A DNA stretch of 64,000 nt, taken from NCBI RefSeq assembly GCF_006345805.1, contig NC_042998.1:201748001-201812000 (forward strand), in the 5' to 3' direction. Made by a program: the position numbers and the translations under genes. The DNA comes from Octopus sinensis (Eukaryota). Of this stretch, positions 1 to 64,000 are shown one piece after another (positions within the stretch are counted from its first letter, which is position 1; every line of letters begins with the position of its first letter). The notes beneath the pieces are model-generated. The model saw only the letters and a list, made by a program, of their open reading frames with translations, was not told where the DNA came from and made no database searches.

Positions 1-37
1 TATACTACTGTGTTGATAGATCGAACACAGCTTATCA

Positions 38-269
38 TTTTGTTTATTACCTACAAGGGGCTAAACATAGAGGGGACAAACAAGGACAGACATAGGTATT
101 AAGTCGACTACATCGACCCCAGTGCGTAACTGGTACTTAATTTATCGACGCCGAAAGGATGAAAGGCAAAGTCGACCTCGGCGGAATTTGAACTCAGAAC
201 GTAACGGCAGACGAAATACCGCTAAGCATTTCGCCCGGCGTGCTAACGATTCTGCCAGCTGGCCGACCT
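38..269 (-). mobile_element. tRNA-derived SINE, family A, full length
   Basis: Minus strand reads ...agctggcagaatcgttagcacg...gagttcaaattcc (A/B-box-like), then gcctttcatcctttcggcgtcgataaattaagtaccag. 14-bp TSD aacacagcttatca at 24-37 and 270-283. Many homologous copies in the window. Confidence 0.9.
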
Positions 270-1061
270 AACACAGCTTATCAACCTACGTGTATACTAA
301 AGAAGCATAAAGTTTGAGGTGGATTCAGTAAAAGAATTTCAGTGTGTCGACTGTATGAGTTTGATTAGGAGGTGTATAAGATTCTGTGCGCTCGTTTATT
401 GTTGTTTGTTCTTAAGACATAGACCACTTTGTTCAGAATCTGAAGCGCGTAGAATGGAGTATATTGAAAATCAATTTTTCTTGGCAATGCAGTCAAGAGT
501 TCTAGTAAAAAAGATCGAAATCGATGTAGGTGGGGCCAAAAGAACTGTAATTGTGAGATTGGAGAATAAGTAATGTGGAGTTGTTGCGTGAGACATCTCT
601 TTTTATTCGCCCAAAATGATCAGTTAATCATCGATCAGCGAGACGGATACACAACAGGTAATACAATGATATTCTTTTTCAATTGATGCTGTTTGGTGAG
701 ACGGAGTGAAGATACAGATAGCCTTTGACATGGGGAGATGAGCTGGATTCATATAGCAATGGGAAGGACGAAATGACAGGTATATATTTATATATCTGTT
801 ATTAAGCATTTAAAAATTAAAATTAAAAATTGAAAATAAAAAAATATTGAAAAGTCAAATAAGGTTGTTAGAAATTATCTAAGGGTTTTTTGTTATATAT
901 TGATTAGATTCCATTTAGATTTGTGGTAAAATTTTTATTTTTACCTTTATATTTTTACTTTTATTTTCTTATTTCCCTTTATACATCCTCTATCCATCCT
1001 TTCTCAAAATAACTACTTATATTGAACGCTACTATTCCCCTCGAGTTAACTCTTTCATATC

Positions 1062-1109
1062 GTCTCTGAGGAAGGAATTTTCCACACATCCCAGAACCAG
1101 CTGTAAGAC
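1062..1109 (+). ncRNA. Degenerate type I hammerhead ribozyme in a PLE-like terminal repeat
   Basis: gtct-CTGAGGA-stem II region-GAAC-cagctg-TA-agac. Stem I is gtct/agac and stem III is the palindrome cagctg. GAAA is mutated to GAAC. Confidence 0.6.
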
Positions 1110-1311
1110 TATCTTTCTCTTTATAAATGTCCAATAAATTCCAGACAACATTGGTTTTCTTGTCATAATTTAGTGACCATATAGATGCTCACACAAGACC
1201 CGCATTAGACTTCTCACTCATATTATTGTCGAACCGAGAGTCTAAACACGGCCCTTCCATCGCATTTACATAGCCTTATCTGCCATCTTAGGTCTTCTAG
1301 ATGCAAACACC

Positions 1312-1350
<39 letters not shown>

Positions 1351-1362
1351 TACATATATATT

Positions 1363-1525
1363 TCTTTACAACCCACAAAGGGCTAAACACAGAGGGGACA
1401 AACAAGGATAGAGAAACAGATTAAGTCGACTACTTCGATCCCAGTGCGTAACTGGTACTTAATTTATCGACCCCGAAATGACGAAAGGCAAAGTTAACCT
1501 CGGCGGAATTTGAAATCAAAACGTA
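1363..1525 (-). mobile_element. SINE family A, head missing, abutting the tandem element
   Basis: Near-identical to the tail half of 38-269. Stops at aacgtaat where the 1529 repeat begins. Confidence 0.85.
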
Positions 1526-1528
1526 ATG

Positions 1529-3121
1529 CACTTAACTTGTCTCTTCCTCTCTCTCTCATTCTTCATTCTCTCTCTCCCTTTCACCATTCTTCATGGTCTC
1601 CTCGCACCATTCCCCTTCTTCTCTCTCTTCCTCTTGCTTCCTCCTCCCCCATTCCCGTCATCCATCTGCGACGATACTTCCGTCGTAACTGCTATCCTGT
1701 CTTTTCTCGCCCGCCTTGTAAGGCTTCTGGTCGACAAATTTTCCTCTCTCGTCTTCCACGATAATCCAGCGTTTGCAATACTTTTTTCGTCTGGCGTTAA
1801 CAGCCCTTCTTATCTTGTTCTCCTTGTCCTGTCTCTCACTGTTATATATTTATTTTTCCACTGTTTATATATATTTTTTACTGTTTATATGTTTGTACTG
1901 TCGTTACCGTCTTGCTTTTTTTTACCCCTCTGCGAAAAGATCTCAGAATTTTAATTGATTTGCTTTTCGCGGAAGGAATTTTTCTTCGAAGTATACGTCT
2001 CGCTTTTATCCTTCGAAACGTTTAGTAGATGAAATCTTAGCGACTGAAGAAGGGGATTTTTTTGTTGTGCTTATTGTCCTGTATCTCTCCTTTTTTTTTT
2101 TTGCTTGTCTTGTTCCTTGTTTGTGTCTATGTGTTTCGTCTCTCTATGTGTTCGACGTCTTTTTGGTGTCCTGTACACATATATGCGTGTATATGTACAT
2201 GTAGAGGTAGGTACGTACATATATGTTTATATATATGCATATATTCTATTTTATTAACATATTATACGACTAAACGCACGCACCCTATTAAGTAAGATTG
2301 TTCTGTTTATCAAGTTAGCCTTGATATTAACTCTCACGCGACTCTGCATCTTTCTTTCTTTCTCTCCCATTCCCTTTTTCGTCTTTTTTCCCTCACTTAA
2401 CTTGTCTCTTCCTCTCTCTCTCATTCTTCATTCTCTCTCTCCTTTCACCATTCTTCATGGTCTCCTCGCACCATTCCCCTTCTTCTCTCTCTTCCTCTTG
2501 CTCCTCCTCCCCCATTCCCGTCATCCATCTGCGACGATACTTCCGTCGTAACTGCTATCCTGTCTTTTCTCGCCCGCCTTGTAAGGCTTCTGGTCGACAA
2601 ATTTTCCCTCTCTCGTCTTCCACGATAATCCAGCGTTTGCAATACTTTTTTCGTCTGGCGTTAACAGCCCTTCTTATCTTGTTCTCCTTGTCCTGTCTCT
2701 CACTGTTATATATTTATTTTTCCACTGTTTATATATATTTTTTACTGTTTATATGTTTGTACTGTCGTTACCGTCTTGCTTTTTTTTACCCCTCTGCGAA
2801 AAGATCTCAGAATTTTAATTGATTTGCTTTTCGCGGGAAGGAATTTTTCTTCGAAGTATACGTCTCGCTTTTATCCTTCGAAACGTTTAGTAGATGAAAT
2901 CTTAGCGACTGAAGAAGGGGATTTTTTTGTTGTGCTTATTGTCCTGTATCTCTCCTTTTTTTTTTTGCTTGTCTTGTTCCTTGGTTTGTGTCTATGTGTT
3001 TCGTCTCTCTATGTGTTCGACGTCTTTTTGGTGTCCTGTACACATATATGCGTGTATATGTACATGTAGAGGTAGGTAGGTACGTACTATATGTTTATAT
3101 ATGCATATATTCTATTTTATT

Positions 3122-3126
<5 letters not shown>
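1529..3126 (+). repeat. Tandem duplication (about 865-bp period) of a pyrimidine-rich non-coding PLE pLTR-like element
   Basis: 1529-2255 and 2394-3126 are nearly identical. The second copy runs into (TA)n(GA)n. A diverged relative lies on the minus strand at about 31720-32460. Confidence 0.85.
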
Positions 3127-3196
<70 letters not shown>

Positions 3197-3207
3197 GAGA
3201 GAGAGAT

Positions 3208-3242
<35 letters not shown>

Positions 3243-3569
3243 AGAGAGTGGACAGATGCTACTGAACAACCCAGGCATTGGGAGTTTTCTGCATTAGTAA
3301 GTGTTGAAGGCTATTGCACGAAATTCTCGGGCCGTATGTAACTCTGTAACTTCTGACGTTTACTAATAAATTATTTCTAATTTTGCCAAAAGTTTTGCTA
3401 AACCATTTGGCTGGTGTGCTAAAAATTCTATTAGCACACTACCTTTTCCCTATTATTGATGATTCTGTGTGTGTGTGTATGTGTGAGTGTATGCGTGTAT
3501 TCATACTTTTAGTTCTCTTTCCGTGTTTGTATCACCAAACCAAGCCAGGTATATTATATAGAGTACAAT

Positions 3570-4280
3570 TCGTTTTTACCAAAGGGGTGCGCAGCGGCCG
3601 TTAGTCTTTGTAAGCTATCTACTTTTATGATTTATCCAAAATATATTTTTCCTCCACAATTTTCAAATGTATTTCGATGCTATGCCTACTGCTTTATCGC
3701 TTATTCTCCCACTAATTCTTAACAATCTCCTAAGATACTGAATTTTGAAACCCTGTATTTTCTAACTATTTTTTGAAGTCTCTTATTCAGGTCTGTACGG
3801 CACTATTCGAAATATATGTGTGCAAAACTTTAAACTTTTTTATTTTCTGATGGATTTTTGCATTGACGTTTAAAAAGATAGCAGCAGATACATCTTTTGA
3901 AATTCTGTTTATTTTCTCTTTACTGTCGCAACATTGATTTGTAATCATACTTCCAGGATCAGAAAATTCCTGCTCCACTTTGACAGTTTGATTATCAATT
4001 ATTACAAAGCTGTCATGATCATATGCTCCCGAGATAATCATTGATTCAGTTCTGTCAAAATTGATAAATAAACCATATTCTTCACGTTTTTTTTTCTTTA
4101 TTTCACTTTCTTTAACAAAATCCGTTCTTTTATATTCCCATCTGTAAAGACAATATGATCAGCATATCTGAGATTACCAACCTTTCTTCTACCGATTTTA
4201 ACTGTACTTTAAATTTATAACACTTCCGTCATCGCATTTTCTGCATAAAGGTTAAACAAAGAAAGAGACGGTATACCTAT
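3570..4280 (-). mobile_element. Decayed RTE-clade LINE, reverse transcriptase 3' part
   Basis: Minus translation gives SLFNLYAENAMTEVL...VKIGRRKVGNLRYADHIVF, followed by IIDNQTVKVEQEFSDPGSMIT. Contains stops and frameshifts. Confidence 0.8.
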
Positions 4281-5693
4281 GTCTAGTTAAAATGTTTATA
4301 TATGCAAGAAGTAATTTTTCACCGTGCTCTAGTTTTCTTAATAATCACTATCTTATATTAAAAGCAGCATCCCTTTTAGTTTCCCTTTCTAACATCCATT
4401 TTATATGTGGCATTCTATACTGAGGAGAATACTAACAGCCTAATGCTATACTGCAATATTTTGGTGTTCTTATACAGAACGTTGTTAAATTTTTGCGGTC
4501 AACAGAACGAAATTTGATTTAATCTAATTAATCAACAATAATTTTAATTTTTCCTCTTTGTGCAGTTCTGTAAATGTTACACCAAAGATTTTAAAGGTTT
4601 ACCTGAAAGCCGTGCCTTTACGCTGATTTACAGAATTTGCATAGATTCAATAAGATCTAGGGGGAAGTGTATTGAAATAAAGCAAGTAGTACATATAGTC
4701 AGAGTATTATTGAGGATATTAAACATTTCCTTCAACGCTTCACCGTGACCGTATTTCCATATCGTGTTTTTTTAAAATCATAATCGTAAGTTGCATTCAC
4801 CAGACTCCAAGATTCAGTGTCTGTCTTAGCTGCGTATGTAAGTGCGGTGGGGTTATTTTGTTGCCTAATACTTAAAGTAATCCTCTTGGTATATGGTATG
4901 TGGAATATATGCGTGCGGGCGAATATGCAAGTTGATTAGATTCGGTAAAAATAGTTTTTTATGACAACGGAAAATACTAAATGTTTATAGATAGTTGCCA
5001 TTTTTAGTCATCGGGGTACTGTGCCATTGAATATGGTTGTATTCCTTGTACAGTGAAGTGCAGTGCAGTACGATTTTTAAATATATATATAAATCAATGC
5101 GAGGGCTAGATTTATACTTAGTAAAATGGGAAATGTTAGGCCTGTACTGAAAATTAACTATTAGTATGTATTGGGGATGCTGAACGAAGAAGATACAGCA
5201 TGGTTGCATAACTTGAAAGGAAGGCTACTGAATCACACCAAATGATATCTTACTGTTTTTAAATTTAATAACAAATGAATAATTTCGAGCTATATATTAT
5301 ATATCTGAATAATTGATTGAATGGCTTATATGCCTAAGTTTTGTCTCTGTAAGTCTGTATTGTATTTTAAAAGAATATATGGTATCCCATTCACAATTAA
5401 ATAATGTATGTTATCAGTAATGTTACAAATAAGTCGCAATCGATCATACTTTCTTGGAGAAGTGAAATTTCTTAAGAAAATATAAAACAGCACCTCAGTT
5501 AGAAGTGCTAAATTATTATAACAATATTTCTCAAGAATCTTCCCTTAATTTTGACTCGAAACATGTTTAAATATAATTCATTTTAGAGCAAATATTTATC
5601 ATTGATACAGCATACGACACGCTTGGTTTAGAGAAGTCTCAAACCAAAAATTTACTCAATATAGCCTCTTGTTTTTGTTGTTTCCGTTGTCAG

Positions 5694-5801
5694 TGATGGT
5701 GGTGGTTTTGGCGTTGCTGTGGTGGTGGGGGTTATGGCTGTGGTGGTAGTGATGGTGGTGGTGGTGGTAGTGGTGGTGGTGGTGGTGGTGGTGGTGGTGG
5801 T
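5694..5801. repeat. (GGT)n microsatellite
   Basis: Seen directly. Followed by a very degraded SINE family A copy (about 5802-5960). Confidence 0.9.
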
Positions 5802-7696
5802 TAGGACAGCAGATTGGTGGAATTCTTTGAAATTTCGGAGATTTCCTTAGCTACTTACCTTCTTGCTTTCAATCTTACCGTCGTCAATCTTCCTTTGAAC
5901 CATCCGTGAACAATCAAATAAAGAACCTACCTAGTACCGTAGTCGATTTCATGGATTTCTCGCCAACTACAAAAGTATGTTTCTGGTCTTGAGATTATGT
6001 AAGATATCATCATGCCCATCCTGAGTAAGAAAGCCTATGTGCAAAGTATTTCAAGGTATTATCCCCACTTTCCCTTTTAGACTTAGCTTACCTTGAACCA
6101 TACTCTCTGACGTCTCTCTTCTCTTGAAAAAAAAAATGATTCCGTTCAACCTCGTAGCCGATATGTTCAGAGACAGAAAAAAATGATGTCATACAAATTA
6201 TTCCTATTTATGTAAATATTGTTATATGACAGTTGTTGTCCGAAATTGGGCAGAAAATATTCAATATTTTTGCTAAGTCAAAAGCTCTGAGGGTATTTTA
6301 TGAACCCTCATAGTGATCTTTGCAATAGCTCTGACGCAGTTAGAAATGTTGTTTTCAGCTATTCAAACCAATGCGATTACTGAAAGTTTGTGTCTGATAA
6401 TGTTTGATGTAAATCAGTTACTGTTGGTTTCTGTACAAGAAAAATATTATTTCTCTATTAAAGAAAGTCCTAGTATTAAGACACATTTATGTAAAGTGAT
6501 ATTTGCCTGAATGTTATCTACCATTTATAATCAATATGAAATGTTAACAAGGCCATACATAAATCAACATATTTTTATCAGTATTAAAACTATTGGTTTC
6601 AACCTTACATTATATAACTGAAGATATGCTAACATATGTGTTTTGTATAGATGTGTGGCAGAATAAAAATTGCTGAACAATTTCATAGCATTAAAATGGG
6701 GGCAAAACATATCGGAACATATTCCTTAAATATCAAATGGAACTATGTACAGAAACAACGGAAAGCAATCATCGGAGAAATTTCGGCGCTAAAAAAGAAA
6801 AGAACCGATTTCTTGTAATATTCTCAGAAGTTTCCCCCAATTGATGTTTATAATAAAGACTGAATCTATTAACCTTTATCTCAAAAATGATATGAAATAT
6901 TTCATAGTAAATCTTCGAACAAAGGAAATTGAGATCAATACAGCAAATTACATTTAAATCAAATGTATTCTTCTTTATGAAGAAAAGTAGGATTGCTCCT
7001 TTAGCCATTGATGGCTTTTAATGGAAATAATAACAACAATTATAATGCGGTTCTATAAATCGAGTCGATTCTATGCACGCAATATTGTTCGTTAACACTG
7101 ACATATCTACCGTTAAGTATATCAGTGCAACGTTTATAGCAATTATATTTTAACTTATACTCGGCAACAACCTTACGCGTATTATAAAAGACTGTAGTAT
7201 CAGCTAGTATAACACTGGAATATATATCAACTTCCAGTTTACAAAGCGTACACTTTCTTCTGCCATCCTTAAGGAAGTTGGCATGAAGATTTGTATGACT
7301 CCATTATACATGGGTATTGGGCCATATACATATAATCAATAACATTTCTAAACACATCGTTCTCCAATCTCCAAATTTATAGGTATGTATATACTATGAA
7401 TACTTTTCTGGCTCTAAGTAAAAATATGAACACTTAGTAACATACATATGTCCCATGCTATCTCTAAATTGTTTATTTGAAAACAGATATAAATAAGTGT
7501 AAGACAAAAGGAAATTAAAATGTTTCCTCTTTTGAAATTAATGACTGAATTGTTTCATACAATTCATTCATGTTGACATGTATGGTTGATATTCTAGAAC
7601 ATAAATTTTAGCAAGCATTTTGAGTCTTATTATTTCTTGTATTCCAGGGTAGTGGCTTACCAGGATCATTAGAGAAAGGGAAAATATATTTCTCAC

Positions 7697-7733
<37 letters not shown>

Positions 7734-7779
7734 ATATATTTTTTTTTCCCGCTTGTTTCAGCTTAGAGCTGTGGCCATC

Positions 7780-8055
7780 TCTTTCACTCTTTTACTCTCT
7801 CCTTTACTTGTTTTAGTCATTTCGACTGCATCCATGCTGAAGCACCGCCTTTAGTCGAGCAAAGTGACCCCAGAGCTTATTTTTTGTAAGCCTAGTACTT
7901 ATTTCATCGGTCTATTTTGCCGAACCGCTAAGTTACGGGGACGTAAAAAGACCAGCATCGGTTGTCAAGCGATGTTGGTCTGTTTACGTCCCCGTAACTT
8001 AGCGCTTTGGCAAAAGGGGGCGATAAAATACACATACACACAACATATACACACG

Positions 8056-8091
<36 letters not shown>

Positions 8092-8260
8092 TATATACGA
8101 CGGACCTCTTCCAGTTTCCGTCTACCAAATCTACTCACATGACTTTGGTCGGCCCGAGGCTAGAGTAGAAGACACTTGCCCAAGGTGCCACGCAGCGGAC
8201 TGAACCCAGAACCATGTGGCTGGTAAGCAAGCTACATACCACACAGCCACCTCATACGCC
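7780..8260 (-). mobile_element. tRNA-derived SINE, family B (internal (TA)/(TG) tract), with an internal inversion
   Basis: Homologous to 45936-46338 and 59837-60281. The head contains gtggcaccttgggcaagtgtctt (CORE-like). The tail is (gagtaaaa)n. Confidence 0.9.
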
Positions 8261-8599
8261 TATATATAGATATTTTTTTAATACTTCATGTTTTTACTTC
8301 ACCGGGTAAATTTTTCCCATTGCTTATTTTCTAGGCAATGGAATCGCATAGCATAAATTTCTCATATTGAAGTACTCGACTAATTCTACCCTCAGCAATT
8401 CTTTGTTTTTGTTGTTCGTTTCGAGAATGGTGGAGACAAGTACTGTTCCGTGAGAGAATTTTTTTTTCAAATGTACTCCATCAGGTAAGAAATATACATT
8501 ATTTATTCAAAATGAAAAATATATGTCTTTATGTGTTACTAATAGTTTCATATACTGAGAAATAGTCAAACATATTCTTCAGGCAGAGACCACATATAT

Positions 8600-9460
8600 A
8601 TTTATCTAATCTATTTTGAGTGGCTATGGATCGTGTGATGAAAGCTGCAATGGAGGGTAGAATTCACTAATAAGAATCACATAAGTTGTCCCGTTTTGCA
8701 TTTGAAAATGATTGTATTCTCTTTGCTACTCGCCTCATAAAAATGCAGGGCTTCTTGGATCGTGTCATGCGAGAAGAATATTATGTGGGGCTAGAAATCG
8801 ATGAATCGAAGACAGAGTATATTACCGTTAATATAAACACAGACGAAACAACTGGCCTCCTAGCAAATGGAAAGCAGCTACCCAGGATTGAGAAATTCAC
8901 TTACCTTGAATTGACTATTACTGATCACACTTATAACTCAAAGAGTGACATCATAGACAGAAGGAAATGAGCAGGTGGAGTAATGTCGCAGATTCAACAC
9001 CACTGGTCGTCTGACATCACCACAACAACGAAGATAATGTACAAAATTCTGTTTTCCGACTTTTGCACATGGATGCGAGGCGTGTGTAACGAACACGATT
9101 CGACAAAGGAACGCGCTGAACACAGTTCCCACAATAAACCCGTGGAAAATATATATGATATCCTATAACGACCACATTTCCGATGATACATTGTACTAAA
9201 TGGCTAACAAAAAACAGATAAGCAGACGGATACAGGAACGCCGACTGAGCTAGATTGGTCACTAACTACGGCACCCACCCAATGAATGCTATGATCAGTG
9301 ACTACTGCTTAACACCATAGAAGTTCAAAAGCGCGAGAGGGAATGAACAAAAATTACTTACCACCGTATGATTCGTACATACTTAGTGATATCGCTGAAT
9401 GAAATATCTCTAACCGCTGAAGATGGAAACGAGTGGAAAGCCTAAATAAACTGTCTGCCA
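8600..9460 (+). mobile_element. Decayed LINE RT C-terminal fragment (RTE/RTE-X-like)
   Basis: FAFENDCILF (decayed FADD), VGLEIDESKTEYI, NGKQLPRIEKFTYL and SDIIDRR match RT domains 5-7 and the thumb. Confidence 0.75.
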
Positions 9461-9514
9461 ATGACTGTACCCAATATTTCCCTATTATTCATATTTCTTG
9501 GTTGAATTCTGAAT

Positions 9515-9580
<66 letters not shown>

Positions 9581-10124
9581 AATGTATATGATCATTACAA
9601 ATATAGGGTAAATAATTATTATCTGTAATGATTATTTCACTCCGTGATAGCACACTGCAATTTTCTTTCTACGGTATTAATTTCTGACGCACATGGTAAT
9701 CTTGGAGGGAAAATATGAATTTCACTCGTCTATATAAATTTGGATGTGTCGACTACCTTGTTTTATGTTCCGATGGCGCTTGGGCGGGGATGGAAAGGGT
9801 AGGTTTTCTAGCATTTTCAAATTCATAATTCTCGAAATATTATGTTGATAACGGAAACGAATTTTTATAATTCTAATCTAGGAAAGCGTCCATAATTAAT
9901 GGAAGACTGTTTGATTTCGTTACTTTTCTTCTTTTTGCCTATGTGAGTTACACATATTGTTATCTGTGGAGTCATATATATAGTGAAAAGAATTAGCTGT
10001 CTTTTCGGTATGTGGAGAAGCAACTTGTTGCTAAACCCTTAATTATATATATATATATATATATAAGAGGTAGAGGCAGAGAGATAGGAGAGAGATAAAT
10101 ATAGTTATACGTATATATATATAT

Positions 10125-10300
10125 ATATAGGCGAGGGAACAACAAGCAGGTGTATTAGTTTGACGCTCGGTAAGAATGAAAAAGTATTTCACGTATCGAG
10201 CCCATGCTCTACTACAGAAAGGGTTCAGAATAAAAGAAAAATGGAGATAGATTGATATATATGTATATATATATATTAAAATGGAACAAACACGCAACAG
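10125..10300 (-). mobile_element. Short HHR-bearing repeat (family also at 51966-52172), degenerate
   Basis: Minus strand: ttt-CTGTAGT-agagc-atgg-gctc-GATA-cgt-gaaa...gagcgtcaaactaatacac. Aligns with 52040-52110. Confidence 0.55.
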
Positions 10301-10853
10301 AGTACAATAAAAATTCGGAGTGATAGATGATACGAGGTGGACAAGAGAAACAACAATTAGCAGGACAGGCAAAAAAGACGGGTCATTCATCGCCTCTTTT
10401 CCTCAGTCAAGTCCAAAAAATCATGACTCATTTGCATATTTCCTACAAATATTGGGTTTTTTTTCCTGCCCACGATCCGACAGAAACACTAAGATTTTAT
10501 GGGCAATACTTCTCTTGTTGATGACAGATAAAAATTAATACCAAATTAATTACTACAGTGCTCTTAAGAATATGTCACGTTCTTACTATGTTGTATTTCT
10601 GCTTGATGCACACCAGATAAAACTAAGTGTGCAAGTATAAAAGACGAATGCTTCCTGCCATTTGAAGGAGAATGGCAAACGATATAAACAAAAGTGAAAT
10701 ATATTTTTGTCACCTGACAGCATCGACTCTTCAAGTTTTTTTGCTGACAAGAAGATGAATTAATAACAATATCTCATGAATAGACTTTGCATTATGAAAT
10801 ATGCAAAACTGAACTATGTATCTATTAATTTAGATAGAGTATAATCGAAGATA

Positions 10854-11229
10854 GTGGAGGCGCAATGGCCCAGTGGTTAGGGCAGCGGACTCGCGGTCAT
10901 AGGATCGCGGTTTCGATTCCCAGACCGGGCGTTGTGAGTGGTTATTGAGCGAAAACACCTAAAAAGCTCCATGATGCTCTGGCAGGGATGGTGGTGATCC
11001 CTGCTGTACTCTTTCACAACAACTTTCTCTCACTCTTACTTCCTGTTTCTGTTGTACCTGTATTTCAAAGGGCCGGCCTTGTCACGCTGAATATCCCCGG
11101 GAACTACGTTAAGGGTACACGTGTCTGTGGAGTGCTCAGCCACTTACACGTTAATTTCACGAGCAGGCTGTTCCGCTGATCGGATCAACCGGAGCCCTCG
11201 TCGTCGTAACCGACGGAGTGCTTCCATCC
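10854..11229 (+). mobile_element. tRNA-derived SINE, family C
   Basis: Head tggcccagtggttaggg...ggtttcgattccc (A/B boxes). Near-identical reverse copy at 49645-50020. Confidence 0.9.
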
Positions 11230-11294
11230 GATATAAACTTTATTTCGTTTCATATTTAATACATCATTAAGGGTTTTTCATTATGTACATATCC

Positions 11295-11465
11295 GACAGC
11301 GAGGTGGAAAAGTCGTTAGAATTCCAGGCAAAATTCTTGACAATACGTCCGTCTTTACCTTCTAAGTTCAAATTCCACCGAGGTCGACTTTATCTTTCAA
11401 CTGTTAGGAGTTGATAAAATAAATAGCAGCTACGTTCTAGGATCGACTTACCCCACTCCCTTGCA
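11295..11465 (+). mobile_element. SINE family A, degraded
   Basis: agttcaaattccaccgaggtcgacttt...gataaaataaatagcag matches the family A core. Confidence 0.7.
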
Positions 11466-12200
11466 GAAATGCTTGTGTTTCTGCTACCCATGTAATATGG
11501 GATTTTAGCACAAAAATAAGAATCAACAGCGGAATGCCTCCCTTTCTCCCACGTATTTATAAAGATTAAAATGTGAAGCCCAGCACTTAAATAAGATTCA
11601 GAAATTTATTGGGTGTCAGATGTCTTGCTGTTCCTTAGTCACGGATGTTTCGGAGTTGGAAGATTTCTGGTCAATGGATTTTCACCTATGGCCACAGCCT
11701 TGGACTCTATCCTTTCCTACTTAAGTATGTTGCCTGAGGATTAAGTAAAATTAACAGCTATTTTTCGCACATATAGCGACCAGATAAATTATTATTTGTT
11801 GAAAATATTTAGAGACTGTGCTTCACTGTTTTGAATGAGATTAGATTGCTATCTTTGCGCTAGAAGAAAAGAAATGTTGAAAATCATAAATCATATGTAT
11901 ATTGTCTTATTTTATAACCACAACTCATATAGTTATAAAGCAATAGTTTCGCTTTACAAGAATGTTTTTTCTAACATTTATCACTGGGAGACCATTTCAA
12001 ATAAACTTCCTTTCTTAAAAAATAACGTTATTTCTTTACATTAGTGCCTGTTGTTTAGAAAGCCATTAATCAAATTATATGTTTCCTTCTTAATTATATT
12101 ATCAGATTTACACCAGTGTACATTTCATAAATGTAAGTCTTTTTAGAATCTACGTGAAATTCCATGAGTCATTATATTTTCTAATATTTATTCAGAAATA

Positions 12201-12410
12201 AAGGCGGTGAGCTGGAAGAATCGTTAGCACGGCGGGCAAAATGTTAAGCGATATTTCGTCCGTCTAAGTTTTGTGTTAACTTTCTTCCGAGGTCGACTTA
12301 GCCGTTCCTTGTTTTGATGTCGATGAAAAGAGCACCAAGTGAGTGCTGGGGCCTATGTAATCGAGCTACCCCGTAATCGCTCGCTTTCTGCAAAACTTCG
12401 AAACCAATAA
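12201..12410 (+). mobile_element. SINE family A, degraded
   Basis: aaggcggtgagctggaagaatcgttagcacg head plus ccgaggtcgactt core. Confidence 0.75.
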
Positions 12411-12567
12411 GTTGCCTTAAACATATCTAGACGGTACATTTATCCTTCAGTTCACATATGCACTAGCACTGTCATTGCGTGAAGTGTATATATTTTGGAA
12501 TACTAACCAGAACCCCTACACCTGTTCTACGCACAATATATGCACACACACAAACACAAACACACAC

Positions 12568-13112
12568 ACTATTTAGCGATTTGAGTTTGGCTGCTCTTTC
12601 AAGTGAGTCGAAAGGTCTATCAGGGCCATTCCTTAATATTGTTAAATGTATATTATATAGTCTGTGACTATTTTTTCTTTCTCACTTGACCGCTGGTGGC
12701 GAAAAACTTTTCTTGAATTTTTTGCTACCCTTATATTTACTAATTAATGATTTTTTGGCTAATTCTGAAATTGTATCAGCAGTTTATATTTGCTGCTGAG
12801 AAGATGGCGCGGTGACGGTGGATTTTGAAAATTTAGAGTATATAAACTCGAGGCTTCGCTGCTGTCGACTCGTGGATATATACTTTCCTTGGCTTCTTTG
12901 CTGATGAGACAGGCCAGTTGTAAATGGATTTAATTTAATTTAATTTAATTGGTTTGCCTTAGTGTGTCGAAACTATGAATAGTCCAAAGATGAAAAGGAT
13001 AAATGTTTTTATTTCTCCTTTAGTCTCAGAATTACTACTATTTAGCGGTTTGAGTTTGGCTGCTCTTTCAAGTGAGTCGAACGGCCTATCAGGGCCATTC
13101 CTTAATATTGTT
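12568..13112 (+). mobile_element. Retrozyme-like / non-autonomous PLE element, 469-bp unit with 76-bp terminal direct repeats
   Basis: 12568-12643 and 13037-13112 are near-identical. The element is non-coding, contains an intact HHR, and is flanked by (CA)n and (TA)n(GA)n. Confidence 0.8.
12895..12990 (+). ncRNA. Type I hammerhead ribozyme, canonical core
   Basis: Stem I tctttg(12895-12900)/caaaga(12985-12990); CTGATGA at 12901-12907; stem II gaca.../tgtc extended by aggc/gcct; GAAA at 12969-12972; stem III cta-tgaa-tag; GUC cleavage triplet ending at 12984. Confidence 0.85.
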
Positions 13113-13129
13113 GTATATATATATATATG

Positions 13130-13167
<38 letters not shown>

Positions 13168-13184
13168 AGATAGATAGATAAACC

Positions 13185-13559
13185 ATATGGATGTAAGTTC
13201 AGACACACGGTGTGGCACCTAAGCTAAGTGTATTCTACAATAGCATTATCTCGGGCCAAGCAAAGTCTTCTGGAAGTATTTGAGAAGCGATAACTCAAAG
13301 TGGCGCGTCGTATACGCGTGTGTGTGTGTGTGTGTGTTTGTGTGTGTGTGTACTTGTGTGTGTGTATTTCACCTTACATCACCCCTTGATGAGTGGTATT
13401 AATGTTTGCGTACGCGTAACTTACTACATCGGCAAGGAGGCCGATAGCATAAATACCAGGCATAGTGGTTAAGAGCGCGCGCTACTAACCCCAAGATTTC
13501 AAGTTCGATTTCAGGCAGTGAGCTGAATAATAATGATGAGGAGGAGGAGGAGGTGGATG

Positions 13560-13611
<52 letters not shown>

Positions 13612-13870
13612 CATCGAAAAATACTTTAGGAATTAGAACCCAGGTTAGATTTCCCCAAGACACCTGATGAAGGCTGGGGGGTATATCAGCCGAAGCGATG
13701 TGCTAACAACAAAGAAGATAAAGACAAATATCCGTACAATGTAAATAATGTAAGTAATGTTCAAAATTAAAGTATTTAAGCTCTGGTGTCGATTCATTTG
13801 ATAAAAATTTCAAGGCGATGCCCACCATACCCCATGTCTAATGACTGAAACAAGTAAAAGAGTAAAAGAG
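13185..13870 (+). mobile_element. Old SINE family B copy split by a nested insertion
   Basis: 13185-13458 matches the family B head and middle. 13761-13870 resumes the family B tail (...atgactgaaacaagtaaaagag). Confidence 0.75.
13459..13760 (+). mobile_element. tRNA-headed SINE with (AAT)n linker and a 3' hammerhead motif
   Basis: A-box-like ggcatagtggttaagagc, anticodon-like loop ctACTaa, B box gttcgatttc (13503-13512). Then acac-CTGATGA-aggctg...cagcc-GAAG-cg-at-gtgc (13660-13703) and an aatgta repeat tail. Confidence 0.75.
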
Positions 13871-13904
13871 TATATATATATATATATATAGCGAGAGAGA
13901 GAGG

Positions 13905-14316
13905 AGTTGTATACTGTCAACTTAATGTGACAGTCCCATAGAGGAAATTACTCAACGCTATTTAGCCCTGGGAAGTATCAACGCTTCCTGTCGGCTATAA
14001 CACATTTCCTGTGTTCTTATGTTTACAAAGGGGAGACAAGCACCCCCAACAGCTAGGCCTGCATCCAGAGACATGACATGTTTCTGAGTCTCGCTTGTCA
14101 TCAGTCTATGCTACTCCTGACTGATGACGAGTACGACTCAGAGACCTGTCTCTGGTTGCAGGCCTAGCTGTTGGGGGTGCTTGTCTCCCCTTTGTAAACA
14201 TAAGGACACAGGAAATGTGTCAAAGCCGACAGGAAGCGTTGATGCTTCCTAGGGCTAAATAGCGGTGGTGTAATTCCCTCTATGGGACTGTCACGTTAAG
14301 TTGACATTATACAACT
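13905..14316. repeat. About 200-bp-arm inverted repeat with an HHR motif at the inner end of each arm
   Basis: 13905-14106 is the reverse complement of 14119-14316, with a 12-nt loop. HHR motifs at 14116-14155 (+) and 14065-14109 (-). Confidence 0.9.
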
Positions 14317-14376
14317 GCTCTATCGTTCCACCGCCGCTCATATCACTCTGAGATATTTAGAAATTTAATATTTCTA

Positions 14377-14462
<86 letters not shown>

Positions 14463-14463
<1 letters not shown>

Positions 14464-14803
14464 CAATTGCAGCATGGAAGGTGTTTATAAGCCATTAAGA
14501 AACACACAAAAACCGTTCGATTTACTTCAACATTTAAGTCTAATTTGTCAAAATATTTTCGTCGCTTTAAGACTGCGACCTGTTCACTGACAAAAATCCG
14601 TGCTGCATCTCTTTTTGTCAGTGAACAGATCGCGGATTTTAGCGACGAAAATATTTTGACAAATTAAACTTAAATGTTGAAGTGAATCGAACGGCTTTTG
14701 TGTGTTTCTTAAATGGCTTATAAACACCTTCCACGCTGCAATTGTTTTCGTTTCAGCACACGATCACAGATCAAATTGCTTGCTATGCGAGTACATCTCC
14801 GTA
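14463..14803. repeat. 134-bp-arm inverted repeat of a short element with an HHR-like fold
   Basis: 14463-14596 pairs with 14612-14745. The right arm extends to 14803. Solo copy at 43384-43590 (-). Embedded in (TA)n. Confidence 0.9.
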
Positions 14804-14857
14804 AATATATATATATATATATTATATATATATATATATTAATATATATATATATAT

Positions 14858-15651
14858 AAAGGATTGCTTATTCGCAATTTTACAACCGGAAGACGGAAAT
14901 GCATACGTCATTTAAGTGACGGAGGACACCAGTCATCACCAATTGTTACTATAAATAAGGATTAAAACGTCTCATATTCACGAGAAGCACTTATCTTAAT
15001 AACTGACAAGGAAGGCAAGCTCATTCAACGTCCAGGCATAGCCAGACCACTGATTTTACATTTCTATTAAAACTGGTCAGGGACTATAATATAATGCCTT
15101 ATGTTAAACACAACTTTTCGTGTCCGTCTATAAGACTATCGTAAAATTGTATGCTGATTTCCTAAACGGTAAAAGTGAAAATTATAATATTAATAAGGGG
15201 GTGTTTATCCGCAATTTTCCAACCGAAATGCAGAAATATATACGGTCACTAAAATGACAACTTTTATTTCTAGCAATACTGGTACTGACAAATGTCCTCA
15301 GTTACTATAGTGGCGAATATATTTCTGCATTTCGCTCGTAAAATTGCGAATGATCCTCCCTTATAAGTTATAATTTTCACTTTTACCGTTTAGAATATCA
15401 GCGTATGATTACTACAATAATCTTATATACTGCCAAGGTGAGTTGGGTTTAACCCAAGGCCCTATGTGTGTGCTACTGACCAGCATTAGCAAAAATGCAA
15501 AATCACTGTGATCTGGCTGTTTGGACGCTGAGGGAGCTTTCCCCCTTGTCAGTCATTAAGATAAATGCTTCGCGTGACCATGAGTTGTTTTAACTCATAT
15601 TTCTAGCAATATTGGTGCCAACTAGTAACGTCGGTCACTTTAGTGACGCAT
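14858..15651. repeat. Older inverted repeat built from an about 335-bp monomer
   Basis: 14903-15241 is a diverged reverse complement of 15317-15651. There are internal direct repeats at 14858-14920/15195-15258 and 15265-15316/15599-15651. Confidence 0.75.
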
Positions 15652-15713
15652 ATGATTTGATTTGATTTGATCTGATCTAGTTTCAGCGCATGATCTGTCG
15701 CCATGCTGGGGCA

Positions 15714-15761
<48 letters not shown>

Positions 15762-16825
15762 ATATATATATACCCATATATATATATATACCCATATATA
15801 TATATATACCCATATATGTACATATAGACATATGCATACGCATTACAAAAAATTGTTTAGGAATACATGTGTGTGCATATATGTATGTTTCGTTGGGTGC
15901 CTGCGTGTGTAGGTGTTGAAATGGGAATATTAATCAATCACCACAGGGGAAAATATTAAAGTATAACCTTGAAAAATCCTCTAAAACTAGCGTTTCCGAA
16001 GCAGCTTTTAATTAAACTTTTTGAAAATTAATGTCAAGCTCCGTTCCTGATGTAAAAAGTTGTTGCTGGAGACTCGTTTGTAGACATCACAAGTGCAACG
16101 AACATGATCCATCCTACCATTTAATTATAGACTTTTATATACCTTGAATGAAATATCCCTACAATGTCAAATGCGATGAAACAATCTTACACAATGATGT
16201 CTGAAACACTGACACTCACACTTAACTGTATAAACCTGCATCAAATTGAATGTAATGACCTGTGCGTTATTAGTGTCAACCGGCTTTAAAATAGAAAGTT
16301 TGACTGGGGAGGAGTTATCCCACCCGTCAGTGTTACATCACTAAACATAATTATATATTGGTCAATATTAAATCTTGGTTATATATGATTATCTATAAAC
16401 TCGCACATATACCCACGCAGTGAAGTAGTCACTCAATCACACACAAAGCATGTAGATGATAGAGATTGATAAATAGTAAGATATACAGATTACATAGTTG
16501 TTATGAGACGAACAATTAAGAATGCACCCAATCATTATTACTCAACGTTCTAAAGTCGCAGAGTGAAGAATATTCTGGTTATCGTTTCGTAATAACGGGA
16601 TGTGAAATGTATCTACAATAGCTACGACTCAAATCCGATAGGTCCCTGAATTTTAGTGTTGCCTAAAGAAGTGTCGTCTGACTTTTCAAACACGAGAATA
16701 CTCTATTTGAAATATATGTCTTCCACTAAGCACTAATGTTCTCGACATATCTTCATTTTTGCAATTAAGATGATGTGTAGAACACGGATCATAAATCACT
16801 CAGCATTCATGTTACTCATATATGT

Positions 16826-16856
<31 letters not shown>

Positions 16857-17439
16857 CGTGTGTGTGTGTGTGTAGTGTGTGTGTGTATAGTTCCTATGTT
16901 AGACATATCAGTTTCTGATATGATTTATTATAAACATATCAAATACAAAGCAATGAAATTATACAAATAGGAGCTCTCTTTCTTTATGTCCGTGATGTGA
17001 TTCAGTTCCACACCTAAATTAAGGTTCGTACACATATTCACAGATTTAGAACATCTGCTACTATGAGTGGCGGCTACATTTCGTTCATCTCTTGAAATCA
17101 GTTTTTGTTGTGGTTTCTGATACAAGCTGTAATTTTAATACAGCCAGATTAGCTTATGCAAACAACGTCCCAGTTGAAAAAAAAAAACACTCGATGGCTG
17201 TCATACCGGTAAATGATACGAGATTACTTTGAGAAATACACGAGAAATACAGACCTAGATTAGACACATGAATGTAAATATACGTAATACTTTTCTTCTC
17301 TCGTACCTCAAATCACTCGTGTTTGACATATATTTTAACTCTGCCATAGTGCCCCGTTATAGTACTGGACATATAGCTGTCAAAATACATCTGGGACTAA
17401 ACAACAATTACATGAGACGTTAAAAGATAATTTTATGCC

Positions 17440-20215
17440 GCAACCACAGAACAGCAGAATTTAAGTGTAGCACATAATGTACTGCAGCAGCTGGCGGGGT
17501 TGTAAACAACACTAAGCCATGAACAGCTACATAAGACCGCCACAAATAATAGAGCGAGCGTGACTATCATTGTCACAAAGGTGATCATCACACTAATTAT
17601 TCTGATAAATACGATAAGCGCTTCGAGGAACGTTTCTGAATGTAATCAAGAAATAATCATCGCACATGTGTCTGCAGGTAACAACTAAGTAGAGATACAC
17701 ATACCAATATAAGCCGCATTTCGTACAGACAGAAGAGAAAGACATCACGCTGGAGTTGCGTTGTGCATCCGAGAAATGCCACATTCGAATTCGATCTGTG
17801 ACGCATTCGTAGTGCATTTAAAGCAAATTGATGTGGTAATATACACATTATATTGCTCGCCCAATACCTCAACTCAGGATGGTAAACTTGAGGGAACTTT
17901 TACAATGATAAAAGAAGTACTAAGATTACTCTATCAATGCACTAATCTACTTCAGGTGGCTGACTTCATTATTCTCGACATTGGATGCCTGCTACGTGAC
18001 ATAATCTTAGAGATGATAACAAATAGCGCAATGAATCAAAATCTCTACTTGATCTCACGAAACAATTGTTCATTGAGCAAACCATAGTATCCTCAGTCAT
18101 AAATAAAACTAATTAGACCTCTGCTCCACCAACATTTTGTGAATTTATCTACGATGTGAAGATATCAACGTCAATTTTCTCAGACCACAACACAATAGAT
18201 CTGATGATGTATGGTCCAAATCTAAATAAATAGTATTCCACGCGCGTGATACCCAAAACCTATCCGGTTTCGACATCCTCAAGGCTGCGTGGAAGACAAC
18301 AGAAAAACGGATTATCCAACAAAAATTGTCTTTAAAATATCTCTATGCAAGACACCGATCGGAAATGTAAAGAATTCGTGCCAATAATACGAGCGATATG
18401 GATTATCCACTACATGCAGAATCATAATTCCCCGAGACAAGGGTGTCCATATGAGTCAGGAACTAAAGGCCGCCAATCGCGTAAATAAACAATCTAAAAA
18501 CAACGAAAAATCTCAAACACTCAAACGAAAAGGAAAAGTTGGGCAAGAGAAACCAAGTTTGCGAAGGAATCTGCCTTGGTATACTACTACGTTGGCCCTA
18601 ACTGCAGACCACAGGAGGATAAGTGATGATCTAAATTTACCACTCAGCTGGAAAATACGCAAATCAGTTAGCCTGATGAGTTTTTCCCACACCACGCAGA
18701 TCTATATGGAAAAGAGGCAACCATCGATTACATTGACATAAAAGAGGATGACGGAATATTTGTCAGTAATGTGATGAATACGAACTCATCAATGGGTCCA
18801 GATTGATTTCTGAATATTCTTTTGAAGACATACAAGAAAGCACTGAAAAAAAAACATGGGTTTTCATGCAGGTGGTAAACTTCTCAAGCAGTTAAAAGAA
18901 GGTATAATATGCCCTGGCCATAGAGGAAGAAGCAGTGCTGATGCTAAACATTACAGACATCTTATCTCTATGATTTCACATGTTACCAAGTTCATGATAC
19001 GCCTTATCTGTTCACGTTCCTGGAAGAAGAAAAACTGCTCACAAACATGCAACATGGTCTCCCGTTCAGGGAGGAACGGTTTTATACAGTTACTACAGCA
19101 TTATGCTTGGGTACTGAAATAGCAACTCAACCACTCAAATGAGGGTGTTATATATATATTGACTTTGCAAAACCATTTGGCAAAGTTTATCACGTGATGA
19201 TATAAACAAGCTGCATGACCTTGGTATAGCTGGAAAACTGGGTAATAGCTGCATGACTTTTTAATAGGCGGAAATCAGATAATTGCGTCCAATGGTGATC
19301 TCTCTGGGAAGGATTCACTTCTCAGTAGAGTTCTTCAAGTAACTGTACCGGGAGCACTACTGTTTATGGTGGCTCTTTCTGACATGCCCTCAGCCGTACT
19401 GTCAGCCACTCTTACCTGACATGCTGATGATACAAATCTATCACAGAGCGGTGACGGACGCTGACAACATAATTAAACAACCAACCGTCCTGAATGCAAT
19501 ATGCAAACTGGTTACTGGAAATAAGATGTAGTTCAATCTTGTGAACATTCAAGCGCACTACTATCTCTCTACGAATAGATGTCATTCGGAATAAATACGA
19601 CCGGTGGGTACTGAAATTCTAGAGTCAGAGTCGGTACGTGACCTGAGAATCCACATGAGTAATGATGCAATATTACTTGTCGATATTACCAAGATGGCAA
19701 CACTGTGCAGGGAATGTAATACCATTCTACTTACAGAGAACTTTCTTTCTCAGTAGTCTGGATAATTGTTCCGAAGTGTGGTCATCGCAGAGAGTCAAAC
19801 TAGTGGCGGCAAGTGAGGTAAGTCAACGTCACTATGTGAAATGCGCCTCAGCGAAACAGATGAGATGACGGAGAGGTTAAAGTAACTGAAGTTTAATATT
19901 TCGAGAGGAGGCGGGAATAATATGGAGAGATATACATATAGCAGAACATTGAAGGTCAAACATTAGATAGAAAAACTACACTAACTATCGAAAATTAGAT
20001 GGCGCTGTATCAAACATCATGTCTCCTCCATCTAGAATACGAGGCGAGTATTGTGTTTCGAGGGTCAAAAAACATTCAACATTCTATCAAACAGCGTCAG
20101 GTTTCGCGAGGTCCAGATATGGAAGTCTGGAAAGTGCATCGCTAGAGGTATTTTTTGAGATACCAGATGAACGCACAATGCACCAGGAGGCACAAAGAAG
20201 AGCAGCTATTTAAGG
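17440..20215 (+). mobile_element. Decayed CR1/L2-group LINE (APE endonuclease + RT)
   Basis: Endonuclease-like DVVIYTLYCSPN. RT motifs: KHYRHLISMISHVTKFM, QHG.RSGR, DFAKPFGKVYH (about 19161), VLQVTVPGALLF, HADDTNL (about 19420), VRDLRIHMS. Many stops and frameshifts. Confidence 0.85.
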
Positions 20216-21038
20216 CAAACCCTTGTCACAGGATAGACTGCTCCTATCCTGATACTAGTCAAATAATCTATAAACAAAATAGTCATAGCTGTTCCTCTTC
20301 TTATTAAAAAAGTAACTCTTGTGGCATATATGCATTAGTTATATGTTTATATTTCTGCATTAGTTTTCTGTAAATAACAGCATAACTATTTTAGTACCTT
20401 TGAACTTTTGACATTATTTCTGCAATCTAATAAAACATTTTTCCTCTAGTTTCGCAGGTCTCTTAAGCAAATTGCATTACGTGCCATTTGTAATTATTTA
20501 GCTTCTTCCTATGAAATATTCGATTGATATATTATCTAATAAAATATCCGAAACCAAGACTAAATTTATGTATATGAATAACATTCCTTCAACCAATTTG
20601 TCCATATTTTTCTTTCATTTGTTAGTATCTGTTATAATTTCTTACTTTGCTGCGTGATATATTCAGTTTTGTTTATTGGGTGTAGGTTTTTAATCAAGAA
20701 GAAATGGATTTTGCTCAAATAATTTGCTGAAGTGTCATATTAGTCTGCACTTCAACTCAGTCTTTTTCCAATTAAGTGAGTGTCATACGGCTTGATGAAT
20801 GAGCATTCAGTGGATCGATTTCTGATTCACTTGTAATAACACATCTTACGCCCTGAAATTGAATTTTCACAGATATCGAAGTATATTTAACAAAATGTAA
20901 CGTTTCTGATCTGTTCCTCGAAATCAACATGATCAATTGAATCGGATTAATAAAAAAATTCAGATTATGTTTATAAGGAAAGTATTGAAATTCTGGAATC
21001 GTGACAGACGGTTGCAAGTATTCCTTAATTTGTCACAT

Positions 21039-21444
21039 ACTCTTTTACTCTTTTACTTGTTTCAGTCATTTGACTGCGGCCATGTTAGAGCACCGTCTTT
21101 AGTCGAACGAATCGAACCTAGGACGTATTCTTTGTTTGCCTAGTACTTATTCTATCGGGCTCTTTTGCCGAACCACTAATTTACGGCGACGTAAACACAC
21201 CTGCATTGGTTGTCAAGTGATGTTGGGGGGACAAGCACAGACATACAAACATATACACGCATACATATATACATATACATATATACGACGGGATTCTTTC
21301 AGTTTCTGTCTACCAAATCTACTCACAAGGCTTTGGTCGGACCGAGGCTATAGTAGAAGACACTTGCCCAAGGTGCCACGCAGTGGAAATGGACCCGGAA
21401 CCACGTGGCTGGTAAGCAAGCTACTTACCACACAGCCACTCTTG
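21039..21444 (-). mobile_element. SINE family B
   Basis: Homology to the other family B copies along its full length. Confidence 0.9.
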
Positions 21445-21499
21445 AATTAAAACAAATGGCAAATATGAATAAATATATTCGAATATTACATTTCATATC

Positions 21500-21725
21500 A
21501 GTCGGCGCGCCGGTAGGATCGTTAGCACACCGGACAAAATGCTTGGCGGCATTTCATCTATCTTTTCGTCCCGAGTTCAACATCCACCAAGGTCTCCATT
21601 CCATTTTACCCTTTCGCTGTCGATGAAAGAAGTACCTCTCGTGTACTGGGGTCGATGTAATCGACTAGCCTCCCCTTCATTCACCCAAATATTTAGGACT
21701 TGTGCCAAGTGTAGAAAGAAATATT
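21500..21725 (+). mobile_element. SINE family A, degraded
   Basis: gatcgttagcacaccggacaaaatgcttggcggcatttc...gtactggggtcgatgtaatcgact. Confidence 0.75.
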
Positions 21726-21829
21726 TCATTCCATATCAGCTTAAGGTTCGTAAACATATAATTCTTCACTTCGTTATTCGAATAGGAAAAGTTGTCTTTC
21801 GGTGTAATAATTCACCTTAACATCGTTCT

Positions 21830-22223
21830 GAGAAAGAGAGAGAGAGCGAGAGAGAGAGAGGGAGAGAGAGAGAGATTTTGGGACATCCTTCGGTCACGAT
21901 ACAAACCATGGGATTGCACCTTGAACCTTACCCTCCCAGGTTCAGGTTCAAATCCAGGCAAGGTTGTTTATGAAAGCCCAGCAGTCGTCCATGCATACCG
22001 GCCTCCAATCTCCATGTCACCAGTGTTATCCAAAGGAAAGGCAAAGGTCGATGCAGCGTGGCACATGTGATGTTGCAAGTCATTTCTACTGCTGAGTGAA
22101 CTGGAGCAACTTGAAATAAAGAGTCTTGCTCAAGAACACAACACGCAACTCGGTCCGGGATTCGAGCTCACGACCTCACGATCGTAAGCTCAACGCTCTA
22201 GCCACTGAACCATGCGCCTTCAC
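21830..22223 (-). mobile_element. tRNA-derived SINE, family D (V-domain-like core, (CT)n tail)
   Basis: Minus head gtgaaggcgcatggttcagtggctagagcg...gctcgaatccc, then ttgtgttcttgagcaagac...tgctccagttcactcagc. TSD t(a/g)acatcgttct at 21818-21829 and 22224-22235. Confidence 0.85.
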
Positions 22224-22447
22224 TGACATCGTTCTACAACATTTATTATTATTGCTTCCGCGTAGTACTGATTGGTAGTTCACAATTACATGATCTTGTT
22301 TAGTAGTAATAATAGCATCCTTCAACCTATTATTTCAACAAAACGTTGCTTGTCCAACCACTGTCTATAGAATCAAAACTGATCTAGTTACTTCTTCTCA
22401 AACTTTCATCCGCTTATGCAGTGGAAGCATAACCAATTGAAAGATAG

Positions 22448-24631
22448 CACTGGTCTTCAGAGAAAATGAGGCAAACATAAAAATAGTTGTTCTAGCATAA
22501 TTTTGGGATGATGATTTCTGATACAAGACCAGTTTTCACTCATCACCTCCAGTTTTTGAGATATACATTATTATGATTTTGCGACAATTCACCACATACA
22601 TATATATATATGTATATGATCAATTTTGCTTTTCTTTTCCACATTTTTGTAATACATATGATACATATCTCTACAATAGCTTCAGATACTTTAGAACATC
22701 AATGATACCTCAACAAGGTAAATTCATTCTGCTACGTGTGTGGGGATTTCACGACAGTTGCACAGCGCCGAACAATTACTTCTCTTTTGGAAACTGCTTA
22801 CTTTCAATATTTCGACTGTAAAATTAGGGATCAGGAATAATCCTGGACCCCACACATCTGTTGTAAACCCTGCAACAATGAACTACTACATGGTTTAACG
22901 GTAGGAAATCAGCCTTCAACTTTGCTGTTCCGATGGTCTGGAGAGAGTCACGAAGACAAGCAGATGATTGTTATTTTTGTATAACGAATATAACAGATTT
23001 CAATGCGGCTTCTATAAAAAAGATCAAGTTTTCCAGCCTTCCCTCAGCTATAATACCTGTTCCCAACTCAGATGATTTTTGGGCCTACACTCCCAGCAAA
23101 GAAGGATCTTCTTCCTACATCAGATGAAGAAATGCTTTCAGTGAAGATTTTTGCCAAGTTGTTCTCTTCAGAAGAGAACGTCTCTGTTTATTCAGGAGCA
23201 AGTGGCAATGAACCCCCTCCGCAGATCATGCAGGATGGCCTGAATGACCTTGCCATTATTTGTATCAGTAAGCAGTGTAATCTGGTCATGGCAGATGTAA
23301 GGATCACCAGTTTCAGGATACGGAACAAGGACTTCGTTTCATTCTTCGACATGGAAAACAGGTTGTACTGCTGCATAAATGTTCACCTTCCTTGGTTTCC
23401 GATACAATTCCGCAGGTTGGATTCTTTTCATAGACTATTCCAAGCGAAGTGTGAAAGCAACACTCCTGCAGAATGGGAATAAATACCACCAGCAACCTAT
23501 TGCCTACTCGGTCCATCGGAAGGAATCGTATGATAATATGAAACTCTTTTTGAAAACTGTCATATACAACCAGTACCAGTGGAGTTTCTGCGGGGATCTC
23601 AAGGCCATTGGTCACAAGCGGGCTTCACAAACTATTGATGATTTTCCTCTCTCTGGGATAGTCGGGCCGTGTCCAAGCATTACAGGCAGAAGGATTGGGG
23701 GTGGGGATCTAGGAGCATGTTGTGCCTTGTGAACACAGTGTCCAAAATAACCATCTGGTGGGCACGGAGAAGGTGCTTCCTCCTCCTCTGCATATCAAGC
23801 ATAGATTAATGAAGAATTTTGTAAAGGCCATGGACGAAAATGGTGCTACCTTCCAACATTTATGTACTCTGTTCCCAGCTTTTAGTTCTGCTAAGCTCAA
23901 GGAGGGCATCTCTGTCGGTCCGCAGATCCGAGAGGTGCTGAAGGATGAGAAATTTCAGCAGCTTCTTACATTAAAGGAACTGAGAGCATGGGAATACTTG
24001 ATGTCAGTCTGGCACGGCTTGCTTGGTAACACATGGAAACTAGATTACCAAGTATATATCGAGAAGTTATTACAGTCTTATAAGGATATGGGATGCCGAA
24101 TGCCACTCTAAATCCACTTTCTCCACTCCCTCCTCAACTCCCCCACCGAAGCTCGGAGCAGTGAGTGATGAGCATAGAGAAAGGTTATACCAAAATATTG
24201 CTAAGATGGAGAGCAACTACCAAGGCAATTTGAATTCCAGCAAGATATAGAAATTTTGCAAGATGCTCTTGCGTGACATCCCGCAGGCAAAGTACAAAAG
24301 ATCGCGGAAAAAAACTCACTTCTAACTGTCTGCTTTACTATGATTTTTGGATATTGTATTAGCAAAGTAGCATATTTCCGTCAATGTTCCGTATCTATCT
24401 ATGTTTTCTTTTTTGTAATATGCCTTTGTAACATATTAAATAACCACATTACATTTTGAGTTTATATGCAGTATAATTAAAAAGAGATATGAGAAAGCAG
24501 AAACAAAATCCAGAGGTGATAAAGGAAAACTGTTCAGAAAATTGAATTGACATCATCAAAATTAGTAAGAAAAACACATATTCACATTCCGGCCTGAAGC
24601 CCCACCACAAACAGAAAATTGTAAACCAGTG
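22448..24631 (+). mobile_element. Chapaev3-type DNA transposon with both termini; transposase pseudogene
   Basis: Ends CACTGGT...ACCAGTG flanked by a 3-bp TSD TAG. Transposase remnants: MVWRES...DCYFC, LFIDYSKRSVKATLLQNGN, FCGDLK, LPPPLHIKHRLMKNFVKAM, KEGISVGPQIR, GCRMPL*IHFLHS, GAVSDEHRERLYQNI. The superfamily name comes from recalled motifs. Confidence 0.8.
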
Positions 24632-24747
24632 TAGTTAACAATGGAAGATTATGTTCCCATTTATTCACGTGAAATAGAGTAAGAGGTATTGTACTCTCAC
24701 TACAGGCAGCATACGGAAACCTAGCGGTAAATTGTTAGTGATTCTCA

Positions 24748-24796
24748 AAGATAGTTTCAAGACAGATAGTTTCAAGGCAGATAGTTTCAAGACAGT
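24748..24796. repeat. 15-bp minisatellite, 3 copies (agatagtttcaagac)
   Basis: Seen directly. Confidence 0.85.
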
Positions 24797-26929
24797 AAGA
24801 GCTAGCATTTTTTATATCAACTCTTATCACTTACAATATTTATATCATTTGTCCACTGGGATTTTAAATATTATTCGATTTATTCTCAACACAAAATATA
24901 TAACTAGTAAAATCTAAATCGCTTCTTTACGTTATGTAGAACAGTCACCGCTTGATCGATGTACAATTTCCCACCAGTTTATTTTCGCTCTTCAGCAAAA
25001 AATGTTCCAATCAAATTACGACTAATTAGGATTTCGATACGCCATTCAGTGCATTTATTATTATTTTTTTTTTATGAACTACATATTATATCTCAGTTGC
25101 ATTATTTCCCTTTGCTCGTATATTTTTTTAAAGGATTTACTATAGGCCACGTTTCTTCGTAATTCTTTCCAAATCTAAAAACTTTCGAAACGTGATCAAA
25201 CAGGCTTGCATAGAATACGACAAAGCCCAGTATGCACTGCTGAAAAACTCATTTGCGATTACAGCATCCAATTCAGTATGCTACTGCAGAACATTTGTTG
25301 TGTTTTCCGTTGAGATTTTATATTAATATTTTCATGAAATAAATTCTTAAAATCATTAAAATTGTACCCTTTCACACTATGAACGCTAGATTTTCGTTCA
25401 CCAGCGAAAAGGGAAATTTCAACCCATTCGCAAATGTTATGCGTATCTTATTCAGGATATTCCCAATAAAATTATTAATCAACATTCGTGTCATCTCTTC
25501 AGTAGAATTAATTTGCTTTCTTTATTTGATTTGATAGGCATATGTTGGAACCTAGAGAAACTTTAGTTAGCTAATATCGTTAAAACAATACGTCTAAGAA
25601 GTTTACACGTAGATGTGAACATCTCTTCAAAACTAGCTACTTATGTAGTACATCAACACCTATCTTCCAACAGTTTCGCGAAATATGCAACACCTACCTC
25701 ATTGTTTGCATCCCTTACATTACCAAACGTAGGTGCAACGAGATTCTTTTTTCCGCTAAAGACATTTTACTCTACTGTAAACAGCACTATCAACCTCTCC
25801 AGGGTCGAATATCTTGTCAATGTAATGGAAACTGTCCGGTCCTCCCGATTAGGTCATATAGAAAATATTCTATTCAATATTAGTAATAAATACAACCTTC
25901 TTTGGCTAAAACGCCTCTCAGTGGGAATTTCAGCCATACTTTTGGGTCAATTACCAGAAGTAATAAAATTGAAGTTGGCTGTATTATACTCACAAAGTTT
26001 GTTCTTACTTGCTTCAAACACTCGAAATATAATGAAACTTAATTGCTCTTGTTTGAAGCGATTGCAACGTGAACACTTTAATGTGATAAGTCAAAAGTAT
26101 TTCGTCAACGAATGTGTGGATGCAATGTTGTCTTCTGATCAGTGTGTATTTGTGTTTGTGTCGAAAGAAGGAAATAATTTTGGCTGCTATTATTAAAGCG
26201 AACATTTAAGCTAAGCAGAGAGAATTTGTCGGAAAGTATTTTTGTAACAATCTATCGTAAACATTACTTCAAGTTGGCGATGTTTCAACCGATAACGGAT
26301 TAACACCTTGACGACAGATTAATAATATGTGTTATTACATCGTTGCTTATGCATAACATGGTGAGTTCATGGCTGATATTAGTAAAATAATATCTCTCAT
26401 TGGACGCACACACAAATATTTACTCTTACTATATCTCTCAGTGAAATTTTCATTCCGTCTATTTATTTCCCTCAGAAATATTTTAGTTTCTTTTATGTAC
26501 ATGTCACTGTATATCGAACTGTTCATTAGCGATGCTGAGACATTTCTGAAAGGATTTTCTACTGATTAACCAAAGCACTGGATATTCTAACACCTCATCA
26601 CTTATTTAATTTCATAATGAAGAATATTACGTCATTGATACATAATTTCCGGAGGAATTTTATAAAGGAGTCCCGCAAAAGAAAACAAAAATTTTGCGAT
26701 ACTTAAGAACTAATGTTTTAAAAAACACTACGTATAACATTTTTATTTTGAGGTGGGATTAGATTTTATTGCAACAAACTCGTTTTCTGTTATGATGATC
26801 AAATAATAATTGGATGTCAACTGACCAATTCAAACTAAGTTTTACTAAACCTCATATTTGATAAAAAAGAAAACGTGAAACTAAGAAGTGTTTCTTTTAA
26901 GAAAAAGAGATCTGTGGACACCCCTGTAA

Positions 26930-28885
26930 GATTTTCCTGTCTTGTTATGTATGGAAACATCGTGATTCGAAACGTGTAGAATATACGTAATCTGCATACT
27001 GTAATTTTTCCTTATGCATTTCATGAAGTCGGTAATGTTTTGATGGAAGGAGAATATTGACGACCTCGCTCAGCCCCCTTTCTCCTACTATATCGTATAT
27101 TCTCTTTCTAACATATCTTATTAAAAGAGGTAATTGGCGAGGAACAGAAGTGGAGAGGGGGAGGTTACTGCAGATATCTAACCGGGAATCTGCATGGAAA
27201 GATTTTGGTAGTTTAAAAGTCAAGTTCTAGCAATGAAATCAGTTAGTGTGTTCCTCGAGTAGTGATGTAGCAGAATGCAATAGGTTTGATATGCCTCAAG
27301 TGAGGGAACAATGGAAAGTCCCTAAAATCATCTTTCCATTTATTTATGCTCGGTAAAGAGAACGACCCGATGACACAATACTGCGGTCGGCTAAATAGAA
27401 TTATATCTATACGTAAAAAACCCCCTCAACAAACAAGAACAGCATAGAGGAATGTAACACTGTACAGCAACCAGAATAGCCAGCAACGAGGCACATCTCT
27501 GATAAAAATGGGAAGTGACACTACAATAATGAAAAATAACAATATGTTCACGGAATTATCCTGAAATCAAAATAGATAAGATTTCACTAATTATTTTGGA
27601 GCAGCCGAGCAGAAAACAAAACCTCGGAATTTGGCTTTGTAAATCACAATCGAAACATGACATTTCTCAATACCCGTCTAAACCACATGTTGACAAGCCT
27701 AAAACAATCGCTTTACTCGTCAGGGCTAACGCATATAGGACGAGTTGCCGTAATGAGGTAAAAGAGGAATTCTTCATCCAGATGATATCGAATAATCCGC
27801 CTCACTCTTCTTCTGTATGGTGATTCGATGTTCCCTAGTAACACCATGGAACAAAGTCATCGATCATGATGGTACACGGAAGCAATGTTCAATCACAATG
27901 TTTAGTTTAATTATGAGAGAAGGAAACCTTGAACGGTAATCTAATTCATAATATATATACATATTACCTTTCCCGGATAAGTAATATTTTCATAAAAAAT
28001 ATCTTTATCATACACCTATAAAATTATCTATATATTTTATATAAATCGCTGAGATATCACTAACATATTTTTTCAACCAAAACCCTATATTCGTAGCATT
28101 GGAACAACAAAATCGTCATCGAACAAGGTCTTTTTAAGATATTTTAAATCTCCAGGCTCCGTCAATAAGCTACAGCTCAAACATGATCTTCTAAGATGTT
28201 AGTCTTCTATCACTTTCGAAATAAATAAAGATGTCAGAGTTGCTATGTACAACTGTCAAGGCATACCTCCGTTCAATAATTCTAAAATATTTTTACAAGT
28301 GCAAACATTAGCCTTTTCATCCTCTTTATTAATGCTATCTGCCTGGAAACTATGCAAATTCAGATCTCTCGGTTCTGATATACCCGAAGCTGGACGAATT
28401 TCAAAATAAACCAGAAAACAATATTTCCAGCTGTGTGTATTTTTTTGTTTCGGGCACCAAATTATTTGCTACAATCAATCGCCAAGATTAGAAAATATTA
28501 TTCTCAAATTTTCTTCCATTATATCAGGATAGCGCATGAAGAATTTCACAATGTAACGTAAGATTTAACACAGATGTCTTGGAACCACAATTACCTGAGC
28601 CTCATATTTCATAAAAGCTAATGCTCAGCTACATGAGACTCAGATTTCATAAGAGCTAGTGATCAGCTCCCCAGCTCACACAGTGCGCTATATCAACGTT
28701 CATACCTGATCTGTTAAAATACAAGAAATCTTAAATGGTTCCCGTCTATCTGACTTCGAAAATATCACTCTTGCTTAGGTTTGGTCAGCCTTTAGTGGTG
28801 TCAATATAACAAAGAAAATTTACACTCGAAAGAGAAACGGAATCTGTCGAATTACTACGGCTCAGTAGCCATGCTAGGGAACAAA
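26930..28885 (+). mobile_element. Heavily deleted RTE-clade LINE (5' region, endonuclease, C-terminal remnant)
   Basis: EVKEEFF, LYGDS (GDFN-like) and WNKVIDHDGTRK are APE motifs at 27700-27880. GLSSHAR-like C-terminus at about 28858-28879. The boundaries are uncertain. Confidence 0.55.
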
Positions 28886-28959
28886 AAAATGATGATACTA
28901 GAATTGGTCATATACGTAATGAGTTTCCTGTCAAGTCTTTAATATATTGATACTCGGTT

Positions 28960-29150
28960 CCATGAAGCTGACAGAATCGCTAGAGCGCCGGGTACACTGC
29001 TTAGCGGTGACTCGTCTATCTTTACGTTCTGAGTTCAAATTCTACCGTGGTCGACTTTGCCTTCCATCTGTGCGGGTGTTTCAAATAAGTACCAACTGGG
29101 TACTGAACTCACTTCCCTGAGATTGCTGCCATTTTGCTAAGATTTCAAAA
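28960..29150 (+). mobile_element. SINE family A, degraded
   Basis: agctgacagaatcgctagagcgccggg...gttctgagttcaaatt...gtcgactttgccttccatc. Confidence 0.8.
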
Positions 29151-29493
29151 TGATATTTTGTCTCATCCCACTTAAATATATATCATTAACGCATCTCTGT
29201 CATTCTCTACAATCTATAGCATAAGCCTTCAAGGAAAATATTATTTACACAGGAATGTTTGCTGTATATAGTCACATAATTAGATTACTCCATATTTATT
29301 TCATTATTATTTGTATTCCCGAGAAAGATGGTTATTCATTTGAAAATATGGGTATGATATTACTGCTTTTAGTAAACGGAAAACGTACCAAGAGAATGCC
29401 CTGAAAACATACAAATTAGTAAAGACTTTCTCAGCTTTTGCAGTGCAATATTCTGCAATGAGACACACACACACACAACACACACACACACAT

Positions 29494-29535
<42 letters not shown>

Positions 29536-30465
29536 TAAGTCTAACCTCATAATGATTGACAATTTTATCAATATCAACAATATTTGTTTAGATTTCAGGC
29601 ACCTACATGCTTTAATATAACATTTTCTATTTATATAGTATTTCTAACAGCCAGAGATACGTATCCTTTGTAATCATAAATAGAATTGATTTTGAAAAGG
29701 TTACCAAAGAGTAAAATTTTGCAGTGACATATGTAACAAGAAATTATAGGTTCTTGCCAATGACTAGTAGGAAAGCTGCTTATATTCTTATATCCTGTAT
29801 TGAAATCAATAAGCGTATCACATACAATGGCATAGGTGATACTATTTTAACCTTTTGGCTAAATAGTTATCTTCAGACATTTTAAAGTAGAATACAGTGG
29901 AAGAAGTAAATATATGCACGCTTCTGTTTATACGATAGAAGGCAATGTTAAACTAAGCGATAGCCTAGTTGTCCATGTCTAAGTCAAAGCGTCCAGTTCA
30001 CGTGGCGTGAGATGTGAGGCGTTTAAAGATAGGTGTACTTGCTCTTCGTATGAAAGTGAGAAATTACTAAAAGGTTGTGCTGCCATTATGGTTGTTTGTC
30101 AGTAACACAAATTAGCCACATTTTTCTTTTTCTAGATACATCTTTATATGTGTCAAGAGAGAATATACAACTCCTTCTTAAAACCAAATCTTAAATACGT
30201 TTTAAAGAAATAATCACCGTCATCAAATTGCTGCTCCATGCAACCTATGTCAGGAGTAGAATATGATGAGTCGTACCTTTCTCAAATAACAGTCTACTCT
30301 ACTTAAATGATGTTAATATTCACTGGAAAATATAGTTTCGAAACTGTAAGCAATGCACGCACGTCTATGGTTAACATCATGCAAAGCTACAAGAAATTTG
30401 CGATCTAGCGTTAGTTTTGCTCTCCGCTTCTGGACACACACACACACATCGATATAACGGTAAAA

Positions 30466-30641
30466 GTCTGACGTTACGTTCTGAGTTCAAATTCCGCCGA
30501 GGTCGACTTTGCCTTTCATCCTTTCGGGGTCGATAAATTAAGTAGCAGTTACGCACTGGGGTCGATGTAATCGACTTAATCCGTTTGTCTGTCCTTGTTT
30601 GTCCCCTCTGTGTTTAGCCCTTTGTGGGTAATAAAGAAATA
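30466..30641 (+). mobile_element. SINE family A, 5'-truncated, young
   Basis: 15-bp TSD gatataacggtaaaa at 30451-30465 and 30642-30656. Near-identical to the 38-269 copy. Confidence 0.92.
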
Positions 30642-31542
30642 GATATAACGGTAAAACTTACTGCAGGAGACTAGACATATTCAAGTTCAATGCAACAAAC
30701 CTCTAGGTATTAGCATTATTACATTGCTTAGGTGAAGAATAAAAAAAAATGTGTTCATTTTCAATAATAATTCCATATTCTGCTAAACAGATGAGGAAGT
30801 TTTCTACTTGATAGTCAGACAAATTACTAGAAATAACATCTAAGTCACCCCTCCATGCTTTAGATAGGCAAGGCTATAACCGATAATTCAGTAACCTATT
30901 TGGATTTTTTTCAATATAATTGAATCAAAAGCTAGTAAAATGTCGATTATAATGTCCACTCGAATAAGTTTTGGACAAGAGTTAACCACCGCCACCAACA
31001 CCACTACTGCTAAGAAGAAGAACAACTACAAGAGCCAACCATATAGAGCCCATCACTTATGTGATTTGAAACACACCTGATATACATACTGACCGCAAAT
31101 CAAATAATGACCGACATATGACTTATAAGCTAATGGGATATTATGAATTTTGACACACAGTCAAATGTTATTGACCCGTTTGAAATTATTACTAGTAATC
31201 AATCCTTTGTATTCTGATTCCCACTTCGGGAATAAACGCGAAGTGATTCACTGAAAGCCGATATATCATATTTCAAAGTATATATACTTGTTTGCCACAC
31301 AGATGTACGATGCGCTACTAGATTTATTTTTCTGGCTTTCTTCTCTGTTAATCAATGATCTATGTAAACGGATGTACGAAATGTATGTAATTATATGAAT
31401 GTGTATATAAGATTTGGTGATGTGATTTTTGCAAACAACATCAGTGAAATCATGTACATGTATACATACACATATCTAGATATCTATATAAGTGTATATG
31501 TATATATGTACATTTGCAGACACAATCAGGCATACATGTCTA

Positions 31543-31593
<51 letters not shown>

Positions 31594-31719
31594 CAATTAA
31601 CACACACACACTCACACGCATACACACACAGATATATATATTATATATATATATATATATATAATATAAATATTTTTACTTGTTTCCGTCATTAGGCTGC
31701 GCCCACCTACATACATATT

Positions 31720-32460
31720 TATACATACATGCATATATGGGTACAGGGCATCACAAGACGTTGAACACAATGAGAAACGAAAACATAAAAACAAAAACAT
31801 AGAAACGAATGTTTTTCAAACAACGAGACACAGAACACAGAATATTTCCCTTTTTCAGTTGTCCCTGTTTCGTCTACTCCGCGTTCCGAAGGTAAGGACA
31901 AGAAGCGACTTCGTTGGAGCAGTCCTTCCCGCAAACCAAATTAAATATAATTTCGGATTTTTTTGTGGGGGGTAAAAATGGTAACAAGAACAGGACAGTA
32001 AGAACAAAACAAGACTGTAAAAACAATAAAAAAGTAAAAACAGTAAAAGACAGAACAATGAGAATAAAACAGTAAAAACAAACGATGAGGGCTGTTAAGC
32101 CAAGACAATGGAAAAAATTATTTTGAACGCTTAAGGAGACAGTGTATGATAGACACAGAATAAGCTGCTCTGGTCTTGGTGAAGATAGCAGTTGGAAAGA
32201 CGGCTTCATTCTGATCGCGTGTCAATGACGAGAGAATCGAGGAAGAGGAGGAGGAGAGGAGAAGAAGGAGTAAGAGAGAGGGAATGGTGAAGGGGAGAAG
32301 AGAAGAATATAGAAGCGTGGGAGAGAAAACCAGAAAGGATGAAAAACAACAGAAGAAGATAGATAGACAGAAAAGAAATAGTAAGGGTGAAGAGTGTGCT
32401 TTGTAATTATTAAGATAAAACTTTTTGTGAAAAAGATACGTGGCGTTCGATCATATAATA
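31720..32460 (-). mobile_element. PLE pLTR-like element related to 1529-3126
   Basis: The reverse complement shares ttttaccc..., ccttcg(g)aacg...agtagacgaaa...ctgaaaaaggg and ...ctgtacccatatatgcat with 1920-2190. Confidence 0.65.
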
Positions 32461-32524
32461 ATATAAATAATATATATGTGTGTATGTAGGCGTGTTTTTG
32501 TATATATCTATATCTATATCTATC

Positions 32525-32614
<90 letters not shown>

Positions 32615-33125
32615 TGTATTTATGCATATATACATATATACATGTATTTATGCATATATGTAATCATACATACATATATGAAGTAAGTTTTTGAAGTGAT
32701 GTACAGATATTGTATATTTAGGACAATAAGGTAGTGAGAATTTGGGATGATTATATATATTTTTATTTACATTTTATTTATCCATTTCAAGCGCTTTCTT
32801 CTGTTATAAAATTTATCAAAAAGTGGTTTATAGTTAGATTTCTTCCACGCAAGGGATAAGAAAGACGATAAAAGTTTGAGAAGGAGTGGGAGGTATAGGG
32901 GCGTGCTTTCGTATTGGTATGTTCAGACTTTTTTGTCCAATACTAAGTCAAATTTTGCGGATGATGAAGGAAAACGCATTTTGTTATTTGAATTGCAGAA
33001 GGGTTGTAATTGAAAAACAAGATGTTGTATTCCACTTTCTACAGTAAAAATTATAATTGTGATGAATGATTTCTAGGGCACTTATGTGACACTTAGCTAC
33101 TTTGTAATTATTCCCCTGGATTTTT

Positions 33126-33235
33126 CCCATATATATATATAGTTAATCCAAACAAGAAAACACAGAAAAAAAGAGAAGAAGAAGGGAAAAAAGCACGGCA
33201 ACGCAGTACGTGGAACAATTAAAGTATTATTGACC
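33126..33235 (-). mobile_element. 3' fragment of the 51966-52172 HHR element family
   Basis: The reverse complement matches aataacact.taattgttccacgt...tgtttggattaactata(ta)n. Confidence 0.65.
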
Positions 33236-34229
33236 TGCATATATGCATACATGTATATTTGCACATATATATATACATACATATTCATAAGACAAAATAT
33301 ATATAATATATGTACAAGTTATTTGCATTGCTTCAGAATACCAAACTAGAATGCATTGGATGGTGCACGAGTTTTGATTTTGGCCTATAAAAACAATTCC
33401 ATCGTCGTTTCTTTTTCTGTTTAATATTTCCTCTTTTCTATACTGCACGAACCATATTATGCTTTCAACTAGCGTTCTAGTTAGAATCATTTTTATATAT
33501 TCTATTTAATATGTTTGGAATGGAATAAAAGTGTTTAAACTGTCAAGATATAATATTTCACTGAAATCACTGAAATAGCAAGTTATCATAATGACCAGGT
33601 CTTCGAGAACATTTAGAAACAAATAACTAAATAAACATCATACATAGAAAGTAAATACTGAAAGGAAAAACAAGAATTGCAAAATTTGATTGGTTATTAA
33701 ACCCAACTGATGACAATATCTCTATTTGTGTATGTATGGGTGTGTTTGTCTATAGATTCACGCACACTAATATATACATATGTACATATTGTGTGTGTGC
33801 TTGTGAGTATATGTGTGTACTGCATTACAACACGTCGAATTTTGGATTATTTGACATATATTGTACACTCACTTAAAACGCATTAAGTTTAAACTCGTTC
33901 AGAAAATTCAGCAAAGTAGTTATATCAAAGACATTCCCTCGAGCACAAACTGTTCAATAGGAGTTGTAAGATGTCTATCACAAAAATAATACATGTTTTC
34001 TGTTCATATATAGACTATATTTGCTTACAGCTTTATGAAGGAGAAAACCACATACATTATATGTGTCCAAACACTTTCTCTTTCTAATGAAACTCTACTG
34101 TCACTAGAAAGTATTTGTATTGGTACCATCTTCTCCTCAATTTATAAAATTAATTGTACATTCTCCACGCTTCATTTTCTCGGCAGACTAAATAAATGTC
34201 CAGTGATAGACACAATAGCATACATTATA

Positions 34230-34313
<84 letters not shown>

Positions 34314-34319
34314 ACATCG

Positions 34320-34577
34320 CTGGTCACAATGCGCTTCGCATTGTTTTAGCCTTCAAATGACGCCACCCGGCTGGCTAAGCGAGCAGGCAAGCAGACGAAA
34401 GAGTGGGAGAAAGTTTCGGCGAAAGAGTACAGCAAGGATCGCCACAACCCCCTGTCGGAGCCTCGTGGAGCTTCAGGAGATTTTGCTTAATAAACAGTCG
34501 CAACGCCCGGTCTGGGAATCGAAACCGCAATCCTACGGCCGGGAGTCCGCTGCCTTAACCACTGGGTCATTGCGCCT

Positions 34578-34580
<3 letters not shown>
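34320..34580 (-). mobile_element. SINE with a family C head and a different tail
   Basis: 34400-34580 matches the family C head. 34320-34400 is unrelated to the family C tail. Confidence 0.8.
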
Positions 34581-34629
<49 letters not shown>

Positions 34630-35551
34630 TATATATATATATATATTATATTATATATATATATATATATATTAACTTAGGTGGCTAGACGCAATATAAT
34701 ACCAAGACAGAAAAAGTTAGTTGTCACTAATAGTGTCTGAGGATGCAGAGCCGTACCGACATTGCCAGAAACCAGAGACAAAGACATGTATAGTCACAAA
34801 CAGCACATTGCCTTTGCACTGACAGAGGTGATAAACACCCCACAGTGAGCGAGGTAAGTATATAGATGGATTGATAGAAAGATAGATAAAAATATCATGG
34901 TTATAGCTGTTATATGCCTGCTATTTTCGAAGGAACCAACAAAGGAAAAATTAGATTACTTACCTAACAAAATATCATTAAGAAGCGTTGCGAATAGAAT
35001 TCCTTATTTGGTTATTAGAAAAAATAATAAATCCCTGAATATAGTGAGATATGTTATATAATCTTGGTGGATTACCGATAACAGATGTAATACATATAAT
35101 TGAAGCATCGTCTTATCTGATATTAGAATGCGTATCTTGCCTTCATTGGTTTTCTTTGAAAATTTAAGGAGTACAATGATTTATTCAGTTTCATTCTATT
35201 CTTCAAAAGATTATTTTCTCTATTATCAACACTTTTGCCTTTTTTTGTCTTGATCATCTCCTGTTCATATGTATATAAAAATAATTTTTTTGTGAATTAC
35301 AGGAACGTAACATACATTGATTTCTGTCGTTGAAACCTGACAAAAGGAGGGTAGAAATATAATTATCATAACGGGTAATGTATGCTGCTTATAAGTTTTT
35401 GAATCAGAAACAAATAAAAGTAATAAATGACTTTGAAACAGAACATCAACTGCCTGAATAAACTACTATACAAAATAGTTTCTCTTAATTCCCGCACGCG
35501 TAGAAAATTAACCGAAAATAAACAATTTAATAATGATATTCTTGTTAGTAT

Positions 35552-36160
35552 TGTATTGGAGGAGAACGAACAGGATTGGGATCACAGCTAAGGTGCTTCT
35601 TCGTGTGAAGCCAGTCCAGCGGGAGAGGATACCAGACCTGATCTCTCCACCGATTGAAACAGAGTTAATAGTGAGTTTGAAGCGCAGATGACCCAGATGC
35701 TATGTATGTGTAATGACGGAAGTTCTACGGGCGTTCTGCCCACGCAACAAAATCCCCGTGCCTCGAAATAAAGAAATGGAGAGAAGGGGTGAAATATACG
35801 AAACTTGCACACTTAAATTGCCGTAAGAGATATTGTTCGTGTGCATGATACTGTCAATATATAAAGGAGGATTTCCCTACGCCGTGAGAACTTCTTACAC
35901 AAAAGACACCATTACACGTTTAATGGCGCTCCCATTATAGCAACGTCGATCAGAGAAGGAGGTCGGGCCACCCGGCAACCAGAAACAACGTGAGGTTAAG
36001 TACCCCTGTTTGACGCTCCTTAGTTGTCATTGTGTTGAATAGTTGTTGCTAGCTGTTCATGTTTTAATTTTATTAACGAAGTTTTTTTCTCCACTTGCCC
36101 CTTATTCTATATTGTCCCTTTTTGTTTTGTGTTTGATCCTTATGGACAATAGAGAAAACA
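35552..36160 (+). mobile_element. Possible solo LTR
   Basis: A GC-richer island starting TGT and ending ACA, with a TATA-like tatataaagg at about 35858. No clean TSD. Confidence 0.25.
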
Positions 36161-36174
36161 TTATTATTATCATT

Positions 36175-38435
36175 AATATTAAATGAAAACTCACAGCTTA
36201 TTTTGGCGTGTATGATGGAAACTGTCATCTGTCCACAGTCGGTGGACTAAGCTGACACCTCTTTACTGGTCATGCTTCAAGAACCCTGCAGAGAATTCTT
36301 GCAGCTCAATGAAAGCTGATTTTTGTGGGACTCTACATTCACACTCGCACCAATCTTTTTCAGCCATGTTGATAGTTGAGTGCCTATACTTCCAAGTAAC
36401 CAAGTCACTATTGCTATCACGTCAATCCTGTTCATTGACAACAACCTCTTCGTATTACCCAAATATTTCAGCCTTCACTAGCTTCCGACTGTAAGTTTTT
36501 ACTTCATTAGCTTCCTTACCTCCCTGATCCATTCCTCATTTTCCTTTTCTTTTCTATAGTTAGTACTCTGTCAGATTTTATTACTTTTAAGTACTTATAA
36601 CGGTCTCCTCCTCTCAATGATTTTAACATCTGGATATTTGGTAAATGGATGCCTTTGCTGATGACTTCCTGTCGTTTTCTCATGACTAATGTTGCACACT
36701 TATCTATCACAAATTCCATGACTATATCTTTCCTGAAGAGGCTTACAGTCTGTGTTAAGGAATCTATTTCTTTCATTCTTACTAAAATCATCCATATAGA
36801 AAATGTTTAATTTTTCCATTACTATTTCGGAAATACTGCTCTGCATTTGATTTCCTTAATACTAAACTGAGGGTAATCAAACATAAAATGAATATTAAAG
36901 AGGATAATGAGTTCCCCCCCCACTTGAAAATTCCTCTTTTGACTTTAACTTTCTCTAACAGTGTGTCACCTGTGTAGAGATCTACTTTCCATTACTCCAT
37001 GCAACATATAAGTTCTCTTACGCTGTGTGCTACACTGAATATACTCAAACATCTACTTATCTATGAGTGTGGCATCATGTCATAAGCTTTCCTATAATCT
37101 GTTCATTCAAGGTTTTACTATATTCAAAATTGCATTGTCTATGTATAAAAGATCATGCGTCCCTCTTGTCTTCTTCCTGTAACCTTTCTGTTCTTCTGGC
37201 AGGAAATTCTGGTTGCCAAAATGCTCGTAAATACATTCTCAAAGCATTCCCGTTAACAGCTTCCACACTAATGGTAAGCAAGTGAGTGGTCTATCATTGC
37301 TAGCTGTATTACAGTTGCACTTATCTTTCATAATGAGTATTATCTTCCCTCTAGTCTCGAATCTGGTATTATTCCTCCAATCAGGCAGCCCTGAAATTGT
37401 TCCCTCATCCTTCCATGTTAACTACTACATTTCGTTAGCAAGTACCCTTGAACAATATGTGGTTCTGGGTCTTTCCAATTCGGTATTTTCCCTAGCACTT
37501 TACTCATTAATATACAGTCTTAGATCTGGCTGCTTCTTACTCACTATTGTTTCCTTCACCATTCTACATCTCTATTATGATTGACTGGCACATCCCAGAA
37601 CTATCTAACCTCTTCTGCGTAAGGTTTCCCATCTTCAGTACTTCGTTCTTCATTATTTATATGGTTATAAATCTCCGCTAGTCTGTCGCAAATAATTTAT
37701 TTTCTTGGTACTGATTTATTCTTTTCTGATATTTTGAAAGCTTCCCCGCAATTGCTATTACATGCTGTTTCAGACCTTTCATTGCTGTCTTGTCTATTTG
37801 ACTACGTATCTAGTCTCCAGGGAGGTTTTGCCTCTTGTGTTTCCCAACTTGTTCAATTTCCAGGCTTCTATTTTACTCGCATCATGACTTAAACTCTTCA
37901 CTTTATTTTGTAGTCTTCATTTCCGCACTTGTTTTCATTTAATCCTTAGCTGTGAGATATCTAATATTCAGGTGACTACTGCCCCTCCTGTATTCATCAG
38001 TAAATTAGTATCTCCTATAATTTTAGCATCTATTCTACTGATAACAGAATCTACTTTCCTAGTGATATCTAGCAGCTTCTTCTGTTGGTACCTTTTAATG
38101 CTGGCAATCTTTTTCTTACTTCTTTAATTATTACTTACTGCAACTTATCTAAAATCTTCTGATCTTCCTCACTTATATCACTTAAGTGGCTGGTGAAATT
38201 TGTTTCACCTTATTCGTAGCGCTATTATTATTATTATTTCCTTTAGGATCTTCTTTGGTTTGAGATGTATCTCTTATGTTGTTCACATCTTACCAACTAC
38301 CTAGTCTTTCTTTTCAAGTTCTCCTGTGAGCTTTTATACATCCTATACTTTCATCCACTTTCATCTCCTAATAGCAATAACTTCAACTAATTTCTGCTCA
38401 GTCACTTTAAACATACACTTCTCTAACCAAAGTGT
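36175..38435 (-). mobile_element. R4/Dong-clade (RLE) non-LTR retrotransposon, copy 1, decayed and internally deleted
   Basis: VSLFRKDIVMEFVIDKCATLVMRK...RYKYLKV (RT) is joined almost directly to the RLE end (VIAIVTWLLGSI...WLKKIG). TTA-rich flanks. Confidence 0.8.
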
Positions 38436-38477
38436 TTAGTATTGATATTATAATTAATTATTATAATTATTATTTTT

Positions 38478-39010
38478 ATTGAGTGAGAGAGCAGTGCATG
38501 TCAGGAAAATGACACTGGGGTCAAATATACGAAACTTATTATACCCGTCATGATTACCCCTCTGATAAGAGTACATCAAGCATACGCATCTCAACTAATG
38601 TGCGCGAGATCGTGATCTCATATCAAGATAATCAGCGCTTGAACTCGCTGGAGGCGTCGAGTACCCCATCCCCCTCAAACCATCCCTCAATAAGAGTTGC
38701 TTAAGAACGTTGAACGAAACATCCATATTCCAAAGGTGAATTATATATATCCCCAAAAATTCCTCTCAACACATAGCTTTGATGCTTCTCCACTAATTCT
38801 GCTCGTGATCAGTGATGCACATATCGTCAGCCAAAAAGGGACATGCACAACTGGTTAACGTCAAAGAACTGACAAGCAAGTCTGTAGTACTGGGCAGAAT
38901 ATTCGCTGTAGCCCATCTTTTGTACCGGGACAAAACAATGCACATGATAAAACTTCCAATCTGTTAAGATAAGTTGTGGGAGCCACTGTGTGATATTTCA
39001 TCAAGGCATA
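38478..39010. repeat. Unclassified about 530-bp non-coding insert between TTA tracts
   Basis: Complex sequence bounded by TTA-rich runs on both sides, between the two Dong copies. It resembles a recalled octopus interspersed repeat (unverified). Confidence 0.45.
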
Positions 39011-39011
39011 T

Positions 39012-39133
39012 AGTATTATTATTATTATTATTATTATATTATTATTATTATTATTATTGTTGTTGTTCTTGTTCTTGTTGTTGTTGTTGTTGTTGTTCTT
39101 GTTCTTGTTCTTGTTCTTGTTATTATTATTATT
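39012..39133. repeat. Compound (TTA)/(TTG)/(TTGTTC) microsatellite, tail/target of the Dong element
   Basis: Seen directly. Confidence 0.9.
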
Positions 39134-42100
39134 ACTGCCTTTCCACAGCTTGTAACACTGGCGATGTACTACTGTGTCAGCTGTTCATTATCAATGAGCT
39201 AAGGTGATACCTCTTATTTTTCGAGCATTCTTTCGGAGTATTCGAGCGGTTCCAAGCAGTGCTGTTTTCTGCAAGTGCTCCAACCTTATTGCTGCCCCTA
39301 TTTGTTCGCAAAGGTTTTACTCAAAGTTCTCACTACTAACTTTTTCATCGTCCACAACTGTTTTCCCTCTCAAGCTAACCTGTCATATCTATCGACTTTT
39401 CTTTCTTCCTTAACGCATACCTCTTGTCAGTTTGGCGTGTTATATCGATGATCCAGCATAGTTTGGTTTGTTTCTCAATTAAGATTATATGTGCCTTCCT
39501 ATTCTCTATCTCATGGTAGCACTGAATCATAAAATCCAATAGGATCTTTGCATTTCTAGTTTCGATGTTGCCTTCAGGTTTGTGGTCGTACCAATTTTTT
39601 GCTCTCTCAAGTTCATACTAGCTGCAAATTTTTCAAGGGACAGGCCTGGCTATATTGTTGAGGTATCTCTTATATTCCTTCTGGGATAGTGTCGTACTCT
39701 GGCGGGTAATATGCCATACGTTTTCACCATTTTGTCCACAGATTCTGCACTCATCACTTTCTGATGTGTTGTCTACTATGAATTTCATGTAGTTTGTTCT
39801 TAGAGCTTCCTCTCGGACAGCACAGATTAGAGCTTCCGTTTCCGGTTTTATATCACTTTTAGTCATCCACAGCCATGTCTTTTTCCTGTCTTTCTTATCT
39901 TCAACATCCCTATGAAATTGTCCATGCATCTTTTCTGTGTCACTTTTTTGGGGAAGTTAGCAACTTCTTTGTTTTTTCTGTCTAAGATGTTTAGTTCGTC
40001 TACTGTCCATTCGATGACCCCTGCTCCATATCTGAGGAGCGAAAACGCCCAGTTGTTGATAGATATCTTTATTCATATTCCGTCCGTATGACTTCGACTT
40101 AAGGTTCAGTCTCAGTCTGCGCAAGTACTCCACCTTAAATTTTTCTGTCATTTGTGTCTCCATCAATGTATCCATTTCCAAAATCACCAAGTACTTGTAG
40201 CCCGACTTCTTCTTCTTCTTCTTCGTCTCTTCTTCTTCTTCTTCTTCTTCTTCTTCTTCTTCTTCTTCTTCTTCTTCTTCTTCTTCTTCTTCTTCTCTTC
40301 TTCTTCTTCTTCTTCTCCTCCTCCTTCTTCTCCTCTTCTTCCTCCTCCTCCTCCTCCTTCTTCTTCTTCTTCTTCTTCTTCTTCTTCTTCTTCTTCTTCT
40401 TCTTCTTCTTCTCTTCCTCCTCCTTCCCCCGATGGCATCGATAACACACCCATACATTTCATTTTGCCCCTCTTCAAGACTAACACACTACACTTTCTCA
40501 GTCCGAACTCCATTCTGATATCAGAACTGAAGGTATACACCGTATCAACGAGGGAACTGACTTGGGTTTCATCTCCAACATAAAGTTGAAGATCATCCAT
40601 GAATAACAAATGGATTACTTTTTTGGCGGTCTTAGAATACATACCCAGATTTTACTTTCCTCAGACTCAGTGTTAGTGGTATCAAGCACTGTACAAAGAT
40701 CAGTGGAGACAGTCCGTCCCCTTGGAAGGTGCCCCTCCTGATTTCTAGTGTCCCTAAACTTCCTTCGTATGTTGTTATGTCCGTGCCCCAATTCTTTATG
40801 CTTTTTCCAAGTAATCACTCAACATTCGATGCAATGCCAAATAGGTTCATACACTCCATAATCCAACAATATGGGATCATATCGTATGTCTTACGATAAT
40901 CGATCCATGACATGGCTAAGTTACTTTCCTCCTCTTGCAGTCTCTAGGTGCAGTTTTGTCTATCAGGAGTTGATCCTTGGTACCTCTACACTTATTCATG
41001 CAACCCTTCTGCCCATGTGACAGGACCACATTTTTTTCCAGATGTTCACTCTGCGAGTATTTCAGTCATGAATTTCCGCATAAGTGGCAAACAGGATATC
41101 ATCCTATAATTGTCTACGGTATTGCTTTTTCGATGGTTTTGAAGCATAGCACTGTCCTACCCAATATCAACCACTCTGGTGTTACTTGGTCAGCATTTAA
41201 CAAGGTACTGATTTGCTCAGCTATGCGTGCATGACATTCACCAAATCTTTTGATCTAGTAGCCTGAACTCCATCTGGTTCCGCGGCCTTCCAGTTGCTCA
41301 TTCCTTTGCTAATTTCCTTCACCTCCCTAACTTAAATGACTATTTGTGCCTGTTTTGGACAGACTATTATTTATTCCAGTTCTTGCAACCATTCAGCATC
41401 CTGCTTGTGCTCCTTGGCTTTGTTCCAGATGCCACTCCAAAACCTTTGACTTTCAACGTTATCTGGTATCCATTTTCATTTGTACACTATCCATTTATTT
41501 CTTTATTAAATCTCTTCTGATGCACTCTGAATAATCTATTCTGGTTGTAACCCTTCATTCTTTGGTCGTATCTTACCATCTTTGCTTTCGTTGCAACGAG
41601 TTGTTGGCTCAGTTCCTCCATTACCACTTTCAGGCCCTTTCTTTCAATATCATACTTCCTTTTCAGCGTCCTGTATTTTTGTTTGCTTTGAAGCTCCACT
41701 TTCTCTTTTCGGTATAACACAGAAATTTCCTTCGAGAGCATAACTAACCCTGCCTCTGTTCTTCTTTTCCACCATTGGTCTTTTCTTTTATCACTCCGAT
41801 TGTATTTCTTTTTCTTGACATCAACACCCACATTTTATTTGTTTCTGTGATGTTGTTTGTTCTTATGTATTTCATAATTTCATTGACATTGTTCGTTTCT
41901 TGGATCAACCATTTTAAGGTTGCAAATTATGCCGCTGGTGTTCACCTGTAGCCTTGTCTTTATCCTGCTATAGATTGCCTTTTGTTCATCTGTCATATCA
42001 CCATTAGTTTTATTGTCTTCTTTTAGATCATCTGTATGTCTATCATCAAGTCAACTACCACTGTTCCTTTCCTGTGCTACGAGATTTCTTTTATTAGTAA

Positions 42101-42415
42101 GAAATGTATTTTCATCGTTACCTCTGCTGCTAAATTACGAGACGAGTCGTTTGATAGCTTCGAGCTCTACTTCTGTGAACCAATGCTTTTTCTTCTTGCT
42201 CTGGCTTGAACACATAATCTATGTTCTATGAGTTGAAATAATCCCTTTTGCATATGACCATACATACGACGTTCGTAACCCCTAATTTGAACACCATTTT
42301 CATCTACGGGATGGCTCAGTAGTAACACTCCATGACAACAGCATTAATTTGCATGATCCATTTACGCTGTGTGTGGTGGTCCCTGTCTGGATATCGATAG
42401 GCTGGAGCCGGACCA
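39134..42415 (-). mobile_element. R4/Dong-clade non-LTR retrotransposon, copy 2, near full length, pseudogenised
   Basis: RT: HLLFMDDLQLY, DIRMEFGLRKCSVL, GYKYL. Also MHGQF...KPETEALICA...ALRTNY, the zinc knuckle CRICGQNGENVWHI, and the RLE end LEHLQKTALLGTARILR. Confidence 0.92.
40207..40425. repeat. (TTC)n/(TCC)n expansion inside the Dong RT
   Basis: Lies between ...MPSG and ...GYKYL of the RT. It explains the poly-R/E/K/S/F ORFs. Confidence 0.95.
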
Positions 42416-42424
42416 GAATCTATA

Positions 42425-42795
42425 AAGCTGCCTGTGGCGGCCATACTGGGGCATAACTTCTCGCCGAACAAATTGATCCCAGGAATTATTCTTTATAATT
42501 CTAGTACTTATTCTATCCGTCTCTTTCGCCGAAACGCTACGTTACGCTAATGCAAATACCCCAACGTCGATGATGGGGCGAAAAACACAGCCACACACAC
42601 GTATACACATACACATCCACCCACACGCATATATATATATACGACGGGCTTCTCTCAGTTTCCTTTACCAAAATTCTCTCACAAAATTTTGTTCTACTCG
42701 AGGCTATCCTAGAAGACACTGATACCATGAAGTGAGTCTGAACCTGGAACCATGTGGTTGAGAAGCAAGCTTCTTACCACACAGCACAGCCACGC
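42425..42795 (-). mobile_element. SINE family B, diverged
   Basis: Homology to family B. Head-to-head with the next copy across (TA)n. Confidence 0.85.
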
Positions 42796-42854
42796 TATAT
42801 ATATATAGATGTATGCGTGTGAGTGCGTGTATATATATATATATATATAAACTC

Positions 42855-42911
<57 letters not shown>

Positions 42912-42932
42912 CATATAGAATTTATATATATA

Positions 42933-43093
42933 TGGCTGTGTGGTAAGTAGCTTGCTAACCAACCACATGGTTCCGGGTTCAGTCGCACTGCGTGGCATCT
43001 TGGGCAAGTATCTTCTGCTATAGCCCCGGGCCGACCAATGCCTTGTGAGTGGATTTGGTAGACGGAAACTGAAAGAAACCTGTCGTATATATG

Positions 43094-43165
<72 letters not shown>

Positions 43166-43372
43166 TGTGTCTATGTTTGTTCCCCTAGCATTGCTTACAA
43201 AAACCGATGCTGGTGTGTTTACGTCCCCGTCACTTAGCGGTTCGGCAAAATAGACCGATAGAATAAGTACTGGGCTTACAAAGAATAAGTCCCTGGGTCG
43301 ATTTGCTCGACTAAAGGCGGTGCTCCAGCATGGCCGCAGTCAAATGACTGAAATAAGTAAAAGAGTAAAAGA
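42933..43372 (+). mobile_element. SINE family B
   Basis: Homology along its full length. Confidence 0.92.
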
Positions 43373-43383
43373 ATATATATATA

Positions 43384-43590
43384 TTACGGAGATGTACTCG
43401 CATAGCAAGTGATTTGATCCGAGATCGTGAGCTGAAACGAAAACAATTGCAGCGTGGAAGGTGTTTGTAAGCCATTTAAGAAACACACAAAAGCCGTTCG
43501 ATTCTCTTCAACATTTATGTTTAATTTGTCAAAATATTTTCGTCGCTAAAATCCGCGACCTGTTCACTGATAAAAGTCCGTGCTGCATCA
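43384..43590 (-). mobile_element. Solo copy of the GTGAACA HHR-like element
   Basis: Reverse complement of 14612-14803. Ends at the same ccgtgctgcatc seen at 14598-14609. (TA)-rich flanks. Confidence 0.85.
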
Positions 43591-45099
43591 ATATATATAT
43601 ATATATCGTTGTAATAATGAGAGTGCTTTCGATGCATGTCTGAGCAATATGTAACGCGAAATACATCCATTACGTGAACCTTCCATTTCAGAGAAGTTTT
43701 GAAATCCTTTAACTGAGGGAGATCTATTCAATGGAGACATTTTCTATTACATATTATCCTACTAGAAACGTACGTATGGTATTACTTCAAAATATTGTTA
43801 TTAAGTTTGATTTTATTATTTTAGCTAATAAGATTTAGTACCAGTACAAACTAGTGTGGTATCTTGTTTTTTTTTTTGCGCCAATAATTTATATATTATG
43901 ACATCTCGAAAAGGAAATAAAAAAAACAAATATACGATATATTATTGGATGTAAATCATCACGTGAGTGATTGCTCTGTCTGTGCGTAAGTGAAAATACA
44001 GTACATTATCATCAGCGAATATATGAATGTATTTTGAGATCTTCTAATGGCCCATTTCTATTTATATTTGGAAATTCGTGAATAAAGACGTAACTGAAGA
44101 CATCATTACAAAGTGGTAATATCATGCTTCTCAACAAAACAGTAGTAATCAAAGGATATGTTATCATCTTTCATGAAATTAATCAGATATCTTGCAGTTT
44201 CTCCACAGGATCTTTTGTATTATCTTTGTCATTTCGTCTTAGAAACATTCTGAATATATTTATTTTATTCTAGAAAAATGTCACCGCCCCATTGCTATAT
44301 TATATTCAAAATCAACCAAAAATTATATATGTAGTTTAGTAAATTAAATATAATTACTAGCAGGAATGATAAGAAAGCTGGTTATTAGATCTCTTTCTGA
44401 AATATAATATCGAGTAACTGCGTGATGTTCAGATATTAAATGCTGAATATATACAGTAACAGCAGTAGTTTAGGTTTCGATTTAAAAGATCTATTGAGGA
44501 ATGAAAAAATTACAACTTACTTTTGTCTACAATACTGGTATTAATTTCGCTTTATAAGAAACCCGTTAAATGTCAGAAGGAAAAGAGATTGATAGGGAAG
44601 CTGTTCGACTATATTTGCCTCAGCTGAATGAAATATCACATCCGATTGTCGAATAATTATTCTACAATAATATGTATATTCCATAGGCTTAGTGAATATT
44701 AAAAACTCAATGAGTCAAATCAATTATGAAGATGTTAGTTTTTTCTTTCTTCGCGGCAAGATTCCGCTTGTCTGTGGGTGTTGTAAGGAGGGCAACTACA
44801 ACAAACTTAAGGGGAAATTCAGTAAGTGACACCAATCAACTACGTTCGATACCAAGCATCTATATTAAGTTATATCAATATATTTGCTCATTACATATGC
44901 AACTTACCATAAGTGGTTTTATCACGTCCGAAGACATGCTGCACGCTGGTGGGTTGATGCTTTAATACACATTTGAGGCAACTGTATTAACAGATCATGT
45001 ATTTTTTTTCCTGTAAGTATACCAGTCAAAACTATTGAAAATGTTGCAAGACGCGACGAAAATTTTAGAAAAATTAAAAATAAGAAAAAAGTGGAAATT

Positions 45100-45485
45100 T
45101 ACCGGTGAGTGTGTTATATTATAAGGCACAAAAAGAAAATGACTCTTTTCAGACGCAATAGAATATACCAGTCACGTCTCGATCTATAAAACGTTTGTGA
45201 ATAATTGCTTGGTAGACTAGTGATGTTAGTTGTAGGTTGGTAGTGTTATGTATTATGTTGTGTTCATGTTAAGTCGTGAATGATATTTATTGATGAAAGT
45301 TGCTTCTTTATTCATTCTTTGTGTACTGGGATGTCCTGTGAACATTGATAGAAGGGGAAAATTAGGAAATTAAGATTAAGGTCCCTAGCACACCTATCTA
45401 TGTGTTCATTGACCTGTATTTTCTGTACTGTGGGTGGCGGATTTGTTCTTTGTGAAGAGTGGTTCTTCGACGGAGTGCTACTAAC
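45100..45485 (-). mobile_element. Penelope-like element 3' fragment (GIY-YIG endonuclease C-terminus + decayed pLTR)
   Basis: Minus translation with frameshifts: LRRRTTLHKEQIRHPQYRK/QVNEHIDRCARDLNLNFLIFPFYQC/QRMNKEATFINKYHSRLN. Confidence 0.75.
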
Positions 45486-45857
45486 CTTACCAATAATGCC
45501 ACAAACACCTATCCATTCCTTATACCATTCCTATTACAATATTATTTCGACCCTAATTGCACCACATTCGGAACTACTTACCTCTCTTATACAATCTTTT
45601 TACTCACGGACTAGTAGTTCCGACGCCGTTTGATAATTGGAACTGGTATGCATTCTAAGCCAATGAACAGCAATGAAAACACCGGTTTGACTTTGAATCT
45701 CTTTAACAATTCAAAATAATGAATTTAATTCCTTTTAATTCTACCTCAGTTCATCTAATTGTATTTATTTATCGCTAGTTTATATTAAAAATGCCATTAT
45801 TTCTTTTTATATTCAATGTGCATTTTCGCTTTTCTTGTTACATTTGCTATATATATA

Positions 45858-45935
<78 letters not shown>

Positions 45936-45936
<1 letters not shown>

Positions 45937-46338
45937 GGCGCAGGAGTGGCTGTGTGGTAAGTAGCTTGCTAACCAACCACATGGTTCCGGGTTCAGTCCC
46001 ACTGCGTGGCACCTTGGGCAAGTGTCTTGTGCTATAGCCTCGAGCCGACCAATGCCTTGTGAGTGGATTTGGTAGACGGAAACTAAAAGAAGCCCGTCGT
46101 ATATATGTATATATATATATGTGTGTGCGTGTATGTTTGTGTGTCTGTGTTTGTCCCCCTAGCATTGCTTGACAACCGATGCTGGTGTGTTTACGTCCCC
46201 GTTTCATTAGCGGTTCGGCAAAAGAGACCGATAGAATAAGTACTGGGCTTACAAAAGAATAAGTCCCGGGTCGAGTTGCTCGATTTAAGGCGGTGCTCCA
46301 GCATGGCCGCAGTCAAATGACTGAAACAAGTAAAAGAG
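45936..46338 (+). mobile_element. SINE family B, full length, young
   Basis: Starts aggcgcaggagtggctgtgtggtaag, has a B-box-like gggttcagtccc, and is inserted in (TA)n. Confidence 0.93.
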
Positions 46339-46360
46339 TATATATATATACATATACAGA

Positions 46361-47010
46361 CGAGGGGGTGTTCATTAATGATTTCTCCTGTCGCACTTCC
46401 AATAAATGCAGGAAAGGAAACTTGTACAGGTTTCATTATACATATTTCTACATGTCATATTGGAAATTTCAGCTCTCCACAAGTATTCGTTTGCTGAAAT
46501 GGTCTAAGGTGTTGTAATGGAGGTAATTGAATATAGGTTAGAGATCAAGTTCTTATACATTAAGAGAGACTTCCCATGAGATGAAAGAAATTTATGGTGA
46601 CGATGCACCATCACACGAAGTAGTCAAGCACTGGTATCGCATGTTCAAATGTGATCAGAAATCGGTAGATATTGCTCCAATTCATTGATGAGTACACTCC
46701 TCCATTCATGGCGACACCATCCAGAGAATGGAGCTACCATTTTGGAGGACAGCCTCATAAATATTACACTACTAGCGCAAGAAGTGAAGATAAGAGTAGG
46801 GTCCGTGGAAAAAAAATCATTCACGACAACGTGCACATGCGACAATCTGCACGATGGATTCCCCAGATGCTCACACCTTTTCAGAAGGAGGGAAGAGTCA
46901 AATGCTCCCAGGCTAATATGGTAAAGTGCCAAGAAAACAAGGAGGATTTTTTCAACTGACTAATCATACAGGGTCCATCACTATGATCTTGAGATCACAA
47001 CGACGTCGAA
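46361..47010 (+). mobile_element. mariner-type transposon, 5' half, pseudogenised
   Basis: MEVIEYRLEIKFL, EIYGDDAPSHEVVKHWYRMFK (HTH), ARWIPQMLT (WVPHEL motif) and VHHYD. The cgagggg start resembles a mariner TIR. Confidence 0.85.
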
Positions 47011-47191
47011 TCCACAAGAGTAAACAAGAGAGACAGAAACAGGCAGAAACAAGGAACATGCCCCTTGTACTTGAATAGTATGCAAATATACTTTGTATAA
47101 AACTTTTCTTTTTAATTTTTTTCCAAAATTTAATTGTTATTCGAAACTGACACTACTCTCATCAGGATGTTTTATATATATATATGTAATC

Positions 47192-47608
47192 AATCAAAAT
47201 AAGCAACAAGAATGACTCCGGTAATTTGGTACAATTGTTTCGCACTACATCATTTTATTAAAGGTTTTAAGCATTACAGCAGATTTAAGATGCTGAGTGC
47301 TCATCAGCCAATTATATAGGTTTTCCATTAATGCAAAAGCTTTCAAATCAAGTAGCAACATTATAGAGAAGGTAGATATGCAAACAAAGATGTAGATTTA
47401 AATTTTAAGAACGTAAATCTGCTGTAATACTTATAACTTTTAATAAAATGATGTAGTGCGAAAGAATTGTACCAAATTACCGGGGTCAATCGTGTTGCTT
47501 ATTTTGATTATAATCACCCCGCGAATTTTTATGGATAACACCATACAAAATTCTGGTGCATCTAAATTAAGTACCATATTCATTCGAATCTAAATTTTTG
47601 CTGAATTT
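47192..47608. repeat. 96-bp-arm inverted repeat in (TA)n with a partial HHR motif
   Basis: 47192-47287 pairs with 47414-47509 across a 126-bp spacer. CTGATGA lies on the minus strand at 47301-47307. Confidence 0.8.
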
Positions 47609-47632
47609 ATATATATATATAATATATATATA

Positions 47633-47730
<98 letters not shown>

Positions 47731-49644
47731 CGTTCCGGCTCAAAATCTGTGGCCAAAAGTATTTAATGTGGAAATGTATGAAATCGGTAGTGCTGTTTGT
47801 CTAGGTCAGGACCGGAAGATCTGCGATAAGGAAAATGCGGTGTTTTAAGAGAGTTTAAGCATAGCGTGACGCATGTATGTGTACATGTTTGTGTATGTGT
47901 ACGTATGTGTATGAAAAATGTGAAGCACTAGTGGTTCTCCGCTTGTCTTGTGTGTGTGTTCGTGTGAATCGTATAATTGTTTTTAAAATTAGTCATTTGC
48001 TGACTGCTTTTTCCGTGCTGCTCGCATGTACAAATTAGTCGCGTTATCCTGCGTTGAAAAGTGAAAATATGAAAGGGAGTGAAAGTTTAACAAATCTTTG
48101 TGTATCTATAGATAAATATATGGCTTTCGAAAGAAGTGTTAAATTGCATGTGTGGTTGATTTGTTGGTGTTGAATCAAATACATAGTGTGGCATATACTT
48201 GAGTATTTTTCTGTGATTGTGTTTGTGTGTGTGTATGTATGTATGAGTGTGTGTGTGTGTGTGTGTTTGGGTGTTCAAGGTAAAATGAAATACGATAAAC
48301 TGTAGAAGGAATGCAATGACAGATAGAATTCTCTGTTTCTGTGGTAAGAATACAAGGAAAACCTAGCAAAGTGATTTTATTTCTGAAGAACCAGAAATAT
48401 ATTCCAGGTAGCCGATTGTATTGTATCAGTTGTACACTGTCAAGATCTTCACGCTGCATTGTCTGCAAAATACAAGTTTGTGCTCACATGTTCAAGTTAA
48501 GACATTCACAAACTGCGATAATCTGATTATGTGCTACACAGATTTACTCACAATCGAGTGTATCAATTTCGAGTGGCAAATGCAGAGGATAAGGCTTCTT
48601 GTTTAGATGGAGGCTTACAGGAACTGCTAAGTTTTGCTCCAGAGAAAGTGAAATTTATAGCCATCGAATACGATACTGAAACTAAATTCTAAAAATGTGG
48701 TTAAGTGCTACCTCAGTTGAGTGAATGTCTCGCTGAAGAACGTTGTGTAGAGAACACCGATTGAGAGCGTAGAATTCCCAGCTCCAAATATAGGAAATGG
48801 CAAGATGAAAATAAAGAAAAATTCGAAAAAGATCCACTTATCTGGCTTTGCCAACAGTATTCAACAGCATCAGAGAAAGTGATATACAAGCACCTTTGAT
48901 CAATAATGTTTGTGGAGAAGAACGTCATTCCGAATTCACAGCTATAAAATATAGTCATGTGTAGCCGTTTGAATAGCCCTGCTATTAAACGAGAGTTGTA
49001 CTTCATAGGGAACGTGAACATACATTAATATCACGTACGAATTAGTCTCATATTCAAAAATCACCGTTTAAGAGTTGTTTCTACCACTATTCATGTTAAG
49101 TGTATAGCGCTATAATGCTAGCTCGTTTAACTGCTTGTGATTTGGACTCAGCTTATGCGACCCAACGAGGTGCATGTCTTTAGAGTTGATGTTGATTGAA
49201 TCATGTTTTAAATTATTTAATCATTGTCCGTTGCTCTCTTCAAGAGTAAATATGATTTCATATAAAATATTTGGCATGTTATTTTATAACTACTGTTATC
49301 AGGAATCTAAGTCGTGAAATAGCAAATATAATTAAATTGGATAAACATAACATGTAATCCATTAATACGCATTAATTACGTTCTATTCATGTCTCTTTAA
49401 AACACGAAACACGATACAGTCAAGAAACATGAGCTGACATTTCTCCGTGCACAATATCAAAATTCATGTTATATATAATAATCCTATGATGTTGAATTAT
49501 CTTTTGTTGGGTCATTGGCATATCACACGATTCAAAAGATATCACTCCATAAATGTCGAATATGTTTTTCGTTATCCAGTAAAATTATTCACTTATTCTA
49601 AAAGAAACATAGTCTACGCCCACTGATTACAATGTAAACACAAT

Positions 49645-50020
49645 GGATGGAAGCACTCCGTCGGTTACAACGACGAGGGTTCCGGTTGATCCGAATCAAC
49701 GGAACAGCCTGCTCGTGAAATTAACGTGTAAGTGGCTGAGCACTCCACAGACACGTGTACCCTTAACGTAGTTCTCGGGGATATTCAGCGTGACACAGAG
49801 TGTGACAAGGCCGGCCCTTTGAAATACAGGTACAACAGAAACAGGAAGTAAGAGTGAGAGAAACTTGTGGTGAAAGAGTACACCATCCCCTGTCGGAGAG
49901 TCGTGGAGCTTTTAGGTGTTTTCGCTCAATAAACACTCACAACCACCGGTCGGGGAATCGAAACCGCGATCCTATGACCGCGAGTCCGCTGCCCTAACCA
50001 CTGGGCCATTGCGCCTCCAC
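49645..50020 (-). mobile_element. SINE family C, full length
   Basis: 10-bp TSD taaacacaat at 49635-49644 and 50021-50030. Confidence 0.93.
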
Positions 50021-50040
50021 TAAACACAATAAATATTATT

Positions 50041-50240
50041 TGTCAACATAGCATGACAGTCCTGGTTTCGGACTAATTATGCTGTAATTTAGCCCCATGA
50101 GATATCGTCTCCAGCAGGCTATATGGCACGATCTGTGGCCTTACATCTTCGAACAAGGGAATCTAGCACCCCCACGAAACTCAAAACAATATCTGGGTAT
50201 CGCGAATTCTGGGTTATTTCACTTCATCGGCACAGAATAA
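50041..50240 (-). mobile_element. Diverged relative of the 13905 hairpin element, with a degenerate HHR
   Basis: Shares tgtcaac..tgacagtcc, atttagccc, ggctata and agcaccccca with 13915-14050. Minus strand reads ctgtg-CCGATGA-...-GAAT-tcgcga-TA-cccag at 50193-50235. Confidence 0.6.
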
Positions 50241-50304
50241 TTGTTCGGCTGGAGGTGACGCTGCCACACTCCCGTTCTAAATATATGCGTGCGTGCGTGT
50301 GTGT

Positions 50305-50350
<46 letters not shown>

Positions 50351-51904
50351 CTGTGTGCTCGTGTGTCTATGTGTTTCTGTGTTTGCACTTCTGTGTGTGT
50401 GTGTACAAAAACAAACCTATCAAACAAAAATTTATGAATCTAGTTACCAAGAATTCAAAGGCTTTCATGTGTCTACTGTACATGTCATTAACATTTACTC
50501 CATTCGTGTAAATTACTATAAAATAAACAACAGGCAGAGGAATGAAATATTCTTTAACAGATATTATGTAACGCATTCATAAGACATCGTATGCGTGACT
50601 AAATCTTTCTTCCATCAATGTATTGAGCTCCATTGCTTTTTCCTTTCAGTTACATTGCATTGCGAACGTTGTGTTTCTCTTAACATTTCAGATATGGTAT
50701 CAAGTGAAAAATAAAATGAATTAGAAAGATAAATAAATAGTGTTTAAATGATAAAGTAACGCAGAGCATTCCAGATGAAAACCAGTCAGTTTTATTAATG
50801 CTGCGTTTTAAATGCAGAGGTGAAAATAAGATACTCCGTACAATTTTATCTTTGCTAATATTTGTTGCATGCCTTATCCCTGTTGCAATGGCGTCTAATC
50901 TTGAAGTGCGCACCATTCCTGTCTATGCCACAAAAACAAAAGGGAAAAGTACAATTTTGGAACTATATTATAACTTTTACGGAAATTCAATGATCGACTC
51001 AAACTGTAAATATTAGAAAAGCTCACGTCCTCCAAACAACAAATTTATGATTATTTGGTAGTTATAGCGAAAATATAAAAGCTTTTAACACGATTTAACA
51101 GCAACAAAATAAATTATAAATAGAAGCCAGATAAGAAGAGTGTTTGCAAGTGTTGACAAATTTCTGCACCTGATTAACCAGCAGCTCCTGAACGAAGCAG
51201 AATACAAACGGAGTAAATATTTTGCATGTATGAGATGTGCTTGGTTTACACACAAATGTAGCTGTGTTTAACGATAATAGTCCATTTCCTTCGACTGTTG
51301 ATTTCTTACTAGAGTAGCATTGTTAGAACACCCAGTTAATGTGTGTTGAAAATAGCGCAGAGCACTCGTTAATGGAAACGGTAAAACCATTTGAACACCA
51401 GACATGTTTCAAAACTGTATATTAATACGGTGTGATAAATTATCATTTAGGATTTGAGGTTAAGACTTTTACTGTTAAAGACGCGTTTATACAAAAGTTA
51501 TACAAATGCAGAGTGGTCTGATCCTATTTGGTGTACGACATTCTTTAAACAAATGCTCTTTAGTTTTTAGAACGATGAAATTTTATACAGCAAATGTGTA
51601 TTTATGCATGAATTAGGTATGGATTAGCAGTGTTTATCGCCACTTTAACGTGAATGTTCTCTGAGAACCGACGCTACTACTATTTTAATCACACGATTCT
51701 AGCTGGTGTTTCAGTGCTCATTCGCACTCAGTATCCATTGCCAGCGGGTATTATGTTATAAAGTTCAAATGAGAGAAATGCGATCCGGATAGTTAATTTC
51801 TCACTTTTCTTATGATATCTTTATTGATTTAACTTAAAACTTTTATAACATACACATATACATCTATGCATATATACATATATATATATATATATATATG
51901 CGCT

Positions 51905-51965
<61 letters not shown>

Positions 51966-51967
<2 letters not shown>

Positions 51968-52166
51968 GTGACCGCGTGTGTATCGTTGGCGATTTTATTT
52001 CTCCGTCTTCCCTTCCTTGGCCATTTCCATTTTGTATATTTCTGATGAAAAGTTCCGCTCGAAACGTTAAATCCTCTTTCTTTCCTTTCCTGAGCGTCTA
52101 ATAACACTATAATTGTTCCACGTCCACGAGTTGTTGTGCTTTCACTTTGTGTTTTCATGTTTGGAT

Positions 52167-52172
<6 letters not shown>
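51966..52172 (+). mobile_element. About 200-bp element with a minimal type I HHR, inserted in (TA)n
   Basis: attt-CTGATGA(52042-52048)-aaagt-tcc-gctc-GAAA(52061-52064)-cg-TT-aaat. Stem III is the palindrome aacgtt. Confidence 0.75.
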
Positions 52173-52207
<35 letters not shown>

Positions 52208-54486
52208 CAAACACAAAAGAGATACCCGAAGAATAGGATATCTGACTCGCTAGAAAGAGCAGTTAAAACTCCAAGTCACCAATTGTTGTAATTTTTTCTT
52301 TCTCCCTAGACCACTGGTAACTAAGAATTTTTCTTTGAATATTCTTGCTACCCTAAGATATATATATATACATATATAAATATATATATATATAAACTGA
52401 TGTTTGAGAGATCTTGCCTCACTTAATTTGTAGTAGTCGAGTGTGTTTGAGCTGGATGTGTTCGTGGAAACAGGTTTTCATTAGATCCTTTGACTAAGTC
52501 CTAGTTGTTAGTGATTTACAGATCGGCGTAGGTAACAGTGAGTGGGTGATGTCGTGGTCCAGTATTTAAGTCGGGCTACGCTAAAGCTTTGTTAGGTTGC
52601 TAGAGGTTGCTAGTTGTTGAGTAAGAGTAACTTCGGTTCCGATTGTATCTTTTCATGTTCAACAAGTCTGTGGAGGCATTTGAGTGCCAGGTGTAATTAT
52701 AATAAGAGCATATAATTGCTGCAATTGGTGGAGTAAACTCGTCCGGAGTTGTTAATGCATGTATCGCATGGGTTTCTTGGTGCAGAAGTAGGGCAAAGAA
52801 TTCGAAGAAATTTGGGAAACCTTGTAGGTGGAAGTATTTAGGCACGTGAATGTTGCGGAAAATATCTGCAGTAAGACTTTACTTCAAACGTGGTTTGAGG
52901 GATAAGACTTTTTAACCTGTCTCGACATCTTTCTCCGATAGTATGAATAATACTCTGACCGTTGCATAATTGTCCTGCGAATGAAGGACACGTCTTGTAG
53001 CTTGTGTGAAGCATTGTAACACAGAAGTAAATAATGGAATATTAAAGAAAGCAAGAATCATATAAGACGAAAATATTTAATAATGATTATGCATTCTAGG
53101 CGAAAACCCATCATCAACAGAAAAAATTAAGAAATGTGAACCTACAGAGGACCGGCCATCTTGATTGTTGTGTGGACAGTGACTCTGTGGTGTCCGAGTG
53201 TGTAGTGGTGATATCAATGGGTTATCGTTGTAGCAATAGCCATTACCAAAATGATAGCAGCAATATCAGAAGCTGTATCGTGTTTGGCGGCGTACAGCTG
53301 TCAAATTGTAGCAGTGGAACTACACTGCTTCTATTAAAGCTATGGGTGGTAGAGGTATACTCAGTAGTTGTTGCTGTAAAGACACTGGAACGGAAATATT
53401 ACACTATTGATAGTCGTAACCGTGATGTTGGCGATGATTGGAGCAAATCTGAAGAAGGCGATAAGCTTACATGAAAGATATTAGTATTTTTGATAATTTA
53501 GAATGTAAATATATACAAGTGCTGCAATGCATCATAGATTAAGTAAACTAAAACTACATTCTTCTCAGGCTTCAGTTTTTTCCCTATCTTCGCTTGTGAG
53601 ATTACCAACTTACACACTTAGGACTTGTGCTTTTGTTTTAGTCCTTCTGCAAGATTTGTTTTGTAATGATTGAGCCGTTATTTATATTCTGTAACAGAGA
53701 CGGAAGAAGTATGATCCCCAGAGGGTAAGCATGATATATTCGTTTCTGACACACGATATTCAAATAAAGAAATATTAAAGGGTTACATTTGTGATTCACC
53801 ACTTAAAGTCCACATCTTTGCAGATATATATAAAAAAAGCACTGATACGCACGCACATACATTCATAATGTAACAAAAGAAATCTTCATATCAAGAATAA
53901 AAAATACAAATTGAACCAGCATTACGAATCAATGCATTTTAAGACCTCACTCTATGGAATCACAATTTTTGTAGCCTGAACAATGTAACTCTATCCGTCA
54001 AGAGGAAATCTAATTTCACGAAATGTTATCACGAATCGAGCTCAAAGCAAAACAATTTTCAAAGGCCAGCCTATATTTGCCTACTGCAAGGAACAGAACA
54101 ACGTTATCTAATAAAAAGGAAATATTATCGAACATTGAAAGTGTGTGTTAGTTACCATCATTTTTTTCAAAATATTTCAGCAGAATGCTACGTCTGACGA
54201 CTTATAACTCTCAAATTTCAAAATATAGAAGAAAATCTGTACGCGTCAATCAGTAGGCGTTAATGGATAGGAAAAGAATTTTGCTAGAGTTAAAAAAAAA
54301 GTTCCTAAAATATTCTGTCCCTCTCCCTCTCATTGTACACCTAAACATGTAAACACAGGCATACATGCACTGATATACATACATGCACATCCCACACACG
54401 TATATATATACTTCTGCACATATACACGGAGTATATAAATAAAGATATTGAAATAGCTATATATAGTTAAATATATCAATACAACT

Positions 54487-54533
<47 letters not shown>

Positions 54534-54558
54534 CACTTACGTCTGTGTGTGTATGTAG

Positions 54559-54608
<50 letters not shown>

Positions 54609-54619
54609 TAGATACATAG

Positions 54620-54636
54620 ATAGACAGATAGATAGT

Positions 54637-54700
<64 letters not shown>
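54620..54700. repeat. (TAGA)n microsatellite
   Basis: Seen directly. Confidence 0.95.
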
Positions 54701-55619
54701 AATTTTATTGATATATAGATCGGAAATGAAATACGAAGGTAATGTTAGTGTATAAAATTTAAACCAAGTATTCTAAGAAATACAGAATCATGTTTCTCTC
54801 TCCCTCTCTCCATCTCCACCCACACCACTCTCTCTCTCTTAGTTTTATGCATATAAACGTGAATAAAGTTTCTCGGAGCAAAGAAAATGCTTTCAATAAA
54901 CATACCAAAACGTATGTAAACTTACATTATATATTTTCGCGTTCCTCAACAAATTTTTTCCTGTTAAAAGATTGGAACTTCCTGTAGGACTGGTATTGTG
55001 GTCTGGTAACGAAGTATTTTTTTATATAGGTAGCTCATGTTCTCAGTTAGCTAAAATAATTTCTAATCATTACTCTATATTAGGGATAGGAATAAACGTA
55101 ACAGTACAGGGCTTAGTAAATTAATTTGGTATCTAAAAGACCACAATAAACAATTTAATTTAGATTCGTTGATTCTCTCAATTTCCATACCTTATGATAA
55201 AGGTAAGGGATTCTGCTTTCTCTGTAATTCTGAACTATTTTTTTATTCCTTTTTCTAAAAATATCCTTGTAAACACGGTTATAGAGTGTGCATACCGGTG
55301 TAAACATTGGCAGAAACACACCTTAATTCATATAAGTGTTATCTATCATTATATATAATTTAAACATTAATTTTCTTCTTACATTTCAGATTCACTAGAT
55401 ATATCGTTTCCAAAAATTTAGGGCTTTACTTAATTTACATATTGTTATATATTTCTCATTTATTTGTTGTTTTCCTTTACCCCTCTTCTTTATATATGCT
55501 ACATTTAACATTATATCCTCTATCGTTTTTTTAAACAAACTTTATAGCGTTCAGTTAAACACTATACATATCCAACATATTCTGTTAAAATGTCTTATTG
55601 ACTAGTTTCATTTCTTCAT

Positions 55620-55704
55620 TTCCTTGAAGAGAAGATTGCATCGTCTTACACCATTTTATTCCTTTGGAATAATATCAGTTATATCTTCGAAACATGTACC
55701 GGAA
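55620..55704 (+). ncRNA. Degenerate type I HHR in a PLE pLTR-like region (about 55300-55870)
   Basis: ttcc-TTGAAGA-gaagat...atcttc-GAAA-catg-TA-ccggaa. Perfect 6-bp stem II and palindromic stem III. C3 is mutated and the stem I register is shifted. Confidence 0.55.
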
Positions 55705-55904
55705 GTAAAAGAATTTGAATAACACATGCGTTTAACTCCATTTATTTATTTATTTATTTATTCATCATATTAAATATTTCACGCAAACCCGGAGTTTCTA
55801 CCTTTATAAACAAGGAGTTACACCCGTTTTACTTGTGTAATTTTTTGCTACCCTGGTAACTTTTTATCTATTTTTCCGTGTAAAGTGTAAGCAATGGTAA
55901 CACA

Positions 55905-55942
<38 letters not shown>

Positions 55943-55967
55943 ATATATATATGTATATTATATATAT

Positions 55968-56015
<48 letters not shown>

Positions 56016-56016
<1 letters not shown>

Positions 56017-56175
56017 GACAGGCTTCTTTCAATTTTCTTCTATCAAATCCACTCACAAGGCTGTGGTCTGCCCGAGGTTATAGTAGAAGTCACTTGTCCT
56101 AGGTGACACGCAATGGAACTGAACCCAGCACCATGTGATTTGGAAGCAAGTTCTTTACTACATATTCATTCTTGC
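56016..56175 (-). mobile_element. SINE family B, head half
   Basis: caaatccactcacaaggct...gaactgaacccagcaccatgtg. Confidence 0.8.
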
Positions 56176-56859
56176 ACTTGACAAATATTTGATAGAAGGA
56201 TAGAGAAGTGTCTTTGATTTCGGTCAATTATTCGAGTATGTTTCTTCAGTTAAATATACTGCCAAAGATTTTGCAACATACGTTTGGCACAAAAATAATC
56301 AGATATGCGTTTGTTTAATAAATGTCTCCGCGGGAAATATATGTAACGCCTCTACTCTTTTTGTTGTTGGTAATTTAAATAGTGCACCACCATCTTGTGG
56401 GTATATATCAGTGTGTTTGTGTGTGTGTGGGGTGTATGTATAAGTGTTTGTGCGTGTGCGAGTGTGTTACTCTAATGTAAGCTTCACGCACTTTTAAGAA
56501 TAGCAACTAAACATTTCTTATGGCATATCTTAATAATCAGGGTAAATTAATGCAGTTTCCCAACTGGTGTTTCTAAATCAGAAAGAAGAAAAAAGTATTC
56601 GAATGTTACTTAACGCAGTGGATATATGATAGATTACCGCACGTTCTTGGATTAAAAAACCTTGACTAGCGGAGAGATAAATTTAAAAATTAAACATGTC
56701 TGAACGGAAGATATATCTAGGGTTACTGTTTACTGGGGAAGATGGATAGGGTGAGGATAGGAGAGAGATAGAGATAGGGAGTATTGTACTGGAAAAGTGT
56801 GTGGTCAAGAATATCTATCAGTGTGTACAAGGACGCTGTGTGTTGTGGGCAAGGGTAAA

Positions 56860-57180
56860 TATATTTTTGATGCTAAGGTGACATCTTGGGAAACATAAGC
56901 CTGCGCTTTCCACAGCGTCGAAGATCTTCTTATAGGAAGTTTACTCAGAGTTACCTCTTTTAATGAGTTTTTCAAGACTTTGACAAGATGTTAGCAGGCT
57001 GTGTTAATAATATACGTATCTACCTTTTTCTTATATGAAGATGAATCTCTGTCCAGTTTCACATCTAGGAAATTATGTATTTTCCTACTGAACTCTACTG
57101 TAAGTTTCATACCAAGGAAATTAAGAATAGTAGCATGACCCTTCCTAAGTTTGAAGAGCTTATGACATAACATAAAATTT
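56860..57180 (-). mobile_element. Penelope-like RT fragment (domains 6-7/thumb)
   Basis: LGMKLTVEFSRKIHNFLDVKLDRDSSSYK...YIN-like...KKIFDA resembles the PLE motif GLKIT.E...VNFLDVTL. Confidence 0.7.
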
Positions 57181-58165
57181 CAATGAAATATTCCGGTCAA
57201 TCCTAGAAAACGATTACAGGCTCAGTCGTAAAAAATAACTTGTTAAAATGTGTAAATCGCACAAGAAATCTATCATGTCAAAATATCTACATATTCCAAC
57301 TATCCATATTTGCGTCAAAGTGATCACGTGTCGACGTTTATGCATATATGTGCTTCTAACCTTAACATACATGCGCATGCAAACACATACGCAAATATAC
57401 CAAAATAGTTTATACATATATGTATTTGTACGTGTGTACACTTACATACATGTGTGCATACACACACAGAAACATTCACACTTACATATACACATATAGA
57501 TAAATCGCCATGAATTATTACACGCATGCATACGTAAAGACACATACATAGATGTATTTAAAACATTCATAATTGCTACAAGAATATACAACCTTTCTGA
57601 CTGAATATTTCGTGAACATTTCGAGTTCGTGATGGAATTTGATTCGCGAAATATATTCAGCGAAAGAAACTGCTGTTTTCTATCGCATGAACACACACAT
57701 AAATTATATAAGATTGTGCAAGTGTGTTGTGTGCGTGTGATTCTACGTAACTATCTATGCCTATCTATCTACCTCCTTCTATATACATATGTATGTATAT
57801 ACATGTGTGTGTGTTTACTTATACATATAAAGATGATAATATAAATATATATCATACAAAATATGCCAACATATTTTGAATACAAGCATGACTCGGTGGA
57901 ACTCTCTACAGAATACAACAATAAAATTAACCTCTCTTCTAATTTGTACAATAGGTAGTCAGTCATTGTTAGATATTCCCGTTGATAATTTTAATTGCAC
58001 ACATCATACACACTGTGTAAATCCTTTTCTTATTTTAAGTATGTGTATTCATCTACCAATCCATCGCCTTCTTTTCTCTCTACATATAGAGATATAAAGA
58101 TACATAAATCTGTATTTATATATGTATATTATGTATGTTTGTATATATACATACATATATACACA

Positions 58166-58244
<79 letters not shown>

Positions 58245-58329
58245 TATATATATATACTATAGATATATGTACACTCGCACAATATATGTATCATATATAT
58301 ATAGATGTGAAGTATACATGTATATATAT

Positions 58330-58363
<34 letters not shown>

Positions 58364-59836
58364 GCGCGTGTATGTGTGCTTGAGTGCATGTGTGGATGTG
58401 TGTATGTCTGTGTGGATGTGCGTTTGTGTCTGTTTCTCTGTGTGTCGGTCTTTGTGTGTGTTTGTACATATATTACTTGTGTGAGTTAAATGTGTTCTTT
58501 TCTCTCTTTTTTTTTATCTTCGATTATGCGTTTTTGGTATTGTTTATATTGATGAAGGCATCATGCTAGGAGGGAAATATGGTTTCATTGTTACGACAAC
58601 TGTGCGGTATTTCTATTGAAGTAAAACATCATTAAACCTGATCAAGTGTTACTCCTGTTCGTATTAGAAAACGCTCACAGCACCAATGACTTTATATCCT
58701 TTTCTCGTCTTCAGAGTCACACAGCATTGTAATATTACTTCTTACGCCCATTAGTAAAAGATGTAGCTGTGGTTGTGGCGGGGGAGATATTTCAGTAAAC
58801 TGATTAATGAAACAATTTTGGTGCTTTCACATGATATTGCTACATCAATTGTCGCTTTCTGTTTGCTTTCATTCCCTTCTATTTATGTGTTCATGAGACG
58901 CTCTTTAAAATAAAAGGAATTCCGCTTTTTCCGTGCAGGCATTGCAAATAGTAAAAGGGTTGCTTTTTTTTTTAAGACACTTTATTTTCTCGTGTAAAAT
59001 ATTAAAAGATCATCACGAGAATACCAAATTCTTGTTGTGTATTTCTAGGTTTCTTTATTTTTACTATTAGAGAAATGTTAAAGGTGAATTACATCAAAGG
59101 CTCAAAGATTTCAATGATGACCATGATTGTTGCGATCGATTATTGTTGTAGAATTGGCATACTATAATAATGGTAAATTTCTAGAGATCTTTGAATAAAT
59201 CTACATTATTTAGCATTTACCACATATTTAACATTTCCAACAAAGCTTTCCTTTGCAACACAATCAAGTGAACATTTACCCTCGTATACATAATACATTG
59301 ACTGGATTGAAACGTTGTTGCTTAATTTTACATAATAAATTTGCATACTTCTAGATACACTAAGGTACCAGGTGTGAACATATTAAAAGTATGTATGTGT
59401 GTATGTATGCGCATATACACACACGGCACACACACATTCGCGCACACACACATGCTCTCACACACATGTACACAAATATGTATAACTGTTATATATGTAT
59501 GTGTGCGTGTGAGTGTATACATATATGTATACGTATACTCGTTTTATAATGTATGGTAATTTTGTTATCCTTAAATTATGAAGTCATTTATTTCGTGACC
59601 GTGACTTCTTTTCGTTTTGTGACTAGACTATCACCTGTGGATTCTGTCGCAACATTTACAGTGGCATACAACGTGCGAAATAGGAAAATGATTTCCGGTG
59701 GCATTACAATATGGTGGATGACCTCACCGAAATACATGTCTTCATACTCTCATGCAAAAAATGCCGGGAGAGACGGACGACATTCAGTACAAATGCCTCT
59801 GCCTGTAATCAAACTAGATTTCCTCTACATATACAC

Positions 59837-59998
59837 AGGCGCATAGTGGCTGAGTGGTAAGTAGCTTGCTAACCAACCACATGGTTGCGGGTTCAGTCCC
59901 ACTGCGTGACATCTTGGGCAAGTGTCTTCTGCTATAGCCTCGGGCCGACCAATGCCTTGTGAGTGGATTTGGTAGACGGAAACTGAAAGAAGCCTGTC

Positions 59999-60069
<71 letters not shown>

Positions 60070-60281
60070 TGTGTCTGTGTTTGTCCCCCTAGCATTGCTT
60101 GACAACCGATGCTGGTGTGTTTACGTCCCCGTCACTTAGCGGGTCGGCAAAAGAGACCGATAGAATAAGTACTGGACTTACAAAGAATAAGTCCGGGGTC
60201 GATTTGATCGACTAAAGGCGGTGCTCCAGCATGGCCGCAGTCAAATGACTGAAACAAGTAAGAGAGTAAAAGAGTAAGGAG
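59837..60281 (+). mobile_element. SINE family B, full length, young
   Basis: Near-identical to 45936-46338. Possible TSD tatac(a/t)c. Confidence 0.93.
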
Positions 60282-61472
60282 TATACTCCATCATTTCTGC
60301 AAGCTGTATAGTTACAGAAGAGGTCTGTTTACTATTCCGTTTCATCTTCAGGCTTAAATAACACATACACGCTTCTATAAAATCCGTCCCCAGGGAGACC
60401 CATGCATCTTACCACCCAATAGACAGAGCTCTGTCTCAAATGACAACGTTTCAGGGATATTCCTTATTGGCATTTTCACGGAGATTCATAACATACTCCT
60501 ACCATATCATTTACTTTATCTTGATTTGTCTTATGTCTAATCTGCATTTTGCGCGAACCACATTAGCAATATATATGTGTCTGTACTTGCTACTCTGTCT
60601 TTTGCTTGTATTCACATTGTAGCATAGATTTTACTACGTACCGGTTAATTTATATTTTTCGTATTAAATTTGTCTTTAAAATGGTACTATTTCAATTGAC
60701 GTGTTGTCTAAGTCTTCCATCACATTTCCAAATATATGTTGATGAAGGAATACTCAATACTATTACCATCGTGGCAAGCTTCTGTTGATGACAGAGATTT
60801 GACCATGCACTTATAAAATAAATTAGTCAAATTGTCTAGGCAGGAACTATTTTCCTTTCTCGTTTAATAGAGTGGAATATTCGAAGATTGGTAAATGGGA
60901 GGAAAACTAACTTCGTCAAATTATGCTGGAGAAAACCATCATCTTACTAGGAGCTCAGAAAATGTGTGCACTCACATTCTCACATGAGCAAGAAACAAAT
61001 AAAGATAACACAATAATGAAATAGAATAAGAAATGATGTCTTTAGCAATAAAAAATTGCATAGTGAGTGTATATATAAACAAATCATTCCATTATAAACA
61101 AAGACAATATTTATAGACATTAACAGTCAAGTGCTTTAAAGTCGATACGATATAGGTAAACTGCAATATGCGTAACGTTGTCTTTACAAGGTAAATTTAG
61201 CAAATGATAAAACGAAAATTGTTTATTCGACCGTAAAATTACGGTCTATTTTCATGGCCTTACTCTCCAAACATGTATAAATTGCATGGTGATTCAATGA
61301 GTGCAAAACCAAAATTTTCCGTTTTTTAAACAAAAATAATTTATGACAATATAGTGCTAAAACAAAAACTAAACTATACATACATACATATATATGTGTA
61401 TGTATGTGACATATACTACATATATACATATATATATACATACCAACACGCACACGAACACACCACACGCAT

Positions 61473-61560
<88 letters not shown>

Positions 61561-63294
61561 TTGTGGTTAAAGCTGATAGTTATATATGAATTTAGAAATA
61601 AGCTATTCATAATATTGACATGCGTATGTACACAGCCGTACACGGAGTCAGAAATATGGAGATGCAAAATCACAGATATATATAATCAGGCATATATGGA
61701 TGCTATCCAGTATCGTCATATTAATCTATGTAGAATGATGAGCTCAAAATAAATAATACTTCTATTCTAAACACGTTATTTCACTTACAAATAAAATCTA
61801 CTATAAACAACTACATAGAGTTCAGTGCAACAACTCTACCAAACCTGGTACTTTTTTTTTATTTCTGTAGAAACGTCAAAGAAACGAAGCATGCCCAAAA
61901 CTGGTATTGCTATTGTTCAACATGTTTTATGATTTCTTTGACCAATTCACATACTTCTATTTGCTTATTTAAAATATTTCTAAAATATTTAACTTGCGAG
62001 ATTTTGTACAAAATATACTATTGACTAGTGCTCGTTTTACTAGATGGCATACGAAGATAATGAAGTTCGTGGGATTTAATAAGATGTTACGCTTTAAGGA
62101 GAAGGTGCATAGGGTCATTTCTGCTGTGTTCCTTAACTGAACAAGAGGAATGATTATTTATTTTCAATTCACACTTCCTCATTATTTCGTAGAAAAACTG
62201 AAGGCAAATTTGACCATTTCCAACAACATATATGTATATTATAACTCACGAATGCACAACCTTAATTGTAATATTTCTCGACGTACATCAGTAACTGCTT
62301 CCTTACATTCAGGAGTTTTCCTTATTTAATATGAAACTTTCCCCGTGAGAATGTATTAGAGTTAGTTTAAAATGATGTATATTGGTTTTTGCCTGATCGT
62401 TATATTACGCAGAAGCAAAGAACCCAACATCGACTGTCTAGTGGTGGTAGACAAACAACGACAGATACACACGCACACAAACACAAACACACAGACACAC
62501 ACACACACATGTTAGTGGGGGTGTATGTATATTATATATACAAATACATATATGTATAGATAAATAGAGCGTGGGATAGACAGATAAAGACATAGACAGA
62601 AATGCGTGAGCGTATATATATGTGTGTGTGTGTATATATATGCGTATGTATGTATGTGCGTGTGTATGTGAGCGTGCTTGCGAGCGTGCATGCGTGTTCG
62701 TGGTTGTGGATGTGTATTACGATTGTATATCTCTTTGCTGTTGAAATATAATTTGCACTTGAAGGAAATCTATCACTTTATCGTATGAACTTATTGATTA
62801 CTTATGAATAGAATCATTTGACGTTTCGGGTCGACGAATAAAGAAACTCTTCTTTGTGGCTTCTTTGAAGAAATAAACTTAAGTTGCTCCTTGCCTTCAA
62901 CCTAATAACATGTCATAAATTCTATAATTATTGAGTCGGTTTAATACTTTATTCGTACTCGTTTTTGAGATATTGTGGTATCACATTTCCTGTCGTTAAA
63001 CAAAAGTAATACCAATATCTGGATCTGCTGCAAACATTCATTCTACTAAAACCGCCAAGCACTGAATCTCTATTTTACTTTGAATTGCACCTATCTGTTA
63101 ATGTTTATGTCTATGTAAATATATGTGTGTATATACATATACATATACATACATATACATACACACATATATATATATACTAATATGTATATATATAAAT
63201 ATATATTATATATGTATATATATTACATATATAATATTATATAGATATATTATAATATATATATATACACTATATATACATACATACATACATA

Positions 63295-63340
<46 letters not shown>

Positions 63341-63343
63341 ATA

Positions 63344-64000
63344 TACCGGCCAAAATACGTTAAGGACCGTTCTAACGTTATTCAGTTTAAAATTTCAAAT
63401 TTACGGCAGAAAGGATCGACGAACAAAAATTTATTATCAGTATCTAGTTCCCTAGCCATTATTTTCATTTGCCGCCTTACAACACCTTGACATGGAGTTC
63501 GACAAATGAGCACAAAATTCACTAGGAATGATTTACCAAATTTCTACAATAAAATTATGTAATTGGAAACATGTGTTGTTTTTTTTTTAGTATGAACACT
63601 TTTAGATATATAATTCCATAAATTTTCTATCGGGGTCTGCGGAGGCCACTCAAAAACCACCATATGATTGCGCTCAAAGTATTGCAAAAAGTTGTCTAGC
63701 CTTATGAACGAGGCAATTTTCCTGCTGGAAAATAGATCTCGGCAGCACCTGATTATTTAAATATGGCAGCACATTTTCATTTACTAATTGCAGGAAGCCT
63801 ACATTGTTCAGTCTGCCAGCAACCTTAACAATTGGACCAATATCTAAGCTGCTGAAAGCGGCCCGCTCCATCACCCAACCACCTCCCACCTGCTTCATTT
63901 CCTTGACACACTTAAGATGGAATTCTTCAGTTGGACGGCGTCTAACATGTCTTTCCGTCTGATCCAAAGATGCAGAAGCGTGATTCGTCGCTCTGAAGAA
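63344..64000 (-). mobile_element. Tc1-family transposon, 3' half (runs off the window end), pseudogenised
   Basis: DESRFCIFGSDG in another frame at the window end, then RRRPTEEFH.KC...GGGWVM...FS, FQQENCLVHKAR and a decayed SPDLNPIENLW. TIR-like accggccaaaa follows (TA)n. Confidence 0.88.

What the first reader, a model, noticed from the sequence alone, without database searches (positions are those of the whole stretch)
1062..55704. A community of distinct hammerhead-bearing non-coding elements in one 64-kb window
Seen: type I HHR motifs, intact or decayed, at 1062(+), 10187(-), 12895(+), 13660(+), 14065(-), 14116(+), 50193(-), 52038(+) and 55620(+). HHR-like variants occur at 1957, 14614 and 43525. 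They belong to at least 6 sequence families, mostly in (TA)n/(CA)n tracts. Most have a tiny palindromic stem III (aacgtt, cagctg, acatgt, tcgcga, aatatt). Established: minimal type I HHRs with palindromic stem III mark Penelope-like element pLTRs and animal retrozymes, and can cleave as dimers. Inference: a diversified set of non-autonomous ribozyme RNAs mobilised by PLE RT/GIY-YIG proteins, whose remnants lie at 45265-45485 and 56860-57180.
Basis: partly seen in the sequence, partly recalled or inferred. Interest (0 to 1): 0.8.

Follow-up and report, generated by a model that had tools for sequence, protein, structure and literature searches.

The report
Scrambled hammerhead ribozyme in mobile repeat
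Most of the self-cutting RNA motifs in this window are ordinary leftovers of Penelope-type jumping elements, but one repeat with thousands of copies in this animal genome has the hammerhead's three building blocks in a scrambled order so far reported only from environmental RNA, and it likely still cuts itself.

Summary
They fall into 11 families (counting one missed site at 47307). The window is not special: strict type I motifs run at about 15 per Mb genome-wide. The families are a known mix of 5'-truncated coding Penelope-like elements (PLEs) and non-coding tandem retrozyme-like units.

The new result is the site dismissed as 'HHR-like' at 1957. It is a non-circularly permuted, type-SGC hammerhead (cleavage block, then GAAA, then CUGAAGA), present twice in a young 865-bp tandem, non-coding element. 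The GAAA-then-CUGA order matches 4,821 times in the genome against 0 in the control. Stems I and III covary across subfamilies: 6 of the top 8 of 4,572 position pairs are predicted pairs. Insertions share a fixed 3' end at (TA)n, variable 5' ends, tandem units and inversions, as PLE-mobilised elements do.

Type-SGC ribozymes were reported only from metatranscriptomes, and the published descriptors miss these copies. Cleavage is untested, stem II is weak and has a covarying competitor, and no driver PLE was linked. The 14614/43525 family is a natural G3-C8 core swap.

The parts
1529..3133 (+). Young non-coding tandem element (865-bp unit, about 1.85 units), 5'-truncated, ending at (TA)n; carries the type-SGC hammerhead
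   Evidence: Internal repeat 98%; 40 scored genomic copies 96-100%; fixed 3' end; no Pfam hit for 3 unit ORFs, no PLE tblastn hit
1972..2063 (+). Type-SGC hammerhead copy 1: S block 1993-2004 (predicted cleavage after C1999), G block 2010-2021, C block 2039-2055; upstream competitor strand 1972-1976
2837..2928 (+). Type-SGC hammerhead copy 2 (predicted cleavage after 2864)
1062..1109 (+). Decayed type I HHR; family has an A.A mismatch at the base of stem II; no tandem unit seen
10186..10220 (-). Decayed type I HHR of a family with an A6U core (CUGUNGA); related to the 52038 family
12568..13128 (+). Retrozyme-like element, 469-bp unit with terminal direct repeat; intact type I HHR at 12896-12989
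13660..13703 (+). Decayed minimal type I HHR of an abundant family
13897..14394 (.). Inverted pair of a 354-366-bp unit family; HHRs at 14072-14108(-) and 14117-14154(+), C.A mismatch at the base of stem II
14463..14816 (.). Inverted pair of type I HHRs with swapped G3-C8 core (GUGAACA): 14544-14594(-) and 14614-14663(+)
43525..43574 (-). Third copy of the G3-C8 family
45268..45481 (-). GIY-YIG C-terminal remnant of a Neptune-type PLE; no hammerhead found downstream
47173..47560 (-).
50193..50235 (-). Decayed type I HHR of a tandem family with a unit of about 350 bp
52038..52072 (+). Minimal type I HHR with one stem II mutation; short element of about 215 bp
55003..55740 (+). 5'-truncated coding PLE: GIY-YIG C-terminus 55073-55234, then type I HHR 55619-55704
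56840..57200 (-). Claimed PLE RT remnant: resemblance by eye only, not confirmed
   Evidence: One genomic match only, itself; no significant protein hit

Best explanation
The 865-bp tandem repeat at 1529-3133 is a non-coding mobile element, likely copied by Penelope-type reverse transcriptase, whose RNA has the hammerhead blocks in the non-circular order S-G-C and is predicted to fold into a double-pseudoknot ribozyme that likely cuts after C1999. Shown: block order, conserved core letters, covarying stems I and III, an extended stem III, thousands of dispersed copies, a fixed 3' end at (TA)n, variable 5' ends, tandem units and inversions. Inferred: read-through transcripts of tandem copies are cut once per unit to give monomers of about 865 nt that can circularise. 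A PLE RT/GIY-YIG complex would nick TA-rich DNA, start at one internal site of the unit and copy 0.5 to more than 2.5 units. An upstream strand that pairs with the stem II strand would hold the ribozyme off until the 3' tail is made, or until a protein refolds it. The other ten families are ordinary PLE 3' ends and retrozyme-like units.
For: A six-permutation descriptor finds only SGC hits in the window (2); shuffled 800 kb gives a mean of 0.1. The G-then-C pattern matches 4,821 times against 0 for the reversed control; this subfamily's S+G string matches 1,110 times. On the first 30 pattern hits, where the S block was not specified, 19 of 30 pair with their own upstream strand against 221 of 870 cross-pairings. 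In alignment A1 (85 rows) 86.9% of cells pair and 213 cells show double changes, against 77+-8 shuffled and 14-78 slid. Anchored by block, stem I pairs hold in 77-80 of 85 rows and stem III pairs in 67-81 of 85; position 17 is non-G in 84 of 85. Six of the top 8 of 4,572 position pairs are predicted ones. 27 of 85 rows pass the published SGC descriptor once CUGAUGA(U)G is relaxed to CUGANGA(N)G. In the young family, core and stems show 0 substitutions in 1,115 cells against 0.7% nearby. 14 of 14 uncensored insertions share one 3' end. An optional tail of about 45 nt occurs in other subfamilies, like the PLE tail (PMC8557442, PMC11167929). 9 of 30 unselected copies have 5' ends 7-36 nt upstream of G12, inside the ribozyme; 4 lie just 3' of the cut site (post hoc P about 0.04).
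Against: No cleavage data. Stem II is weak (C-G, U.G, U.G, C-G), with one double change from a single lineage. The upstream strand pairs the same bases better (79-84 of 85 per pair, 3 double changes, also from that one lineage). The window's own subfamily has only 3 stem III pairs beyond A15.1-U16.1 before a U.U mismatch. The stem I-II helix that Eckert et al. found essential is not supported (own -2.3 against cross -2.4 kcal/mol). Extended stem III runs directly into stem I, which needs a sharp bend or a dimer. Naive mutual information put only 3 predicted pairs in its top 30. G and C block invariance in A1 is built in by the pattern, and 11 of 94 rows were left out as truncated, deleted or unrelated. 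Older subfamilies show no excess conservation of the S block (11.5% against 6.7%; 3.9% against 5.2%). No PLE ORF lies colinear with any SGC locus within 1.5 kb, and there is no DNA match to 20 Neptune-type loci. PLE hammerheads can be slow, protein-assisted or dispensable (PMC4209133, PMC11167929), and 8 of 9 Xenopus retrozyme dimers did not cleave (10.64898/2026.07.22.740005).
Confidence: 0.65

Rival explanations
1. The SGC fold is real but is used mainly as a structural or protein-binding signal, or is a slow relic; it does not cleave at a useful rate.
For: Weak stem II, stronger competing helix, no stem I-II helix. HHR mutants did not affect PLE insertion in vitro (PMC11167929). An abundant sister family carries a non-canonical A6U core.
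Against: The core boxes, A15.1-U16.1 and the NUH rule are kept across subfamilies about 70-75% identical. Crude on- and off-state duplex sums lie within about 1.3 kcal/mol in 7 of 7 groups.
Confidence: 0.17
2. The blocks assemble between two units or two molecules (one unit's C block docking on another's S+G hairpin), as dimer-cleaving PLE hammerheads do, rather than as a one-molecule double pseudoknot.
For: Extended stem III ends 0-3 nt from stem I, which is awkward in a monomer. Copies are often tandem. Metazoan PLE HHRs act as dimers (PMC4209133, PMC6765202).
Against: All three blocks lie within about 65 nt. Stem III is not palindromic in most subfamilies. A bend at the purine-rich internal loop could allow a monomer (inference). 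Published SGC ribozymes cleave in cis.
Confidence: 0.13
3. The motif is a chance by-product: conserved words in a satellite-like repeat, with apparent covariation inherited from a few ancestors.
For: Rows are related, with only about 7-10 lineages; the shuffle control ignores relatedness.
Against: Double changes occur at 8 of 10 stem I and III pairs, in different lineages, exactly where hammerhead geometry requires them. Slid controls fall to 40-60% paired.
Confidence: 0.05

Closest known systems
Type-SGC hammerhead ribozymes (HRIMA-1 and SGC variant; Eckert et al. 2023, PMC10085705)
   Same: Block order S-G-C, a short linker from stem I to stem II, one extra base between A9 and G10.1, G10.1-C11.1, full core, NUH site.
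   Different: Those come only from assembled metatranscriptomes (supplementary note 1); this one is chromosomal, in thousands of copies of an animal mobile element. Stem sequences are unlike the two SGC template oligos seen. Stem II is G.U-rich; stem III is extended; an outer helix and a competitor strand replace the stem I-II helix. 0 of 85 rows pass the descriptors as published.
Animal non-LTR retrozymes (PMC7229834; bioRxiv 10.64898/2026.07.22.740005)
   Same: Non-coding tandem units with one hammerhead per unit, dispersed as monomers, dimers and multimers, in a genome with PLEs. The 12895, 50193 and 14116 families fit directly.
   Different: Defined by type I hammerheads, usually 150-450-bp units (range 51-972). 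The 1957 superfamily has SGC topology and 732-940-bp units. Circular RNA is not shown here.
Penelope-like element pLTR minimal hammerheads (PMC4209133; PMC8557442)
   Same: Palindromic stem III, extra base after A9, single dispersed motifs, inverted 5' pieces, microsatellite targets, optional tail. The 55620 and 47307 families follow GIY-YIG ORFs.
   Different: Natural G3-C8 and A6U cores and 1x1 mismatches at the base of stem II occur here; the text seen reports U3-A8. The SGC family has no ORF.

Membership tests
Type-SGC hammerhead | Block order S, G, C | tested here: met
Type-SGC hammerhead | Core CUGANGA, GAAA, A15.1-U16.1, H17 | tested here: met
   20 of 20 homology-retrieved young loci pass; U16.1 in 81 of 85, H17 non-G in 84 of 85
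Type-SGC hammerhead | Stems I and III with covariation | tested here: met
   (not tree-corrected)
Type-SGC hammerhead | Stem II with covariation | tested here: inconclusive
   93.5% paired, but G.U-rich, one double change, and a competing helix
Type-SGC hammerhead | Helix joining stems I and II (seen in HRIMA-1) | tested here: not met
   Own and cross duplex energies equal; not a member of the HRIMA-1 motif itself
Type-SGC hammerhead | Self-cleavage at the predicted bond | not testable with these tools
   Only contigs were available
Non-LTR retrozyme (1957 family) | Tandem non-coding unit with a hammerhead in each unit | tested here: met
Non-LTR retrozyme (1957 family) | Hammerhead is type I | tested here: not met
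   No type I hit in the 1957 alignment or at 1529-3133; works like a retrozyme, not filed as a canonical one
Non-LTR retrozyme (1957 family) | Expressed as linear and circular unit-length RNA | not testable with these tools
   No run on record as RNA
Non-LTR retrozyme (12895, 50193, 14116 families) | Tandem unit with type I hammerhead and no ORF | tested here: met
Penelope-like element | RT plus GIY-YIG ORF upstream of the hammerhead | tested here: met
   GIY-YIG end shown for 55620 and 47307; 1 of 25 for 1062, continuity unproven; none for the SGC family
Penelope-like element | Insertion hallmarks: 5' truncation, partial tandems, inversions, tail, microsatellite targets | tested here: met
Penelope-like element | Sequence link between the SGC unit and an autonomous pLTR | tested here: not met
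   No match to 20 Neptune-type loci; other PLE clades not fetched

The most novel reading that the evidence does not exclude
An old, diversified superfamily of retrozyme-like elements in this animal genome (at least 4,800 copies, roughly 17,000 by sampling) runs on an active non-circularly permuted hammerhead gated by a four-strand swap. It would be the first family of such ribozymes in a cellular chromosome, either arising by block rearrangement inside a retroelement or captured from a viroid-like RNA, and missed so far because genome screens use type I-III descriptors.
Probability: 0.55. Interest if true: 0.9.

Novelty: new variant of a known kind. Interest (0 to 1): 0.8.

Why it matters
Non-circular RNA permutations are known from one study of anonymous metatranscriptome RNAs, which left their hosts, role and origin open. 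A family in an animal genome with young and old subfamilies gives a named biological setting and natural variants for structure and kinetics. It also gives a record in which the origin of the permutation can be traced. It implies that ribozyme censuses of animal genomes miss a class of elements. The G3-C8 family (3,809 exact matches) is a natural version of a swap that the searches found described as an engineered rescue mutant. The rest of the finding is expected PLE biology.

Tried and rejected
- Window as a hotspot: rejected.
- Rfam: no hammerhead among listed matches, even on five loci with intact type I motifs, so its silence is uninformative.
- 1957 as decayed type I or as type II: rejected once relatives showed the S block upstream.
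- 14614 as a plain palindromic MITE: rejected.
- 56860-57180 as PLE RT: unconfirmed.
- Driver search: a young Neptune-type PLE (93-98% identical copies, RVT_1 E 4.5e-7) has no CUGANGA box in the 3' sequence read and no DNA similarity to the SGC unit. The query was in a mixed frame.
- Outside the genome: 4 viral and 107 metagenome pattern hits; 0 of 111 pass the SGC descriptor.
- Expression: no RNA holder listed. Contigs of four runs (three guessed RNA, one of unknown kind) cover the unit; three show the head-to-tail joint and one 862-nt contig spans the unit. The same joint exists in DNA, so this is not evidence.
- Naive mutual information was dominated by relatedness.
- Minimum-energy folding ignores pseudoknots (unit z -5.0) and was not used.
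- Earlier scan notes: none.
- Lunse et al. 2017 was not held, so its variants and supplements are unseen and may include G3-C8, A6U or cephalopod motifs.
Full report
Setting. The window lies in a 2.72-Gb assembly of 13,516 contigs, rich in TA/CA microsatellites. The repeat landscape suggests an octopod cephalopod; that label is recalled and was not tested.

The observation. My first descriptor (loop II up to 60 nt) found only 47307(-). A wider strict descriptor found 12901(+) and 47307(-), against 0.05 per shuffle. To see whether the decayed sites descend from real hammerheads I fetched 20-30 relatives for each of nine sites. Their majorities restore full motifs. Strict passes were 19 of 25 (12895), 14 of 25 (52038), 10 of 20 (55620) and 22 of 30 (47307). 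The 1062, 14116 and 50193 families gave 0 passes only because they have a 1x1 mismatch at the base of stem II that this descriptor disallows. The 13660 family is canonical and the 10187 family reads CUGUNGA. The 14614/43525 family reads GUGAACA with a 7-bp stem I and 5-bp stem II, which is a C3-G8 to G3-C8 swap; it has 3,809 exact genomic matches and 0 in the control. The engineered double mutant partly rescues a PLE hammerhead (PMC11167929).

The window is typical. Eighty unselected 10-kb stretches hold 12 strict motifs against 0-3 in shuffles, and 18 relaxed motifs against about 1.3. The commonest families gave 7-11 BLAST hits each in that sample.

Two known kinds are mixed. The 55620 and 47307 families are 3' ends of coding PLEs behind a GIY-YIG domain. 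The 12895, 50193 and 14116 families are closed non-coding units found in partial tandems, as defined for non-LTR retrozymes. The remnant at 45268-45481 belongs to a Neptune-type RT-linker-GIY-YIG family (clade by recalled linker motif) with no hammerhead seen downstream. The remnant claimed at 56860-57180 was not confirmed.

The 1957 site. It lies in an 865-bp unit repeated at 1529 and 2394, with 40 scored copies at 96-100%. Diverged relatives conserve a GAAA box before a CUGANGA box. Upstream of both lies a block holding the second stem III strand, the UH cleavage dinucleotide and a stem I strand, which changes in step with its partners. This is the S-G-C order of Eckert et al.. A descriptor for all six permutations gave 2 SGC hits and nothing else in the window. 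In the unselected sample it gave 3 SGC hits (2 family members, 1 likely chance) against a shuffled mean of 0.1. Among homology-retrieved loci it passed 20 of 20 young ones, 3 of 30 and 13 of 30 older ones. The G-then-C pattern occurs 4,821 times. Five unit homologues in 800 kb (plus L076) scale to roughly 17,000 copies, a rough figure.

Covariation. Because the pattern did not specify the S block, the first 30 hits test it: 19 pair with their own upstream strand, against 25% of cross-pairings. Most failures are truncated or carry point changes. From 94 motif strings I aligned 83 as locus references plus L312 and one repeated young-family row, 85 rows in all; those left out were truncated, deleted or unrelated. 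MAFFT shifted the S block of 14 rows by two columns, so the tool's figures are conservative: 86.9% paired, 213 double-change cells, 0 of 500 shuffles reaching either. That control ignores relatedness. With blocks anchored and clusters weighted, predicted stem I and III pairs rank 1, 3, 4, 5, 6 and 8 of 4,572; the other predicted pairs rank 23-328, most of them nearly invariant. An extension of stem III is supported (own -6.2 against cross -3.6 kcal/mol); a stem I-II helix is not.

The weak point is stem II. It is kept (93.5% paired) but G.U-rich. A strand upstream of the whole motif pairs the same five bases in 79-84 of 85 rows, with three compensatory changes in one lineage. That strand can instead pair with the 3' tail. 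Crude duplex sums for the two arrangements differ by 1.3 kcal/mol or less in seven groups. I read this as a likely off/on strand swap; it could also mean a mostly inactive RNA.

Mobility. In the young family 14 of 14 uncensored insertions end at one point before (TA)n, start anywhere, and span 464 to more than 2,183 bp. Other subfamilies have 732-940-bp periods, inversions and an optional tail. These are PLE hallmarks in the papers read, so PLE mobilisation is inferred; no driver was linked. Many insertions run across the cut site, so templates include uncut multimers or circles. 5' ends are modestly concentrated inside the ribozyme, which fits either cleavage or RT stalling.

Novelty. Eckert et al. 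state that all their rearranged hammerheads come from metatranscriptomes, although they searched RefSeq 85. Their descriptors require CUGAUGAG or CUGAUGAUG. That excludes all 85 rows; relaxing the core alone admits 27, relaxing the spacer too admits 33, and allowing a 3-bp stem III admits 46. Full-text searches returned no report of a permuted hammerhead in an animal genome or retroelement (related searches). Subscription journals and repeat databases were not covered.

Papers seen. PMC10085705: abstract, parts 2-4 of 8, sections 5, 16 and the first part of 18, supplement parts 1 and 8, two supplement searches. PMC4209133: parts 1-2 of 4. bioRxiv 10.64898/2026.07.22.740005: parts 1-3 of 5, supplements closed. 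PMC11167929: abstract and main text. PMC7229834, PMC8557442, PMC6765202, PMC6962438: passages. Lunse et al. 2017: title in reference lists only.

Verdict. The finding as written is real but ordinary. Inside it is a well-supported structural case for a type-SGC hammerhead in a high-copy animal mobile element. My odds: fold about 0.85, activity about 0.65, PLE mobilisation about 0.8.

Noticed in passing
window 14544-14663 and 43525-43574: Type I hammerhead family with a natural G3-C8 core swap and UUU cleavage triplet; 3,809 exact genomic matches, often as close inverted pairs.
   Followed up: partly
window 10186-10220; L054, L057, L067, L093: Abundant short family whose core is CUGUNGA (A6U) with position 7 free; some relatives of 52038 read CCGACGA (L037, L058, L062).
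   Followed up: partly
L400, L401, L403, L412: Young Neptune-type PLE (97-98% identical copies) in (TA)n with inverted 5' pieces and no CUGANGA box in the 3' sequence read; candidate driver.
   Followed up: partly
L006 near 1660-1680: Short telomere-like repeat fill at the inversion junction of a 47307-family insertion.
   Followed up: no
window 12896-12989; L046, L067, L096: Group of type I hammerheads with long loop II containing (ATTTA)n and 10-12-nt near-palindromic stem III.
   Followed up: partly
L070, L071: Possible U3-A8 core variants (UUGANAA) with good stems, 3 hits against 0.65 in shuffles.
   Followed up: no
window 1988-1991 and 2024-2029: Purine-rich internal loop in extended stem III resembling a loop E/bulged-G motif in several subfamilies (recalled resemblance).
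   Followed up: no
window 39375-40651 (-): LINE-type remnant with RVT_1 and zf-RVT similarity below cut-off, interrupted by a (CTT)n tract.
   Followed up: no
window 46540-46960 (+): Mariner-like transposase remnant by eye; no Pfam hit for the ORF tested.
   Followed up: no
window 7786-8270, 21040-21440, 42437-43390, 45926-46356, 59826-60276: Several copies of one abundant SINE-like family.
   Followed up: no
window 47140-47171 (-): Isolated CUGAUGA with a degenerate GAAA box next to the 47307 element.
   Followed up: no

What the first reader, a model, noticed from the sequence alone, without database searches (positions are those of the whole stretch)
14612..14663. Hammerhead topology with a conserved non-canonical core GTGAACA in three copies
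Seen: tttgtca-GTGAACA-g(g/a)tcgc-loop-gcgac-GAAA-atat-TT-tgacaaa, with a 7-bp stem I, stem II and palindromic stem III exactly where an HHR needs them. GTGAACA replaces CTGANGA in all three copies (14621+, about 14581-, about 43561-), so it is a family trait rather than copy decay. Inference: the C3G and G8C changes would retain the canonical 3-8 tertiary pair as a compensatory swap, which argues for selection on structure and possibly on activity.
Basis: partly seen in the sequence, partly recalled or inferred. Interest (0 to 1): 0.8.

Follow-up and report, generated by a model that had tools for sequence, protein, structure and literature searches.

The report
Natural G3–C8 hammerhead in Penelope retrotransposon
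Thousands of copies of a young Penelope-type jumping gene carry a small hammerhead (self-cutting RNA) motif whose paired core letters are swapped to G–C, while sister families in the same genome have C–G or U–A there, so it likely still cuts slowly, in pairs or with protein help, and searches for the textbook core cannot see it.

Summary
The motif is real. It is the minimal type I hammerhead in the pseudo-LTR of a Penelope-like retrotransposon family (RT plus C-terminal GIY-YIG). The window holds three solo pLTR copies. The genome has 6,443 matches to the core pattern, and 94 of the first 100 are G3–C8.

Sister families carry the homologous motif at the same place with C3–G8 or U3–A8. The 3–8 pair is Watson–Crick in 17 of 18 aligned motifs. 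A model trained without this family finds all three window copies. So the compensatory swap is supported.

Cleavage is not shown. Published G3–C8 mutants are only partly active. The active-type dimer is predicted less stable than mispaired forms. 94 of 100 copies span the cut site, and replicating relatives tolerate other core changes.

Corrections: the cited copy is a damaged one (G10.1→A), and three copies of one family are not independent evidence.

I found no natural G3–C8 hammerhead in ten paper searches, but the main variant survey (Lünse 2017) could not be read. The scan noted a similar, unsettled case in another genome (e1-7353390). Verdict: new variant of a known kind, interest 0.55.

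The parts
14612..14804 (+). Direct solo pseudo-LTR copy of the Penelope-like family ('family A'), 5'-truncated at stem I, with tail
   Evidence: same sequence lies about 1 kb 3' of the ORF in 23 of 30 ORF loci
14463..14611 (-). Inverted pLTR copy without tail, joined head-to-head to the direct copy; begins with an extra G before the usual 5' end
   Evidence: same arrangement in many genomic copies
14614..14620 (+). Stem I, 5' arm (pairs with 14657-14663)
   Evidence: sequence; fold
14621..14627 (+). Core positions 3-9 with G3 (14621) and C8 (14626)
   Evidence: G3-C8 in 75 of 83 unbiased copies
14628..14646 (+). Unpaired G (14628), stem II (14629-14633 with 14642-14646) and loop II (14634-14641); 14629 is A in this copy, G in the family
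14647..14656 (+). G12-A13-A14-A15.1, palindromic helix III (14650-14655) and U17 (14656); predicted cut between 14656 and 14657
   Evidence: sequence; numbering by alignment to sister motifs
14657..14663 (+). Stem I, 3' arm
   Evidence: sequence; fold
14713..14802 (+). Start codon and first 30 codons of the element's RT-endonuclease ORF
   Evidence: pLTR runs straight into the ORF in L396, L397 and L403
14747..14804 (+). 58-nt tail present at only one end of an insertion (likely the stretch between two RT start sites)
   Evidence: loose ends behind 14746/14747 and 14804; interpretation from PMC11167929
14543..14595 (-). Second motif copy, intact, different loop II; G3 at 14587, predicted cut after 14551
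   Evidence: E 4.8e-10
43384..43589 (-). Third copy: solo pLTR with tail in (TA)n; motif 43524-43575, G3 at 43567, one mismatch in stem I
   Evidence: (E 1.1e-8)
14384..14462 (.). (TA)n-rich left flank (target site)
14805..14858 (.). (TA)n-rich right flank (target site)

Best explanation
This is the minimal type I hammerhead motif in the pseudo-LTR of a Penelope-like retrotransposon, with the 3-8 core pair swapped to G3-C8 in the whole family, and it likely still self-cleaves slowly, as a dimer or with help from the element's protein. Shown: the motif lies 56 nt upstream of the ORF start codon and occurs at both ends of a pLTR-ORF-pLTR unit; sister families have C-G or U-A at the same pair; stems covary. 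Inferred: transcription starts about 22 nt before G3; two motifs (the two pLTRs of one transcript, or two RNAs) pair through the palindromic helix III; G3-C8 then positions residue 8 as C3-G8 does; cleavage after U17 would remove the capped 5' end or release a unit-length RNA in a minority of transcripts. Most genomic copies, including the three here, were likely copied from uncut RNA, from RT start sites at the tail back to the 5' end.
For: Linkage to RT-GIY-YIG ORF: (23 of 30 loci). Family state: 94 of first 100; 75 of 83; 95 of 100, older loop type; 97 of 100, young loop type. Covariation: (3-8 pair C-G 7, U-A 6, G-C 4, unpaired 1 of 18 rows; 10 of 13 pairs change on both sides; slid controls 29-50% paired against 84%). 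Model built from 15 non-A motifs ranks the three copies among its top four window hits, E 1e-5 or better, next hit 0.27. Tree: A, B and C form one clade (SH-aLRT 100), outside relatives read carry C3-G8 or U3-A8. All four published minimal-hammerhead traits are present (PMC4209133). The double mutant partly restores cleavage in a Penelope hammerhead (PMC11167929), and it was the only rescuing double change in this motif in a full pairwise scan (PMC9901934). Rough inference: if a second core change were random, it would hit exactly C8 about 1 time in 30.
Against: No cleavage data. Predicted active-type dimer -28.8 kcal/mol against -28.2 for two monomers and -30.6 to -32.7 for mispaired dimers. 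94 of 100 copies run through the cut site; the 4 that begin exactly there are inversion junctions explained by 7-nt stem I homology. Young family B carries C9 in most copies read and a relative has A12 in two records, so replicating relatives tolerate core damage. Hammerhead mutants did not impair insertion in vitro in the anole element. Subfamily changes avoid the motif (1 of 42 sites against 14 of 136) but not significantly (p = 0.2). Rows of the alignment are related, so its shuffle control is not a probability.
Confidence: 0.57

Rival explanations
1. The motif is a hammerhead homologue that no longer cuts at a rate that matters. The swap arose by two steps in a replicating lineage that did not need cleavage, and it was kept by hitchhiking or because the fold serves another role (RNA-protein assembly, RT pausing, promoter sequence).
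For: C9 in young family B and A12 in a relative. Cleavage is dispensable for insertion in vitro. A single-mutant intermediate must have replicated unless both changes arose together; G at 8 is the only other letter seen in the older loop type (5 of 100, none A or T). Unfavourable dimer energetics.
Against: The other nine core letters, the unpaired G, G10.1-C11.1 and the helix III palindrome are all kept across families about 55% identical in protein. The two changes are the one known rescuing pair. G3 with G8 copies are scattered over the tree and often have a C8 partner in the same insertion.
Confidence: 0.31
2. An efficient ribozyme that cuts as a monomer in vivo and yields circular RNA, as in non-LTR retrozymes; intact motifs in genomic copies would come from re-ligated circles.
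For: Stem I is 7 bp, long for a minimal motif. A re-ligated circular template would also give copies with an intact motif (inference).
Against: Helix III does not form in the monomer. The family is the pLTR of an autonomous element, not a short tandem array. 5' ends pile up upstream of the motif, often with an extra G, which fits capped linear templates.
Confidence: 0.06
3. A chance hairpin, or the terminal repeat of a DNA element, that only looks like a hammerhead.
For: No Rfam hammerhead match; weak fold z-scores on either strand.
Against: Rfam also misses the canonical-core sister motifs. Homologous motifs with canonical cores sit at the same place in sister elements, and the downstream pLTR of A and C aligns above all 200 shuffles (A with B did not).
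Confidence: 0.02

Closest known systems
Minimal type I hammerheads of Penelope-like elements (Cervera and De la Pena 2014, PMC4209133)
   Same: Location in the pLTR; unpaired nucleotide between 9 and 10.1; G10.1-C11.1; palindromic helix III; U17 also occurs in their alignment; mostly solo copies.
   Different: Core pair is G3-C8. None of their 56 representative motifs begins with G3, and their descriptor starts from the C3-G8 core.
Natural U3-A8 core variants (Perreault 2011, PMC3088659; Schistosoma Cercyon elements, PMC4209133)
   Same: Natural covariation of the 3-8 pair; families C and the 781-aa family of this genome have it too.
   Different: U3-A8 keeps pyrimidine at 3 and purine at 8. 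G3-C8 reverses them and needs two transversions.
Engineered C3G/G8C double mutants (anole PAc element, PMC11167929; pairwise scan, PMC9901934; Martick and Scott 2006 as cited there)
   Same: Identical core swap; partial rescue of cleavage.
   Different: Those are laboratory mutants. Here the swap is the natural state of thousands of copies, in a minimal motif with U17.
Nematis/Neptune-type EN+ Penelope-like elements (Craig 2021, PMC8557442)
   Same: Single ORF with RT, a CX3CxxC linker and C-terminal GIY-YIG with CCHH; pLTRs; inverted 5'-truncated copies; tail; (TA)n targets.
   Different: Clade not fixed against reference sequences. The short linker points to Nematis (inference). Tail is 58 nt rather than 30-40.
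Non-LTR retrozymes (PMC7229834; bioRxiv 10.64898/2026.07.22.740005)
   Same: Short, non-coding, hammerhead-bearing copies that derive from PLE pLTRs.
   Different: Here copies are dispersed solo or inverted pairs, not tandem arrays, and the same sequence flanks a coding element.

Membership tests
Hammerhead ribozyme, canonical core | Literal core letters C3 and G8 (CUGANGA) | tested here: not met
   G3 and C8; the canonical core in family A flanks gave 10 genome-wide hits, all 10 from other families. Not filed as a canonical-core hammerhead.
PLE minimal type I hammerhead | Watson-Crick pair between positions 3 and 8 | tested here: met
   G-C here; C-G or U-A in relatives; 17 of 18 rows paired
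PLE minimal type I hammerhead | U4, G5, A6, A9, G12, A13, A14, A15.1-U16.1 and H17 | tested here: met
   each is the commonest letter in at least 92% of unbiased copies
PLE minimal type I hammerhead | Unpaired nucleotide between 9 and 10.1; G10.1-C11.1 | tested here: met
   family state; the 14621 copy itself has A10.1
PLE minimal type I hammerhead | Palindromic helix III, unstable as monomer | tested here: met
   14650-14655 is palindromic; not formed in monomer folds; 15.2-16.2 covaries
PLE minimal type I hammerhead | Position in the pLTR of a Penelope-like element | tested here: met
PLE minimal type I hammerhead | Self-cleavage as dimer or with protein | not testable with these tools
   needs a bench assay; only folding energies computed
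Rfam hammerhead families | Score against the Rfam models | tested here: inconclusive
   no hit in the window, and none for canonical-core sister motifs either
EN+ Penelope-like element | Single ORF with RT and C-terminal GIY-YIG bearing CCHH | tested here: met
   motifs read directly in the 1042-aa frame; aligns over RT and EN with a Pfam RVT_1 + GIY-YIG protein of this genome, E 3e-10; Pfam itself does not score the family A protein
EN+ Penelope-like element | pLTR tandem, inverted 5'-truncated copy, one-sided tail, microsatellite targets | tested here: met
Nematis clade | Reduced CX2-5CxxC linker before the endonuclease | tested here: met
   CX3CxxC present; spacer to the endonuclease 17 residues shorter than in the 781-aa family
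Nematis clade | Placement with reference Nematis RTs in a tree | not tested
   no named reference sequences were at hand; one search uses unnamed relatives
Naiad/Chlamys | N-terminal endonuclease | tested here: not met
   endonuclease is C-terminal
Non-LTR retrozyme | Short head-to-tail tandem arrays, non-coding | tested here: not met
   dispersed solo and inverted copies, linked to a coding element

The most novel reading that the evidence does not exclude
The first natural hammerhead family with the reversed G3-C8 core pair: an active, tuned-down ribozyme that crossed a two-step fitness valley, sitting beside sister families with C-G and U-A. It would show that selection acts on the catalytic fold in Penelope elements, and that G3-C8 hammerheads are an unsearched class, perhaps arising more than once (the scan's note from another genome) and perhaps hidden in elements said to lack hammerheads.
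Probability: 0.4. Interest if true: 0.72.

Novelty: new variant of a known kind. Interest (0 to 1): 0.55.

Why it matters
The 3-8 pair is the textbook tertiary contact of the hammerhead active site. The G-C swap has been known as a laboratory rescue; the natural variant I could find in print was U-A. A natural family fixed for G-C, with C-G and U-A sisters in the same genome, gives a ready three-way comparison. It bears on an open question: whether Penelope elements are selected to keep a working ribozyme, given that cleavage was dispensable in vitro. It also shows a blind spot, since descriptors that demand the canonical core (as in PMC8557442) skip such motifs. It does not reveal a new mechanism.

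Tried and rejected
Rfam: no hammerhead hit in the window or in 8 control loci that include canonical-core sisters, so it is uninformative.

Expression and RNA ends: no RNA holder listed on record (14 holders are only guessed to be RNA). Contigs of four such runs cover the pLTR, with no place where many molecules begin or end. Contigs cannot show ends, so this counts neither way. Cover is thinner over the motif's 5' half in all eight runs laid; I draw nothing from that.

5' ends at the cut site as a sign of cleavage: 4 of 100 in family A, all at stem I inversion junctions; 1 of 30 in the C3-G8 sister family B. Not discriminating.

A distinct G3-with-G8 intermediate subfamily: 211 matches. The label is clustered on the tree (10 changes against 17 shuffled) but needs at least 4 origins, and the sample was enriched by my searches. 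Older against young loop type, 5 of 100 against 1 of 100, p = 0.21. Not established.

An intron ending just before the pLTR 5' end: the upstream sequence looks like a 3' splice site, but no shared exon sequence precedes short copies. A start site fits better; not settled.

Naiad identity: rejected, the endonuclease is C-terminal. Retrozyme: rejected, no arrays seen. The first 30 GIY-YIG loci did not carry this pLTR; the partner ORF came from a long copy.

No relatives in prokaryote genomes. The solved-structure search gave only weak RT hits. No earlier notes by place or sequence. PMC11014351 passages held nothing relevant.

Full report
OBSERVATION. The motif is present three times as described. 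Numbering and corrections are in the observation check. The copy named in the finding has A at 10.1 and is a damaged member; the inverted copy beside it is intact. Folding predicts stems I and II but no helix III in the monomer, with weak z-scores on either strand. Rfam gives no hammerhead hit, but it also misses canonical-core relatives in 8 control loci.

THE REPEAT. The 200-nt stretch is a high-copy repeat in a 2.72-Gb genome. A pattern that allowed C or G at both 3 and 8 matched 6,443 places against 2 for the reversed control; the first 100 listed were 94 G3-C8, 4 G3/G8, 2 C3/C8 and no C3-G8. An anchor 3' of the motif matched 9,581 places. Among the first 100 of those, 83 covered both positions and 75 were G3-C8. 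Copies show the Penelope signature described in PMC8557442: an inverted truncated copy at the 5' end, a tail at one end only, (TA)n targets and some target duplications. Contigs of runs from four coded organisms hold the family with the same core in their loose ends.

THE PARENT ELEMENT. One long copy ran upstream into an ORF ending in a GIY-YIG domain. Searching with that protein gave 99 matches. In 23 of the best 30 loci the pLTR lies in sense about 1 kb downstream (one partial; three of the 23 look like near-identical repeats); 4 have it only upstream or inverted, and 3 lack it within the flank. A 1042-aa open frame shows RT motifs, a CX3CxxC linker and a GIY-YIG domain with CCHH. Pfam does not score it, but it aligns over RT and endonuclease with a Pfam-positive element of the same genome. 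In L396, L397 and L403 the pLTR runs straight into the ORF, whose start codon corresponds to window 14713. L403 is a pLTR-ORF-pLTR unit with the motif at both ends, 4,361 nt apart, and one frameshift. The short linker suggests Nematis (inference). A protein named as Octopus vulgaris groups with sister family B, so the host is likely an octopus.

SISTER FAMILIES TEST THE SWAP. Family B (53-55% protein identity) has the motif at the same place with C3-G8. Its older copies are fully canonical, while its young copies have C9. Family C has U3-A8 in 31 of 31 pattern matches. Families D and E, for which only pLTRs or short ORF pieces were found, have canonical cores with stems close to A's. The canonical core in family A flanks matched 10 places, all 10 from those other families. 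Metagenome relatives carry U3-A8 (L183, L184) or C3-G8 (L185, L187); 5 of the 9 loci gave no motif. On 18 aligned motifs (4 from family A, so rows are not independent) the 3-8 pair was C-G 7, U-A 6, G-C 4 and unpaired 1. Ten of 13 pairs changed on both sides, and slid controls fell from 84% to 29-50% paired. A covariance model from 15 motifs without family A scored the three window copies at E 4.8e-10, 1.1e-8 and 1.1e-5. It also found a family C copy at 45027-45073; the next hit was 0.27 (E-values rough). A quick tree of 26 proteins joins A with B and C at SH-aLRT 100 (14 of 23 database proteins used; D, E and L186-L189 left out). G3-C8 is therefore the derived state by parsimony on the few relatives whose motif I could read.

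HOW IT LIKELY WORKS. 5' ends of 100 unbiased copies pile up at two places: 32 at or just inside a fixed point about 22 nt before G3, and 22 at the start of stem I. Of 46 short copies that begin at the fixed point, 30 have a G in front, where all 17 longer copies have C or T (p 2e-12 against 18% G). This fits a capped start site copied by RT (inference; a splice junction is the alternative). The two 3' ends define a 58-nt tail inside the ORF start, as the two RT start sites do in the anole element (PMC11167929). So solo copies are likely cDNAs from the upstream pLTR of capped, uncut transcripts. The motif would cut about 58 nt from the cap and 56 nt before the start codon, and needs a partner to form helix III. 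Published G3-C8 mutants are partly active.

RESULTS AGAINST ACTIVITY. The active-type dimer is predicted barely more stable than two monomers and 2-4 kcal/mol less stable than mispaired dimers. 94 of 100 copies span the cut site; the 4 that start there are stem I inversion junctions, and family B looks the same (1 of 30). Family B's young copies have C9, and L185 and L187 have A12. Subfamily changes fall in loop II and the flanks, and the only one inside the motif keeps pairing as U-G, but the contrast is not significant. Individual copies decay in the core as fast as in the flank (3.8% against 3.0%), as expected for dead copies. G3/G8 copies number 211. They are scattered, with a hint of excess G in the older loop type (5 of 5 non-C letters), which does not establish an intermediate lineage.

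LITERATURE. What I saw: PMC4209133, parts 1-2 of 4 of the text and parts 1-2 of 3 of supplement 2 (supplement 1 not searchable); PMC11167929, passages and all of section 3; PMC9901934, passages and section 7; passages only of PMC8557442, PMC3088659, PMC3884650, PMC6765202, PMC8495972, PMC7229834 and PMC11014351; bioRxiv 10.64898/2026.07.22.740005, part 1 of 5 and passages (supplements not seen). Natural U3-A8 is reported. None of 56 representative PLE motifs starts with G3. Ten searches listed G3-C8 only as an engineered mutant; most listed papers were seen as listing and abstract start only. Lünse 2017, Przybilski and Hammann 2007, Martick and Scott 2006 and Nelson and Uhlenbeck 2008 were not held. 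Lünse 2017 surveys PLE hammerhead variants and could contain G3-C8 examples, so novelty is not proven. An earlier scan note (e1-7353390) describes a G3-C8 motif with an extra base behind a Penelope RT in another genome; it was unsettled and I did not check it.

VERDICT. A real, homologous PLE minimal hammerhead with a natural compensatory G3-C8 core (about 0.93). Slow dimer- or protein-assisted cleavage is the most likely function (0.57); a non-cutting relic is the main rival (0.31). New variant of a known kind; interest 0.55.

Noticed in passing
window 45027-45073 (+): Solo pLTR of sister family C with a U3-A8 minimal hammerhead, slightly decayed.
   Followed up: partly
L122:5863-5912, L336-L365: Young family B (1044-aa open frame; 3,905 anchor matches) has C instead of A at core position 9 in most copies read, while older copies are canonical; U17 and C17 both occur.
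   Followed up: partly
L185:4460-4502, L187:2268-2310: A related element in two metagenome records has a canonical 5' core but A at position 12.
   Followed up: no
L055, L058, L067, L070-L073, L076-L080, L083: A very young, unrelated 781-aa Penelope-like family (long linker, Neptune-like by inference) with several open frames has a U3-A8 motif without the unpaired base after position 9.
   Followed up: partly
window 14611 and family copies: An extra G precedes the fixed 5' end in 30 of 46 short copies; likely a copied cap, marking a start site inside the pLTR.
   Followed up: partly
L282, L300, L031, L313: Inversion junctions that switch strand exactly through the stem I arms; the hairpin seems to guide template switching.
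   Followed up: partly
L041, L045, L046, L302, L324, L329, L371: One inverted-pair insertion recurs with the same flank in about 14 places, so it was amplified as a passenger of another repeat.
   Followed up: no
L171, L173, L174, L176, L178, L179, L191, L218: Further old pLTR families with hammerhead-like motifs and no ORF linked with confidence.
   Followed up: no
window 13953-14267: Inverted repeat with 121-nt arms, 94% complementary, 73 nt apart, about 200 nt left of the finding.
   Followed up: no
window 42933-43171, 45947-46185, 59847-60085, 21037-21478, 7821-8198: Several copies of another interspersed repeat with microsatellite ends, SINE-like by appearance.
   Followed up: no
window 40184-40651 (-), 17713-18087 (+), 23054-24111 (+): Broken coding remnants that look like a LINE RT, an endonuclease and a DNA transposase (labels by eye, not searched).
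   Followed up: no
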